Shown here in pieces: positions 1 through 64,000 of a DNA stretch of 64,000 nt (position 1 is its first letter; the number at the start of each line of letters is the position of its first letter). Below the pieces are notes generated by a model. It saw nothing but the letters and a program-made list of their open reading frames with translations, was not told the origin of the DNA and did not search any database. Source of the stretch: Oculina patagonica (Eukaryota); NCBI RefSeq assembly GCF_052425735.1, contig NC_135762.1, positions 23,250,001 through 23,314,000 of the forward strand, read 5' to 3'. The position numbers and the translations under genes were made by a program.

Positions 1-337
1 AGAAACACTCTATTGTCTTTATTGTTCAGCACTAAATTTTCTTCCGCGCGCACATACAAAAACAAGCATCGTGAATTATTTTAATTCTGAGGATAAAAAA
101 ACTCAATTGAAAGCCGAAATTTGACAAACGAAACAAAACCAGACGAGAAACCCACTAAATGCAGTGAATTTGGTTGGGTTTTTTTTGTCTGCAGGCACGC
201 TTGTTTACCAAAAAAGGCACGGGTGCGCTCGGGAGGGCACTATGGGCTGATAGTGCCCTCCGGCGCGCGGGCACTATCGCGTCACGTGTTCAATTTAAAC
301 CAATCAGAATCGGAAAAAATTTAGTGGTGAACTATAA

Positions 338-647
338 GGGCTGTTAGCATAACCACACTGACCTACTATTGGTAATCGCGCAATCTGATTGGCTACACAG
401 GTGCCTACTATTGATCCGTAGAAGGCTCTCGGAGCGCGCGCTTAGTCTTCGCTGAATTTTATCAATCAAAACATTCATAAATCAACTCTAGCTATATTTT
501 GTGTTTAATAGATCGGTCAGTGGGTTATGCTAACACAATTAGACGGCTCGCTCTCGGTTTCTACCGGCTTTTGATAGTTGGCTCGGGGCTTCGCCCCTCG
601 CCAACTATCAGCCGATAGAAACCTCGAGCTTGCCGTCTAATTGTTAA
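338..647. mobile_element. Non-autonomous hairpin-ended element (Crypton-like architecture)
   Basis: 5' segment tgttagcataaccacactgacc (~342-363) is inverted-complementary to 514-535, followed by a long hairpin 536-643 with a cTTCGc loop; same layout as 48916-49664. Confidence 0.5.
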
Positions 648-1382
648 ATAGTGTCCTCCGGCGGACAGGCACTATCGCGTCACGTGTTTAATTTAAACCA
701 ATCAGAATCTGAGAACATTTAGTGGTGAACTATAATCGCTGACAGAAAACGATCGCGCGCGCAATGCTCAATAAAAGGACAATTATTTGTGATTTGTGGC
801 CTTAAAAAAACATAACAATGTAAGCTTTGGACTGCAATTAACCAGCTTTATTTTTTTTTTAAATGTTGCGACAAGTTTTTCGAAATTTCGTAAAAACGCA
901 AGAACTGTCCTTGAGAAAAGATGGGATATTAAAACAAGTTACGGATCCCCTTAAAGCGTTTATATAACGCGTGTATATGAATTACTATCCCGGGAACGTT
1001 CATAAACCAGAAATACCAGGGTTTTCCAACTATTTGACATTCAAAACTCAATTCATTTAATACTTTTGAACTATTTTCTCAATTATGTCTTCAAGGAAAA
1101 GTAACTTCCTAAAATAATGTTATTATCAAACAGGTCTTATAAACCTTTCAGACGTTTTGGAATGTTTCGGTGAAAAAAAAAAAAACTCTTGCCATATGCA
1201 TATCACATGTGTAAAGTAATAAGCACTTTAATGTCACCACAATTTCATTGGAATACTAGCCAACTATTCCTTAGCTTTAATACATGGTACTTCATTTATG
1301 CTACCGTATATAATGCCACTCAGGAGAATTCTTAATTTTATCATAATTTCCTTCGAGCTCGAGTTATCATAATAAGCTTATA

Positions 1383-1558
1383 CAGTGGAACCCCGATATA
1401 ACGATCTTCGATATAACGATATTCCCGATATAACGATATTCCCGATATGTCCCGGCAATAGTAAAATGTATGGGACGGAACCCCGATATAACGATTCCTC
1501 GATATAACGATATAATTTTACTGCCCCCTTGGCATATCGTTATATCGGGGTTCCACTT
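1383..1558. mobile_element. Tc1/mariner-pogo type MITE
   Basis: TIR cagtggaaccccgatataacga / tcgttatatcggggttccact, TA on both sides, internal repeats of cgatataacga. Confidence 0.85.
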
Positions 1559-2038
1559 TATAACGTACATTTACCATAAACTGTACCAAACGAATCTGGC
1601 TTGTCAAAATAGCTACTATATCGCACTTATAAATGAGAATTCTGGCACTTCTAAGAACTTTATAAAAGGGATTATTCTTCCTTCTTCCAATTTATGGAAT
1701 AACATAACAAATACATATTGCAAATTTTCAAGTGCAGTGCAAACTATACTTCACTGATGGTTGTCCATATTGTAATCAATTTCTATCGTTAGTCATCTTC
1801 ACTTCCTGTAATTTGTCGTGTACTGTTCTAGAAAGTCAGATCAATATTGTTGGGTGTCCTGTAGCCTAAAATACATCATGGTTTCCCTGTGATAAACCGA
1901 TAACAGGAGCCGGCGCTCCTGTCGCTTTAAATTCAAAGACAAATTTGCTTTGTCTTCATCGTGTCTATAAAAAAAATCGTTGCAAATTACTGTTTGGGTA
2001 TATCATTGTTTTCGTTCTTTTTGATAGAGGCATAGTTC

Positions 2039-2577
2039 CTAAGGTATCATCGCATTGCTCGTGCAGTTCTTGTACTCAGCGGTTTCGCGCCATGAGCATG
2101 CGGTTCCGTCAGCATTTTTCAAGCAGTAGGAATGACGCCATTCACAGTCGTTGCCTCTAGGGTTCATATATTGAGATAAGCGACACCCTGACAGCTTTGG
2201 GCAGTGATTTCCGTAACACGGTGAAATTTGGCATCCGCAATTTGGCGCATAGAAGCGCCTGACTCCAACTCGCTGGCGCTGAGTGACTTGGGACCACTCT
2301 TCAACCCATGAACTGCATAAATGCAGTCGCAGTTTTGCGTTGATAATTTTTCCGGAGATCAGGTACACCGTGTCATTTGTGAGCCAGTCCACGGCGCAAA
2401 TCCCAGACTCCTTAGGAGTGTAAGCCTTGGCGAATAAACTGCGCTGTCTGGAACCGTAAACTTGAATGCCTTCTGTCTGGTTGAGTTCTGACGCGCCCTT
2501 GTACGTCTTCAGGATTCGCAGACTGATGACGAGTGACTCTCCTTGTATTTCCTGAGACAGGACCTTTGCACGGACAA
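2039..2577 (-). CDS. TIMP: TIMP-A exon 2 (tissue inhibitor of metalloproteinases; spliced protein 215 aa)
   Basis: TTTTCAG acceptor at 2579-2578, phase 1; VVRAKV..KTYKG..AYTP..GICAV..YLISG..LHLC..YAPNCGC..CSW TIMP motifs; TAG stop. Confidence 0.95.
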
Positions 2578-3499
2578 CTGAAAACAGAAGAAATTGAAAG
2601 TTTCTCCTCAGTGAGCAGCTTAAGGGATGGCTTATGCCCAAGACTGGAAGCACAAAAGTTCCCACCCCACCCCACCCCCAAGCGCCCACGATTCTTTCCC
2701 CGGTTCGTTAGTGAGCCTAGCAACACAAGAACGCAAGCACAAAAAACGAACTGTTTTAACCTTTCTGCTTGAACTTGCGTTTTTTGGAACAAATTCCTGT
2801 GTTAGCGCGTGTGATTTCGTTACTAGTTAATCATTCGAATAACGGTAAAAATCTCCCAAGTAAAGTTTTAAAGATGTATGATCAGATAGATGGCAAAGAG
2901 AATTAGGATTTTGATGATAGCACTGAAAATGTTAGCGTGATGTGGTAAAACCAATCTTGAGTAAAGGTCGCAGTGCAGGTTTTTTTATTTTTATTTCTGT
3001 AAAGCGACTGCTTAGATAAAAAAAGGAATGGTAAACATGTAGTCAAACAAAACATGTCTACGCAGAACTGAAACGCCTGTACAGCTGCTGAGCATCCGTT
3101 CCCAAGAGTGATCTACTGGTAATTTCTCCTTAGCAGACAGTACGCTGTCAATCAGACAAGTGATGAGAATACGAAAAAAATCAGTCATAAGAAATCAACT
3201 TGAGTACCACCAAACTGTCACAACTTAACATGAAATGCCCGGGGTACTCTTAATAGAAAGTAGACTATACGGGGGAGGCTCGGCCTGAGAGGAGTGCCTT
3301 TTTCTCAAGTTTAAGGCCGTATATCAAAGAGTAGGGATTTCAAGAATCGAAGGAAATGTTATTTAAGTACTTAAAAGAGGCTTTAAAAATAATGCTGAAC
3401 AGACGCACCTAACGGTTTACGGTTTATTCATCTGAGTATTTTAATGAATTACTGAAGTAAAACGTTTAGAAAAGGGATGCATTATTTCTACTTTAGTTA

Positions 3500-3896
3500 C
3501 CGTATTTTTTCGATTTAGCGCCCTGGGCGCCTTATTAAATTTTTGGACCTTGAGGCTGGGCGCTTATTCGAGGTGGGCGCTTATTAAATTTTCACAATTT
3601 TTAGCAAGTAGTACGTTTACTTTTGCAAGAAAACAATGTATAATAACTAAACGTGAAGATGTAAGAAAGCTGAATTTTTAATGTTCATTGAAAGTTTCAG
3701 TAAAAAAAAACTAAAAAAACTCGGTCTTCGGGATAGTCTCTTAGTAGTACTTAGTCAATTTTAATCTCAACTTCAACAATAATCAAACTTCCTCTTGTGC
3801 CCTCATTATAGGGGGTGGGGGTGGGCGCTTAATCGAGGCTGGGCGCTTATTAACTTTTCCTACCTACAGGGTGGGCGCTTAATCGAATAAATGCGG
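3500..3896. mobile_element. TA-flanked MITE (ccgta TIR, pogo/Tigger-like)
   Basis: ta|ccgtatttttcg ... cgaataaatgcgg|ta; internal gggcgcttat repeats. Confidence 0.75.
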
Positions 3897-3967
3897 TATG
3901 TAAAAGGGCTCCCATTTTCCATGAAAGGCATACCAAAGGGTTACCTTTTTTAGCCAAAAATGATATA

Positions 3968-4280
3968 CCGTAGAATTCCGGTTATAAGCCCTGGGCTTAT
4001 ACAACTTCGTAAGGGGTTTTGGGTCGGCCTATAAGCAGAGGGGCTTATATCCGGGAGGGCTTATAAGCGGAATGAAAAAATCGTTTTGAAAAGTGTCACG
4101 GGAGTGTTGACTGAAATACGTTTTTACTTGAAAACGTAATAAAGCAACATTTAGCCCTATTCAGTACTGTCATCCGGTAGAGGGGGGCTTATATCCGGGG
4201 GGGCTTATAATCGGATGTATTTTTTTGTTTCCAGGTAGATGGGCCTATAACCGGGGGGGCTTATAACCGGAATTTTACGG
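3968..4280. mobile_element. TA-flanked MITE (ccgta TIR)
   Basis: ta|ccgtagaattccggttataagccc ... gggcttataaccggaattttacgg|ta; internal ggggcttata repeats. Confidence 0.85.
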
Positions 4281-6204
4281 TATACAAGGATAAGGGTTTG
4301 TGCCTCAAGGCGGAGCCTCCCCTCCTCTGTATAAAGCTTTGTTGAGTGCCCCCCCCCCCCCCTCCCTTTATATACTTGGGATCTGGCTGGAACTAAACAT
4401 GAAACGGTTCAAAGCAACCTTTGTGTTAGCAAAAAGTTAGACAAACGTCGGTGATGAATGAAAAGAAAACACTGTTTAGACCGCATTCCTGTCTCGGAGA
4501 GTTATGTTGATCTGCGGCTTCGTCGCGCCTAACCCGCTTCGCAAGCTGTAGTTTCTACTTCTCGTGTTACGCAGACATTGCTAGGTCGGCAATTTCACCT
4601 TAGGAGGTTTGAGTTGAAACGGTAATAAAGCGAAAAATCAAGACCAAATTTGGTGTCAAAATTAGATGAAATTGTATGATCAAACTGAAAAAGAAGTCAT
4701 CAAAAAGTTACTCCGCGTAGAACCAATTAACCATTTCCGGGGCGTGTGTGAGTAAAGGAAATTTTTAGAAGACGATAGACCGACCACGCGGGTTTTCTAC
4801 GTGCCCTGGGGAGATAATAGCTGATAAAGTGTGGATCGAAGGATCAAGGCTTTTTCAAAGACAAGCTAAACAAACAAACACATATTTTTCTTTCGTGGCG
4901 TGTCAAAATATGGCCGCAAAACGCTTCTGATCTTTCTCGCCAAATTTCTCGTTCAGGCGATCGAACAGGAAAAAACCGGTCGTCCGTGTACAATGTATTA
5001 AACAAAACTCATGGTCAAATTTGACATTCGTTTTAATTTGAACTGTTTGCGGTCAAGGGAGTACCTCATCGATTCGTGACAGTAATAACAGGATTATGTT
5101 TATGTGTAAAGTGGACAAATATTTAGAGCAATCTAGAAGGCGACCGCAGCTTATAACAGAAACGTAGAGAAGTCGTACGAAAGAATTTTCGTGCGTGCAT
5201 TAATTTTTTTTTATCTTCAGCGAAGCACACATGCATTTTAGACAGGAAGAGTTTCTGAAACCGAGATAAATAATGTTATCGCAACTTCCCTTCGATATAT
5301 GATAACTCATTTAAGCGTTTCGGAGGTCTTTCGAGAAACAAGTCGTACTGCGTTCGACTAAGACTTTTAATAGATCTCAAAAGAAAACAAGTTTTAATTT
5401 CTAATCCATTGCCAAGACAGACTTCTATGATGTGATAATGTTATAAATCTTTTCAAAGCTTTTGTCTGCCAAATCCACCAAATATTTCATTTTACGACAA
5501 AAAAGAGATTTAAATCTAGCCAAAAACAAAAACAACTACAGATAGCGCACATTTTCAACAGGAAAGGTGTTTGAAACCGAGGTGAATGATAATGTGCCAA
5601 CATCCCCGCTAAACACCAGTTACTTTTATAATGAGAATAATTTAATTATTTCTAAGCAATTTTGGCCATACTGCGTCCGACTGCTTCTTTGATCTTTAAA
5701 GAAAACAAGTTTTAATTTCCATCTGTGATCCAGGCATTTAGCTGTGTTGATATAATGTTATACATCTTTTAATTGCTTTTCCTCTGTTAATTCCAGCAAC
5801 GGCGTCTCCCTTTACGATCGAAGCTTAGTCTGGCGAAAAACGCTACAAAAATGATACTTTGTATAAAGTAAGAAGTGTTTCGCTTCCTGCGTTGTGTTGA
5901 TATTTTCTTTTGAGCTGTGTGGGTCTCAAAGTCACTTATTTTGACCCGCCGTGTGATAACTGGAAATAAAAAAGCCAAACAGTGCAAGCTGATGCTAACC
6001 AATGACGCAGTTCGTACTGATCTGAACTGAAACTTTTCGTTTTGAATCCAAAAGTAATTGAACCTGAAGTGTATCGATTTATATCCCTGCTATTGCGCTT
6101 GTCAACATGCAAACTTACAACAATCACTGCACTTCTCAACTCTGCGTGTCAAAGCTACAATTACGTGCAAACAACTTGAGAAAGGGAAGCATTTTACAAC
6201 TCAC

Positions 6205-6313
6205 CAAAATCCGCAGCACAAAAGCCTTCCTGGGGATGAAAAGGCATACACGAGCAAGCTTCGCTTGAAGCCGCAACCGCGAGCAGGAAAGCGACGTTAA
6301 AGAGCAAAGACAT
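6205..6313 (-). CDS. TIMP: TIMP-A exon 1 (signal peptide + CSC N-terminus)
   Basis: MSLLFNVAFLLAVAASSEA-CSCMPFHPQEGFCAADF, then G|GTGAGT donor (phase 1), which joins exon 2 in frame. Confidence 0.95.
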
Positions 6314-8259
6314 CTTTCTATTTACGTTGTCGTATAAAACGTGGATGATCGCGCATTTAACAGAGCGATTGCTGTACGTCAATGCAAAGAGCTAACTCGC
6401 TTGAGCGCTACTTATATGTCAGCACTTTCGAAACGTGATATCCGGTATAACGAAATGGCCATTTGCTCTCGTCTACGTCACTATAATGCGCTTGCAACGA
6501 TAATTACGTAATCATACCGCGCCCTTGTAAAATAAACAGAATTTCCGTTAAAGACCCCCCTGAAAGAAGATAAGATTTGATAATGTAGGAAAAGTAGCGA
6601 AACGGCGACTTCCCGATAGAAGTGATGTCAAAACAATGAGGAAAACAAATATATTACATTTGTATTATGTACATAATATTTGCTTTGTATTAGCTAGTAT
6701 TCAAGTTGGGTTCTTTTCAAAAGTTTTCATTCCAGTTCGAATCATATAAAGGGAAATCCGCACTGGAAGCGGTCACTAGTCAATCACATAAAGCAACAGA
6801 TAAAATTCCGTTTAGTTTTGCGATTGCAATCATGTTTACAACGAACGGTATACGTTAGTAAAAGCTCCCCCGAACAGAAGTGATTCCTCGAAAGTAACCA
6901 CAAAAAAGATCGATTGTTATACAGAACCGAAAGCAAAATCCTCACTATTAATAATTATAGGACCTTTTTAGATTGTTCCCAGCCTTTCTGTTTTCCTAAA
7001 ACAGTTGAGCGTATGTTCTTTAAGCGTTGAGAAAAATGGAGCGGCTATGATTTGGCCTTGACGCTGCAATTCTTTGAGCTTGTCACGCAGTCTTCATAGG
7101 GGAAAGATTGCGTGACGAGTCCAAAAAGCTCCTGCGTACCTCTTGCGTAGGAGGTGACTAGCCTGCGAGCAGAATTCAGAGTTCCTATTTCGATTAGTTT
7201 ACTAGTTTAGACTGAGACAGATATGGGTGTGTCGCTCGAACAAGCTCCACAAGACAGAAGACTCATTTCCCTTCCTACGTCGTCTACGTTACGCTTAGCC
7301 TTCGTACATGTGGTTACTTTGGGGAATCGCTTCTACTCAAGTGTAACCAATCAGATGAGTTTTCATTGCTTCAGTCGTAAACCATGTACAACGAGAGCAG
7401 ATTCTGTTTCAGATTTCTTCTCTTTGTCATTGATGCGCAAAGGAGAAGAGTTCTTGGGTCGAAAAAAAAAAGTTAGCTTTGGAAAATTACTAAAAGGGAG
7501 AAAACTCGAAATCGAAATTTGCGAGAACCAATATGACACACCACCGTGATAAAAGAAAAAGACGCTCATTTGCGGTTAAATCGATCCCTCTAATTTAACA
7601 AGATTTTTACCCACCCCACATGATATTGTTTTGGTTTTGGCAAAAACCTAACTGACGAGTGTGCATAATGTCATGGTGAAGCATGTCTAACCCTCTTTCA
7701 AGCTTTTAAATTGAGTGTAGTTGTCATTACATGGATGATAAAACAATTTGTAAAAGAAATTCCATGTAGCAAATTCGGTGGTGCCAGACGATAACTTGTG
7801 AACCGTTTCCATCCTCGACATCCTCGCTTACAAAATACATTAGGTTCCTTTCTTGTATAGAGAACTGTTCTACACCAGGAGACCTATGGGCTCCTGTCTA
7901 TACTGATCAATTCCAAACCATAATTGATGGGTTTTCAGACGGATCTTAAATGTGTCCAAGTCCAAACTTGAAAACATCCCAAAATTTATTTTGCAAAATA
8001 CTGAAAAACCAACGAAACCACATAAAGCTACTGCTCGTTAGCTTTCATTTTAATGGCCACTTTGTAGTATTTCATCTACAGAATTAAATGTAAAACTATG
8101 TGTACAATAACTGGCTTAAAGTTTGATCGGGGACTGCGATAGACAGTTGATTAAATTATGCCGTAGATAAGTCAGTGTCCCTTGAATTATTTCTAGTCCT
8201 TGTTATTTAACACGAAAATTACAAATCAGCCACATCACCGTTTTTCACATGTATAGTTC

Positions 8260-8789
8260 TTAAGGCATCGCCTTGGTCGTGCAGTTCTTGTACTCAGCGG
8301 TCTCGCGCCACGAGCATGCGGTTCTCTCAGAATTCACAAGGCAGTAGGAATGACGCCATTCGCAGCCGTTTGTGTGGATTCCAGAAGACCGGCCACACCC
8401 CTTGAGCTTTTCACAGTGCTGGATATAGCACGGTGATATCTGGCACTTGCAGTTTTCACCATAGAAGCGTTTGACACCGATGCGTTGCCGCAGCGAAATT
8501 TCAGACCACTCCTGGTTCCAATTGCATAGATTCAGCTGAAGTTTTCCTTTCCAGATGCGCCCAGTAATGAGATACACTTTGTCGTTTTCCAGCGATACGC
8601 CACACAGGGAATGGAATGTAGTAGTGTAAGCCCTGGCCAACAGACTGCGATGTCGGGAGCCGTACACCTGAACACTTCCGGTCTGGTTTAGTCTCCAGGC
8701 TCCTTTGAATGTTTTCAGGATTCGTAGATCGAAGATGCGAGTGAAATTTTTGTCGTTTTCTTGCTGAGAGAGAACCTTTGCACGAACCG
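8260..8789 (-). CDS. TIMP: TIMP-B exon 2 (spliced protein 212 aa)
   Basis: TTTAG acceptor, phase 1; AVRAKV..KTFKG..HSLCGVSL..YLITG..LNLCNW..CKC..CSW. Confidence 0.95.
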
Positions 8790-8915
8790 CTAAACACAGG
8801 AGAGATAAAGAAGATTTCATGGTGAATTACTGTTTTCGTTACTATTATATTTTTTTTTGAAAAGTGATGCACAATTCTATGTCGGTTCTTAATCTTCTAT
8901 TGACCGTTATTATGC

Positions 8916-8971
8916 TAGCCTGCGTTGCAGACGAACAAAACCCCGGTATAGTGCGTCTGCAACGCAGGCTA
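8916..8971. mobile_element. 56-bp micro-MITE with 9-bp TSD (Mutator-like)
   Basis: TIR tagcctgcgttgcagacg / cgtctgcaacgcaggcta; TSD ttattatgc at 8907-8915 and 8972-8980. Confidence 0.85.
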
Positions 8972-9427
8972 TTATTATGCTAAACCCGGATTTTTCCGGC
9001 ATTTGGAGGAATGGCCATTCAACCACTTGTGTCTGCAGAATCTTGTGATGTGCAACTTATAGAGGTTGGATAGATCTTTCCACAGGACGTCTATTTTGAA
9101 TACATATGTATTGACTGCATTCTGACAGAGCTAATCGCAAAAAAACTTGATCACGTTTTGGTGTAAAATTGGTGGTAAAACAGGCCAATATACCCGTACT
9201 CGATCATGGTCTCCTTTTCAGGCTTTTCCATTGATAAGGATCAAAACTTTTCAGGCCAGAAGAAGGGATACACAGATTAGAAGGTAGAGAGAATAATAAA
9301 GCAGAGAAAAACGAAAAGGAAAGGAGCAAGGGAGTTTAAATAAGAACGTAGTCTAATTTGAGATAATTAAGACATTAATTACGCCAGCAAACGTCAACAC
9401 AATGTATTGCGCTAAAAAATAATAATA

Positions 9428-9428
<1 letters not shown>

Positions 9429-9485
<57 letters not shown>
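9429..9485. repeat. (ATT)n microsatellite
   Basis: Pure att run. Confidence 0.95.
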
Positions 9486-9486
<1 letters not shown>

Positions 9487-10159
9487 GGGAAAAATCGAAA
9501 CGATTTCGCAAAAAAAATCAAAATTTTGGCATATGCGCATGCGCATGCGTCAAAGTAAAATATTGCACTTTTTTACATGCAAACTTCATCAAAATCTTAC
9601 CGCAGTGTGAGAAAGTGCATTTCTAGCAAAGTTTAGAGACATTTAGCACCGTAGCGCCCAAAAATCAATTAAACAGTTAAAAAACGTTTGTTTTAGTAAT
9701 TTCAGCATATTAAGAGTTAACCTTAATATGCAACCCAGGAGCAGTTTACAGCTCCTCGGTGAAGTAGCGAACTGTTTTCGGTCGGAATCAATGCTACCTG
9801 GTCGAGAATTCTCGGAGCCTGCCGTATTCGTCAAAAGACGTTGATACACAACATGCCCTGAAGGCGCCTTTTTGAAGGAAGAGTAGCGCAGTAATAAATA
9901 GGCAATGCTCTAAAAATCAGCATGACAGATTTTCAGCTTGTAACAAATTATTGCTTGCCGTTAAAAGAACCACCGAATAATTTTTTCAGGCGCTAGTATC
10001 ATTTCTCATTAGAAAACGTGATTGAGGTTCAAACTCAATACAAAGGATATTGGAACACATTTCAGCTGAGACGCACAAAAGTGGCATGAGCGTGGGCTCA
10101 TTTCCACGGCCGTGATCGGGTACTGAGTTGCACGTGCATGGAAAAACCGGATGTATTTT

Positions 10160-13100
10160 TAACTTTTTTCCGACTAAGTGGCTGAAGTACATGTCCCATG
10201 GTGATAATTGGTTGTGAAGTGGGGATATAAATATTTTGTGTATGAGGATTACCACGTAGAATGAAAAACGATTTCTTTCTGGCAATCTATAAATTGTGGG
10301 ATTTCGATCCAAATTAACGGAATAACATTTTGTCCAGTTAATTCAGAGCTTTTCATTTCAGAACTTCAACTGTATGCAATTTCAAAGGAACGTTTATCGT
10401 CCGTTTTCGTGACACGAGTTTACTAATTACGGGATTAAACTGTGTAAATATTTTCCACAATTACGGCAGTCACTCAGGCAGGAGATACAACGTAGACGAG
10501 AAACAAAGTGCAAACGGTATACGTTTTACCCAGAAGAAAACCCGAAATGGCGATGAAACATGTTGTGCCGATCTGTTTCGACAAGTATAACAATTGTTTC
10601 GTACTTATCGAATCATATTGAGTTTTTAGTGTCTGGGTCGTAGTTCATAGCCGAGCCATACCATGCCACTCTATTGAGCTGGACACTTCTAAATCGTTTT
10701 ACCAAGGAAACAAAATTTAATTTCTAATCTGCATCTAGGTATGTTTTGCATACTAGTGGGTTGCGATAATCTTATCAAATACTTCTGTAAGTGGTTTTAT
10801 TCTTTCCAATGCTGTTAACGTTTTACTTGATGATCGTAAAATGCCAAAAGTTTTAAAAATCATTGAAATTTCCTTGCGCTTCAGCGAGGATTTGCCAAAA
10901 AGCACCATTTGTCTCTCCAACTGATATGCGTAAACTGTATTTCCGCAGCATCTCGGGTTCAGTCCCCCTATTTGGGATGCTTGAGCGCGTGTTAAATTAC
11001 ACGTACGTTGTTAAACCGGATACATGTTTTAACAACATTTTTCCGGCCAAGAGGCTCAAGTACGTGTCCCACGATAATTGGTGGTAAAGTGGGGATAATT
11101 CCAACGATAATGTAAATTAGATTTCCGTACATGAAGAACACCACTTAAAATGCAAAATAGTTTCTTTTTACTATCTGTAAATTGTGGAGTTTCAATTCAA
11201 ATTAACTAGGTCACAATTTGAACAGTTAATCTCGGTGTCTTGAGCAATTAATTTCAGAATTTCAACTTCAAAGAAGCATTTCATCTCCATTTTCGTGACA
11301 CGAATTTTACTAATTACCGAATTTCTCCTTAAGTTTGTAAATATTAAGTAATATGACAATCAAGGGTACTTATTTCGCACGTAAGAAGCCTTCGCCGCTC
11401 GCTTTGCTCGAGTGACCCCACTCGGGAGCCTGTTCGCAGGCTAGAACGTAAGTAACAGAAAGCTCAGAAATGGCATACGAAATGTCCGCGCGTTTTTGCT
11501 TTTCTATTGTCAACAACGAAGCGGGCACCTTCACAGACAAACCCTTAATTAAATAGAAATAAGTCGCTATGTACCAACGCCTCCGCGCATGTAATAGTTT
11601 TTGTTTTGTAGTTATTCAGTGCTAATCACTGCCGAGTGTTTAGGTCGTAGTTCATCGCTGAAGCCATGCCATACCATTCGACGGAGCCGGACTTTGTAAA
11701 AAGAAAACAAATTTGAATTACTAATCCCTCTTTTAGGCATGCCGAGAGTACTGTTCTATTCCGATAATCTTTTGAAATGCTTCTTTTAGTGGTTCTTTTC
11801 TTTCTAATACAGTTAAAGTTCACTTAATCGAAAATCGTAAAAAGGCACTTGCAATATTTTTGTCATAAAATAATGCATCTCTCCAAATACTTTAATTAAG
11901 GAGAACTTGACCAAAAAAGTGTTCTGCAGTTCTCTATTCCTCTTGTTTTGGAGGACTGAGAGCGTGTGATTTTACGGTGAGCAGAGCAAGGGCTTTCATG
12001 TGCCTCAAAAAATTGGATTTATTTTTTTATTGAACCAAACAAGTAGTTTTTTCCGGTCAAGCGGCTTATGGTAAAGTGGCGATATTTTAATTATTAATGC
12101 AAATATTTCCGTGCATTAGGATTTCCACACAAAATGCAAATTAAAATAGTTTCTTTCTAATCCTTCGTCTAGGCATACTGCTGTGTGGCGATAATCTTAT
12201 CAAATGCTTCTTTTATTACGCTTAAATTTGTCTTTCAAATGCAGTAGGCGTTTCACTTTGTGATTGTACAACGCAGAACGTTCATTTGAGTGTTCATTTG
12301 ACCCGAAATAAATAAATACATAGCAAGAAAAGGAGAAGCGCTGGTCGAAATACCAGCTTCTTTACTTTGCGTTGGCAGTTTAGACCTCTAAATAGAAAAA
12401 AGAAAGCAGGCTCTATCAGAGATCTCCTAGTCTCCCTCGCAGCCGTTTTTGGTGTCGTCACGCAAAATTGGGGAGGAATTTTGCGTGACGATCGACGACA
12501 CTAAACACGGCTGCGAGGGAGACTAGAGATCTCCTAGCCACATTATATTTTCTAGTTGATGGTTTTCTAAATTCTCATCACACGTCTGCCTGAAGACGTA
12601 ATGCTATTGTAAGAAGAATTCAAATGTGGATCAATCTTTCCCAGATACGGAACTTGTTCGCCTGATTGACGTGCCTGAACTTGATTTCCGGTTCCCGTCC
12701 TCTTTCGGAGGTTTGATCGCGGGCTCATTTTCCCGCGCACGGCATGAGATGACGCTCGGCGCCAAAGACGGAAAAGTTTAAGCAGAAAATAGCAAGTACA
12801 TTTTCCGTCCAAGCGTCTAAAAAGCGTGTCTAACAGTGATAATGGGTGCTAAAGTGAGGATATTTTCAGCAATAATAAATATTTCCGTTCATGACGATTT
12901 CCACAAAGAATGCAAAACGCTAGGACCCTTCACAATCTATAAATTGTGTGTTTACATGGTTTAAATTTTAAACAGTTGAGTCGCGTTTGCTGGATTGATG
13001 TGCTCTGAGCTTTTAACATCAAAGCTTAAACTTTCCTCAAATTTAAAACGGGCACTTTTCGCCGAATTTGATTGATCAGCGATTCTCAATCAAGGCGGTC

Positions 13101-13400
13101 ACGCAAATTAGCAACAAAGAAAAAGCACAAACAGAAATCTTCGACGAAACGCGCGCGCATTTCAACCAAAAAGTTACCTTGAAAATAAGATGAATCATGA
13201 TTTACCAATCCCCCGCTATAAGTAACAATTGTTTTGTACATAATCTATAATAATGACTTCTTAGTATATGGGTCGTAGTTCATTTTATACCATTCTGTTG
13301 ACGGAGCCGGACTTGTTTTAAAAAGAAAACAAATTTGAATTTCTAATCCTATGTCTAGGCATACTGGTTTCGCTGCGATAATCTGATAAAATACTTCTTT
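10160..13400. repeat. Degenerate tandem segmental repeat in the TIMP-B intron (3 near-full copies + 1 partial)
   Basis: Recurring blocks gtggggata..atgaggattaccac..atctataaattgtgg and ggtcgtagttcat..gagccggact..aaagaaaacaaatttgaatt.ctaatcc..gcgataatct at ~10160, 11035, 12045 and 12805. Confidence 0.7.
12428..12525. mobile_element. 98-bp MITE with 9-bp TSD (Mutator-like)
   Basis: TIR tagtctccctcgcagccg / cggctgcgagggagacta; TSD gagatctcc at 12419-12427 and 12526-12534. Confidence 0.85.
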
Positions 13401-14354
13401 TATTGAACTATTTTATTTATTTATATATAAAAGAACGTGTGTTTTGGGAGCCGTTCGTCTGAAATGCGTTCTTAAAGTTTAGAGGATTTGAGTCTGAAAA
13501 TGTTGTTGAAGTGTTTTGTGTGAGTGTTTTTTTTAATTTCGAAAACAAGGTGGCATTGTAGCAAACCGTTCCGAAACGGATTTAAATTGTACATGTACAC
13601 GTCCAGTTTACTGTAAGATGATAATTTTTTTGGCTCCAGGCTGAATTTTGAACAAAGGCTGAAATCTTACTAAACAAGTATCTATCACCTCACAACAAAC
13701 ATTTTAAAGAAAGTTCTTATCGAAAACTTCAAACTTAGGAGATACGTTAGGAGCATGTTCTTATTATTTAAGCCTTGCTCGGCCTCAACGCTCCAATAAA
13801 AATGAATTGCCATAAAGAATGTAGATGGCGTTTCACATTCGAAGTTTGAGTTTCAGAATATGGCGAAAGAACTTTACAAGAAATATTCCTTTTGTCTCCT
13901 TGGCAATTTCTCGTGAGACGCACTCGTGTGGCCTGAGCAAGTTGAGCAGAGTGTAATAGTAAAATGAATGCTCCAGATTTCGCAGTTATCAATAGTTACT
14001 ACATTTTAGTTTGAATAGAGACTTTAAAATAAGGTCTGTAACAGATATCGGAATGAAAACGGTGTAGATAACTGCTTTCGATTTAGTTTAGTTTGGAGCT
14101 TATCGACAACGAAAAGAATAAGACATCATGTCTTTTATACACGTTCGACGCCCTTAAAACAACTTCCAAAACGATGTAAAACTGTTAAATCGCGGTAGTT
14201 CGAAACATATTTCTCTCTTCTAGACTCCTCTTAGGATTTCTCAGACTGTAAAGCTTATCAACATAAAACCGACTACGAGTTCTCCACTGAGACATATGCC
14301 TGCCAAGCTATTTGAACAGATCCTTTCTGAAAAGAGCCGTCCAATTTAACTTAC

Positions 14355-14463
14355 CAAAATGCGCTTGACAGAAAACTTCCTGGGGATGTCTCTCAAGGCA
14401 CGAGCACGCCTCGCTTGAAGCCACGACTCCCAGCAATATAACAACAAGAAACACTCGGGACAT
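14355..14463 (-). CDS. TIMP: TIMP-B exon 1
   Basis: MSRVFLVVILLGVVASSEA-CSCLERHPQEVFCQAHF, G|GTAAGT donor, phase 1; TATA-like gctatataag at 14551-14560 on the - strand. Confidence 0.95.
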
Positions 14464-16354
14464 CTTTGTTGCTTCGCAGTATTTTTTGGCTCTCAAACGT
14501 CCTACGATCGCGCACTCAAGATTGTAAAGACCGATTGCTGTGTCTCGCTGCTTATATAGCAACCCATGCCAGCGTGAAGCCAGCTGAGTTTAAAGCTTGA
14601 AATCGGACCGGCCGAGCAGCTCCGGCTCTTGGCGCCCGCCACGCTGGGCCGCGCCGCGCCGCGCCGCGCCGCGCCCTTCAAAAATAAAAACGCGAGTTAA
14701 CAGCAATTTACGATTACCTGAGAGCATTACACGGATTCAGAAAAGAAACATTGCATTTAAAGAAGGAGAAAAGTGGGGAAAAAGATCCAAAAGAGTTTAA
14801 TTTGTTGATGACGAGATTCAACGGGGTCCTCCATCGTGTTAAAGAGGTGTGCCCATGCGGCAAACATGTTCCTTCAAACCTTATAACACACCCTTCATAA
14901 CACACACATATAGTAATTATAATTATAGTAATAACGAAAATATTTTGATTGGGTTTATGGGATTTTCCGGTTTTTTCCACCCTAGATATATATTCTTTAA
15001 AGAATAAAATCCTCTTTTATTAAGGAGATTTTAATTATAATTGAGGAAATCCGTTAATTGTTGACCAAATCGCGTTAAATAGGCATCATTACTTGCATAA
15101 TTGCTAAAGGTTCTGTGTCGATTTGCATTACGGATAACTGGGAGTTACTCGAGCAATAGCTTTAAACAGGGTCCCTATTAAGCAAAGGTATCAAAAACAA
15201 CACATCAGTCCCTATAACGATCTAAAGAAACAAATGATAGCTGTTCAACGTACTTCTTTAGCAAAAGACTAAAATGTTACACAATGTCTAGTTTGTGAAT
15301 TGAAAAACGGACAAACTGTGAAAAAGTCTAGACAAAATATTAAAAAGTTTACCGCAGTGTATATAAGTCGAGACAACGATTAAAACAACATTACACCCAT
15401 AAGTTCTGTAGAAGTTGACTAATTGTTTACGCTGGAAAATATTCGGAAAAATAGACATGGCTTTTAGTAACATGATCATGTCGTGTGGCTAAAAGTATAT
15501 ATTGCAAAAAGCGGTAAAAATAGCAGTTACTTTATTGGCTGTTTATTTCGACTTATTTCACAACAACAGCTTTACAAAATTAACAAAATAATACGTATTT
15601 TAAGTCAGAAACCAAAGGGTGACATGAAATCTTTTCTTCATTTTTGCCTGAAGATGCGACAGCTTAAATAATGGTATCGACTGTTTTTTAAGTCTGCCAA
15701 GACGACTCGCATAATTGTAAAAAGCCTGCTAAATTTCATACATATAATAGATGATATTCGAATGGCTTAAACTAGACCAGAGGCTCTGTTTTGCGTGTGA
15801 AAGTATTAAAAGCATTGTAAGAATTAATAATTTGTGATGGTTGAAACAAATTTTTCAGTTAGGCATTTAAAACACGAGAATGGTTGTTCCAAAATTAACA
15901 GTGAAGACTGTATTTTTCATACGTTTTAGCACTATTTTTCTCATTATCTCTTCGATGTCTCATGCTATCGATTACCAGGTTTTGAGTGGAAGGTGCCGCA
16001 AATGTTTATTTTTTTTAAGACTTATAAGTTGCGTTTGAAGTAGTAAAAAGGGAGGTATTAGGGGATTTAAAATAAATAGGGAAAATGAAGATTTTAATAG
16101 AAGAACACCAAAATTAATAGACTACTACTTCGTGCTGAAGTGATCTATTTGATAGCGTGTGTCCCTAAGCTTCTTTTTCATAAAAATTCACGTCGATTCA
16201 AATGTGACATTACCCTTTCGTTATGCATAGCAAATCGCAAGATCTCGCTTACGTGAATAAGATAGAAAAGCTGACAACAACCAGAAAATGCAAATGCTGC
16301 CTACTTGGCAAGTTTATTCATCGTTTTACTTGGTAAACACATTACAAATTCCTT

Positions 16355-16905
16355 TTAAGGCAATCCCGGGTTCATGCAGTTCTTGTAGGCAGCGGTTTCG
16401 TGCCAGGAGCATGCGGTTGCCTCGCTGTTTTTCAAACAGTAAGAATAAAGCCATTCACAACCGTGATAAAACTCGTGCAGCTCGTATTGATATACGTTGC
16501 ATCCTTTGAGCAGCTGATCACAGCCGGGTATCCCGAAGCAAGGCGTGATCTGGCACTGACAATTTTGGGCATAAATCCCGCGGATTCCTGCGCGCTGTGC
16601 CAAAGTGACTTTTGGCCACGGTTGTATCCAACTGCCTGAATTCAGCTGAATTTTCTCCATCTTAATGCTGCCAGCGAGGAGGTACTTGATGCTGCTTTTA
16701 AGCGCCACTGCAACAGTGTAGGCTTTTGCGAAGAAACCAATTTCACCGTTGGCGGTAAAGTTTTCACCGTTGGCTCTAATGTCTTCGGTGCGATTATGAA
16801 GCTTGTCCCTTCCTTTGTAGACTTTCAGGATTTTTAGATCGTACACGCGGTTGAGTTTGTACCCTTCCGTTGTTTGATTCCCTGGCAGGACTATGGCGCG
16901 AACCG
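16355..16905 (-). CDS. TIMP: TIMP-C exon 2 (atypical TIMP lacking C70 and C99 equivalents; spliced protein 228 aa)
   Basis: TTCTTAG acceptor, phase 1; AVRAIV..KVYKG..AKAYTVAVAL..YLLAG..LNSGSW..CQC..CSW; C-domain cysteines intact. Confidence 0.9.
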
Positions 16906-17059
16906 CTAAGAACAAAAAAGAAACAGTTTTAGCCGCTTATAGTACGCTCAACAAAATTACTGGATTCTGTTTGGATGAGAGCAGTACAATTAATCCCAAT
17001 TTGTGCTTCCTACGACTACTTTTAATTCTTTAAATTCAAGTTAGAGCTACGAAGTCATT

Positions 17060-17220
17060 CAAAGATTTTCGAAGTTGACCGTTGACTGCTGAGAAGTAAA
17101 CCCGACTTCTTCCGAAGATTTTCGAAGTCGACCCGAATTCTTCTGAAGATTTCCGAAGTTGACCCGAAGACTTACGAAGTTGAATAAAAGTTTTCCCGAA
17201 AATTTCCGATGTTGGCCCTT
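17060..17220. repeat. Degenerate ~30-bp minisatellite
   Basis: Repeated gaagattttcgaagt(t/c)gaccc units. Confidence 0.6.
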
Positions 17221-17678
17221 AAACCTCCGGGAAGCGGTTAAAACAGTGATTCAGAACCGTTTTGCTCGCACTCCGGATTCAATTGGAGTTGTTTTGCTTG
17301 TTGCTTTAGGTATTTTAGCTTACGTTTAGGTGAATATCTCGTTGAATGTATAGAAACAAATTAGATTCCATTTGGCTCTCCACTCTTGTGATTCACAGAA
17401 AAGTTTGATGTCATCTGTGTGGATGTATGGGCTAGCCATGTTGGGGAAATGAGCCCGTGATCGTGTCGGGCTGTATTTTCTCGTGAAGGAGGGAAGACCG
17501 GTGCGAGAGAACAGTGCGGAAATCGAATCGTGTTGTTGAAATCAATCGTTTCCGGCCTGTCTTGGGTGTCGAAATCTCCCACTTCCGTAATTCGCATGTA
17601 GTAAGTTTCTTATCACTCACAAGAATGTCAATAAGACTAGCCCCTGATGAAACGAACTGAATTGCAATGAGTAAAATA

Positions 17679-18147
17679 CCTTATTACATGAAATTTTCGC
17701 GACACGTTAATTTCGCGATTTTGCGAAAATTTTGTATTTTAAATCACTTTAATTTTGCGTTTTTGAGTAAGACACAATTTACATTTCCTTTAAAAAGGAC
17801 TTCATTTTTGAAAAAATAAAGTCAAAATAAACAAAAAAGCAAGGGTGGGACTAAATCTCGGCAATAGCTACAACAGAGCAGTTAATGTCTACAAGTAGGT
17901 TATGCTTGTAAGTGCATGAGTCATTGTTCTTGTTTCAATTGACGACAACATACATTTAGATTTATAATTCCTTCCTTCAGTGGCACTAAACTTATTTGTC
18001 TTATTTATTGACATAATGTGAGTCACTTAATTTTCGCGTCATGTAATGTTCGCGACACTTATTGTTCGCGTCACTTTAATTTCGCGATTTTTTTCGAATC
18101 GCGAAATTCGCGAAATTAACGTGTCGCGAAAATTTCATGTAATAAGG
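17679..18147. mobile_element. TA-flanked MITE with ~40-bp perfect TIRs
   Basis: ta|ccttattacatgaaattttcgcgacacgttaatttcgcga ... tcgcgaaattaacgtgtcgcgaaaatttcatgtaataagg|ta. Confidence 0.9.
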
Positions 18148-18410
18148 TAGCAACGAAGGAATAAATGAAAGAGCGCAGAGCTTGAAGATATTCCTCATAG
18201 AGTTGTTCCCTGCGATATGTCGTCTTCCTATTCACGCACCCCTCGTTAATCCGATCATGTTTACAAGCAGAGGTCATGCATATTCAAACTGATGTTACCG
18301 TTTGTGCTCTTCGTTGCTTTTTGAGAAAAGTACATCGTTTTCGCAGACAACAGTTTTTATCAGCGAGTATCTTGTGAAATTGCGTCAAGACAAAATATTT
18401 TCTGACTCAC

Positions 18411-18546
18411 CAAAATCTGCCAAACAGAACCGTTCTTGCGGATGCCTCAAGTAGTATGCCTTTTCACTGCGGGCCTCTTCATCGGTAGTATACGCCATAG
18501 TCACAGCACTGAACAGAACAGCAACACAACAGATAATCGAATTCAT
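18411..18546 (-). CDS. TIMP: TIMP-C exon 1 (signal peptide, no CxC motif); not in the ORF track
   Basis: Hand translation: MNSIICCVAVLFSAVTMAYTTDEEARSEKAYYLRHPQERFCLADF, then G|GTGAGT donor, phase 1; HPQ.xFC.ADF matches the other paralogs. Confidence 0.9.
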
Positions 18547-18659
18547 TCTGTTTTGTCTTACCCAATGGATCTTAAAACTTTGTTAAAAAGTACTCCGAAA
18601 GAGTTTCATATATTTGTTAGAAAAGTAAGGTGAAACTGCTATTTATTTACGGCGAAGAC

Positions 18660-18712
18660 TGTGAAATGACGTCAGAGACTGACATCATTAGGTCAGGTGT
18701 GTACTTCCTGTC
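18660..18712 (-). promoter_or_regulatory. Candidate TIMP-C proximal promoter (CRE/ATF, CRE-like and ETS sites)
   Basis: tgacgtca 18667-18674, tgacatca 18680-18687 and acttcctg 18703-18710, about 120-165 bp upstream of the ATG. Confidence 0.4.
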
Positions 18713-18836
18713 CTTGTTCACGTATCACGCAGTCGTCACGTGACGGATGTGCGTTGAATTAGCTCTAACTTCTGCTTAGTTCCTTGCCCCCGTGTGGGGG
18801 ATAAGGCCAGTAGCTCTAACTTAGTAGGACTTATTA

Positions 18837-19120
18837 GAAGGCGTGGTGGTCCAATGGTTGACGCTCGACGCGCCGGACTCCGGATCGAAAGGAGCGGCAC
18901 TGCGTTGTGTTATTGGGCAAGACACTTTACTCTCATAGTGCTTCTCTCTACCCAGGTGTATGAATGTGTACCGGCGAGTTTACTGCTGGGGGTAAACCTG
19001 CTATGGACTAGCGTCCCATCCATGGAGAAGTGGAAATACTCCCAGTCGCTTCTTGCTACTGAAGTCAGGATAAGCTGCGGCCTGATGAGTCACTAGGTTC
19101 GACAACGGGGTTTACCTTTT
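18837..19120 (+). mobile_element. tRNA-derived SINE
   Basis: tRNA-like head ggcgtggtggtccaatggtt..ggactccggatcg; body gggcaagacactttactctcatagtgc..; tttacctttt tail; second copy at 44938-45195. Confidence 0.8.
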
Positions 19121-21610
19121 TATGAAATGGTCGGAGCTAATAGAACACGAGCTTAGTCTCACACAGGGCTGTAAAAATAGCATTCCATGGTCTCGCACAG
19201 AGTAAGGCGCGCCACCACCTAGCAGTTTTTCGGAAGGATTCCCCCAGCCTGCAGTGGTGTCGTGGGCGATTGCGTATTTGGCCACCATCCTGGAGTCAAA
19301 ACTCCAGAGAACGACAGCTGAAGAGGGTGGAAAGAAAAACAAGTATTTTCCAGTCCTTTCCCCCTCACCTCTCAGTCTCACTCCTTCTCCTCTGGCCGCT
19401 TTTTTCTTCTCATCCCAAGCCTTCTCTGCTTTCCAAATCCTAATGGAGCTCGCTCTCTCAAAATACTCCTGCATTACAGGTTAACCCCACCCCCTCCCCC
19501 CCCCCCCCCCTGATATCAGTCGCAGAGGATCGAATTGAAGAAGCGGCAATTCGACTGTCACCGCTGTGTTATCATGTTTAATGGCTTCTCCAAATACGAC
19601 ACACGATTGATTTCAACGACAAGTCGCTTACAATAAACGCCTTGGGAACTGCATGTTCACTTTATTTTACAAGTGAAAAACCGCTTTCGCAATCTTTAGC
19701 CAAGTGGCGAAAAAGCGGAAGTTATGAGATCATGAGTAAAATTATCTTTACGCGTTTGGATCGCATACTTAAAATACCGTTTTGTCTGGAAGAATACGAT
19801 AAGATGTAGACCTTTTCTTGTTTGGTTTGTAAAGAAGGCGAAAAAACCTTAATCCTCTTTTCATGCCTTGCTCCTTTCTTATACCCACTATAAACACGCC
19901 AACGAGCTTTCAAGCGGACTCTATGCAAAAAGGTTCGGGCATTAAATCTTTATTAATTTGTTCGTAGATATAAGCATTCAATAACAACGTCTTTGTAAGT
20001 GACTAAAGCCTTTATGTGTCTGTATGTTTTAGAATGGGATCTTTTTGGGTTTAAAAAAATTAACCACGCCCAGATTGATCCCCTTCAAATTTTCCGACAA
20101 GCATCCCCCTTTAGCATGGGGGTCCCCCTGGAGCCCGGACGTGAACACATCCGGCCCCTTGAGCAACGTCCCTGGGTATTTTCCTAACCCCCCCCCCCCA
20201 CCCCCCCCCCCCCACTAATACTACAAAAGAACAAGTAAATTTGCATAATAACAAGAAATCACACGGTGTCTTCGTTTCTTTTCCTGAAAAACATTTTTAA
20301 TTGTTCATCCGCAGTTCTTCTTTTTTTCTAGCTAATAACGCGTTAAATGTTAACAGTTTTCTGTCAAATAAAAGTAATTAATCTTACGAGTCATTTAAGG
20401 GTCATTGTTTAGTTTTAAATCACTCATTTGTGCATCGTTGTAGGTTTTTAAAGTAAAATGAGACAAATCCTTGTTAGGGTATTTATAAAAATGAGGCGCT
20501 CAAAAAGATGCTGTCACTGTACTGTTATCAGATTAACGAAGACTTAAAGACTACATAAGCTAAAAATTCAAAATAAAGGATTTGAAATTTACGTTATAGC
20601 ATTTCAATGATCACTAAAGCTTTGCCTTATGACCCTTAATTTGATGGAGGTTATCCGATTATGCATGGAATTCTCTACTGCATCACGTTTCGTCGTGTTG
20701 CACAACTAATGTCTACCAGAATTCAAAAAATGGGAATTTTGGAAAAAATTGTCTTCAGTGGACTTGAAGGAATGAAGCAAGACAGAATTTTTTCACGTTC
20801 CCACGTAAATTAAAATTCCGCGACTGCAGAAAAAACAAGTTAAATCCCTAATTGCTTAATGTATATTTATTTCAGTTGTTAAGAGTGTTTTTCGTAAACT
20901 GGATTTATGAAACATGAGCTTTTTAGATCACAATCAATAAGCAGAACTTAACATTCGACGAACGAATTTTTCGTGCTTACACATACCATAAAACCGCTTC
21001 TTTCTCCACACTTAGAAGATCTGTGATCAGACTGCCGGGCACGGTCTCAAATGCGCTAAATGCCCGGCAGTCAGAAATACTCACTAAATTTCCACAGAAA
21101 GCCTCATTCAAACATAATGAGGAAGAAGAAGAAGGCGCCATTCTTATCTCGAACTGTACTGTAAAGAGCTTAGGTTGAACCCTTTACAAAGTTATTGGCC
21201 TATCTGGTTAAAACCAGGAATTTAACTAGTCAGAGGCATCATGACCGTTCCAGTCAATAATCCTACTATGTCAGTTAGCTAATTAATGCCGATTTTACTC
21301 GATTTCTGTGACACAAATCAACAGTCGAGCCGCCCCGACCAATTTTCTAAAACACCAAATGGTTCCCAGTCAAAACAATATAATCGGAGCCTTTCGTAAG
21401 CTAAGCTCCCACTGCTCGTAGGCGACCGCGACCACATTCTAAGCGAAGTACTATGGTTTGAGATTTTCTATTTATTTTTTTTAAAAAAAAGTCCGATAAG
21501 TGGCCACTTCACGTAACGAGACACCTTGCTACCCTTATTTGACCATTATGTTTGTTAGACACATAAAAGCTTGACGTTTTCGGTGGTCGCTCGTTCAACA
21601 GTAGAAGTAA

Positions 21611-21952
21611 GAGGGTCTCAATGGGATGGTGGCTTTTACGGTTAACGGTTAAAATTTTGGCCTTTTTACGGCTAACGGTTAATTTATTTCCATTACGGTT
21701 AACAGAAGTTAAAAGTTAATTTTCATTGTTTTTAATAGTTAAAAATCAATTTCCATTATTGAAAAACGTATTTTAGGTCTTTGGACCATTTTTGGGACGA
21801 TGAAGTGAACTAGTTTGGGTTATTTATAATCACTGACCGATTTTTACGGTTAACACATTTTACGGCTTAAGGTTAAAATTTTTCATTTTTTACGCCTAAC
21901 GGCTAAATTTTTGGCCATTTTACGGCTAACGGTTAACCCCATTGAGACCCTC
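21611..21952. mobile_element. MITE with gagggtctcaatggg TIRs
   Basis: gagggtctcaatggg ... cccattgagaccctc; internal ttttacgg(c/t)taacgg repeats; flanks aagtaa/gagtaa (imperfect 6-bp TSD). Confidence 0.8.
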
Positions 21953-23737
21953 GAGTAACGCTGCCCCCAATGGATGTAATGCTAGTCCATTGCAGATCAA
22001 CACAAAGCATTTTGTCAGGTCGCCCTAACAATTTGCCAGTACCAGACAGTGACTTGCCCAAGAACTTTGACACATTTCTCTGTTAACTCGCGCGCTACCA
22101 GGCGGCTCTCGCAAGCTTTCACGTGAATGGCTCGCTACCCTTCGAGAGAACAATAGAACAAACAAGAGGAACAATGCCCCTAACCCCAAAACAATAGCAA
22201 CTGCTTCACAAGAGGACCAGTAGAATTACAAGCTTACGAGATCTGCTGCACTTTTGATAATTTGGCTACCCGCTTCGCTCTTCAATTCGAACAACGGTTG
22301 AAGTTATCTACCCTGCGCTAGACGGAAATTCCCTTTCATATCTCGTCTCTTCCAAAGTATAAAAAGAAGGCAATCTCTCTCGCGCGGGGCTTTGCACTTT
22401 GCTTACTTCTAGTTTTTCTCCGATGTGTATCACAATTTATCATTCCTCTCGTTTGTAAACACTCGCATATTTTTTTTATTTCAACTGCATAATGCATATC
22501 TATACAACAATGACGAACCTAAAACATGCATCCATCTTTAAAAGAAATTAGTTACATGTCTCCTCAAAACTAACTCGTCTTAACGACGTACAATTGGTGT
22601 TCGTAAATGAACACATATTCTTAATAACTATATAGTGAAAAAACACTTTAAAGGTGTTCTAAATGTGTTCGTGATGGTCTTAATGTCAAGTCCACCGTCT
22701 AATGTCTTGTAATCTCTTGCAAAACGCAACACTCTGAAAAAGTTTGCGCGCAAGCAGTTTTTGTTTACAAAATTTGCAAAATAATGTGAACTATATCTGT
22801 GCAAATCCTACTGAAAAGTTAGCAACAAATAACTCCTTAAACTCTGTCAGTTTAAAGTTCAACGGCCGTTTATTTTACGCTTTTTGTATGCGGCAAATAT
22901 TCTTCAGGTAATATTAATCTCGCGAACTTCTGGATTCCAAAAGACTATCGCGAAAATGAGAACGAACTTCTTCATTTAGCATTTTTAGGACGTAAAATGT
23001 AATAAGAACAGTTTGGGGGGGGGGGGGGGTTGTTTAATTTGTAACAATTCCTTTGTTCAGTATCTAGCGTAGTGAACTACGCCAGAGAATTGACACTAAA
23101 AAATTACTGTCGACACAGCAAACGTTCAATTTTTGAAATATTTGATTGTACTTCGAAGCACACTTTGTGCTAGTCGTCGAAATGATTGACAGAAAAACAA
23201 TCACGACCAATCACATATGGCAAAACTGACCAATCAGATAACACAAGACAAACAACTGATGCATCTATTGTCAATCAATCAATCAATGTATTGACGTCAT
23301 TCGTGGTACGAGACTGCCCTCACATGTCCAAGCCGCCAGGGGCTCGTGTAAAAAAACGCAGACAATAATAGTTTTGTGTGTTGCAAAATGGCTTAAAATT
23401 GTGATATGCTTCGTTATGTTACGTTCGAACTTTAGCTTAACGCTTATAAAATTTATATATGTAATTTTATAAAGAAAATCCATCTACGAATAAGCACAAC
23501 TTGCAGCAAATGGCCGCCAAAAAATTTAACGCGCCGCATATATTAAGCGCTGCGGTAAAAATTCAGGTGAAGTAGAATTGGACGTGGAATTATTTTACAA
23601 CAAATAATGTTAACTTAAACTATGTATTTCCGCCAAAATTCTAACGCAAGTTGTTCGTGTAAACTGAATTACTTTTCGTTAACTTGTCGATGGAAGATTT
23701 CTTTGTGGCGTTTTAAAATTACTCCAGTCGCAAGGCA

Positions 23738-24327
23738 TCACGGGATTTTCTTCAGGCACTTTTTGTAGTCATCCGATATCCGCCATTTGCATGTGTTCCG
23801 GGCCCAGTCCCTCATACAGTAGGTATGTCTCCTCTTGCAACTTTCTCTCATGGGCGCCCGCCATTCCACCTTGTCGCAACCTTTCAGCATTCTATTGCAG
23901 TTACTGCCGAAACACATGCCAACCTGACACATGCAGTTCTCACCATAGAAACGCCTGATTCCAGCTCGTTGTTTACGCGTGATCGAGGACCACTCCGTTC
24001 TCCACTTGCAGCCCCCAGTTCGAAGCCTGCCGTTAAGGATCTGCCCTGTCAGAAGGTACACCGTGCCGTTTCGCAGGGGCACGTGGCACGAAGACGCACG
24101 TGCCGGGGTGTACAGCTTTGCCCGCTGGGTTCGACCCCTTGATCCGTGTACCTCTATTCCCTCAGTATTGTTGATTTCCAAAGCCCCCTTGTATATCTTG
24201 AGTATTCTCAAAGTGTAAACTTGCTCTTGTATGAATTCCGCGGGGATGTGTTCCAAGAGGGCTGTCTCCGGTGATTCGGTCTGTCGGGGCTCTTCGGTCG
24301 ACTCAGACAGGACTTTGGCTCGTATGA
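23738..24327 (-). CDS. TIMP: TIMP-D exon 2 (spliced protein 233 aa)
   Basis: TTTAACAG acceptor, phase 1; VIRAKV..long acidic AB loop..KIYKG..LYTP..SSCHV..YLLTG..TGGCKW..CMC..CKW. Confidence 0.95.
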
Positions 24328-24439
24328 CTGTTAAAAGAACAAGAAACAATTTAGCTGAAACAGTACTTCAACTTCCAAAAGTGCAAACTTCGAAAAAACT
24401 CCAAATCTGACATATTCCATTTTGGAAAACGTTGAACAA

Positions 24440-24975
24440 CATCACATCAACTGAAAGTACTACTTGACTGCTTTCATTTGAATGGTCACACTCAAGAGAT
24501 TAAATCCACAGGCTTAAAAGTTTAAACCACTCTACACAGCATAGTATTCTATTTGGCTGGTAAAAACTAGGCTAGGGTTTTCTTCATATACTTTAAAGTA
24601 AGAACCACCTTGTGCACATAGACAGTGCCACATAAAATAGCTTTCATTTGAATGGTCGCACACTAGGGCTTTATCCACATACTTAGGGGTAAGAAATGCC
24701 TTGTGAAAATAATAAACAGTACCACCGAGTGGTCACACACATGGATTTTATAAGTTATAGACACCTTAATTGCTCAGTATAATAAACAGTACCACATGAA
24801 AGTACTGTTTAATAGCTTTTATTTGAATGGACACACACTAGGGTTTCATCCAAAGACTTAAAAAGTTAAAGACACCTTGTGTTGCTTAAACAACAGACAA
24901 CATGAAAGCAATGCTCAATAGCTTTCATTTGAACGACCACTTGTGATGGTTTTATCCACAGACTTAAAAAAATAG
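24440..24975. repeat. ~105-120 bp tandem repeat (satellite-like family)
   Basis: Units aaagtactg..aatagctttcatttgaatggtcacac..tttcatccacagacttaaaagttag; same family at ~8020-8110 and 37365-37660. Confidence 0.8.
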
Positions 24976-25124
24976 AAACGCCCGTTCTGTCTCTGAATTG
25001 AAAAGGTTAAGTATTCGATGTTATCACAAAATTCGCCATCTATGTTTAGTCTCTAACCGGTATCTATATGGAAGCTTCTTCAAGTCTTATAAATGTTTTA
25101 TTTTCTAATTTCTCGTGGTTTGTA

Positions 25125-25289
25125 CAGTCAACTCTCGTTATAGCGGACACGCTCGGGGCGTCGTTTTCCTTTAGTGACCGTAATAGCGGGAGTCGTTTAC
25201 AGTCAAACCTCTTTCGCCGGGGATCAGGATTTTGTCCGTAATAGCGAGTGTCCGCAATAGCGGGGTGTCCGCAAGGCGAGAGTTGACTG
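25125..25289. mobile_element. Tigger/pogo-like MITE
   Basis: ta|cagtcaactctcg ... cgagagttgactg|ta. Confidence 0.85.
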
Positions 25290-25429
25290 TAATCTGTTTC
25301 ACCCTCACCCAATAACAGACTTTTCTCTTTAGGGCACACTTAAAAGATGTGAGGCGTGTGCAGCGAACAGTAATCAACTTTCATTAATGACATTAATAAG
25401 ATAAGCTTATCTTTGTAACATGTTTACTC

Positions 25430-25720
25430 CGAAAATTTTGTCTTATGAGCTCCGCAAGGCTACTCAAAAATTGCCTCTCCCGAAACCAAGAACTGACAAC
25501 CTTAGCTTTAGTTACAGTGGTTCTCTTCGGTGATTTCTATGAAACGATCTTCCTAAGGAACTACGCAATGCAACTTCCTTAGACCTAAGCACTAATAAAT
25601 GGTTTTCTGTATCGAACTCCCACATGGCAAATATGTAAACAAGTTTATAGAGAATTGTTTGTGTTTTTCTATGCAATTCTGATATTTTTTATCCGTGTTT
25701 ATAAATAAAGTTTTATTCAT
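25430..25720 (+). mobile_element. 3' fragment of a CR1/L2-clade non-LTR retrotransposon
   Basis: Degenerate translation YELRKATQKLPLPKPRTDNL..SFSYSG..NDLPKELRNATSL, typical of the RT C-terminal tail; aataaa at the end. Confidence 0.6.
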
Positions 25721-27715
25721 AAGATAACGTGGGAGATAAAATAGTTCTTAAAAAATCTTAAGCTTGTTTCGTACATACTTCAGTGCGATAAGCCCTTTCA
25801 CCTTAATTGTCGTATAGTATTGTTCGCTGAAAAAATCTGACACCAAATTCATCTTATTACGTTGTTAACAAGTTTGACGTTAAACGATTATTTCAATTCA
25901 GGGACAATGTAGCGAAAGGTTATCTACTGAGGCATGCTGTGGAACCCTTAATGCTATTTTCTGTGATGTAATTTAATGTAAAAATTCACTTGGATTGCAT
26001 GATTCAATCTTAAACTGAGATTAAAGCGTTGAAAAACATGTGGGACGCATGCGAAGGTAAAATAATTTAATTCAAATTAGTGATGAAAGGGTACCCTGTG
26101 TCTGCTCGATGACAAGGGTTCCCTGTGTAGCATTCTTTGAGAGGCGGTATAATGTTCTTTGTTGATTTTCGGCTCAAAAACAAAACAAAAAAAGAGGCGA
26201 TGAAAGCAGACAATAGTATTATTATTACCCATTCCTTGCATGCGTTGATGTAACTCCTTTGTGAACGCGTATTTTCTTTATTAAGGGCAAGTTACTGTCG
26301 ACGCGACATAAGGTTTGCGACGAAGCTAAAATTAGATTACAAAATGCCCCGAAGGGCAAATGCAATGTAGAATTCCCGTTGTTTTTCTTTTGTCCATGAT
26401 TCATAGCACGGACTGATTCCGTTTTCTTTACTTGGTTGGGCTTTTTCCTCGCACGGCCTTTAGTTTTCATTGCGATCTGATTGTCTTAGTTCGATGCGTG
26501 GGACCAAAGCAAGCGTGACTTCATAAAAGTCGCGTGACTAAAGAAATATTTGGAAAAAACCGCAACATATTTCACTTTTCCCAGTTTAAGATTCCTTCCG
26601 TTAAAAAATCAATGAAACGTTTACCTCCCTCAATCACCACCTTTGAGTTCGTTCTAAGACAAAAAAAAACTGCTCTCGGCACTGTTAAAAACATTTCAAA
26701 GATTCAAGACTATTGCGTATATCAACACCCCAACTACCGCACGAGTTTCCGGGGTTTTCCTAAGTGGCCCTTATGCGATGAGGGCAAAAGGTCTCCCTTT
26801 CAAGATATATTTATCTTGACGACAAACCTTGCCTATGAAAATTCCTATTTGTTATGTCTGCCGTCTAGGATTTTCTTGAAGAAAAGTTTTATAGTCGGAC
26901 TGCCGCAATTTTCCGCCACCGAGAAAAATATGAACAGCTTATCGCCCGCGTATCCATGTCAGAAAGTCCGGGGTTTGCCTGGACTTATCCAAATGATTTA
27001 TCTCTAACAAGTCATGCACTCGGTAAGTTTTTTAATCTCGATACTACCGTTGTTAAATGTTTTTCCGTTGTTGAATCTTTCCGTTGTTCAACTTTCCAAC
27101 AACGAGAGTGCAGTGTTTTGCAGTGAAACAATCTGCAATGTTAATAGATTGACGAGACTGATTCATCGAAAAATGGACAGCAAATTCTTTGATTTCCTCG
27201 TCAAATCGTATTAACAACAATAGAGGTATTAAATCCACTAATAAAAAGATCAACTCGTGTTTCTTAACCTTATTTCAGCACTAATACCCCACGGCAAACA
27301 GCTTTAAGCCGCTCGGCGAGGAAGCTGCGACAGCCAAAAAATGTGTTACAGTAGTTCGCACGCAATCAAGTGTTTTGTGAATGTTGAAAGTAATAAACAC
27401 CTACAAGTGATTTTATTGACACGTTTTCATCTACGTTTCAACAAAGCTGTTCTTGTAATTTTTCATTTATCTCGGGTTTCAACGTGAAATGCACCCGGCT
27501 AGCAAGCTGGTTTTTTCTCGATAAAATCTCGGTTATGTTCGTTGTTGCACGTTGAGAAACAAGTGGGGATGTCAAATAGCTACCACACCGCATGTGATCA
27601 GCATTCTATGAAAACGTGCTGGCATTTTCCCGCAATTTCAAAGGGTTCTCCAAGCACGCACGTCTACGCGACAAGATACGTTTGCTGTGTTATATAAGGA
27701 ATGAAGCATACTCAC

Positions 27716-27827
27716 CGAAAGCAGAATTGCAGTATTCATTTTGCGGATGACTCGGTAAACACGAACAAGCGCGACATACTGAGATGAGCGCATTACACAG
27801 GAAAAACACCAGCAGAAAATAGGCCAT
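27716..27827 (-). CDS. TIMP: TIMP-D exon 1; not in the ORF track
   Basis: Hand translation: MAYFLLVFFLCNALISVCRA-CSCLPSHPQNEYCNSAF, G|GTGAGT donor, phase 1. Confidence 0.93.
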
Positions 27828-30800
27828 TGTCTGTTTCACCAGAATCACGCTCCTTAAATCTGTTCCACGCGTTGCACTTCAATGTCGTTTTCACGTCCTC
27901 GCAGCGTCGAAAGCCCAAAGGTGTATATTCTCTATGGACGACAATTTCTGTTGATCTCTTTGCAAGCGAACCGAGTGTGAAGGTCGTTTTATTTTACGGT
28001 ATCGCTCTCTGTAATCGGATATAGGGCGTCTACAAAGCTGAAAAAATTCAACCCTTTTCGAGAAGTTGTGATGTCACCACGCATTAAAAATACATTTTAA
28101 AGAACAGGGAAAAGTCACGCCTGATAAGACCACACGGGCTTTTTTTCGTATTGAGTTGTCTTTTCGCATTGTCTTATTCTGGACGAAATTTCCACTCTTG
28201 AAGATAAGGGGAAAAAGGCAGAAAATATCCAATACGTAGAGGGTGTTTATAAAACCTGTTTTTAGTGGAATATTTCTGTCATACTATGATGTGTTTATTT
28301 TTGTTTGATATTCAAGATTCGCTTGAGCATAATAAATTACGCGGTTTTGCCGGCATGATTTGTTTTATCTAAACACATTTCAAAACCGTATTTTTATTTT
28401 TATTTTTTGCCTGTCTACTTTTTTATTATTGTAGTGTTTAAAAGGGATTTATAGCCGTCTGTTACGCTGGCTATGGAATTTTTAGGAAGTCATTCGTGAC
28501 CCCTTGCAACGGACATGTTTGGATTGTCTTTTCCTGAAGAATTAAAAATATTTGTCCTTAATTCTACTGATAAGAACATTTTTGGCATTTTCAATGAACT
28601 TTTCTAAGTGGTTTTATAGAAGAAGTAATTTTTTTACGCGCTCATTGTCCAATAATGCGTGCGTTGTTGCTTCGCATATTTTTCTCGTTTTCACCAATTT
28701 ACAGTTTCGAATGATCTCAGGAAACTATAATCAAAATTTGCCAGCTGATTACAGCCTTGATTGCGTTCTAACTTATAAAACACATGCTTTGCACTTGAGA
28801 CCGTAATTTTTCTCCGTTTAAAACGAAAAAAAAGTGTTCATGTAATGTTTCAATACAAAATACTAGAAGGAATGCTTGCTTAGCAAATCCATGAAGCCTG
28901 GTAGTTTTCAAGTGGATATAAATTTCAACACATTATCACAACTATTAAATGCAGAAAGAAAATATGTAACTGAAGGAAGGCAAAGAACTCAAAACGCCGC
29001 GTGTGGTTTAAGATTATTTCCTTAACTAAAGGGTGGTTTGAGCACTTTCTAGCGGTTTTTGCCCCAGAGTAATTCTTTGGAATGTTTTCTTTTGAATTGT
29101 GTGATCTGCTAATCAAGATAACAGGAGAACGGAAATTGTAAGCTTTTTTGTTGTTCGGCGACGCGAAAAAATGCGTTAAATAACGCTCCTTTATTGGCTG
29201 TGGTTTTATTTGTTACTTGTATCTGTATGGTATCGGTAAATCATTCTTAACTACAATATATTGATGTAAATCACTTCTTTTTCAGCGAGTTTGAGACTAG
29301 CTCGTTCACCTTGTCCTATAGAAGCTCGCAGAGTTGAATTTCGTCAAACTAATTTTTGGATTTTTTCCTATGAGGATTTTTTCCGTTCTGTTTCCCGAGA
29401 GATTATTCAATAGTATTGGTTCGACAACAGTTCGGCTCCTTGCCAAACTTTTATTCACGATAGTTCCATGTCGGCTTACAGCTACTGCAATTGTAGATTA
29501 TGGAAGATTATTTGGGATTATAATGCCACGTCAGAGGATATGGATTTCTAATACTTGCAACGATTTACTAAGACTACCCGCGCGAAAATGAAATAAACCG
29601 TTTGAGTGGAGGGGTGTGGCTAGAAGATTCCTTATCGACATTAACGATCGTGCCTCCTTTGGTTAAAATATCATCGTTTACCGTTCAATTTAAACGCTAC
29701 ATTTTTCGGTACCCAGTTAACCACCGGCCCATTTATCAGGCGTTTTTATCTTATCTTAAATAATCTTTATTGGAACCTTGTCGCGGTAAACCATCCCCAG
29801 CTATATGTAGCATTAATTTGTTATCATTTGCATCGTTATCTAACGGGCAATTTTAAATACAATTAAGCTTAGTTTAGCCCAGGTTAGCCAATTAGCTTTA
29901 AGTGTGTTTCTTTCAATTCGGTATCAATATATTAAGCTAAGCCCGGCTATGAAATGTACAGTGGATATTCAGCATATCTTGAGATGTGAACAGTTCTTAT
30001 GAAATTGCGTAAAATGATCTGCGACCATCCAATCTTGGAAAAAATTCTGACGATGTTTGGTCACCTTGGCGTCAATACCTCTTCGATATAAAGGCTCATT
30101 GCTGTGAATACATGATCATAATTGCGTATAAGGTTACTATTTTTAGCAAAAAGCTTACAGAATCTTAGTCATTATTAGAAGCTAAGTTATTGTCGTAAAT
30201 TTTAAAATGCTGCACAAGTTTTGTTTACGACAATTTTTGCCTTTCTGCGCGACGATCTAAATACGTTACATTTGAACAATTTGTTGCCATATTTTCTAAG
30301 TTAGTACCTCAATTACGCGATGCCAGCATACTTTAACTATGTCGACGCATCGATCGAAAAGCTCACACGATAAGCTGTATTAAACGAATACAAAATTTGT
30401 ATTTCTTTCTAAATGATCCGAGATCATTTCGTGGTTTTGTCCGCCATTTTGAAAGTCCCTAGTGCAAAGATGGGGCCCACGAACTCAGTTTTGGCAACTA
30501 TTTGTACGGGAAAACGACGTGGAATGATTTCCGATTGACCAAATTTTATTTCATGAATCAATCGAAGTCTTCAATCTTGAGAAACCGGACAAAAGAGGTT
30601 ACTAGTCAAATTTGAGAAATGTCTGTTTTGCTGGAAAGCATTCATTCAAGTTTTCAGTATTGTCTGTATTGTTACGTAATGACTTGATCTATTAATTACT
30701 ATCTCAGAACTTTCTAGCAATTGGTAGTGGAACGATCTCACTGTAATAACTTTAACATGACGTTAACAGGGTTGTTAAGGCCACTTTATGATCTTTACCA

Positions 30801-33800
30801 TATATTACCTCGCCGGCTTCATCAGAAGAAATTTGCGTAGGTAAAAGCATTAAGGACCATTAAGGAGTTCCGAGCCAAAGAACGTAGTCATTACGCAATT
30901 TTGTAGTTTTGGAGCACTCCTGCTGTGTCGAGCATCAGGCCATCAACAGCAAAAGCATGCAGAGAAGCGACCCACGTTTTACCAAAAGCTGCTCACTATG
31001 AAAAGAATTGGGTGGGATCGGTAACATTCTCTGTTAGAACTACAGCGAACCTCCCTTTGACAAGATGTTATTTTAGCCTGTATTGTTAAATTGACTTCTT
31101 ATGTTTTCAGTTAACATGTTGTCATAATATTTTTAATCTGGCTATATTACGTCTTTCTTTATCATTGTGGAACGTATTATTGTGATTCGCTGTTAAATTA
31201 TACAATGTATGAAGGACTTTACTTTATAACTTTGTAATTCATTTGGAGATATTCACCTCAGTAGAGTAATATAATTTAAAATATTAAACGGCAAATGTTC
31301 ACTGTGATAGCAGACCAAATAACCTTAGAAATTCCACATTGTGTGAATCCCCAACAAACATGCATGACTCGACTGGCATGCAAAACAATAATATTTAAGG
31401 AATGAATTCTATCCAGTTGGAACTCCTTGTCGAAAGAAATCATTTATGCGATTGGATAAGCATTTGAGTAATCTCCCACCATTCTGAGCAAGATTTTGTT
31501 TTGTATATATTACCAACTTATTTGTTTAGAAACTGTGGTTTGAAATTTACAATGGTCATCCCCACCTTATACGAATCACATATTTCGATTTGATTTTTTT
31601 TAATAAAATATATAACGCCAAAGAGGAATTTGAGAAATTGATACCAACGAGATATTATACCTGATTTGCATTAAAACTTATATTGGTAATTTCAATTAAG
31701 GAACACTGCTATATTTGCGGAATATTTTTAGGTGCAAGCATTTCCTGTGGTGGAATTTTGCATTGATCGTGTAAAAAGTCCCAAACATTCATTTAATCGG
31801 CCACAAAATTTCGTGCCATGTTTACTTGCAACTAATCCCAAAGAAATTCAATTGACAAAATGCCGGACGTTTTAAAGATTGTGTTATGGCATGTTGATGG
31901 AACTTGCAAAAGAACCCATTAAAATATTCCAAATGTCAATCAACCAACATGGCAGTGATGACGTCATATGCAACCAACAATTTAGCACTTTCGACAAAAA
32001 CTGCGTTACCATGTTTGCAGATAGCCACAGACTTATCCATAGAGTCGAGTTCTATCATTGGTTTAAGGTTTTTTTTTTCTTTAAATAAACTAAATTAAAT
32101 TAAACTTCCCCGTGATTTTGTTGAGAAAAATTTTTCCGTAACGACCACAAAATCCCCACGTTTATAAGAAACGGCAAAAATATTGGAAAAATAACAAGAA
32201 TGTCATGATATGAGTTCGAAATAAATTGCGGAGGTTTTGTAAAAATGAAAACTAATATAGCATGCCCTTAACCCTTAACTAGCATCTTTTCCCAAGGCTA
32301 ATATTTTAATTGAATTCTCGTTTCGATTTAATTTGGTGCATATTTTCGGCCCTAATTCTCTGCTTTAAGCGATAGCGTGCTTAATTATCCTGCAGTGCCT
32401 GCTTTTAGTTGTCGTGACGACGTAAAGAGATTGTAAGATCGTGAGATTACAGCTCGGTTAAAGGACGAATACGCGCTTCTTTCACAGAATTAAATTAAGC
32501 GCACTGAATCAGCGTAATTTTACGAACATGTTCTCCGCGTGACTCGCTGTGTTGTCATGTATAAGGTCATCACGTTCGCTGCGGTTAAGGTTCAGAAGTC
32601 TCTAGATAGTCGCCTAAGTGTACGCAATTAGGTGTATTTAACTTCGCCTACTCTTGCAATATACTCTGCAGTACTTAACTTTTATATTGTCATCGCGGTG
32701 AAGCAGAGCTTTGTGAGCGATGCTGTGAAGAGAAATTAAAACTGCATCTCGAACAATTTCCTTTTCGCGCTTTTAAAGCTAGAAAAGGAACATAAAAGAA
32801 CCCACACACTTCTCAAAATTAGGGACGAAGCCCACGTTGTAGTCTGTTTGCCATTGTGCCTTATGTGAAATGCTGGAGAATTAGCAGTAAAAGCACTCAC
32901 AATCCGAGGGAAAAAGTATCACTTCACTCAGAAAACGAACAATTCTCTCTCAAATAACAATTGCTTGCAAATGAAGTGTAGAGATATCATTTAGTAATGT
33001 TGAACAGTTCGAGACTGCAAAGGAAGAGGTCGGATATGAAAACTTGGTCAACTTTCTAAGCCAGAATATTCTTCATAATAAATAAAAAGAAAATTCGAGA
33101 ATCTATTTGTATTTTTATTTGGTGGCGCACCTGTAAACTAGGTTTTTAGCTAAGCGAGCTGACCACGTTAATAAACTATTTAAGATTGATTGATTATCAG
33201 ATCTGCTGCCGATCGTTATTTGTCAAAGTTTTGATTTACTGGATGCTAGAAATACGATGAGCGCGGGGAGCGATGGGAGAGATTTGCTCTCCGTATTCGT
33301 TTCTTCTCATCGTAGCTCGCGCGCCCTGCATCTCTCCACAATGTTTGTGTACAACTTTGACACAAACTTAGTTAATATTTAGATTTTGTATTTACAAAAT
33401 GCCAGCATGTGTGGGCTAACGTAGATTGATAGGGTAAATTTAAAATAACTCTGAGTTAGGAATTTTTCTAACTTTTATAGAGTGAACAACTGAACATCTC
33501 TTTTCGAATTTAAACTGGCTTGGTCCTTAACCGATTCAAAGTAAATGAATTGGAAATGTTCAAACCTGGGATTATGTTGCATTTTTAAGTTCCTTTTTAC
33601 TTGCATTCTTAATTGAATTATGCCGCCCAAGTTGCCGCAAATTTGGCGACAATAACTTCTTGAGTTAAGGCTCTTTTTGGAATAAAAAGCTCGAAAATAT
33701 CGAGTTCCTATTGTCTTACCAATAATCTTACAGAGCATAAGTCGTTAATGGAATAATTAATTGTAAGTACTGTTTTTAGAATAGTGTAAGATTCCGAAAA

Positions 33801-35167
33801 ATGAAACCTAGTGACTAAGCCGACTATTGCACCTATTTTTTACATAGGTTCCAGTGGGAACAAAAACATCACCAGATCGTAGAAAATCCCAACAATAATA
33901 TCTTAATTTTATAAAACAGTTTTTCACGAATCAAAGGAAACTGAACCACTGCATGGATTAGTTTAGCCAGGTCTTCATTGGTATTTCATTGCCAAATTCT
34001 TTTTGCAACATGGAATTCTTAAAGCAGAGCTGAGATTGCAGTCTATATTTCGCAATCACAATCGAAACTTTTGTAGATGACTACCCGGTTTAACTTACAT
34101 CACATGGTTGCACAAGAGAAATTCCAGAGTTTAACGTGGCTCTCGTGAGAGAGTGGGAGGTTTAGCAACTGTAGTTTTTACAGTGTCGCAGTATTCCGTA
34201 AGTTGAAGGAACATTTTTCTCTCCCGTTTTGCACAAATTTGATGCAGTTCTTACTTTTTCAACTTTCACAATCTTGTCACAGAGATTATCCGTCTTAAGT
34301 TAATCCATGTAATCGAAGATAACTGTTTGCGCAAAATCCCCGCAAATCTTCTTTCAATTCACAAGAAGTTCATTGCTAAATCTGCAACTACTGAGGCAAT
34401 CCACTAATACAGTGCTGTTAGACTTAGAAGATCAATGGTTCGCGCATGCAACCTGTCCCAAAATTGGATTATGACGTAAATTAAATGAAACGCCCGATCG
34501 CAGGTTAACCAGCCCTGGGACTCTGAAACCCTTACGCTATATACCAGACCATGTTTTGCAACATTTTGCAACCCTGTTCTAGGCTAGACACTAAAAATCA
34601 CTACTGCATCTCAGGGTCTTTTTCTCTATCACTATCGCAGGAACTCGTTTCCAGGTGTCAATTCTTAGTCCAGACTGAATTGTTTATACCACTGATCATT
34701 TTCTCGGGAAATTGATGCCCCACATTGTGGACCAAAACTCTCTTATTTCTGTATTACATCCAGTTAAAACTGCTTGAAAACCATACCCTTCACAGCGGCC
34801 CATAACCATATACGGTAGCTTAGATTATAGTTATAGTTTGGTGTTTTTTTTTTTTTTATGGGAGTACCCCACCCCACCCCCTGACAGGGCTTTAAGCCTT
34901 TGCTAGCTAAACCACAGGAAACGTTGCTTAGTGTAACACCGCCATAACTTTCCAATATGGTTTTCATGTAACTATCTCAAAACTTTCTTAATTTTCCTTA
35001 TCTGTCTTCCCAAATTGCAAGGTGTATCGTTGTTTGTAAGGAGAAATTAGCTGTGAAGCACGCTTGGGAAGTAAAGAATAACTGAATCTTTGAAGTTTGA
35101 ACTTATTTATAAGATAGTATCAATAAACTGCATGTTTTATATTTCTTGTTTTACTTTCTTCTTGCAG

Positions 35168-35230
35168 TTAATCACCCCGAAGTTTCCTGTTGTTGTTAAG
35201 GTCGGCCATGCAAACGGAGGGTACGGCAAG
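35168..35230 (+). CDS. SYN: Synapsin exon (equivalent to human SYN1 exon 6)
   Basis: ttgcag|LITPKFPVVVKVGHANGGYGK|gtaagg; matches synapsin domain C YPVVVKMGHAHSGMGK; 63 nt, phase 0-0. Confidence 0.93.
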
Positions 35231-36954
35231 GTAAGGGTGTCAATGTTGTTGGCTTGTCCCTGTACTTAGTCCTTCCTGTCTTTGAGTTATTTTGCTAACG
35301 AAAACCCAGAGAAAGACGTCTGCAATCGCAGAAGTATAGACAAGATTTAACCTTTTAAATCTTGTCTACTTCTTACAATCGCAGATAAGATTCAGAAAGG
35401 TTAAAAAGCAGTTAACTGCTCAGCTTTAAGTCCTTTCAAATAACCCAGTTTCGATATACGATATTCTGTATTCACACCTAGTTTGGAGGTTTCTTTGGAT
35501 AAGGACAAATAGTCAATTAGAATTAAACCTGAAACAACGTCGCTTCTGCTTAAGGTTCAGGTAACAAAATTGTTACTTCTGTTGCCAATCTTTACCTGTC
35601 TATATTTTAGACCTGATCGTTGTTTTTACCTTTTTTTGAATTGCTGACGTTCACGATCAAAATTAATCCAAAATAGAATTTTTTTCGTTGAAAAGACACC
35701 GGTTGATTTATGGGAGCCTGGCCACGAGTAAAGCCTGGTTTCCTCTAGTTAGCTTGAAGCAGTTCCCAAGCGCCAAGGAGCTGACCCTAATGTTAAAGGT
35801 CGCTTGTGAATCCCATGGCCCACTGGCTGATCATGAGTCTTTGCTTAATCTCAAGTACTAAATCACTGCACATACAGAAACATAAGTAAGTCTTCAAATT
35901 CTTCAAATTGATAAAACCGACAGCCGGTTGGTCCCCCCCCCCCCCCCCCCTCCCTTACCCAGTCTCAATGAAGAAAATAGCTTGTTCTGACGATGCATGG
36001 GATATCTTCTTTGCATGTATTTCATACTGGAACGAGAAGCTGGATTTCAAATCAAATTATTTGCCACATTGTAAATTCTTTGCTATCCTGTTTTTCGCAA
36101 TTCAAGCTCATTTTAAGCGGATACCCCCTGAATCGTCATCTTCCGTTCCCAGAGTGTTTTGAGCTTACTGAATGTATGATTTTTTTTAGAAACATTTTGA
36201 ACCTCGCGGGCTCTTTGATGTCTTTTTCCTGTCCGTCTGTCTGTCTTAGTCATTCCTGATTTTGTACAGTCCTTTCAAAATGGTTTATATTGTAAGGATT
36301 TTCTTCCGCGCGCCCAAAAGATTTCGCAACGTTCCTGGCAGTTACATGTATATAGAGAGTACTTCTACATTACTGCTAGCCATAGTCTCTGCCGACATTG
36401 TTGCAGAACTGTTTTAGTAATGCAGATATAAAAAAACAATGACGATTTATTCAATTAAACAATTATTCACAGGGAAATATCACAATTCGTCATTCAATTT
36501 TCACCGGAATAGTGCCCACTTCAAACTGTCCCACGTGTCTAAAAACACGCGATGGAAACGCATGTAAACCACCGGACATGTACAGAAAATTCTTCGTTTA
36601 CTTATGCTCAGGAAATGGCGGAAAGGGTCCGTTTGCGTGAGAAGAATTTTGTGGTAAAAGAATGAATATTGAGTCTGGTCTGTTACAGTAAAATGCATCG
36701 AGAAAACTAGTTCTTGCTCATGCGCGATATGTTTTGTCATTCCAAGACGTCTGGCATTGTAGCGAGACATCTCTGGAGTTATTATTGATCATTGCTCGAA
36801 ACTACTGAGTAACTTCGTTGTCTAAAGCTGTAGACGTTTCCGTCCGGTCGGTGTTTTCATCTTTTCATTCCCGCAAAGCAGAGCCGACTGAATAATGAAA
36901 CATCACTCTCAAACTTATTAATGAATTCTTCAAGTTAAAACAAAGAAAATCATA

Positions 36955-37190
36955 ACCGTGAAGGAGGTTTGGATACCCGGTCTTAATTAGCATATAACTT
37001 TACGATTTTATTTCTCCGTTTACTCCATAGTTTTTGCTTCGATTGAGAAGATATATCAAACACTCGAGACAGTGTTTCAAGGAATATCAAAACACTTCGA
37101 ATTTCGACAAAAATACTCCGCTGCGCGTCGTTTTTTCAACTCTCTTTGGATATCCCGATGAAACACTGCCACTCGTGTTTGATGTGTTAC
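36955..37190. mobile_element. Hairpin-ended non-autonomous element
   Basis: atcaaacactcgagacagtgtttca ... tgaaacactgccactcgtgtttgat terminal fold-back. Confidence 0.45.
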
Positions 37191-37364
37191 TAAAAGGTTG
37201 TTACTTCTCTTTGTATTTTCATATCAGAACGAGAAGAACCTGAAAATGTCAGAAAACAGTTTCTCCAAAAAGAAGAGCAGCTACTTTCTTAAATTGCTGA
37301 AACTGCAAATTTGGCCATTTTGTAAAATAGCTTCCTTGTAAAAGTTGAAAAACGAAGAGCCGGC

Positions 37365-37660
37365 CACATGAAAGTACCACCTAACAACTATTATTTGAAC
37401 AGTCACACAATAGGGTTTCATCCACAGACTTAAAAGTTAGAACAACCTTGTACAGCGTAATAAACAGAACCACATGAAAGTACTGCTCAATAGCTTTCAT
37501 TTGCATGGTCACACAATAGGGTTTCATCCACAGACTTTAAAGTTAGAACGACCTTGTACAGCGTAATAAATAACGTAATAACTGTTCAAAAGCTTTTATT
37601 TGAATGGACACACACTATGATTTTACGTACAAACTTGAAGTTAGAACCCTTACACACTGT
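37365..37660. repeat. Tandem repeat, same family as 24440-24975
   Basis: About 3 units of ccacatgaaagtac..tttcatccacagact..aagttagaac.accttgtacagcgtaataaa. Confidence 0.8.
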
Positions 37661-38149
37661 AACAAATTGAACAGTACCCAGTCGGCTTTTAATGAATGGT
37701 ACTATGATTTCTTGGAGTTTGTGGATGAAATACTACATTGTTATTTAAAAATAACATAACAATGTTATTGTTCGTTCATTGTTATTTAAAAATTACAAAT
37801 GTTTGACCTTGGAAATTGGTAAACATTGGTTTTCGCCCGCCCACACCCCTCATTCGTGCCATGATCAATTTCCTGCGTGTGACAAATTTCTCTTTCGGCT
37901 ATAAGGACAAATGCAAGATGTCGAGTCATATATAAGATTAAAAGAAATTACATGTATAGACAGAGGGAAATTGTCTTTTATGTCAAGTGTTTGAAGATCA
38001 ATCTTAAGGAAAGTCTTAGCGTCACTTTCAGTGTTGAAAGGTAAGAAACGCCAACTCGTTGGACTATGACCCGCGAGTTAAAACTCTGTCGGGTGTCTTA
38101 ATCAACTAAGTCTACAGTAAAAAAAACGCATATAAGAATCTTTTTACTC

Positions 38150-38535
38150 TCAAAATCAAATCAAATCAAATTTTATTTATACACGTGGACACTAAGGAGT
38201 ACATACAGTTCTCGTTAGAATGTGTACGTGTGTAAAAATAAACAATTAATAGAAATAGAAATAAAAAAGTATATTTAAAATTCTCTAAAACGTTAAAAAT
38301 TATCATCAATATTTACAATTAATATTTACAAGTAAAAAATAAAATATATAATAATTTAAATGTCACAAATTACAGGTACTTAAATTTAAGCCATATAGGC
38401 CTTAAGAGACAACCTCGTCCCAGCGTCTCTCATCTTCCCGCCCCCAGGAACGAGGTTGCTTAAGAGATCTCTTAAAAGATTTAATGTCCTTTGATTCTCT
38501 GATTGTCGGAGGCAACGCATTCCACAGTTTGCAGG
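38150..38535 (-). mobile_element. 5'-truncated CR1/L2 LINE 3' end
   Basis: - strand reads KLWNALPPTIRESKDIKSFKRSLK; ends in aataaa plus a (tttga)n tail. Confidence 0.7.
38410..38458. mobile_element. 49-bp micro-MITE with 9-bp TSD, inserted in the LINE fragment
   Basis: caacctcgtccc ... ggaacgaggttg; TSD cttaagaga at 38401-38409 and 38459-38467; same termini as 59942-60251. Confidence 0.8.
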
Positions 38536-38700
38536 TCATGTAATAGGCAACCACTTTAGGGGTGTGTCAACACGAGCCGTGAACGCCTCTTTGTATTATG
38601 TCTTACAATCACAAATACATAAATTTCATAAACAATATTTGCTGAAAATAACGAGAACTTACAGTACAACCGAATAACAACTATGAAGTTTACAAACTAT

Positions 38701-38777
38701 TATTATAGTTATATTTGCACTGGCAGATGTTCGATTTTTAAAATCGGAACATCTGCCAGTGCAATATAACTATAATA
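38701..38777. repeat. Near-perfect 77-bp palindrome
   Basis: tattatagttatatttgcactggcagatgttcgattt / aaatcggaacatctgccagtgcaatataactataata. Confidence 0.85.
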
Positions 38778-39439
38778 ACATGATAATCCATTACTCGAAA
38801 ACGCTAATCAACCTTTGTCATTGGGTATTTAATTTAGAGGGCGAACTGATGCGGTCGTATGACTCGAATGAATATAAATGAAGACAACGCAATATATATA
38901 CCAACACCCCGCTAATGAGGCATTGTGCAAAATGCCACATAACACCCCCGAGACCGGGTTACGTAACCATGATAAATTCATACATTTTTCCGAGTTAGCC
39001 TAAACAGGTTCTTAAATAGGTTCCTATTTTCTTGGGAAAAAATGTTTTTTGTTCCTGGAAAATGTTGGTACTGTCAGTTGTTTGTTTTTTAGTGTGAAAA
39101 CAGTATGAAAGTCGAGTTGATAGGCTATACGTTATTCCTGTAACTGAAAAGAAGAAACTGCTGTATTTGTGCAGTCACAGTTGTATATAGTATCTACAGC
39201 CCCATTTACACGACAGAAAATTTTTGGCACGGCTCGGGTAAAAATGGTACGCGTACGGAAAAAAATGGTTCGGCACGGATAAGTTTTTTCGTGTAAACGA
39301 CTTTGCCTTACCCAAGCCGAACCAAAATTTTACCCGTGCTCGGACCTAGTCGCGAGGTAGTCCGAGCGCGGATAAAATTGGTACGCGTTCCTGAAAATCT
39401 AACCCGGCTCGAATAAAATGTGTAATGTAAACCTTTAGC

Positions 39440-40687
39440 CCCCCGGGGGGTACTCCCATAAAATACGGATAGGGGTGTGCCGCCAAGGTTCTTAAACCCT
39501 AACCCTATTTAAGGATAAAGAAAGCGAAAATTGATAACCTTTTTAAGGCCCAAAACCGAAAAATGACACCCTATTCAAGGGAAGGAGAAGCGTTCCGTGA
39601 CGACCCAAATAACGGCTAACCGCGCACGGCAAGACACAAATCTTTATAAAATCGCTTTTCTAATACCTGAACAGAAAATTCAGTTTTAAGATATCTTTTT
39701 TTCGTTTAGCTGGGCGTTTATTTAAGCTAATAGAATTTAGGTACCCTATCTAAGGATCACACCGGGAACACATTGCCAAAAGGAGCAAAAATGATACCCT
39801 ATTTAAGGTCGCGCAGGACCCTTGCAATCATTTTATTTAAAGAGTATGCACGAACTGCCGGACGACTGAAGCCGACAACAAACGAAATATTCATGAGAAT
39901 GTTTGTTTTTAAACTCTTTTGTACAAGTAATTACTAGTTATTGTTTTCAGCTTTGTGCCACGTGCGCTGGAACATAGGAAATTATCATAAATAGATTCAC
40001 AGCTTTGAATATATCACACGTTGTTGTAAACATTGATTCGGAAGGTCTTCGGAAGCCTCAAAACCTGCAATTTTGTGTCCAAGTTTTCTCCGCCGATATA
40101 GAATTTCAAGAGTTGATTCGCGAGGAACATAAACTTGGTGTACTCTATTGTGCTATGACTAGAGGGAATTTTTAAATTTCCTTCTCAAAATGAAGATAGC
40201 ACGTTTCAAAGTTTAAATTTCACATTTTTGCTCTCTTAGAAGCCATTAACTTGTAGCAGTTTTTGAAATCGAAAATTTCGTTCTAGCCATAGCACAAAAG
40301 AGGTTAAGATTTATCACGAGGCTATATAATCATTTAATTTGGTGCGCTGTTCTAGCTGAAAACTTGGACACAAAATCGCATTATCTGCAGTTAAACTTTT
40401 AAGGGCTTGTAACATCACAGACAACGGTCATCTCTCAGTAAAAGGACAATCATGATGTAATTCCATCATCACTGAGTATCCTTATTAAATTTTAGAGGAA
40501 TCGATATTCAAAATGTAGTGAATTAAAGCTTTACAAGATAGCACTCCGTCAAGAAATTTGGCTTATGAATTTATTAATGAGCAAGGGTCCCGCGCGACCT
40601 TAAGGACCGAGAACCTCAAAAAGCATACACTATCGGGCGGTACATACCTATATAGGCCACATATGGGAGTACCCCCCCTCCCGGGGG
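39440..40687. mobile_element. cccggg-ended DNA element (possibly hAT-related)
   Basis: cccggggggtactcccata ... tatgggagtacccc..cccgggg; tttagc duplicated at both sides. Confidence 0.75.
39807..40599. mobile_element. TTAA-targeting element (Kolobok-like)
   Basis: ttaa|ggtcgcgcaggacccttgc ... gcaagggtcccgcgcgacc|ttaa; removing it restores the host motif ccctatttaagga. Confidence 0.8.
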
Positions 40688-40723
40688 TTTAGCCGTGCTG
40701 AACCAACTCTTTTCTTATGAAAC

Positions 40724-42863
40724 CACAGGGGGGCCAGACAAACTGTTTGTGTATGGACTGTGCACATTTACATTTTTATAGAGAATGTATGGAATTTACC
40801 GAATGGTTTGTAGGATTGCGTATAATGGTGCAAAATATATCAAATTTGTGCTGAATAAATGTTAAGTTTCCTACCTTTTGTGTAGTGTCGTTCTTTTGGC
40901 TCGAAATGGCGAATTTGAGTCGATTGAAGGGTATTTTACTTTCGCTGTTTACTATACATCTAATTATATGGAAAGGGTGGAAACTCCAACAGCTCCAAAG
41001 TAGAACACTTTCAACGCCGAGCCGATTTTCGACCTGATAATCCCATCGCACAACTTTCAAACTACGCACCTGAAAAGAGGAAGGCTTGACGAATCTTCTC
41101 GTATCATTTGATCGAAAATTTATCCAAACGCCGGGTCAGGAACAAGCCCTCAAACGAAAACGGGTATCCAAAATTTTTAAGCCGTCCGAATGCGTAGCAC
41201 CAATTTGTGGTGCCGAAGGGAAACGCTATTCCCCAGCCTCTTTGTGATTGGATACAATTGAACAATGGTCGTTCAAGATTTTGTTTCCTGGATAGGGAGG
41301 CAAAGGTAAAACCAATACTCAATAGTATAGGGAGTGATGTCAATAGTGCGACACAACCTTAGGACCCTCGCGCAAATGGCAATTACGACGGCGATGCCGA
41401 AAGCGATGCATTATCATTTAAATATGCGTCATTGTAACTTGTATGCGGCGAAGTAATAATGAAATGTTCATACTGACTTAAGAAACGAGTAACCTACATC
41501 TAGTCGGTATGAGTTTCATTTTTTAAGCTAGCTAGCTTCAAATAAAAGACAGCGTTCACTTTTCAACGAAAAAAATATTTTACAGCCCTAGAAAAAATAT
41601 CAGATTTTAGTCATCTCACCTAGTTGTTTTACAGAGAGTTGCAAAACAATACACCCACATGTAAAACTCTCGTGCAAAACCGTTGTTGTGATTTGCTATT
41701 CTTATGTTAAGGTCGGACTGATTGGGAAAACCCTGCGAACTCCATCACGACTTTCGTAGCCGGAGAAAATGTAAGTGATCGCGACTTTGCGGAAAGTGGG
41801 CTGTTTTCGGGACATACGAATATGGCAAGGTACTCGTGTTTGAGTTCCTTTATTTTTCTTTCTGTTTTGGATTTTGTTTAAACATTTATGGCTGCAATCA
41901 CTAAAATAGTCTTCATTTTCTAGGTTCGAAACCTTGACTTCTGAACAATCTCAAATCCTACACAATATTCTTGTAACTGGAGAGGGAGGAACAGGGAAAT
42001 CTTTTGTGGTGAAGGCTATCAACAGTCAACTGCTAAAGCAAGGGGAAAAGGTTTTCATTGTTTGTGCGAGCGGTGTTTTGGGAAGAGTGTATTTGGAAGT
42101 AAATAAACAGACGTCAACGGTGCACTCCTTTTACTTTGACGCATACAAGTTACAATGACGCATATTTAAATGATAATGCATCGCTTTCGGCATCGCCGTC
42201 GTAATTGCCATTTGCGCGAGGGTCCTAAGGTTGTGTCGCACTATTGACATCACTCCCTATACTATTGAGTATTGGTTTTACCTTTGCCTCCCTATCCAGG
42301 AAACAAAATCTTGAACGACCATTGTTCAATTGTATCCAATCACAAAGAGGCTGGGGAATAGCGTTTCCCTTCGGCACCACAAATTGGTGCTACGCATTCG
42401 GACGGCTTAAAAATTTTGGATACCCGTTTTCGTTTGAGGGCTTGTTCCTAACCCGGCGTTTGGATAAATTTTCGATCAAATGATACGAGAAGATTCGTCA
42501 AGCCTTCCTCTTTTCTGGTGCGTAGTTTGAAAGTTGTGCGATGGGATTATCAGGTCGAAAATCGGCTCGGCGTTGGAAGTGTTCTACTTTGGAGCTGTTG
42601 GAGTTTCCACCCTTTCCATATAATTAGATGTATAGTAAACAGCGAAAGTAAAATACCCTTCAATCGACTCAAATTCGCCATTTCGAGCCAAAAGAACGAC
42701 ACTACACAAAAGGTAGGAAACTTAACATTTATTCAGCACAAATTTGATATATTTTGCACCATTATACGCAATCCTACAAACCATTCGGTAAATTCCATAC
42801 ATTCTCTATAAAAATGTAAATGTGCACAGGCCATACACAAACCATTTGTCTGGGCCCCCTGTG
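40724..42863. mobile_element. Foldback element of the CMC (EnSpm/Chapaev-like) superfamily with ~720-bp inverted arms
   Basis: CACAG...CTGTG termini, 3-bp TSD AAC; arms 40724-~41455 and ~42131-42863 nearly identical (mirror ORFs in the track). Confidence 0.8.
41822..42135 (+). pseudogene. PIF1: Truncated spliced PIF1-family helicase 5' fragment
   Basis: ATGGCAAG|gtac..ttctag|G gives MARFETLTSEQSQILHNILVTGEGGTGKSFVVKAI..VFIVCASGVLG..STVHSF (Walker A, motifs Ia and Ib); cut off by the right arm. Confidence 0.75.
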
Positions 42864-43750
42864 AACAAACTTAACAAAATAAAAATCTTCTGTTACTGAC
42901 TGATAGCGCAAATTCTGACAATACTGTCTTCTTCCTAAACGCTTGAAAGCCCTGCTTCATCGAAGGACTTGAAAATAGACAGAAAGATAGAGATTTAATG
43001 TTAACTTTATTGCAATTTGGAGCTATATTTTTACAGTTAATAAATTGTAAAGATTTAAGCAAGAACCGTGAAACCGCATAAATTACACACCAGGCATAAA
43101 ACGTGTTTGAAACTGACACCTAATCGTGATCGTTAGTGTCCAGAGCCGAAAGCTGAATCTACTAACTATGGAAGAACATGATGTAAGGAGTTGATACAAA
43201 AATGCGAAGAGAATAAAATAATAATACGTCACCCTTTCTAGTCTTCTTGGAACAGGGCGAAAAGATGGCGACTCGTATGTGATGTTTAAATGAAATTGCG
43301 GAATGCGCACTTAGGCAGAATCGCGTACGCTGGACAAGGTGTTGAGCCTTTTACCCGCACCAAAACATTATTTAACGCAGTCTAGCACGGTAGAAAAAAG
43401 TACGTGTAAACAGGGTATCAGTGCTGGGGTACGGGTACCTATTTTATCTGAGCCAGGCCAAACTTTTTCTGCCGTGTACTAAAATGGGGCTTACATATAC
43501 TAAAAATAACATTGGACAAGGGATTTGGATCATTTTCTTTGCCCAGTACAGTTTCTTTTATTTGATTATGAATTCTACGTTTTTAATGAATTCTATGAAA
43601 TAAAAACCTGTTTTAAGTTCTAGGCTAAAACAGGTTCTTTTTTGAAGGGGGTATAAATGGAAATCTAGCCTGGCAGGTTTTTATATTGTAGGTTATTATG
43701 TGGGTTTTTACTGTAGTTATTCCTAATTCTTTCTCGCGTTTTTCTTTTAG

Positions 43751-43893
43751 GTTTGTGTACACAATCACCGCAGTTTCCAGGATATCGCGAGTATTGTAGC
43801 TCTCTCGGACACTTATGCTACAACAGAGCCGTTCATTCCTGGAAAATGCGACATCAGGATTCAGAAAATTGGCACCCACTACCGAGCATTCAA
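43751..43893 (+). CDS. SYN: Synapsin exon (equivalent to SYN1 exon 7)
   Basis: ttttag|[47 protein letters not shown](K)|gtac; phase 0-2. Confidence 0.97.
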
Positions 43894-44264
43894 GTACGGT
43901 TTTTTCAGTTGTTTTGTTACTCTTTGATTCTGTTTTAGTACATTTTCGTAAAAGCACTCTTAGCCGCGTCGGTTAGAACCAATCAACCAATCAAGACTGG
44001 AAAAAACGACGCATATTCGACGTCATTGCATCCAGTTGTTTCCCGCCAAAATATGCCGCGTCCTTTTCAACTTTCACCTGTTTCCCGCCAAATATGCCAC
44101 GTCCGCGTCAACTTTCATCTGTTTCCCGCCAAAACTTCCCCCGCCGGCACACATGGCTACCAACTGCTTACAGTCCCCCAAACAACACATTGTTTTATAA
44201 TAGATGGTAAACGCACCGGTATCAATAAAAAAGGATAACTGTTTTTTCTTCATATTATCTATAG

Positions 44265-44339
44265 GCGAACGTCCATTTCCGACAATTGGAAAACTAACAC
44301 GGGCTCGGCGGTACTTGAGGAGATAGCTATCAATGACAG
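44265..44339 (+). CDS. SYN: Synapsin exon (equivalent to SYN1 exon 8)
   Basis: tatag|[24 protein letters not shown](R)|gtat; NWKTNTGSA synapsin signature; phase 2-2. Confidence 0.97.
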
Positions 44340-44412
44340 GTATTGAACATTTTCTTCTGTTTATTAAAATCGATTTTATTGCGTCCCAGTTGACTTTGAC
44401 TCTCTTCTCCAG

Positions 44413-44518
44413 GTATAAAAAGTGGGTTGACGAATGCAGTCATTTGTTTGGAGGCGGTCTTGACATCATGTGTGTGGAAGCGATCGTTGGGAAAGACAAC
44501 AAAGAATATATCATTGAG
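44413..44518 (+). CDS. SYN: Synapsin exon (equivalent to SYN1 exon 9)
   Basis: ctccag|YKKWVDECSHLFGGGLDIMCVEAIVGKDNKEYIIE|gtaa; phase 2-0. Confidence 0.97.
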
Positions 44519-44937
44519 GTAACATGCTAACACTAGCGATAGACTTACTATTAACTGCTGGTGTGAAACGGAGCAATGCATCGCCAGGAAGTCGACCTCG
44601 TTTTATGGGGAAAAAGGGAAAGTTGTTAACCAGATTAAACATTATAGCAAAAAGGAGTTAGCCGAGCCAAACTTGAAGACATGACTCTCACTCCATTTAT
44701 ATCCTCGCCATCGTTAACCATCCTAGCTTGTTGATAGGTAGTTGGGAACTTGTTATTTGTAGAGTTTCGGTGTACGAAATTAATTAGGGTCTCCTGTGAT
44801 CTAGGTATGTTTTTACCCTTCTGAATATATATCATACTGAAAACAGATGACAGTTCCCTCTTAGGGTTAAGCTCTCTCAGCAAGCAGCCGTCGCCTTGCA
44901 AACGAGCCAAATGTTCGTTGTTCTCTTTTTAAAGTGA

Positions 44938-45195
44938 AAGTGCGCGGTTGCCTAAAGGTTAGCGCGCTGGACTCCGGATTGAGCGGTCCGGGTCCAAGGC
45001 TGGTCGGGGTCATTGTGTTGTGTTCTTGGGTACACACGACACTTTACTCTCACAGTGCCTCTCTCCACGATAGGTACTGGCGCGAATTAAACGTGGATAG
45101 CAACTCTGCGATGAACTAGCATCTTATCCAAAGGGGGAGTAGAAATACTCTGTATTCGCTTCATGCTACGGCAATCGAGATAAGCGCCGGTTTGC
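44938..45195 (+). mobile_element. tRNA-derived SINE (second copy)
   Basis: ggttagcgcgctggactccggattgagcggtccgggt..acactttactctcacagtgcctctctccac; homologous to 18837-19120. Confidence 0.8.
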
Positions 45196-45282
45196 GCAGT
45201 GTGTCATTTTATAAGTTCGAACTCACCTTACGTTTCTTTTAAAAACAGAGAAGCAATACGTGCTTTGAACTTTTTCCGTCAG

Positions 45283-45424
45283 GTGAATGACACAGCCATG
45301 AGACTTTTCAGTGACACACAAGATGAAGACCAGAAGAGAATTGCTGACCTAGTGATTGAAAGAATGGAGAAGCAGTATCCACCGACCCTCGAACCCAGTA
45401 CCGCTACAGGCGCGGCGCTTACAG
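45283..45424 (+). CDS. SYN: Synapsin exon (equivalent to SYN1 exon 10)
   Basis: ccgtcag|VNDTAMRLFSDTQDEDQKRIADLVIERMEKQYPPTLEPSTATGAALT, G|gtga; end of domain C; phase 0-1. Confidence 0.93.
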
Positions 45425-45472
45425 GTGACTTAACATTGCCGTGATGAATACCTAAATTACATAAGACATTTA

Positions 45473-45641
45473 CAGCAAGGCGCCCAAAAGTGTGACCACT
45501 TTTAATTTATTCACATTATTCCGTGCAGATTTAATCCAATCAGAAGTCAACTGGAACCTGTCCTTGGCTTCTGATTGGATGGTGGTTGCACGAAAGAATG
45601 TGAATTAATTAAAGGTGGTCACACTTTTGGGCGCCTTGCTG
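45473..45641. mobile_element. Tc1/mariner MITE
   Basis: ta|cagcaaggcgcccaaaagtgtgaccac ... gtggtcacacttttgggcgccttgctg|ta. Confidence 0.9.
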
Positions 45642-45814
45642 TAACAACACAAATTTAAATTGGCAAGTTGTGTAAGAAAAGTAACGTTCGTTTTCCATTA
45701 CTCATCCTTTAATTCGAATGAGTGGCGTGAAACCATGCAAAACCAACATAATCACGCCTGGCCAATCACAACAAACGAGAATAACACAATGAACCGATCA
45801 GAACTTAAAGCAAA

Positions 45815-45950
45815 AACCTGCAGCCCGTGCCAAATGCGGGAAAACATGCAATCAGTGCCAAGCGCGGGAAAACATGCAACTTTTGCTTATTGCGGAAAAA
45901 CATGCAACCGGTACCAAGCGCGGGAAAACGTGCAACCCGTGCCGAGCGAG
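45815..45950. repeat. ~28-bp minisatellite
   Basis: tgcaaccggtgccaagcgcgggaaaaca-like units, about 4-5 copies. Confidence 0.7.
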
Positions 45951-46277
45951 GCCGAAGCCGGAGAAAAGTGGCGCCGAATTGTTCCCGAGGAGAAAGCGTG
46001 ACCTAAGTGTGCGAACAGCGGTCTTTTCGGGCCACGGACTCGCTTTCACAGGTCACGCATTCCCCTTCGCTAAAATGCCTAATAATTATGCCATGAATAA
46101 ATTCAAATGTTTTTGAAGAATGACTAATCAAAACAGAGCATTCCTCGGCTGTCTTAACAGCCCCTTATGTTTTTCTTACTTCTTTTAACGAAAGTGTATA
46201 TGATGCGTTGTAAAATAACAATCTTTACTCTTTCTATTTCTTACCTATGCCTTCCTCTGTCTTTCTCTATCTGTCAG

Positions 46278-46301
46278 CTGAACCGGTCAGTGAAGGTAGC
46301 G
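46278..46301 (+). CDS. SYN: Candidate 24-nt synapsin microexon
   Basis: ~55-nt polypyrimidine tract plus cag, then G|GTAAGT donor; phase 1-1, adds AEPVSEGS in frame. Confidence 0.55.
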
Positions 46302-46356
46302 GTAAGTAGCCGGGTGAGAGCCTACTTTCTTTCTTTTTCTCTGACACCTTGTTTTG

Positions 46357-46653
46357 ATTATGTTTATTAGTGAACTGGACTCACTACGCTCAGGTATGTG
46401 CACTTTGCTCATCTCCAGACTGAGGTAACACACCAGCCTAGCAGTGGACAGCTGTTTAGTCCTCTTTGGGACTCGTCAGCACAGCGTAAGGCATTGTGGT
46501 AATGGGAGAAAAGTTCTTATTTCTCCCACCTCAGTGATCCAACACTTGTGGTACACAAGGTGGATCTCTGGTGTACCTCAGGTGTACCTCAGTCTGGAGA
46601 TGAGCAAAGTGCACATACCTGAGCGTAGTAGTCAGTTCACTAATAAACATAAT
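46357..46653. mobile_element. Palindromic element with ~75-bp inverted arms
   Basis: attatgtttattagtgaactg..ctacgctcaggtatgtgcactttgctcatctccagactgaggt and its reverse complement at the right end. Confidence 0.75.
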
Positions 46654-47089
46654 TATTTGTGTGTCTCAGGGTTACACTATATACGTGTGTATATGTGTAT
46701 GTACAAGTGCTTACCTTGTTTTGTATGTACACACGATGAACACTTCTTACAGCTGAACTATATAACCACTGATATACATGGCAGATTGTCTCTGGCACTT
46801 TCTCAGCTGCACTTTCACTTTTCTCTGTCTATTTTATTTCATCTTGTAGAGGAATTTCTTCTTTAATATCTTTGTTTGTTATATAACGTGCACTGTGTTT
46901 AGATGGCAAGGAAACACGACTTGTAACACGTCGTTGCATAAAAACCGTTCTATATAAGGCGAAGTCAAAAATACTCATGGTTCGTCTCGCAAGAGAGAAC
47001 ACTACTCTTGCAACCGTGTTCTTTTTATGTGTGTGTGTGTTGCGTAAACGTTTTTAACTATTAACACATAAATCGCTGTTCATTTGCAG

Positions 47090-47196
47090 GTGCTTTTAAA
47101 GTCATGGGGGGTCCCGGCGCGCCAACAGCCTCTGAAGGGGCAACGAAGTCGCCGGAGAAAAAGAAAAATGGAATTTTTAGTGGATTTATCGATTAG
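47090..47196 (+). CDS. SYN: Synapsin terminal coding exon (domain-E-like C-terminus)
   Basis: ttgcag|GAFKVMGGPGAPTASEGATKSPEKKKNGIFSGFID*; phase 1 matches; the end resembles the domain E RKSFASLFSD*. Confidence 0.75.
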
Positions 47197-47547
47197 ATTC
47201 CAATCATTTAGATATTTAAACGTTGTGTGTAAAGATTGGAATCTTGTTACTTAGGTCAATTATATACCAGCATGCCATTTGAGAACTTTTTTTTAATTGA
47301 CACGTTACTGATAGAGTATAATCTCAATAATATTAATGTGAAACGCTGGACGTACAAATTTGCCGGTTACGGTGTGGTATAGCCGTAGTCGGCTAATATT
47401 AACCAATTTGGTTACGCGAAATTCTGCTCGGAATATGTGAGGTCTTTTTGGAGGAAACGTTTGTATATTACTGATACTCGTTGACTTGTGTGAACGACTT
47501 TTCTGTGAAGAAAAATAATAGTTGGCTTACTATAGATAGAAAAACAC

Positions 47548-47826
47548 TGATGGGGGAGATCCCATATGAAATAGACGGAGATGCTCGTCGGAAACTTGAA
47601 ACTTGAATTAAACCCCTACAAGAGACCAATCTGGGCGTGGCTCAAGCTTTCTTTGGACATCATTATTTTTTCACGTGAAACCCTAAGCAAGACTTTGTTA
47701 ACTAAAAATATTTGGCGTTTTGTCCTGAATACCCTAAGTGAGACAAAAATACGTTATTTGCACCCCTGAGGGAGATGACGAGCATCCCCGTCCCTTTTAT
47801 ATGAGAGTTACCCCCCCCCCCTCCCG
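47548..47826. mobile_element. Degenerate cccggg-family DNA element
   Basis: ggggagatcccatatgaaa ... ttttatatgagagttaccccc..cccgg; internal ccctaag repeats. Confidence 0.5.
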
Positions 47827-48101
47827 GCCGTCTTAGATACAAATTAAGATTATCGTAATAAGTTGAAACACATAATCAATTTATAAATGTAGAACCAAAT
47901 TGTCCCAGTTGGAAATGCAAAGCGATCCTGCAAAATATAAACAAAACAGGACACGTATTTGGCCTGTTATAAAATGTTGTCTTCAATGACCTACCACTAC
48001 ATTTTCAGAAATGTTAGTATCAGAAATGAGAATTGATATTTCGATCTTGAAACTCAAATGGCTATGCGTGTCTTTAAATGCAATTAAATTGACTAGGTCA
48101 T

Positions 48102-48497
48102 AGGCTAGTTTACACGACCAAGTTTTAGGTGACAAACTTTATTTGCTCGTGTAGACGAGAAAAATTGGCCAATTTTTATGTGACAAATGTATTTGCTGAG
48201 AAGCTGGCGTGTTAGAATTGGGGGGCCAATTTAAAGTTGTCGCATACGAAAAATTTCTCGTGTAGACGACTCGTCACATAAAATGTAGCAAATATTGCGT
48301 CAGCAGGGTCAACATATGTGGTCCCCAATCTCCCAAACTCCCATTGTGGGCACTGTACGCGCGTATCTCTGTCCGTATCTCTGCTGTCGAAGGTCATTAA
48401 TAGCGCACTTAACTTTGAACTGCTGACAAATAATTGTTGTGTCATCTACTCGATCAAATGTATTTGTCACATAAAAATTGCCCGTGTAAACTCGGCT
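48102..48497. mobile_element. PIF/Harbinger-like MITE
   Basis: aggctagtttacacg..tgacaaa ... tttgtcacataaaaattgcccgtgtaaactcggct. Confidence 0.65.
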
Positions 48498-48915
48498 TTA
48501 TGTTTTAATAACTGAATTAGGTTATATATAATTATTGAATGTATTTTTTTCCGCTTGTGAATTATTAGTTAGGCTTATTATTTTTTAAATTATATTCTAA
48601 GACATTGTAATATTTATCTATACGATTCAATAGTCGTAGGCTTTTAGCTTTTAAGGCAATTTGAAATTGCTGTATTGAAATATGTATATCAGACTTCATG
48701 GACAGTCAATAAATGGTAATCCCCATGCCGTCCGTCATGCTAGAGTTTGTTGTCTTTACTTTTAACTCGCCTCATATAAGACATTGTTACACTATATGTC
48801 CACATACATAAGCGATCAACCAGCAACAAGATTAGGCCGCCGGCCAAAAGCAATGAGGACTTGCAGGACTTGCAATAATAAAGGTAAATTCAAGAGGGGG
48901 TGAGTGAGACAAATA

Positions 48916-49664
48916 TAATTATTATACATTAGAATTACTTTGAAACATGTGATTGGTCGAGAGCATTCAGTCAATATACACTAGCATGTGACCTAACATG
49001 ATAACCCAATATCTGCAGCAGATATTGGGTTATCATGTCGAGTTCAAAGTCCGCCCAGTTTCCAAGCCTCTCGTCCGTGTAGTGCTGTCAAACCTTTGAA
49101 AACATGGCTGAGCGATTTGCCTCCATATCCGAAGAGGAAGAAAGTTTTGATCGAGAATAAAGATTCTAAAAACACCAAGAGAACAACAAAAACAAGTGTA
49201 AAAATTCTGAATGATTATTTGAGGGAGAAGAACCTGGAGGAACCACAAGATAAAACCGCTTTGGCCATCCTGACGAATTTTACGCCGGCGCAGAAAAAGT
49301 GATGGAAATTGAAAGTGATGGAAATTGTTTGAAAACGTATAATAAAACAATATAAACGGTTCGCATGATATCGTAATTATCAAAACCTCGTGTCTGTGTT
49401 ATCCGCCTCAGCCTTCGGCTTCGGCATAGACTGTCCACAGCCCTCTATTTTTTCGTGTTTTTTCGATCGATGAGCGCGCGGTGAGAACGGCGAGAGAACT
49501 GGACGCCAGCCCCCCCCCCTCCCCCAGCGCGCCGCGCTCGCGCTCACTTCGTTTGCTTTTTTGCGTTGAAAAATCGAGAGGCTGTGGACAGTCTAGCTTC
49601 GGCAGATAACACAGACCTCGGTTTTGATAATTCACGATATCATGCTCAACCTCATCCAATAATT
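48916..49664 (+). mobile_element. Crypton-like (tyrosine recombinase) deletion derivative
   Basis: Remnant frames RFASISEEE / LIENKDSKNTKRTTKTSVKILNDYLREK resemble the N-terminus of DUF3504/CryptonA proteins; long terminal hairpin 49368-49640. Confidence 0.55.
49427..49595. mobile_element. MITE with 9-bp TSD inserted in the hairpin loop of the Crypton-like element
   Basis: tagactgtccacagcc ... ggctgtggacagtcta; TSD gcttcggca at 49418-49426 and 49596-49604. Confidence 0.85.
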
Positions 49665-52111
49665 GCTTATTATCTGTTTGAAGCGAGACCACTTGGAGTC
49701 ACTATGGTAACGGACCCGTTGCTGTGCAGTTAAATCTCTTTTATTGACTTTAAACAATGTTGTGAAGTTATTCAGCAAGGTGGCCCTCTTACCAATATCA
49801 AAATGGAAACCAACCTATAAAGTTGTTAAATAAGTGTATCTTTTTAGCTAAACATGTGAAACTAAAACGAAGAAAAATAAAAGAGACGTGCAACAGTGGT
49901 CCCTCTTAGGAAATACTAAATTTTTGATATATTTTAACAATTCATAAAGTGTTACGGAAACTTAGGGCACGCGAGGTATTAAATGTCGACATTACTTGAA
50001 TTTGAAAAGCGTGGTTACTTAAACCAATAAGCATCTTATGATAATTAAAATGGTTTGAGGACCTGCTCTTATATAAACGAGCTCTAAGAGAAACTCTTCA
50101 ATGACAATATAGCGAGCAGGTGAACTCTTGCCGAAACAGGAAACAAATTTATTTAACAATGGGCCTCCACCACAGAAAATGTTCGTGACAAATTCTTGAT
50201 AAGGCCACTAGAACGGTCATTAATTTTTAAAGCGAATTTTTCGAACAGTTTATAAAATGCGGACATTAGCAAGACCGGAACATTAACTGAGTGACTCAGC
50301 GCTCAGACTGAAGGACTTCGCTTGTATGTCAGCTATTTAGAGGTAAGAGGTTTTGTGTTTATCGTCGGTAAGAACAATGGACGTTTTTTTTTTATTTATT
50401 TATTTTTATTCTGAGGACCATTTTTAATTTGTTTTTGTTGCCAGGCGAGTTGTTATGCAAACATGATCGTTAACTAGTTAAAAACAAGTGGGTTTTTTTC
50501 TTGTTATAAACAAGGTCCTTTTGCCGAGTGATTTGTTTGAAATTAAATGGGACTTGATTACCCAGAGTTTTAAAAAAGAATTTGTTTCGGGTTCCTCGTG
50601 TAGAGAAGAAAATTCTAATTAACTATTGACATTTCATGGACTGTGATGTGTTAGTTTAATTTTCACTGCGGAAATGATGGCAAACTACTAAGAGTATTTT
50701 GCATTATTAAGCGTAAAAATAGTGTAAAAATTTGTATCATTTAGAAAGAACGATATAATAGAGACATTTTAACACTGTTTCTAATTGTTTTATATGCACA
50801 TATGCGCACGACTTGAGAGTGGGAATTACGACGGTCCTTAATTAGAAATCATTATCTGACAAAAATTCTACATGAAAATGTGTCAAGTACACAAAAGAAA
50901 CATTGCCTCCTATTGGAAATGTGTTATTTGGAACAAACCTAATTCTTAAAGAGATGTTTCGAAGATGTGGGTTTCAGCACGCAAAAAGGACCTATAATGC
51001 ATCGCAAAACATTAGCACACTTTCACCATGTCGTCATTAATTCAACTTGTGGTTTAAATATCAATTGTCCTAATTAACACGAAAAAAAGACAAATTGAAG
51101 AATTCTGGTGGTTGTAGTCAAGTGGCGCCATAATGCAAATGTGGCGATTGTTTGGGCATCAAAAGAAACGAAATTAATATTCATTTTTGTTTGGACTAAA
51201 AGCTATTGCATTCAAGAAGGGCTTAACTTCAAGTAGGGTTTAAAACACTGAAGTGCACTGATTCGCATTGCCAAAAGCTACTAAAATTAAGAAACTCTTT
51301 CCATCATCGCAAGAAAAAACATGGAGATAACGTAAGACGCTTCTCTTTGAAAACCATTTTTTACGTTAAAGGTCAGTTATTTTGCTTCAAAAGTTCTGTT
51401 GTTTATTTCTTAGCATTATTATACAGAAGACAACTGTCTGACAAATTCTGTAAACAAAGCTTTTTACTGGCTAGTTTTGTTAAATTCGTGAAAGCTTTCA
51501 TAAAGTTTTCATGGGGATAGTTTGATCCCTTCTTTAAATTCACACTTTTTGTGCCTTTAATAAAGGGGCGAGTTTTTCACCAATATTTCTTTCAAAGACA
51601 TGACCATAACATCGCCCAAAATCTGTTTCAGTTGAGCTTTCATCTTGATGCTGAACTGACAAAAGTGCTTTGTTGATGTAGATAGAAACATAAATCAGGA
51701 TAGAATCAGGAATACTTAGGCGCCGGCAGGTGGATTAGAATGGATCAGTAGGGGGTTAACTGTAAAATTTATTCAGCTGTTGTTGCGAAACTTATTAAAT
51801 TAGGCATTTTTTAGCCAAAACAGTAAACATCCGTTGCAAACTTTGCATTATTTCAGCAACAATTAAGTACACTTTCTAGCTTCTATTCAATTGCATTGAG
51901 AACTGGACTATTATTCGGACCGTTTTTCGAGCATAATTTATGAAACGAGGGCGTTTTATGTAAACGGAGCCGGCACGATAAATTACTGTTGCTATGACTA
52001 GTTTTCAGCAATTTAGTAAACCAACATGCGTCGAATCAAAAACTTCTATCTTTCTCCACAGAAACTTCATATACTTTGCCGTCATCAACCGGACATTCGT
52101 CACCTTGTAGG

Positions 52112-52888
52112 ATGGTTTTGCATTCAACTTCTGAAAACAAAGAAGAGGCTTTCCTTCCCTCGATAACTGACAACAATGGCTCAAAGAGTAAACAAAAAGC
52201 AAAAAGAGGCGCTAAGACTAAGAAGAAAGGTTCGCGCAACAAAAAACAAAAAGATGCTTTCGTTCGCTTTCCTGAACTCGCAACAGACAATGGCCTAACG
52301 AAAAACTCGGCAAAAACGTTCGCTAGAAAATCTTCATCACCAAAGGCAACTCTTCAATCACAAGAAATTTTGAAAAAGAGTCAAAGTGAAACAGCAAAAT
52401 TTACTACACATGAAAGACGACGGGGCAATTTACATTTGCCTTCGCTCGCTTCAACAACGCTAACGTCGGAGAGCGCTAGAAGTAAACCAACAGAAAGATG
52501 GAGCATTGCATTGGGCTTGCGCGATAGCTATGAAATTCCTCGCAGTGTTTTCAACAAATTGACCGATGACATACTCAAAATAGACAGACAAATGAGAGAA
52601 GAGGCAAAAATAAAAGAAATCAGAGAGCAAAGGATGATCTCTCGGGAATGGATGGAGACGGAACTCTCTTCTTCCGAAGGTACTTTTGGGCGTACTTCAA
52701 ATCCAAGATTTTCCTACTTCCCCTGTCTTCAAACGAAATCAACGGGCGATCGTGCGGAGTCTATGTCGCCACATTGGGCAAAAGGCAAAATAAGTGAAAG
52801 AATGATTCATCAGGAACGAGAAATTGAAAGAAAACTGAGAGAATTTAAACATCGCCATTCGCTTTCGAGGTACAAAGATGTGAAGTGA
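52112..52888 (+). CDS. Uncharacterised basic, low-complexity protein (258 aa from first ATG)
   Basis: 777-nt open frame, aggATGg start, acceptor ctccacag at 52061 and candidate upstream donor ag|gtaaga at 50342; shares motifs with 54127-54843. Confidence 0.75.
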   Translation: MVLHSTSENKEEAFLPSITDNNGSKSKQKAKRGAKTKKKGSRNKKQKDAFVRFPELATDNGLTKNSAKTFARKSSSPKATLQSQEILKKSQSETAKFTTHERRRGNLHLPSLASTTLTSESARSKPTERWSIALGLRDSYEIPRSVFNKLTDDILKIDRQMREEAKIKEIREQRMISREWMETELSSSEGTFGRTSNPRFSYFPCLQTKSTGDRAESMSPHWAKGKISERMIHQEREIERKLREFKHRHSLSRYKDVK

Positions 52889-53099
52889 TTTGTGTAAATT
52901 TGAGGATTTTTCTCAATAGAATGCTAGCTACAGTATATCAACAAATTTCACTAACTGCTGGTTAATTAAATAATTGTTCACATTGATAGTCGTCATGGAA
53001 ACTTATTAATCCCATGCATAGTTCTTCTCACTTTTGAGTGGCGGAGAAGGCTCAGATCAGTTGTGAACTTACAAAGAAATTTTGATATACAAACAATAC

Positions 53100-53235
53100 A
53101 AAATCATGAAGATGAAGTATTCAACATGACACGAGCAAGGACAAAGAAAATTCTGATCCCGACGGAACGAACCCATGGCCACCAGAACCGGTGGGCGCCA
53201 ACCAACTGAGCACGAGAGACTCGGTGAGCTGGGCC
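53100..53235 (-). mobile_element. Degenerate tRNA-derived SINE (second family)
   Basis: - strand gctcagttggttggcgc..ggccatgggttcg (A/B-box-like) followed by gtccttgctcgtgtcatgttgaa. Confidence 0.5.
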
Positions 53236-54126
53236 ATACTAGGTGAAAGTGACACGCGTCCGCATACTGCATTTTTTATCTCCAAGGAGTGATTTCACCA
53301 ATGGTTGGATGGATGGATAATCTTTATTTAAAAAACACGGTAAAGAGTAGAAAACCCTGGCAATATTATTACACTTTCAGCTCCTCTTACGGGTCTACAA
53401 AGCAGTTTAAAATAAAATTCAGAAAGTATGAATAAAAGTAAGTAAGTAAGCAAGTAAGAAACCAAGTTATTTTATGAGGATAACATTTGACAGTACAAAA
53501 CAACTGATAACCAGCTCGTGGCCCTCCTATCTATAAGTTAACAATATATACAATTATATAACAATATATTAAATATCATTATTAATAAAAAATATGAACA
53601 GCATTACAACAATAAGAATAAAAACCAAAATATAGATGTTAAGATTGAGTAATCGGAAAACACAATAGACAATCAAATATTATTTACTTAATCAAGAATT
53701 CCATTTTGTTTTTGGCGGCTAAGGTAACTCTTATAAAACTTTTTTCTAAAAACACTTGAACAAGAAGTAAATATGGGTAAGCCCAAAATCCAATTCCGGA
53801 ATGTGTAAGCAAGGATGGCGCAGCCACTACGATGGCCTCCCACTAATGTGGTCCTGATCGAATCCTTGACCCGCCCAAGGAATCAAGGAACCTGACTTGG
53901 AGACGGTGTAATTAACTTGACTACAGTCATAGATGATATCGTACGCACTTCTTGGCAATCTTGTGCCCAGCGACCAACCGCTGACCAAGAAGCCTGATCG
54001 ACACTTCTGTTCCTAAGCAACCATAGCGCGAGAATTCACTCAATTCTTTGAAAACATTTTAAATTATTCTGCTTGTCTGGTCACGTCTTAAATGTAGGGC
54101 ATGTTTTATACGCCAGATATGTTCAA

Positions 54127-54843
54127 TTAATCCAGAAAAAATGGCGAATCCATAGGGCGACACGACAGCTTGTGTTTCTTCACAAACTGTTTTTCAACTT
54201 TCCTCAGTGAAAGAAATATCTTAGAGTATTCTTCCTTCGTCCGGAGGCTTCCTGGGTGAATAACTTCTTCGCGTTTCTTTGATGCCTTCTCTTCCATTTC
54301 CTTTTTCAGTTTCTCTCTCTTGTTCAAGGGTTTCGGAGAAGGAAAGCGCGGAAAATAGGAATATTTCTTCCGCGATAGTTTTTGGGAACACTGAGTGTAG
54401 CGAAGATCCCGTTGGTATTCATAGTTTTTCATCATTTGTGGAAAGCTTTCTTTATCGCCTATAGCATTATCCTTTTTAGAAAAGTGGCTTTCAGTTTCTC
54501 GTCCATTTTCTAAACTAGTCAAATCGTTTTTATCTGTTTGACAATTCTCGTCAAATCGTTTATCTTCCAAAGACGTACTAGATGCCGTCTCGTGAATATT
54601 CGGCAACCTTAAATCTTGTTCTTGATTCGCCTCCACGTATTGTATACCATCTTCAAAGGTAACTCTCTTAACATTGCTCTTGTCACTTAAAAATATGTTT
54701 GGTAAAGTCTCCGCTTTGCTTGTAGCATGCAATCCATTCGGCGTTTCAAGTGCGGCATCCTTCGTAGGCTCACTCTTAGATTTTCGTGACATCAAAGCTG
54801 GAAGTTTTAGCGCACCATCAAATTCTGCTTCCTGGCCTTGCAT
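54127..54843 (-). CDS. Uncharacterised protein (238 aa from first ATG), probable distant paralog of 52112-52888
   Basis: 717-nt open frame; LKLPAL, LRLPNI, KYSYFPRF and C-terminal KVEKQFVKKHKLS motifs. Confidence 0.75.
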   Translation of the reverse strand: MQGQEAEFDGALKLPALMSRKSKSEPTKDAALETPNGLHATSKAETLPNIFLSDKSNVKRVTFEDGIQYVEANQEQDLRLPNIHETASSTSLEDKRFDENCQTDKNDLTSLENGRETESHFSKKDNAIGDKESFPQMMKNYEYQRDLRYTQCSQKLSRKKYSYFPRFPSPKPLNKREKLKKEMEEKASKKREEVIHPGSLRTKEEYSKIFLSLRKVEKQFVKKHKLSCRPMDSPFFLD

Positions 54844-56413
54844 AATATTTAACCGCAAAAGTTATGTCACTGTTGTTCTCGCTGACACACGGCTATTTAG
54901 CAGACTTTAAATATAAATAACTAAAATGTTTTCGTAGCAACTTAAAATACAGACCCGCTCATCTTGTTCCCAAGCACTTGCATTTGTCACTGTAAAAGTA
55001 TTTTTTCAGTGGTAACCGATGTCTTTAGTCTTTGATCAACTGAATAGTAACTATGTGAAGATGTTTGTCTTTATCACAGTTCGTTTGGTTGTGATTAAAA
55101 CCATGACGACCAAACCAAACACGTAGACAAGCAAAAACTTGTGTCGAAGTCAACCAATTTCAAGCTTTATCGAATTCTTCAGTACTTATTGTCGAATCAA
55201 TTATGATACTCTAGCGAAAGCCTCTTATAACGGCTGTTAGCTAATACCACCAGGTAAAAGTCTCAGTTTAGGAGTGCTTATAGCTCGTTAGCAATATTTC
55301 TTCTGGTCGGAAGTACTTAAGAAAATGTAAACAAAACACATCACCTGCTTGCCAAACTTAGTGGCAATAATTAAAAGAGTTTCTGACGTTTAAATCAAGG
55401 TGAAGTGTGAAAAAACACTGAAACGTTATTAGTGGTATAAAATTTGTCTAGTATTCTGGCTTCCTTGCACGTTTTTATGCTGCAAGCACAAAATCTTTCT
55501 TCCGAGATTTTGAAAGTTTGCGTTTTAACAGTAACTTTATCTCGACTTTATTTTGGTAAAACAACTCTAGAAACAAACTTTAAGAAATTTCTTATATGAT
55601 AAGTATCAAGAGAATTACTCTGTTGTTTGTTATATAAATTATTACCACAGAAGTGACAAGTGTTTTTGGCGCCTTCTCATTAGTGCATTTAGAAAATAAA
55701 TACTTCCAGCATTTTTTTCCTCAGCCAAGTACAGGCGCTAACGAGTGTCAACTCTTACAGTGTAGCATTTAGGTAAAATCTATCCATTATCTCCTAAGGT
55801 ATGCCCCATCAGATTCTCTAACTGAAAGCGTTGCTGAGGGAGGGGGGATTAACAGTAATCTGATGTGTGATTGTTTATACTATTACAGGCGGCAAATCCC
55901 CAGCTTCTCCGCCTTTCAACTCAAGCTAGCCGCCATTTTGAATTTTAAAATAGTCGCGGAGGCCTAGGTGAGAAGTTGGCAAATCTTCCAGTTTCGTCCC
56001 CAGAGCCTGTGCGTTTTCGGTCAGCGGTAACAAAACCAAGTCGAGCTCTGGGAAAGAGATTGCAAATCTTCAGTGAGTCTGGTGATTTTCCTATTGTAAT
56101 TCAACAATCGGGAAAAACGAATAATTTTTTTTATAGTATAACAGTTTGAGAGACGTCTGTAAACAAACATTGCAACGGCAAAGTATCTTGACAAGCGGCT
56201 TTGGCGACGAGAATGATGTCAAATTGAGGTGACTCTCGATCCAAGGGTCTTCTGGTGTGTTGAAATTCAACATGGCGGCTACTCTAATCGGCATGTTGAA
56301 TTTCATCGTTGGAGAAGACCCTGGGATAAGTTTGGAATAACTTCTTATAAATTGAAATTCCGAAGCTTTTTGCCATTTTTGGATTTTGCGATACAGACTC
56401 AAATAGCTTGCGC

Positions 56414-56542
56414 CAGACTCGTACCCAGTCACTACTTCGTTACTCGTTTTTTCGCTACGCTCGAAGGGGTTGATGGTTCTTCCTTCCCTTGATGCATCGC
56501 GCGCCGCTCATAGTGCAAGAGAAGCGACTGGGTACGAGTCTA
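56414..56542. mobile_element. MITE with 9-bp TSD
   Basis: agactcgtacccagtc ... gactgggtacgagtct; TSD agcttgcgc at 56405-56413 and 56543-56551. Confidence 0.85.
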
Positions 56543-57260
56543 AGCTTGCGCTGTGCTTTTCAAATTTTACGATCACAACACTTCTGCTACATGGAAGGAA
56601 GAACTCTATAAGGAGATGCAAATTAACTGAAAATATGCTATTGAAAAAATATTTTGAAACAAAAAGCTTTTTCTTGAAGCGATAGTTTCAAACAAAAATT
56701 TTAAACAAAAATGACCTTGGTACATCAGTTGAAGTTTACTCAGCTAACAGGTGGCAAGGATTTGACCGACTCGTATGGCCTGACGTTTTAATAAATACCA
56801 TTTCAATGTTCCATTATATATAAAATATTCCTATTTGACGCAAAAAGACAGAGCCTATAAATTGAGCCACCTACTAGCACTTGATGGGCTTCCAATAGCG
56901 AACTGTTTTAATTGGCTACTTTACATTTGATATCACAGTTAATACGCTGTGATATATACACGTCATGTGGCACTTATTCACTGGGCCGCAAAATACTGAA
57001 TAGGTGCCCATTTGTTGATATTTATACAGCAGGTACCGGTAAAATATTTTACCGCACGTTTTGGCAAAAGCGGGCTTTCTATACACGTTTGTTAATAATA
57101 TATAAGCTAATCTCTTGTACAAAAACACGTACATTTCCCGCTAACAACCCCCTTCTTGCATACACGGACAGTTTGTATGGCATAAAAAGGCCCATCAGAT
57201 GTAAAGAAAACGTCTTGGAATAAACAAAAGCACTGTCTTACTGTGAAACTGAGAAACAAT

Positions 57261-59354
57261 ATGTCATCGACAGAAAATCTCCTGCAAGATACCGGTGATA
57301 AATCCACGAATACGTTAGAATCTGGCTATCATTCGGAAGGCGTAGAAAACGACTTGCCTCGTCCACCGAAACATAAAGAAAAGGCCGGCAAGAAAAAGAA
57401 ACTTCACAGAGATAAAGGTTTGGAAAACAAAGGCTTCGAATACGACAATGAGCAAGCAAACACAAGTGGTAAACGCGGGACAGTTCAACGAGCATCCAGC
57501 GAAAATATTGCGCGACAGTTAACAACAAAGGCTGAACAAAATGACAGTAAGCGAAGGCACAGTTTCGCTGGGCAGTCAACTGTAGACACAACACAGACTG
57601 TCGATGGTGTTAGACAGAAAGTAGGCAAAAATAGGCGACGTTCAAGCAGTGTGGAAGAGGATTTGAGGCGAAGAGCTTGTTTCAACAGTATGCGCCGTCG
57701 TTTTTCAAGCTCGGGGTCCAGTCAGGTGCCCCCGTCTGAAGTTGATACAAGTGTCGAAGATGAAGTATTTTACGAGAACGTTCCTGTAAAGGGACCTCGA
57801 AGGAATCATCAAGGATTTAGCTATGGAGAAACGTCTGGAATAAAGGAAACTGACAGGGCAAGTTCCATGGGAAGTCTGTGTAGCGCTGTTGAATTGGAAA
57901 ATAGACAATTAGACGAATATTCCAGGCGTTTAATGTCCGCTCTACAAGAAAGGGCAAAGTTGGAGCAAGAGCTGAACATTTTACGTCGAACTGCTTCGGT
58001 CGCTAGCATGCCTGCAGTAGAGAAATGGAAAATCTCGCCGCAAATACACTTTCGCAACGAAAAGTACAATTCTGAAAGGAGGCTAAGTACCAGAGGCAAC
58101 GGAGATAAACAATTCTCATTTGAACAACTTAAACGTGTACAGCACGAGCAGAGTAGAAAACTGCCCGATGTTCCAAGAACTGTAAGAAGCGAGGACGATG
58201 AATTTCACGAAGAACTACGTCCTGTAATTGAGAAGTACGTTGAAAGGTTGCCTCAGCGAGAACTTAGTGAAGGATTCGTACAGAATTCGGAAGAGAAACG
58301 TAAAAGTGATAAGCGCAATGAATTTCATGAGGAAAAACGTCCTGTAATTGAGAAGAACGTCGAAAGATTGCCTCAACGAAAACTCAGTGAAGAATTCCCA
58401 CAGCAATTGGAAGAAAAACGTAAAAGTGATAGCTTTCGCCTTGCTGACTCCGAAAAGCAAAGACGTGAGAGTAAAATGGCCGATTTGGCAGCAGATTTGT
58501 GGAAAAAGTTGATGAAAGGAGAAAAATTCCACGGTGAAGGTGAAGTCATGAATGACGAAACAGCAGTAAAAACGCGCGAAGCAGCAACAAAGAGTGAAAA
58601 TGCTAGCGAAGTTAAGAAAAGTGCTCATTCGTCTTATGCCAAGTCAGGGATGACTGGCCAGGATTCAGAGCCGAGATATAGTGCCGCACCGGGTATCGCT
58701 AGACTAGCTAAAGGCTCCATGCCAACGACATCAGGGACAGAAAAAAGAGAAAAGCCACTCGTGCGTTCAGAATCGGAATCAAATCTCGCGCGCAATGATG
58801 CGTTTAGAAGAAACCAGAGGCGCCCGCTACGATACAAGCGAGCTTCTTCCTCGACTGAGTCGTTGACTGAGGCGACAAAACCGGCTTCACATTCGACGTT
58901 TAGTGAATCTAAAACAAACAAGCCTCGACAAGAAAAACCGGAAAAACTGGAGGGAGTTCGCAGCACCGAAGCTGTGAGTCAGAATCACAGTAAATGGTTC
59001 GACTACATGCTACCTCCGGGAAAGCGTGGAAACAAGAAGGCAACTCCCTCGCATGACACTCCACACGCCTCGCAGCGCGAAATTGAGGGAACAGCGCCGT
59101 CTCAGTTATCAGAAAAATTACGTTATTATCAAAAATTGCAGGAGCAGAGATCTCAAGAGGAGAATTCACTTGATTTGGCCGACGCCTTCATGGCTGCAGA
59201 AGACGCCGAGGCAGAAAGGGAATTTCAAAGAAAAGCCGCCGGAGAAGCGGCCATTTTGAGGAGGGAAGCTTCGCGACTGCTATACCAAGCGATGAACTTG
59301 GAGCGTATTTGTGATCCTAACGCTAGAGTACGGCATATTTTTACACCATATTGA
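57261..59354 (+). CDS. Uncharacterised single-exon protein, 697 aa, largely disordered with coiled-coil segments
   Basis: 2094-nt uninterrupted ORF, higher GC than flanks, E/K/R/S-rich; no recognisable domain. Confidence 0.85.
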   Translation: MSSTENLLQDTGDKSTNTLESGYHSEGVENDLPRPPKHKEKAGKKKKLHRDKGLENKGFEYDNEQANTSGKRGTVQRASSENIARQLTTKAEQNDSKRRHSFAGQSTVDTTQTVDGVRQKVGKNRRRSSSVEEDLRRRACFNSMRRRFSSSGSSQVPPSEVDTSVEDEVFYENVPVKGPRRNHQGFSYGETSGIKETDRASSMGSLCSAVELENRQLDEYSRRLMSALQERAKLEQELNILRRTASVASMPAVEKWKISPQIHFRNEKYNSERRLSTRGNGDKQFSFEQLKRVQHEQSRKLPDVPRTVRSEDDEFHEELRPVIEKYVERLPQRELSEGFVQNSEEKRKSDKRNEFHEEKRPVIEKNVERLPQRKLSEEFPQQLEEKRKSDSFRLADSEKQRRESKMADLAADLWKKLMKGEKFHGEGEVMNDETAVKTREAATKSENASEVKKSAHSSYAKSGMTGQDSEPRYSAAPGIARLAKGSMPTTSGTEKREKPLVRSESESNLARNDAFRRNQRRPLRYKRASSSTESLTEATKPASHSTFSESKTNKPRQEKPEKLEGVRSTEAVSQNHSKWFDYMLPPGKRGNKKATPSHDTPHASQREIEGTAPSQLSEKLRYYQKLQEQRSQEENSLDLADAFMAAEDAEAEREFQRKAAGEAAILRREASRLLYQAMNLERICDPNARVRHIFTPY
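58197..58431 (+). repeat. In-frame 120-bp (40-aa) tandem duplication
   Basis: EFHEELRPVIEKYVERLPQRELSEGF..EEKRKSD / EFHEEKRPVIEKNVERLPQRKLSEEF..EEKRKSD. Confidence 0.9.
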
Positions 59355-59579
59355 CGTGAATGTTTCCTTCTGAGCCCTGTTAAAAAGACTCGAATGAGGT
59401 TCAGATTACGGCAGTTTTACCTTTCGTTTCATAAAAAAATTGATCATAAATATTTTATATCTAGCCTGACCAGATGTCCGCCATTTCTTGGACTCGCGGC
59501 CTAACTTATCATTTTGAAAGGAATTATTCAGTTTCTGCCTGTAAAGATGCTTACTTTTATTAAGAAAATATGATAACTT

Positions 59580-60324
59580 CCCCGGGAGGGGTATGCCCTA
59601 TAGTGGACTATACGGAGTCGCACCGCCCGAAAGAGGTACCTTTTTCAGGCTGTAAATATATAAATGGGTTGGGGTTTCCTGAGTTGGAAACTGGGTAGAG
59701 AAAACTGCCGTTTATTAAGTATTTAAAAGGACCTTTCAAAATATTTCGAACAGAAACACCGAATGGTCGATTTATTTTAAGTACTTTTTAAAGAAACACC
59801 TTAAAAGGGGTTATTCAAGTGAAAAGTTAAGAAAAAAATATATACAGTATCCCTTCTGTAGGTATGTGAAAGGGGTAACATTTTTTATCGAAGGTATTAA
59901 CTTTTCTGTCAAAAATAATGTATAAAAGGGTAAGGGTTTGGCAATCTCGTTCCCAGGGCTTTTCCCTTGGTGATTTGGAACGGGCGGGAAAAGACCCTGG
60001 CATCGGCCGGTCACGTGATTATCTTAAATATTCCGCGGAACTGTAATTTATGCAACGGCCGGTAAATCCCGCTAAAACAAAAGTGAATAGAACACGTTTT
60101 CTCGGGTTTTCTGTGAAAATTATGGAGCAGTCAACGCCCAAAAAATTACACGCTCGGAATTCACTTTGCCGGATCTGTGATGGTGAGTGCGAAAGCCATC
60201 ATTTCCCGCCCGTTCCAAATCACCAAGGGAAAAGCCCTGGGAACGAGGTTGAAGGGTTTGGACCTTGGGTTGGAGCCTCCCTGTATATATATATAAAAAA
60301 AACATTTAGTACCCTCCCCCCGGG
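59580..60324. mobile_element. cccggg-ended non-autonomous DNA element
   Basis: ccccgggaggggta ... taccctcccccggg; gataactt-like duplication at the flanks; same family as 3237-4372. Confidence 0.7.
59942..60251. mobile_element. Mutator-like MITE with 10-bp TSD
   Basis: ~48-bp TIR caatctcgttcccagggcttttcccttggtgatttggaacgggcggga; TSD aagggtttgg at 59932-59941 and 60252-60261. Confidence 0.9.
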
Positions 60325-60778
60325 ATAACTTCATTACAGAAACCAACAATGCCACAGTTTGTTAATTAGTTTTTTTTTCAAAGCGTGGACCGTAAAATAT
60401 AAAGTATAAAATCACAAGTCCTTTTGATTTTTGGCTTGACCAACACAGTTTTATATATTTAAGATACAATCTTTACATTAAGTAGGAGTCCATAATGGGC
60501 TACTACACTAAGTTACGGTACAAGGTCTACATATAGTAAATCTTAGAGAAAGGCTCTTTTAAAAGGCTCCCTTTTCTCGGGATCCCAAAAAGTTTGGTTC
60601 CCTTTAAAGGTAGGTACAAAAAAGACATGGCACCATGTGTTGATCTGTATCATCATAGTATTTAAAATAATGGTTTCCATCTCACAGGCGGTTTCTTTGT
60701 TCTCGATAGCCTGCGAGCAGACTTCTCATTTTTCCTAAATCCTGCGTTCGTCGCAGGGAGCCTGGAAATATAGGGACC

Positions 60779-60993
60779 CAGGCGCGGATCCAGGAAAAAT
60801 AGTGACCGTTTTCCAATAATTAACATTGACACTGATAGCGCGAGCCTGTTGCGGTTCCGGAGGTATGCTCCCCCGGGAAAATTTTTAGACTGATTGACTC
60901 CCTAAAGTGTCATTTCCGTGTATTTTGAGTCACTCGGACAAGGGGTTGACCGATTTCCGTAAAACGGTGAAAACCGGTCTGGATCCGCGCCTG
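60779..60993. mobile_element. CAG-ended MITE with 6-bp TSD
   Basis: caggcgcggatccag ... ctggatccgcgcctg; TSD gggacc. Confidence 0.8.
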
Positions 60994-61479
60994 GGGACCT
61001 CAAGCATCAGATCGGAGTTTGAGTACGAGAACGACTTTTCAAACCTAGTGCTTATGCTTTTGATTATCACATTCCAGACCAATATCGTATCGATAGTCTG
61101 GAAGTTTAACTTGATTGAAATTCGAAAGTCGTACTCGTACTCCGAACTGCAGGTTCTGAATAGCAGACGTTTGGTCCCAGGCTTTGTTCTCGAAAGACTG
61201 GTAATGTAATTTTTTTTAAGATGTTTTCATATTGTTGATAGAAGAGTTAAAACTGTCTTGAAGTCTGGAAAAGGAACAGAACAGAACTGTACCAGATTTT
61301 TAACATTGCGATCAGTTTTTGTGCATCACAAATGAATAAACAATTTTAGAAATTAAAGAAGGACATTCAGTATTAGTTTTGTTTGTTCTCTCCCTCCCTA
61401 CCCCTCCCCACGTCTCTCTTCTTGTCTTCCGCGTCCCCTCCCGAGCCCGACCTTGAGCCCGAACCCGTCAAAATTTGGC

Positions 61480-61540
61480 CAGCGGAAGTGCTATTAGATA
61501 ATGAGATCACGTGCCTTCAATGTGAAGCAAGATGGCGGCC
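61480..61540 (+). promoter_or_regulatory. ATP6AP1 proximal promoter: ETS, CLEAR/E-box and YY1 motifs
   Basis: gcggaagtg 61482-61490; tcacgtg 61507-61513; caagatggcggc overlapping the ATG. Confidence 0.6.
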
Positions 61541-61641
61541 TCGTCCTCCCTCTTGTTATTGAGTGGTTTTATTTCACTTTTAGCGTGTTCATACGCGGAA
61601 TCTTCCTTTCCAGTACCTGTATTTATATGGTCCAAGGATAG
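61532..61641 (+). CDS. ATP6AP1: V-ATPase accessory subunit Ac45 exon 1; not in the ORF track
   Basis: MAASSSLLLLSGFISLLACSYA-ESSFPVPVFIWSKD, AG|GTAAGT donor, phase 2; signal peptide plus VP.++WS motif (human VPLVLWSSDR). Confidence 0.8.
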
Positions 61642-63063
61642 GTAAGTGATACTATCGTCGTTTTTTAGCGATAGGTAGTAGGATTTAGTAAAAGTTGTTC
61701 GATGGAATTCCTTGAGAACCTGTCAGTTTCTTGGTACAGTGAAAGCTTATTATGGGAAGACAGCTGGTTTGAAGCAAAATCAAAATAGTTTGGGAAACAT
61801 TTGATACACGCAAGTGCTTTTGAGAAAAGTTTACTGCCTATCACTTTCATGTATGTGTTTTTGTGATTTTGTAAACGTTATTCTTTATAAACATGCTTCT
61901 TATGATTATTGCCAAAAAATTATGTGCGAATTAAGTTGCTGTTAGAAGACTTTCTTGTTGCTTTAAATTAGTAAGCAGTATTAATTTTTATATGTGTCCT
62001 CACTGTTTGATCCTTGAATAAAAAAGAGAGAAGAGAACCTTTTTCTAGGATGAGAAAAAAAACATTGATGTAACTAAAGAAAAGAGTACAACTTTTCTAC
62101 AGTTGTTATTATTGCCAGTAAAAGGGAGGGGAGAAATGTCGATAAAGATTGACTTAGGCAATGTCATGTGTACAGTGAGAAAAATGTGAAGTACTACAGC
62201 CAATTTCAGCGCAGTGTGTAGATCGCAGTTTTTCACAACATCATTTGACCGTCGATCATTGGACCAATGCAAGGCAATCATGGAAGTGGGGATAAGAATT
62301 TTTTGTTTGAATTTAGCTCTTTTATATAGCAAAGGCATTTTTAAAAATTTTGAGAGGGCACATAAACTTTAATTTTAAGCGTTCTGCATTTGTCAAGCGG
62401 ATGAAACTGAACAGTTTATTGATCTTTGCAGAAAATTAATTTCATACAAAGCCAAGACTGCCAGACAACAGTTGTGCCACATATTTACAGCTTGCTGAGC
62501 ATATTTTATTATTGTGCCTTTTGTTTTTATGGTGTTTTGTTCCCATGGTTCAGCAAAGCAAAGCCATTTCTGACAAATTAACTGCATAAAGGTTTAATCT
62601 GCTCCATTTAAAATAAAGTAAAGAGTTGTCGCTGTGGAATAAAATTTATTTATCGCCAGTAAACTAGGAAGAATGATTGACAGGGTAATGACTTTCAAAC
62701 ACCTGGGTCTACATGTACACACTGCAGTAAATCGGCTGTAGTTTCTTGTGGCCTGGTATGATGATAAGTCAAGATACCTCACTAAAAGATTGGGAATTGA
62801 GATTGTGCTGAAATGTGTATCAGTGGATTTGTTGTGGTTCAATTTTACGCTTAATACAATTTGTTATTTTCCCTTGTTTAAGTTTATGGTAATAATTATA
62901 TGTTAATGAATATAGAACAAAGAAAAATACCAGATTGTACCAGGGGTAAAATTTAACCAAATCGATTTATATTTGCAACCCAGCAGCTTAGCAATTGAGA
63001 CATCAATTTATATCTGTAGAAGGATGAAGACCTGTACCTTTTATATAGTTTAAGATATAGATA

Positions 63064-63478
63064 CTGTCGATTGCATCTACCTGTGAACGCACGCGCTAAA
63101 AACATGTTTTCAAATGAGGTCAAACTTCAGCGTTTTAGGTGTCAAACTTTGAAGTTTAGCAGACCGTAATGGCAACTTCCGCGCCGAAAGTTCAACACAT
63201 TCCAGTTTCAAAATGGCAGAGAGATTAGATATTGAGACTTCTTCTGAGAAACTGATGCTGATCTGTGTCGATATGCATACACAGGTTCACTTGAATCATT
63301 TTTAAGGTAAAGTTTCGAACTTTCGCCCGTGCTCAGTGTTTATGGTGAGTATTTTGAGTGCAAAAGTTTGCGTTATGGTCTGCTAAACTTCAAAGTTTGA
63401 CACCTGAAACGCTGACGTTTGACGTCATTTGAAAACATGTTTTCAGCGCGTGCGTTCACAGGTAGATGCAATCGAGGG
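63064..63478. mobile_element. TA-flanked MITE with ~115-bp TIRs
   Basis: tcgattgcatctacctgtgaacgcacgcgct..aaactttgaagtttagcagacc and its reverse complement. Confidence 0.85.
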
Positions 63479-63725
63479 TAACGAAGCATCTGCTTAGTCA
63501 GGACCTTATAGACTCAATAGCTGGAGTAAGGTACACAAGACTTCACTTTATAGCTGGGGTGGCATGTACATGTCGGTAGCTCAATGAGAAAATAGTTGTT
63601 TTAATAATTACCATCAAGCCACCAAAATACTAAGTCAATATGATAGGGTTACAGTGTAGGAACAGTTTTATTTTTAAGAAAGTTTACAAAAATCAATTTT
63701 ATTATTTTTTTTACATCATCAACAG

Positions 63726-63849
63726 TAATGTGAATAGTGCTTCTCCAGTACTGGCAGGACACACAATAAAAGGAAGAGATTTCAAAGAGAAATACCTAAG
63801 TAAACTTTTTGATGCACCTCAAATTGTTGGTGTGTTTCTACAGGATAGG
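63726..63849 (+). CDS. ATP6AP1: ATP6AP1 exon 2 (gene continues beyond the window)
   Basis: aacag|NVNSASPVLAGHTIKGRDFKEKYLSKLFDAPQIVGVFLQDR|GTAAGT; phase 2-0; matches human EGHI..YL..GPRNVLLFLQDK exon end. Confidence 0.8.
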
Positions 63850-64000
63850 GTAAGTAGCTATGCATGCTGTGCAATGTCAGTGATCATCACAGAATTTCTC
63901 TTACTATACGTTTTGCATGCGAACTCTGAAGTTCAACCCTAACTAACGATTGGGTTTTTCACTGCCATCAATTGATATTATGACGACAATCAACAAAATA

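Follow-up and report, generated by a model that had tools for sequence, protein, structure and literature searches.

TIMPs are secreted inhibitors of metalloproteinases, and synapsin is a neuronal protein. Does the run of antisense TIMP genes that lies ahead of a synapsin exon in this stretch of coral DNA sit inside the synapsin gene, and if so, how did a single intron come to hold several of them? Nested antisense pairs of a synapsin and a TIMP gene are recorded for vertebrates (SYN1/TIMP1, SYN2/TIMP4, and SYN3/TIMP3) and for Drosophila (Syn/Timp) by Pohar et al. (1999, Genomics 57:293), as cited in PMC2825198, and nesting has been described in Nematostella and held to have arisen early in metazoans (Candiani et al. 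2010, BMC Evol Biol 10:32, PMC2825198). The location of the nested TIMP is conserved across the species analysed by Candiani et al., with two copies in Ciona intestinalis and ten in Strongylocentrotus purpuratus (PMC2825198); the statement, in a preliminary description of the present window (the whole stretch of DNA analysed, 64 kb), that each host gene carries one TIMP is thus incomplete.

TIMP Genes in the Window

The window contains four intact TIMP genes, all of two exons and all on the minus strand, within 2039-27827. Their models are as follows, each second exon including the stop codon.

TIMP-A, 6313..6205 + 2577..2039, minus strand, 215 aa
TIMP-A exon 1, 6205..6313, minus strand: signal peptide, CSC, HPQ..FC...F motif; donor G/GTGAGT
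TIMP-A exon 2, 2039..2577, minus strand: Pfam TIMP E 2.6e-23; AG acceptor, split codon G+TT
TIMP-B, 14463..14355 + 8789..8260, minus strand, 212 aa
TIMP-B exon 1, 14355..14463, minus strand: signal peptide, CSC; donor G/GTAAGT
TIMP-B exon 2, 8260..8789, minus strand: Pfam TIMP E 1.1e-24
TIMP-C, 18546..18411 + 16905..16355, minus strand, 228 aa
TIMP-C exon 1, 18411..18546, minus strand: no Cys-X-Cys; sequence AYYLRHPQERFC
TIMP-C exon 2, 16355..16905, minus strand: Pfam TIMP E 5.8e-22
TIMP-D, 27827..27716 + 24327..23738, minus strand, 233 aa
TIMP-D exon 1, 27716..27827, minus strand: signal peptide, CSC
TIMP-D exon 2, 23738..24327, minus strand: Pfam TIMP E 4.2e-24

The preliminary description had placed four minus-strand TIMP genes before a plus-strand synapsin exon; gene models and Pfam matches agree with it, and its coordinates are exact, 2039 being the stop of TIMP-A and 27827 the ATG of TIMP-D. 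In every gene a phase-1 intron joins the two exons, with donors G/GTGAGT or G/GTAAGT and AG acceptors; exon 1 supplies the signal peptide plus the N-terminal segment as far as ..C...F, and exon 2 the remainder of the protein. All four second exons match Pfam TIMP (PF00965), with E values of 5.8e-22 to 1.1e-24 and scores of 78.8-87.7 bits (cut-off, 23.1 bits). TIMP-D shares 90% identity with an Orbicella faveolata protein and 93% with protein P0001, and its splice gives the same junction (..CNSAF/VIRAKV) as Orbicella protein P0002; the whole TIMP-B protein shares 79% identity with the transcript-derived protein P0012. A sign of expression comes from TIMP-C exon 2, 91% of whose sampled 31-mers are present in the probable RNA runs X3 and X15 (word shares). 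No further TIMP fragments were found in the 64-kb window. As judged from the sequence, there is strong support for reading these genes as independent transcription units, at least four in number, on the strand opposite synapsin.

Predicted Function of the TIMP Proteins

Inhibitory TIMPs bind zinc through Cys1, as in TIMP-MMP complexes such as 1UEA. In TIMP-A, B, and D the hydrophobic leader is followed directly by CSC (..A/CSC..), that is, a signal peptide and then Cys-X-Cys, and the mature proteins have 14 cysteines in columns common to the TIMPs of Porites, anemones, and an octocoral. Because both the Cys-X-Cys after the signal peptide and the full cysteine framework are kept, we predict that these three proteins are secreted and inhibit metzincin proteases by way of the N-terminal Cys1. 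The nearest solved structures to TIMP-D are those of human TIMP-3 (3CKI) and TIMP-1.

TIMP-C has AYY at the place of CSC and is without four framework cysteines, namely C1, C3, and their disulfide partners; the same four are missing from T4, its orthologue in Porites lutea. Since two N-terminal cysteines and their two partners are missing, TIMP-C is probably not an inhibitor of the Cys1 type.

The Synapsin Gene and Its Intron

Downstream of the TIMP array, the 3' half of a synapsin gene occupies six exons on the plus strand, from 35168 to 47196, so that all four TIMP genes, on the minus strand, are antisense to it.

Host synapsin intron, visible part, 1..35167, plus strand: bounded by exon 6 and, beyond the window, by exon 5
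Synapsin exon 6, 35168..35230, plus strand: peptide LITPKFPVVVKVGHANGGYGK; AG acceptor, GT donor; Synapsin_C profile positions 45-70; RNA contigs of runs X1, X2, X3, and X5
Synapsin exon 7, 43751..43893, plus strand: Synapsin_C E 2.8e-16; splice sites; the RNA loose end behind 35232 is the start of this exon
Synapsin exon 8, 44265..44339, plus strand: tblastn; AG/GT sites
Synapsin exon 9, 44413..44518, plus strand: Synapsin_C E 4.6e-11; AG/GT sites
Synapsin exon 10, 45283..45424, plus strand: tblastn to coral synapsins; AG/GT sites
Synapsin last coding exon, 47090..47196, plus strand: ..KKKNGIFSGFID*; tblastn; stop codon ends at 47196

When spliced, these exons give a frame of 211 aa with 93% identity to residues 205-423 of the coral synapsin P0173. 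Exons 6, 7, and 9 match Synapsin_C (ATP-grasp; PF02750) over profile positions 45-174, and the N-terminal Synapsin domain (PF02078) and the first 44 Synapsin_C positions are not encoded within the window. Relatives carry an 8-residue microexon between exons 10 and 11; a search for it here yielded no convincing candidate. The window is best explained as the 3' part of the single synapsin locus of a scleractinian coral. The source had earlier been called a probable cnidarian, and the best matches narrow this to Scleractinia; a bilaterian origin of the DNA was considered and rejected, the best matches being all scleractinian.

Synapsin residues 1-200 have no match in the 64 kb by tblastn with full-length cnidarian synapsins (E up to 10 for two cnidarian queries and up to 0.001 for coral queries), and no 5' exon was found between 27827 and 35168, where its presence would have contradicted the earlier reading. 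RNA contigs of X1 and X3 span 35167-35232, and their loose end before exon 6 reads ..CAGGCGTACTATCCTAATTACAAGGAAAT, which with the next G gives QAYYPNYKEM. This exon-5 stretch, 30 letters as read from the RNA contigs, is absent from the window with 3 mismatches allowed. In the X1 and X3 runs, depth is zero across most of 29.5-35.1 kb, so the RNA runs over exon 6 are not DNA-contaminated. Over exon 6 the contigs, drawn from coded runs bearing up to three organism labels, differ from the window at one to three positions; some of them may therefore be from close relatives.

Because residues before about 201 are not in the window and RNA joins exon 6 to the absent QAYYPNYKEM sequence, there is strong support for a synapsin intron (..YYPNYKEM / LITPKF..) longer than 35 kb, as the preliminary description had held after seeing no earlier synapsin exon. 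That the intron continues left of base 1 we infer from the RNA joins, the source for exon 5 here, together with synteny in four further anthozoans. Nesting would lead us to expect a plus-strand exon ..FPLVEQAYYPNYKEM left of base 1, where further TIMP copies probably also lie.

Synapsin-TIMP Loci in Other Anthozoans

In Porites lutea (GCA_958299795.1, OY283132.1), the annotated synapsin gene covers 58 kb and has five TIMP genes annotated antisense to it, all between exon 5 (..YYPNYKEM) and exon 6 (LITPKF..), so that a coral TIMP array is already visible in public annotation. Intron, strand relation, and gene order near exon 6 are the same as in the window. When reread, the five annotated TIMPs come down to four clean two-exon units, T2b (a second exon only), and a T3-derived fragment; T1 and T2b are a recently duplicated pair, and T2a repeats part of T3. 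T5 is the counterpart of TIMP-D (75% identity) and T4 that of TIMP-C (47%), with T4 and C both Cys-less. The Porites intron also holds a Dynamin_N/Pkinase gene and a Harbinger-type transposase, neither of which is present in the part of the intron visible in the window. A third coral (L007) has a D-type gene and then a C-type first exon, in the same order as in the window.

A comparison with Nematostella, suggested in the preliminary description, bears out the nesting: the Nematostella vectensis locus (L008) has one unannotated antisense TIMP in the same intron, directly after the synapsin exon that ends at residue 201 (..PNHKEM), with the same two-exon structure and the same phase-1 intron. 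The intron boundary ..KEM/LITP.. is identical in Porites and Nematostella. One antisense TIMP is placed inside the synapsin gene range in Actinia tenebrosa (annotated) and one in the octocoral Dendronephthya (unannotated). The Orbicella locus (L003) has no synapsin exon within 10 kb upstream and is uninformative on nesting, because it ends 4.3 kb beyond the TIMP-D orthologue without reaching one. Exact-sequence look-ups for the synapsins of Nematostella (isoform P0017), Acropora (P0170), and Montipora (P0171) returned no record. Synapsin P0020 is a transcript contig without genomic context.

These loci bear on the possibility that the TIMP array merely stands beside synapsin, whether the latter is a 5'-truncated copy, is read from an internal promoter, or was brought there by an assembly misjoin. 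An exon for residues 1-200 is indeed absent from the 35 kb upstream of 35168, as such an arrangement would predict, but RNA contigs connect exon 6 with exon-5 coding sequence, the exon beginning at 35168 follows a normal AG acceptor and lacks the context of a start codon, and the window is without N runs. Moreover, the same intron hosts TIMPs in Porites lutea and Nematostella, and the synapsin gene of Actinia, like that of Dendronephthya, contains one. We regard simple juxtaposition as highly improbable.

Origin of the Array

The TIMP tree comprised 18 scleractinian TIMPs and three non-coral nested TIMPs (the single anemone and octocoral copies). The scleractinian proteins form one clade relative to the other three (support 98/98), within which TIMP-D groups with Porites T5 (99/96) and TIMP-C with Porites T4 and P0013 (100/100); no one-to-one pairs were resolved among A, B, and Porites T3. 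By an AU test a clade of D-type and anemone TIMPs is still acceptable (p = 0.128), so part of the expansion could predate corals. The in-place expansion put forward in the preliminary description finds support in the coral clade. Overall, the tree favours an old in-place expansion within corals; some members of the array may be of non-nested origin.

If the array were older than Scleractinia, several TIMP types would have stood in the intron of the hexacoral ancestor, and anemones would secondarily have kept only a D-like copy. The AU result is compatible with such a history, as is a longer loop after VIRAKV that is common to D-type, anemone, and octocoral copies and missing in A, B, C, and T1. 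The best tree nevertheless unites all coral TIMPs, and exactly one copy is found in each of two anemones and one octocoral, which makes so early an array unlikely. We are slightly more sceptical of independent expansions in robust and complex corals, by which similar copy numbers would have been reached through parallel duplication or gene conversion: the missing one-to-one pairing among A, B, and T3, the recent T1/T2b duplication, and the partial T3 copy in T2a would all suit it, but support is strong for the D/T5 and C/T4 orthologue clades, both pairs keep the same order relative to synapsin exon 6, and the loss of four cysteines is common to window C and Porites T4.

Our preferred explanation, which we consider very probable as a whole, is that the window holds the 3' part of a coral synapsin gene whose intron of more than 35 kb contains at least four antisense TIMPs, through inherited nesting and duplication in place. 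Nesting would go back to the ancestor that cnidarians and bilaterians share, and in the coral lineage a single ancestral TIMP would have multiplied in place before robust and complex corals diverged, the most conservative copy being TIMP-D, which adjoins the downstream synapsin exon. The antiquity of the nesting, also proposed in the preliminary description, is not a fresh inference, having been published by Candiani et al. in 2010, and the accepted view of the SYN-TIMP locus is unchanged.

A bolder view, which we offer tentatively and think rather doubtful, would see an order-conserved intronic TIMP cluster kept since before the robust/complex split, with a D-like ancestral inhibitor beside exon 6 and then a conserved C/T4 paralogue that took on another role at the cost of the N-terminus with which it inhibited proteases; far from being a passive location, the intron would on this view be a regulatory neighbourhood under constraint.

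Comparison with Known Systems

Stony corals join the animals that keep a TIMP within synapsin, and theirs is a third independent multiplication of TIMPs within the intron, after those of sea urchin and Ciona. Since robust and complex corals both have D-type and C-type copies, the coral multiplication can be placed in time against a deep split. Corals are thereby a usable system for asking why the SYN-TIMP pair stayed nested for so long, and TIMP-C offers a natural test of the role of a TIMP after loss of the inhibitory cysteines.

The vertebrate and Drosophila pairs resemble the coral locus in having a TIMP antisense within a synapsin intron and differ in having one TIMP per host gene; vertebrate TIMPs, moreover, have five coding exons (PMC2825198), compared with two in this coral. 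The host intron measures about 4-9 kb in Nematostella, with a single nested TIMP, and exceeds 35 kb in this coral, where the TIMP copies number at least four and have diverged. A parallel in copy number is found in sea urchin and Ciona, where lineage-specific multiplication of TIMPs likewise took place in one synapsin intron, in antisense orientation (for the deuterostomes, as described in PMC2825198). The coral expansion is independent of these and belongs to a different phylum, and among its TIMPs is a conserved paralogue that lacks the inhibitory cysteines of the N-terminus.

TIMP Genes and Organism

The window has a G+C content of about 39% and contains no runs of N. A six-frame scan of it revealed TIMP hallmarks in four pairs of open frames on the minus strand: the short frame of each pair encodes a hydrophobic leader, then CSC..HPQ..FC...F, and the long frame, lying 1.5–5.6 kb further downstream on that strand, starts V/A-V/I-R-A-K/I-V-L. 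Each long frame hits Pfam TIMP (PF00965), at E-values from 5.8e-22 to 1.1e-24. The terminal F of the short frames is followed by G/GTGAGT or G/GTAAGT (slash, splice junction), and the AG before each long frame is placed such that the split codon becomes V or A.

TIMP genes in the window
6313..6205 + 2577..2039, minus strand: TIMP-A, 215 aa coding
14463..14355 + 8789..8260, minus strand: TIMP-B, 212 aa coding
18546..18411 + 16905..16355, minus strand: TIMP-C, 228 aa coding
27827..27716 + 24327..23738, minus strand: TIMP-D, 233 aa coding

The TIMP-D junction is that of Orbicella faveolata protein P0002 (..CNSAF/VIRAKV), and the proposed TIMP splices in Oculina patagonica draw their support from orthologous transcripts and canonical splice sites. 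The four minus-strand TIMPs that the preliminary description placed ahead of a plus-strand synapsin exon are real and were correctly read. Because the four proteins are only 32–60% identical to one another, the array is diverged rather than recent; no further TIMP fragments were found in the window. The TIMP-B intron contains a long AAT/ATT-type trinucleotide run at 9416–9549 (frames poly-N, poly-I, or poly-L).

TIMP-D exon 2 shares 93% identity with an ENA protein and 90% with "metalloproteinase inhibitor 4-like [Orbicella faveolata]"; the synapsin exons are 86–100% identical to coral synapsins and 81–83% identical to those of Nematostella and Actinia. The best matches are all scleractinian, and the "probable cnidarian" first proposed is right: the source is a scleractinian coral and apparently belongs to the robust clade.

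Synapsin and Downstream Frames

Plus-strand exons and downstream open frames
35168–35230, plus strand: synapsin exon 6 (the peptide initially recognized), flanked by cttgcag and gtaagg
43751–43893, plus strand: synapsin exon 7
44265–44339, plus strand: synapsin exon 8
44413–44518, plus strand: synapsin exon 9
45283–45424, plus strand: synapsin exon 10
47090–47196, plus strand: last synapsin coding exon, closing the reading frame with a stop
51998–52885, plus strand: open frame, 296 aa, Lys/Ser/Glu-rich
54130–54861, minus strand: open frame, 244 aa, Lys/Ser/Glu-rich
57186–59351, plus strand: open frame, 722 aa, Lys/Ser/Glu-rich

All synapsin acceptors carry AG and all internal donors GT. The joined exons give a 211-residue reading frame closed by a stop, 93% identical to residues 205–423 of coral synapsin P0173 with one 8-residue gap, and exons 6, 7, and 9 match Pfam Synapsin_C (profile positions 45–174). 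Related coral synapsins have eight added residues (e.g., ADTASDGS) at the position of 45425–47089, which points to a 24-nt microexon or to an alternative isoform, with no convincing microexon candidate between 45283–45424 and 47090–47196. The 8.5-kb intron 6 holds inverted copies of about 580 bp (40779–41358 and 42229–42808) with near-identical translated frames on opposite strands, and between them a P-loop helicase-like frame (..TGEGGTGKSF..; 41910–42155); together these look like a TIR element. The three long frames downstream of synapsin may be exons of unannotated neighbor genes; the two on the plus strand, which were the ones scanned, have no Pfam match.

Nesting within the Synapsin Intron

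No match to synapsin residues 1–200 was found anywhere in the 64 kb by tblastn, using Nematostella P0017 and P0020 (E up to 10, word size 2) and Porites P0168 with seven other anthozoan synapsins (E up to 0.001) as queries. The 5′ synapsin exons are therefore absent from 27827–35168, where the preliminary description held that their presence would contradict nesting.

Logan contigs from four probable RNA runs were mapped on 29501–35500. Contig depth was zero across almost all of this interval, save a few short repeats, and 35167–35232 was covered. Ahead of 35167, the contigs of X1 (715 nt) and X3 read ..CAGGCGTACTATCC(T/A)AATTACAAGGAAAT, which, taken with the next G, gives QAYYPNYKEM, the residues that close synapsin exon 5 in every coral synapsin aligned; past 35232, X1 continues into the start of exon 7. 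Since this exon-5 sequence precedes 35167 in the contigs and a search of the window with its 27-mer, tolerating up to three mismatches, gave no match, the mRNA links 35168 to an exon outside the preceding 35 kb.

Other anthozoans show the same arrangement. The synapsin gene annotated in Porites lutea (GCA_958299795.1) extends over 58 kb, and 47.8 kb separate exon 5 (..YYPNYKEM) from exon 6 (LITPKF..); this interval is occupied, on the strand opposite to synapsin, by five annotated TIMPs and a Dynamin_N/Pkinase gene. A single antisense TIMP is annotated within the range of the 18-kb synapsin gene of Actinia tenebrosa, and the octocoral Dendronephthya gigantea has one unannotated two-exon antisense TIMP, both placed by synapsin gene range rather than by individual flanking exons. 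The old Nematostella assembly likewise has one unannotated antisense TIMP, directly past the synapsin exon ending at residue 201. All nested TIMP genes compared consist of two exons separated by a phase-1 intron that follows ..C...F/Y. Given the RNA joins and this synteny, the TIMP array is almost certainly nested in the synapsin intron of Oculina patagonica, the upstream exon lying outside the window.

Features at other anthozoan loci
L006 10342–10929 + 14326–14436: Dendronephthya gigantea nested TIMP, intact two-exon frame, no gene call in record
L008 8018–8592 + 11624–11732: Nematostella nested TIMP (old assembly), intact two-exon frame, no gene call in record
L002 17160–17486, 20454–20600, 29458–30678, 50817–55793: Porites lutea host-intron extras (apparently fused "TIMP", transposase, Dynamin_N/Pkinase gene)

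Among these extras, an annotated 293-aa "TIMP" gene appears to join a fragment derived from copy T3 to a distinct T1-like copy; the T3 intron contains a Harbinger-type transposase, and the Dynamin_N/Pkinase gene is also nested antisense.

History of the Array

A maximum likelihood tree, rooted on the octocoral copy, was built from TIMP proteins assembled at the loci together with transcript-derived coral TIMPs. All 18 scleractinian TIMPs form a single clade (98/98), and the two anemone TIMPs one group (95/88). TIMP-D falls with Orbicella and Porites T5, among others (99/96), TIMP-C with Porites T4 and P0013 (100/100), and TIMP-B with P0012 (100/100); TIMP-A, Porites T3, P0011, and the Porites T1/T2b pair have no resolved placement. 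Counted from synapsin exon 6, the window and Porites agree in gene order (D/T5 leads, C/T4 is next, and the A/B/T3 type comes after), and a D-type gene on a third coral contig is likewise followed, downstream, by a first exon of C type. Tree and gene order together indicate that at least the D and C lineages are older than the robust/complex split.

Multiplication in place in the coral stem would most simply account for these sequences; an AU test did not reject a tree joining the D type with the anemone copies (p = 0.128). The Porites T1-type copies have no counterpart in the window, which fits the earlier guess that further copies may lie to its left.

Predicted Function

TIMP-A, TIMP-B, and TIMP-D have Cys-X-Cys immediately past the predicted leader and keep every cysteine column common to other anthozoan TIMPs; by analogy with established TIMP-MMP complexes they are expected to act as secreted inhibitors of metalloproteinases. 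Among solved structures, human TIMP-3 (3CKI) and TIMP-1 come closest to TIMP-D. TIMP-C (16355–18546) lacks the two N-terminal cysteines (Cys-X-Cys) and two more. Because Porites T4 (L002 35290–37800) lacks the same four, and P0013, a partial TIMP-C orthologue without exon 1, has both losses that its sequence covers, the loss is old, older than the robust/complex split, with the gene remaining intact since. TIMP-C appears to be expressed: two probable RNA runs contain 0.91 of the words sampled from its exon 2.

Comparison with Known Loci

The ancient nesting proposed in the preliminary description stands in the literature and is, for that reason, not a new claim: Nematostella has the nested SYN-TIMP organization, which is concluded to date from early in metazoan evolution, and the location is conserved among the species analyzed (Candiani et al. 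2010; PMC2825198). Drosophila–human conservation was established by Pohar et al. 1999, which that paper cites. A 2016 cnidarian survey counted seven TIMPs in the transcriptome of Acropora millepora and left nesting in other metazoans to be examined (PMC4860685). Full-text literature search found no description of a coral TIMP array in the synapsin intron; the array is undescribed in the papers searched, yet visible in public annotation. TIMP multiplication within the intron is itself a known variation, with two nested TIMPs in Ciona and ten in sea urchin (PMC2825198).
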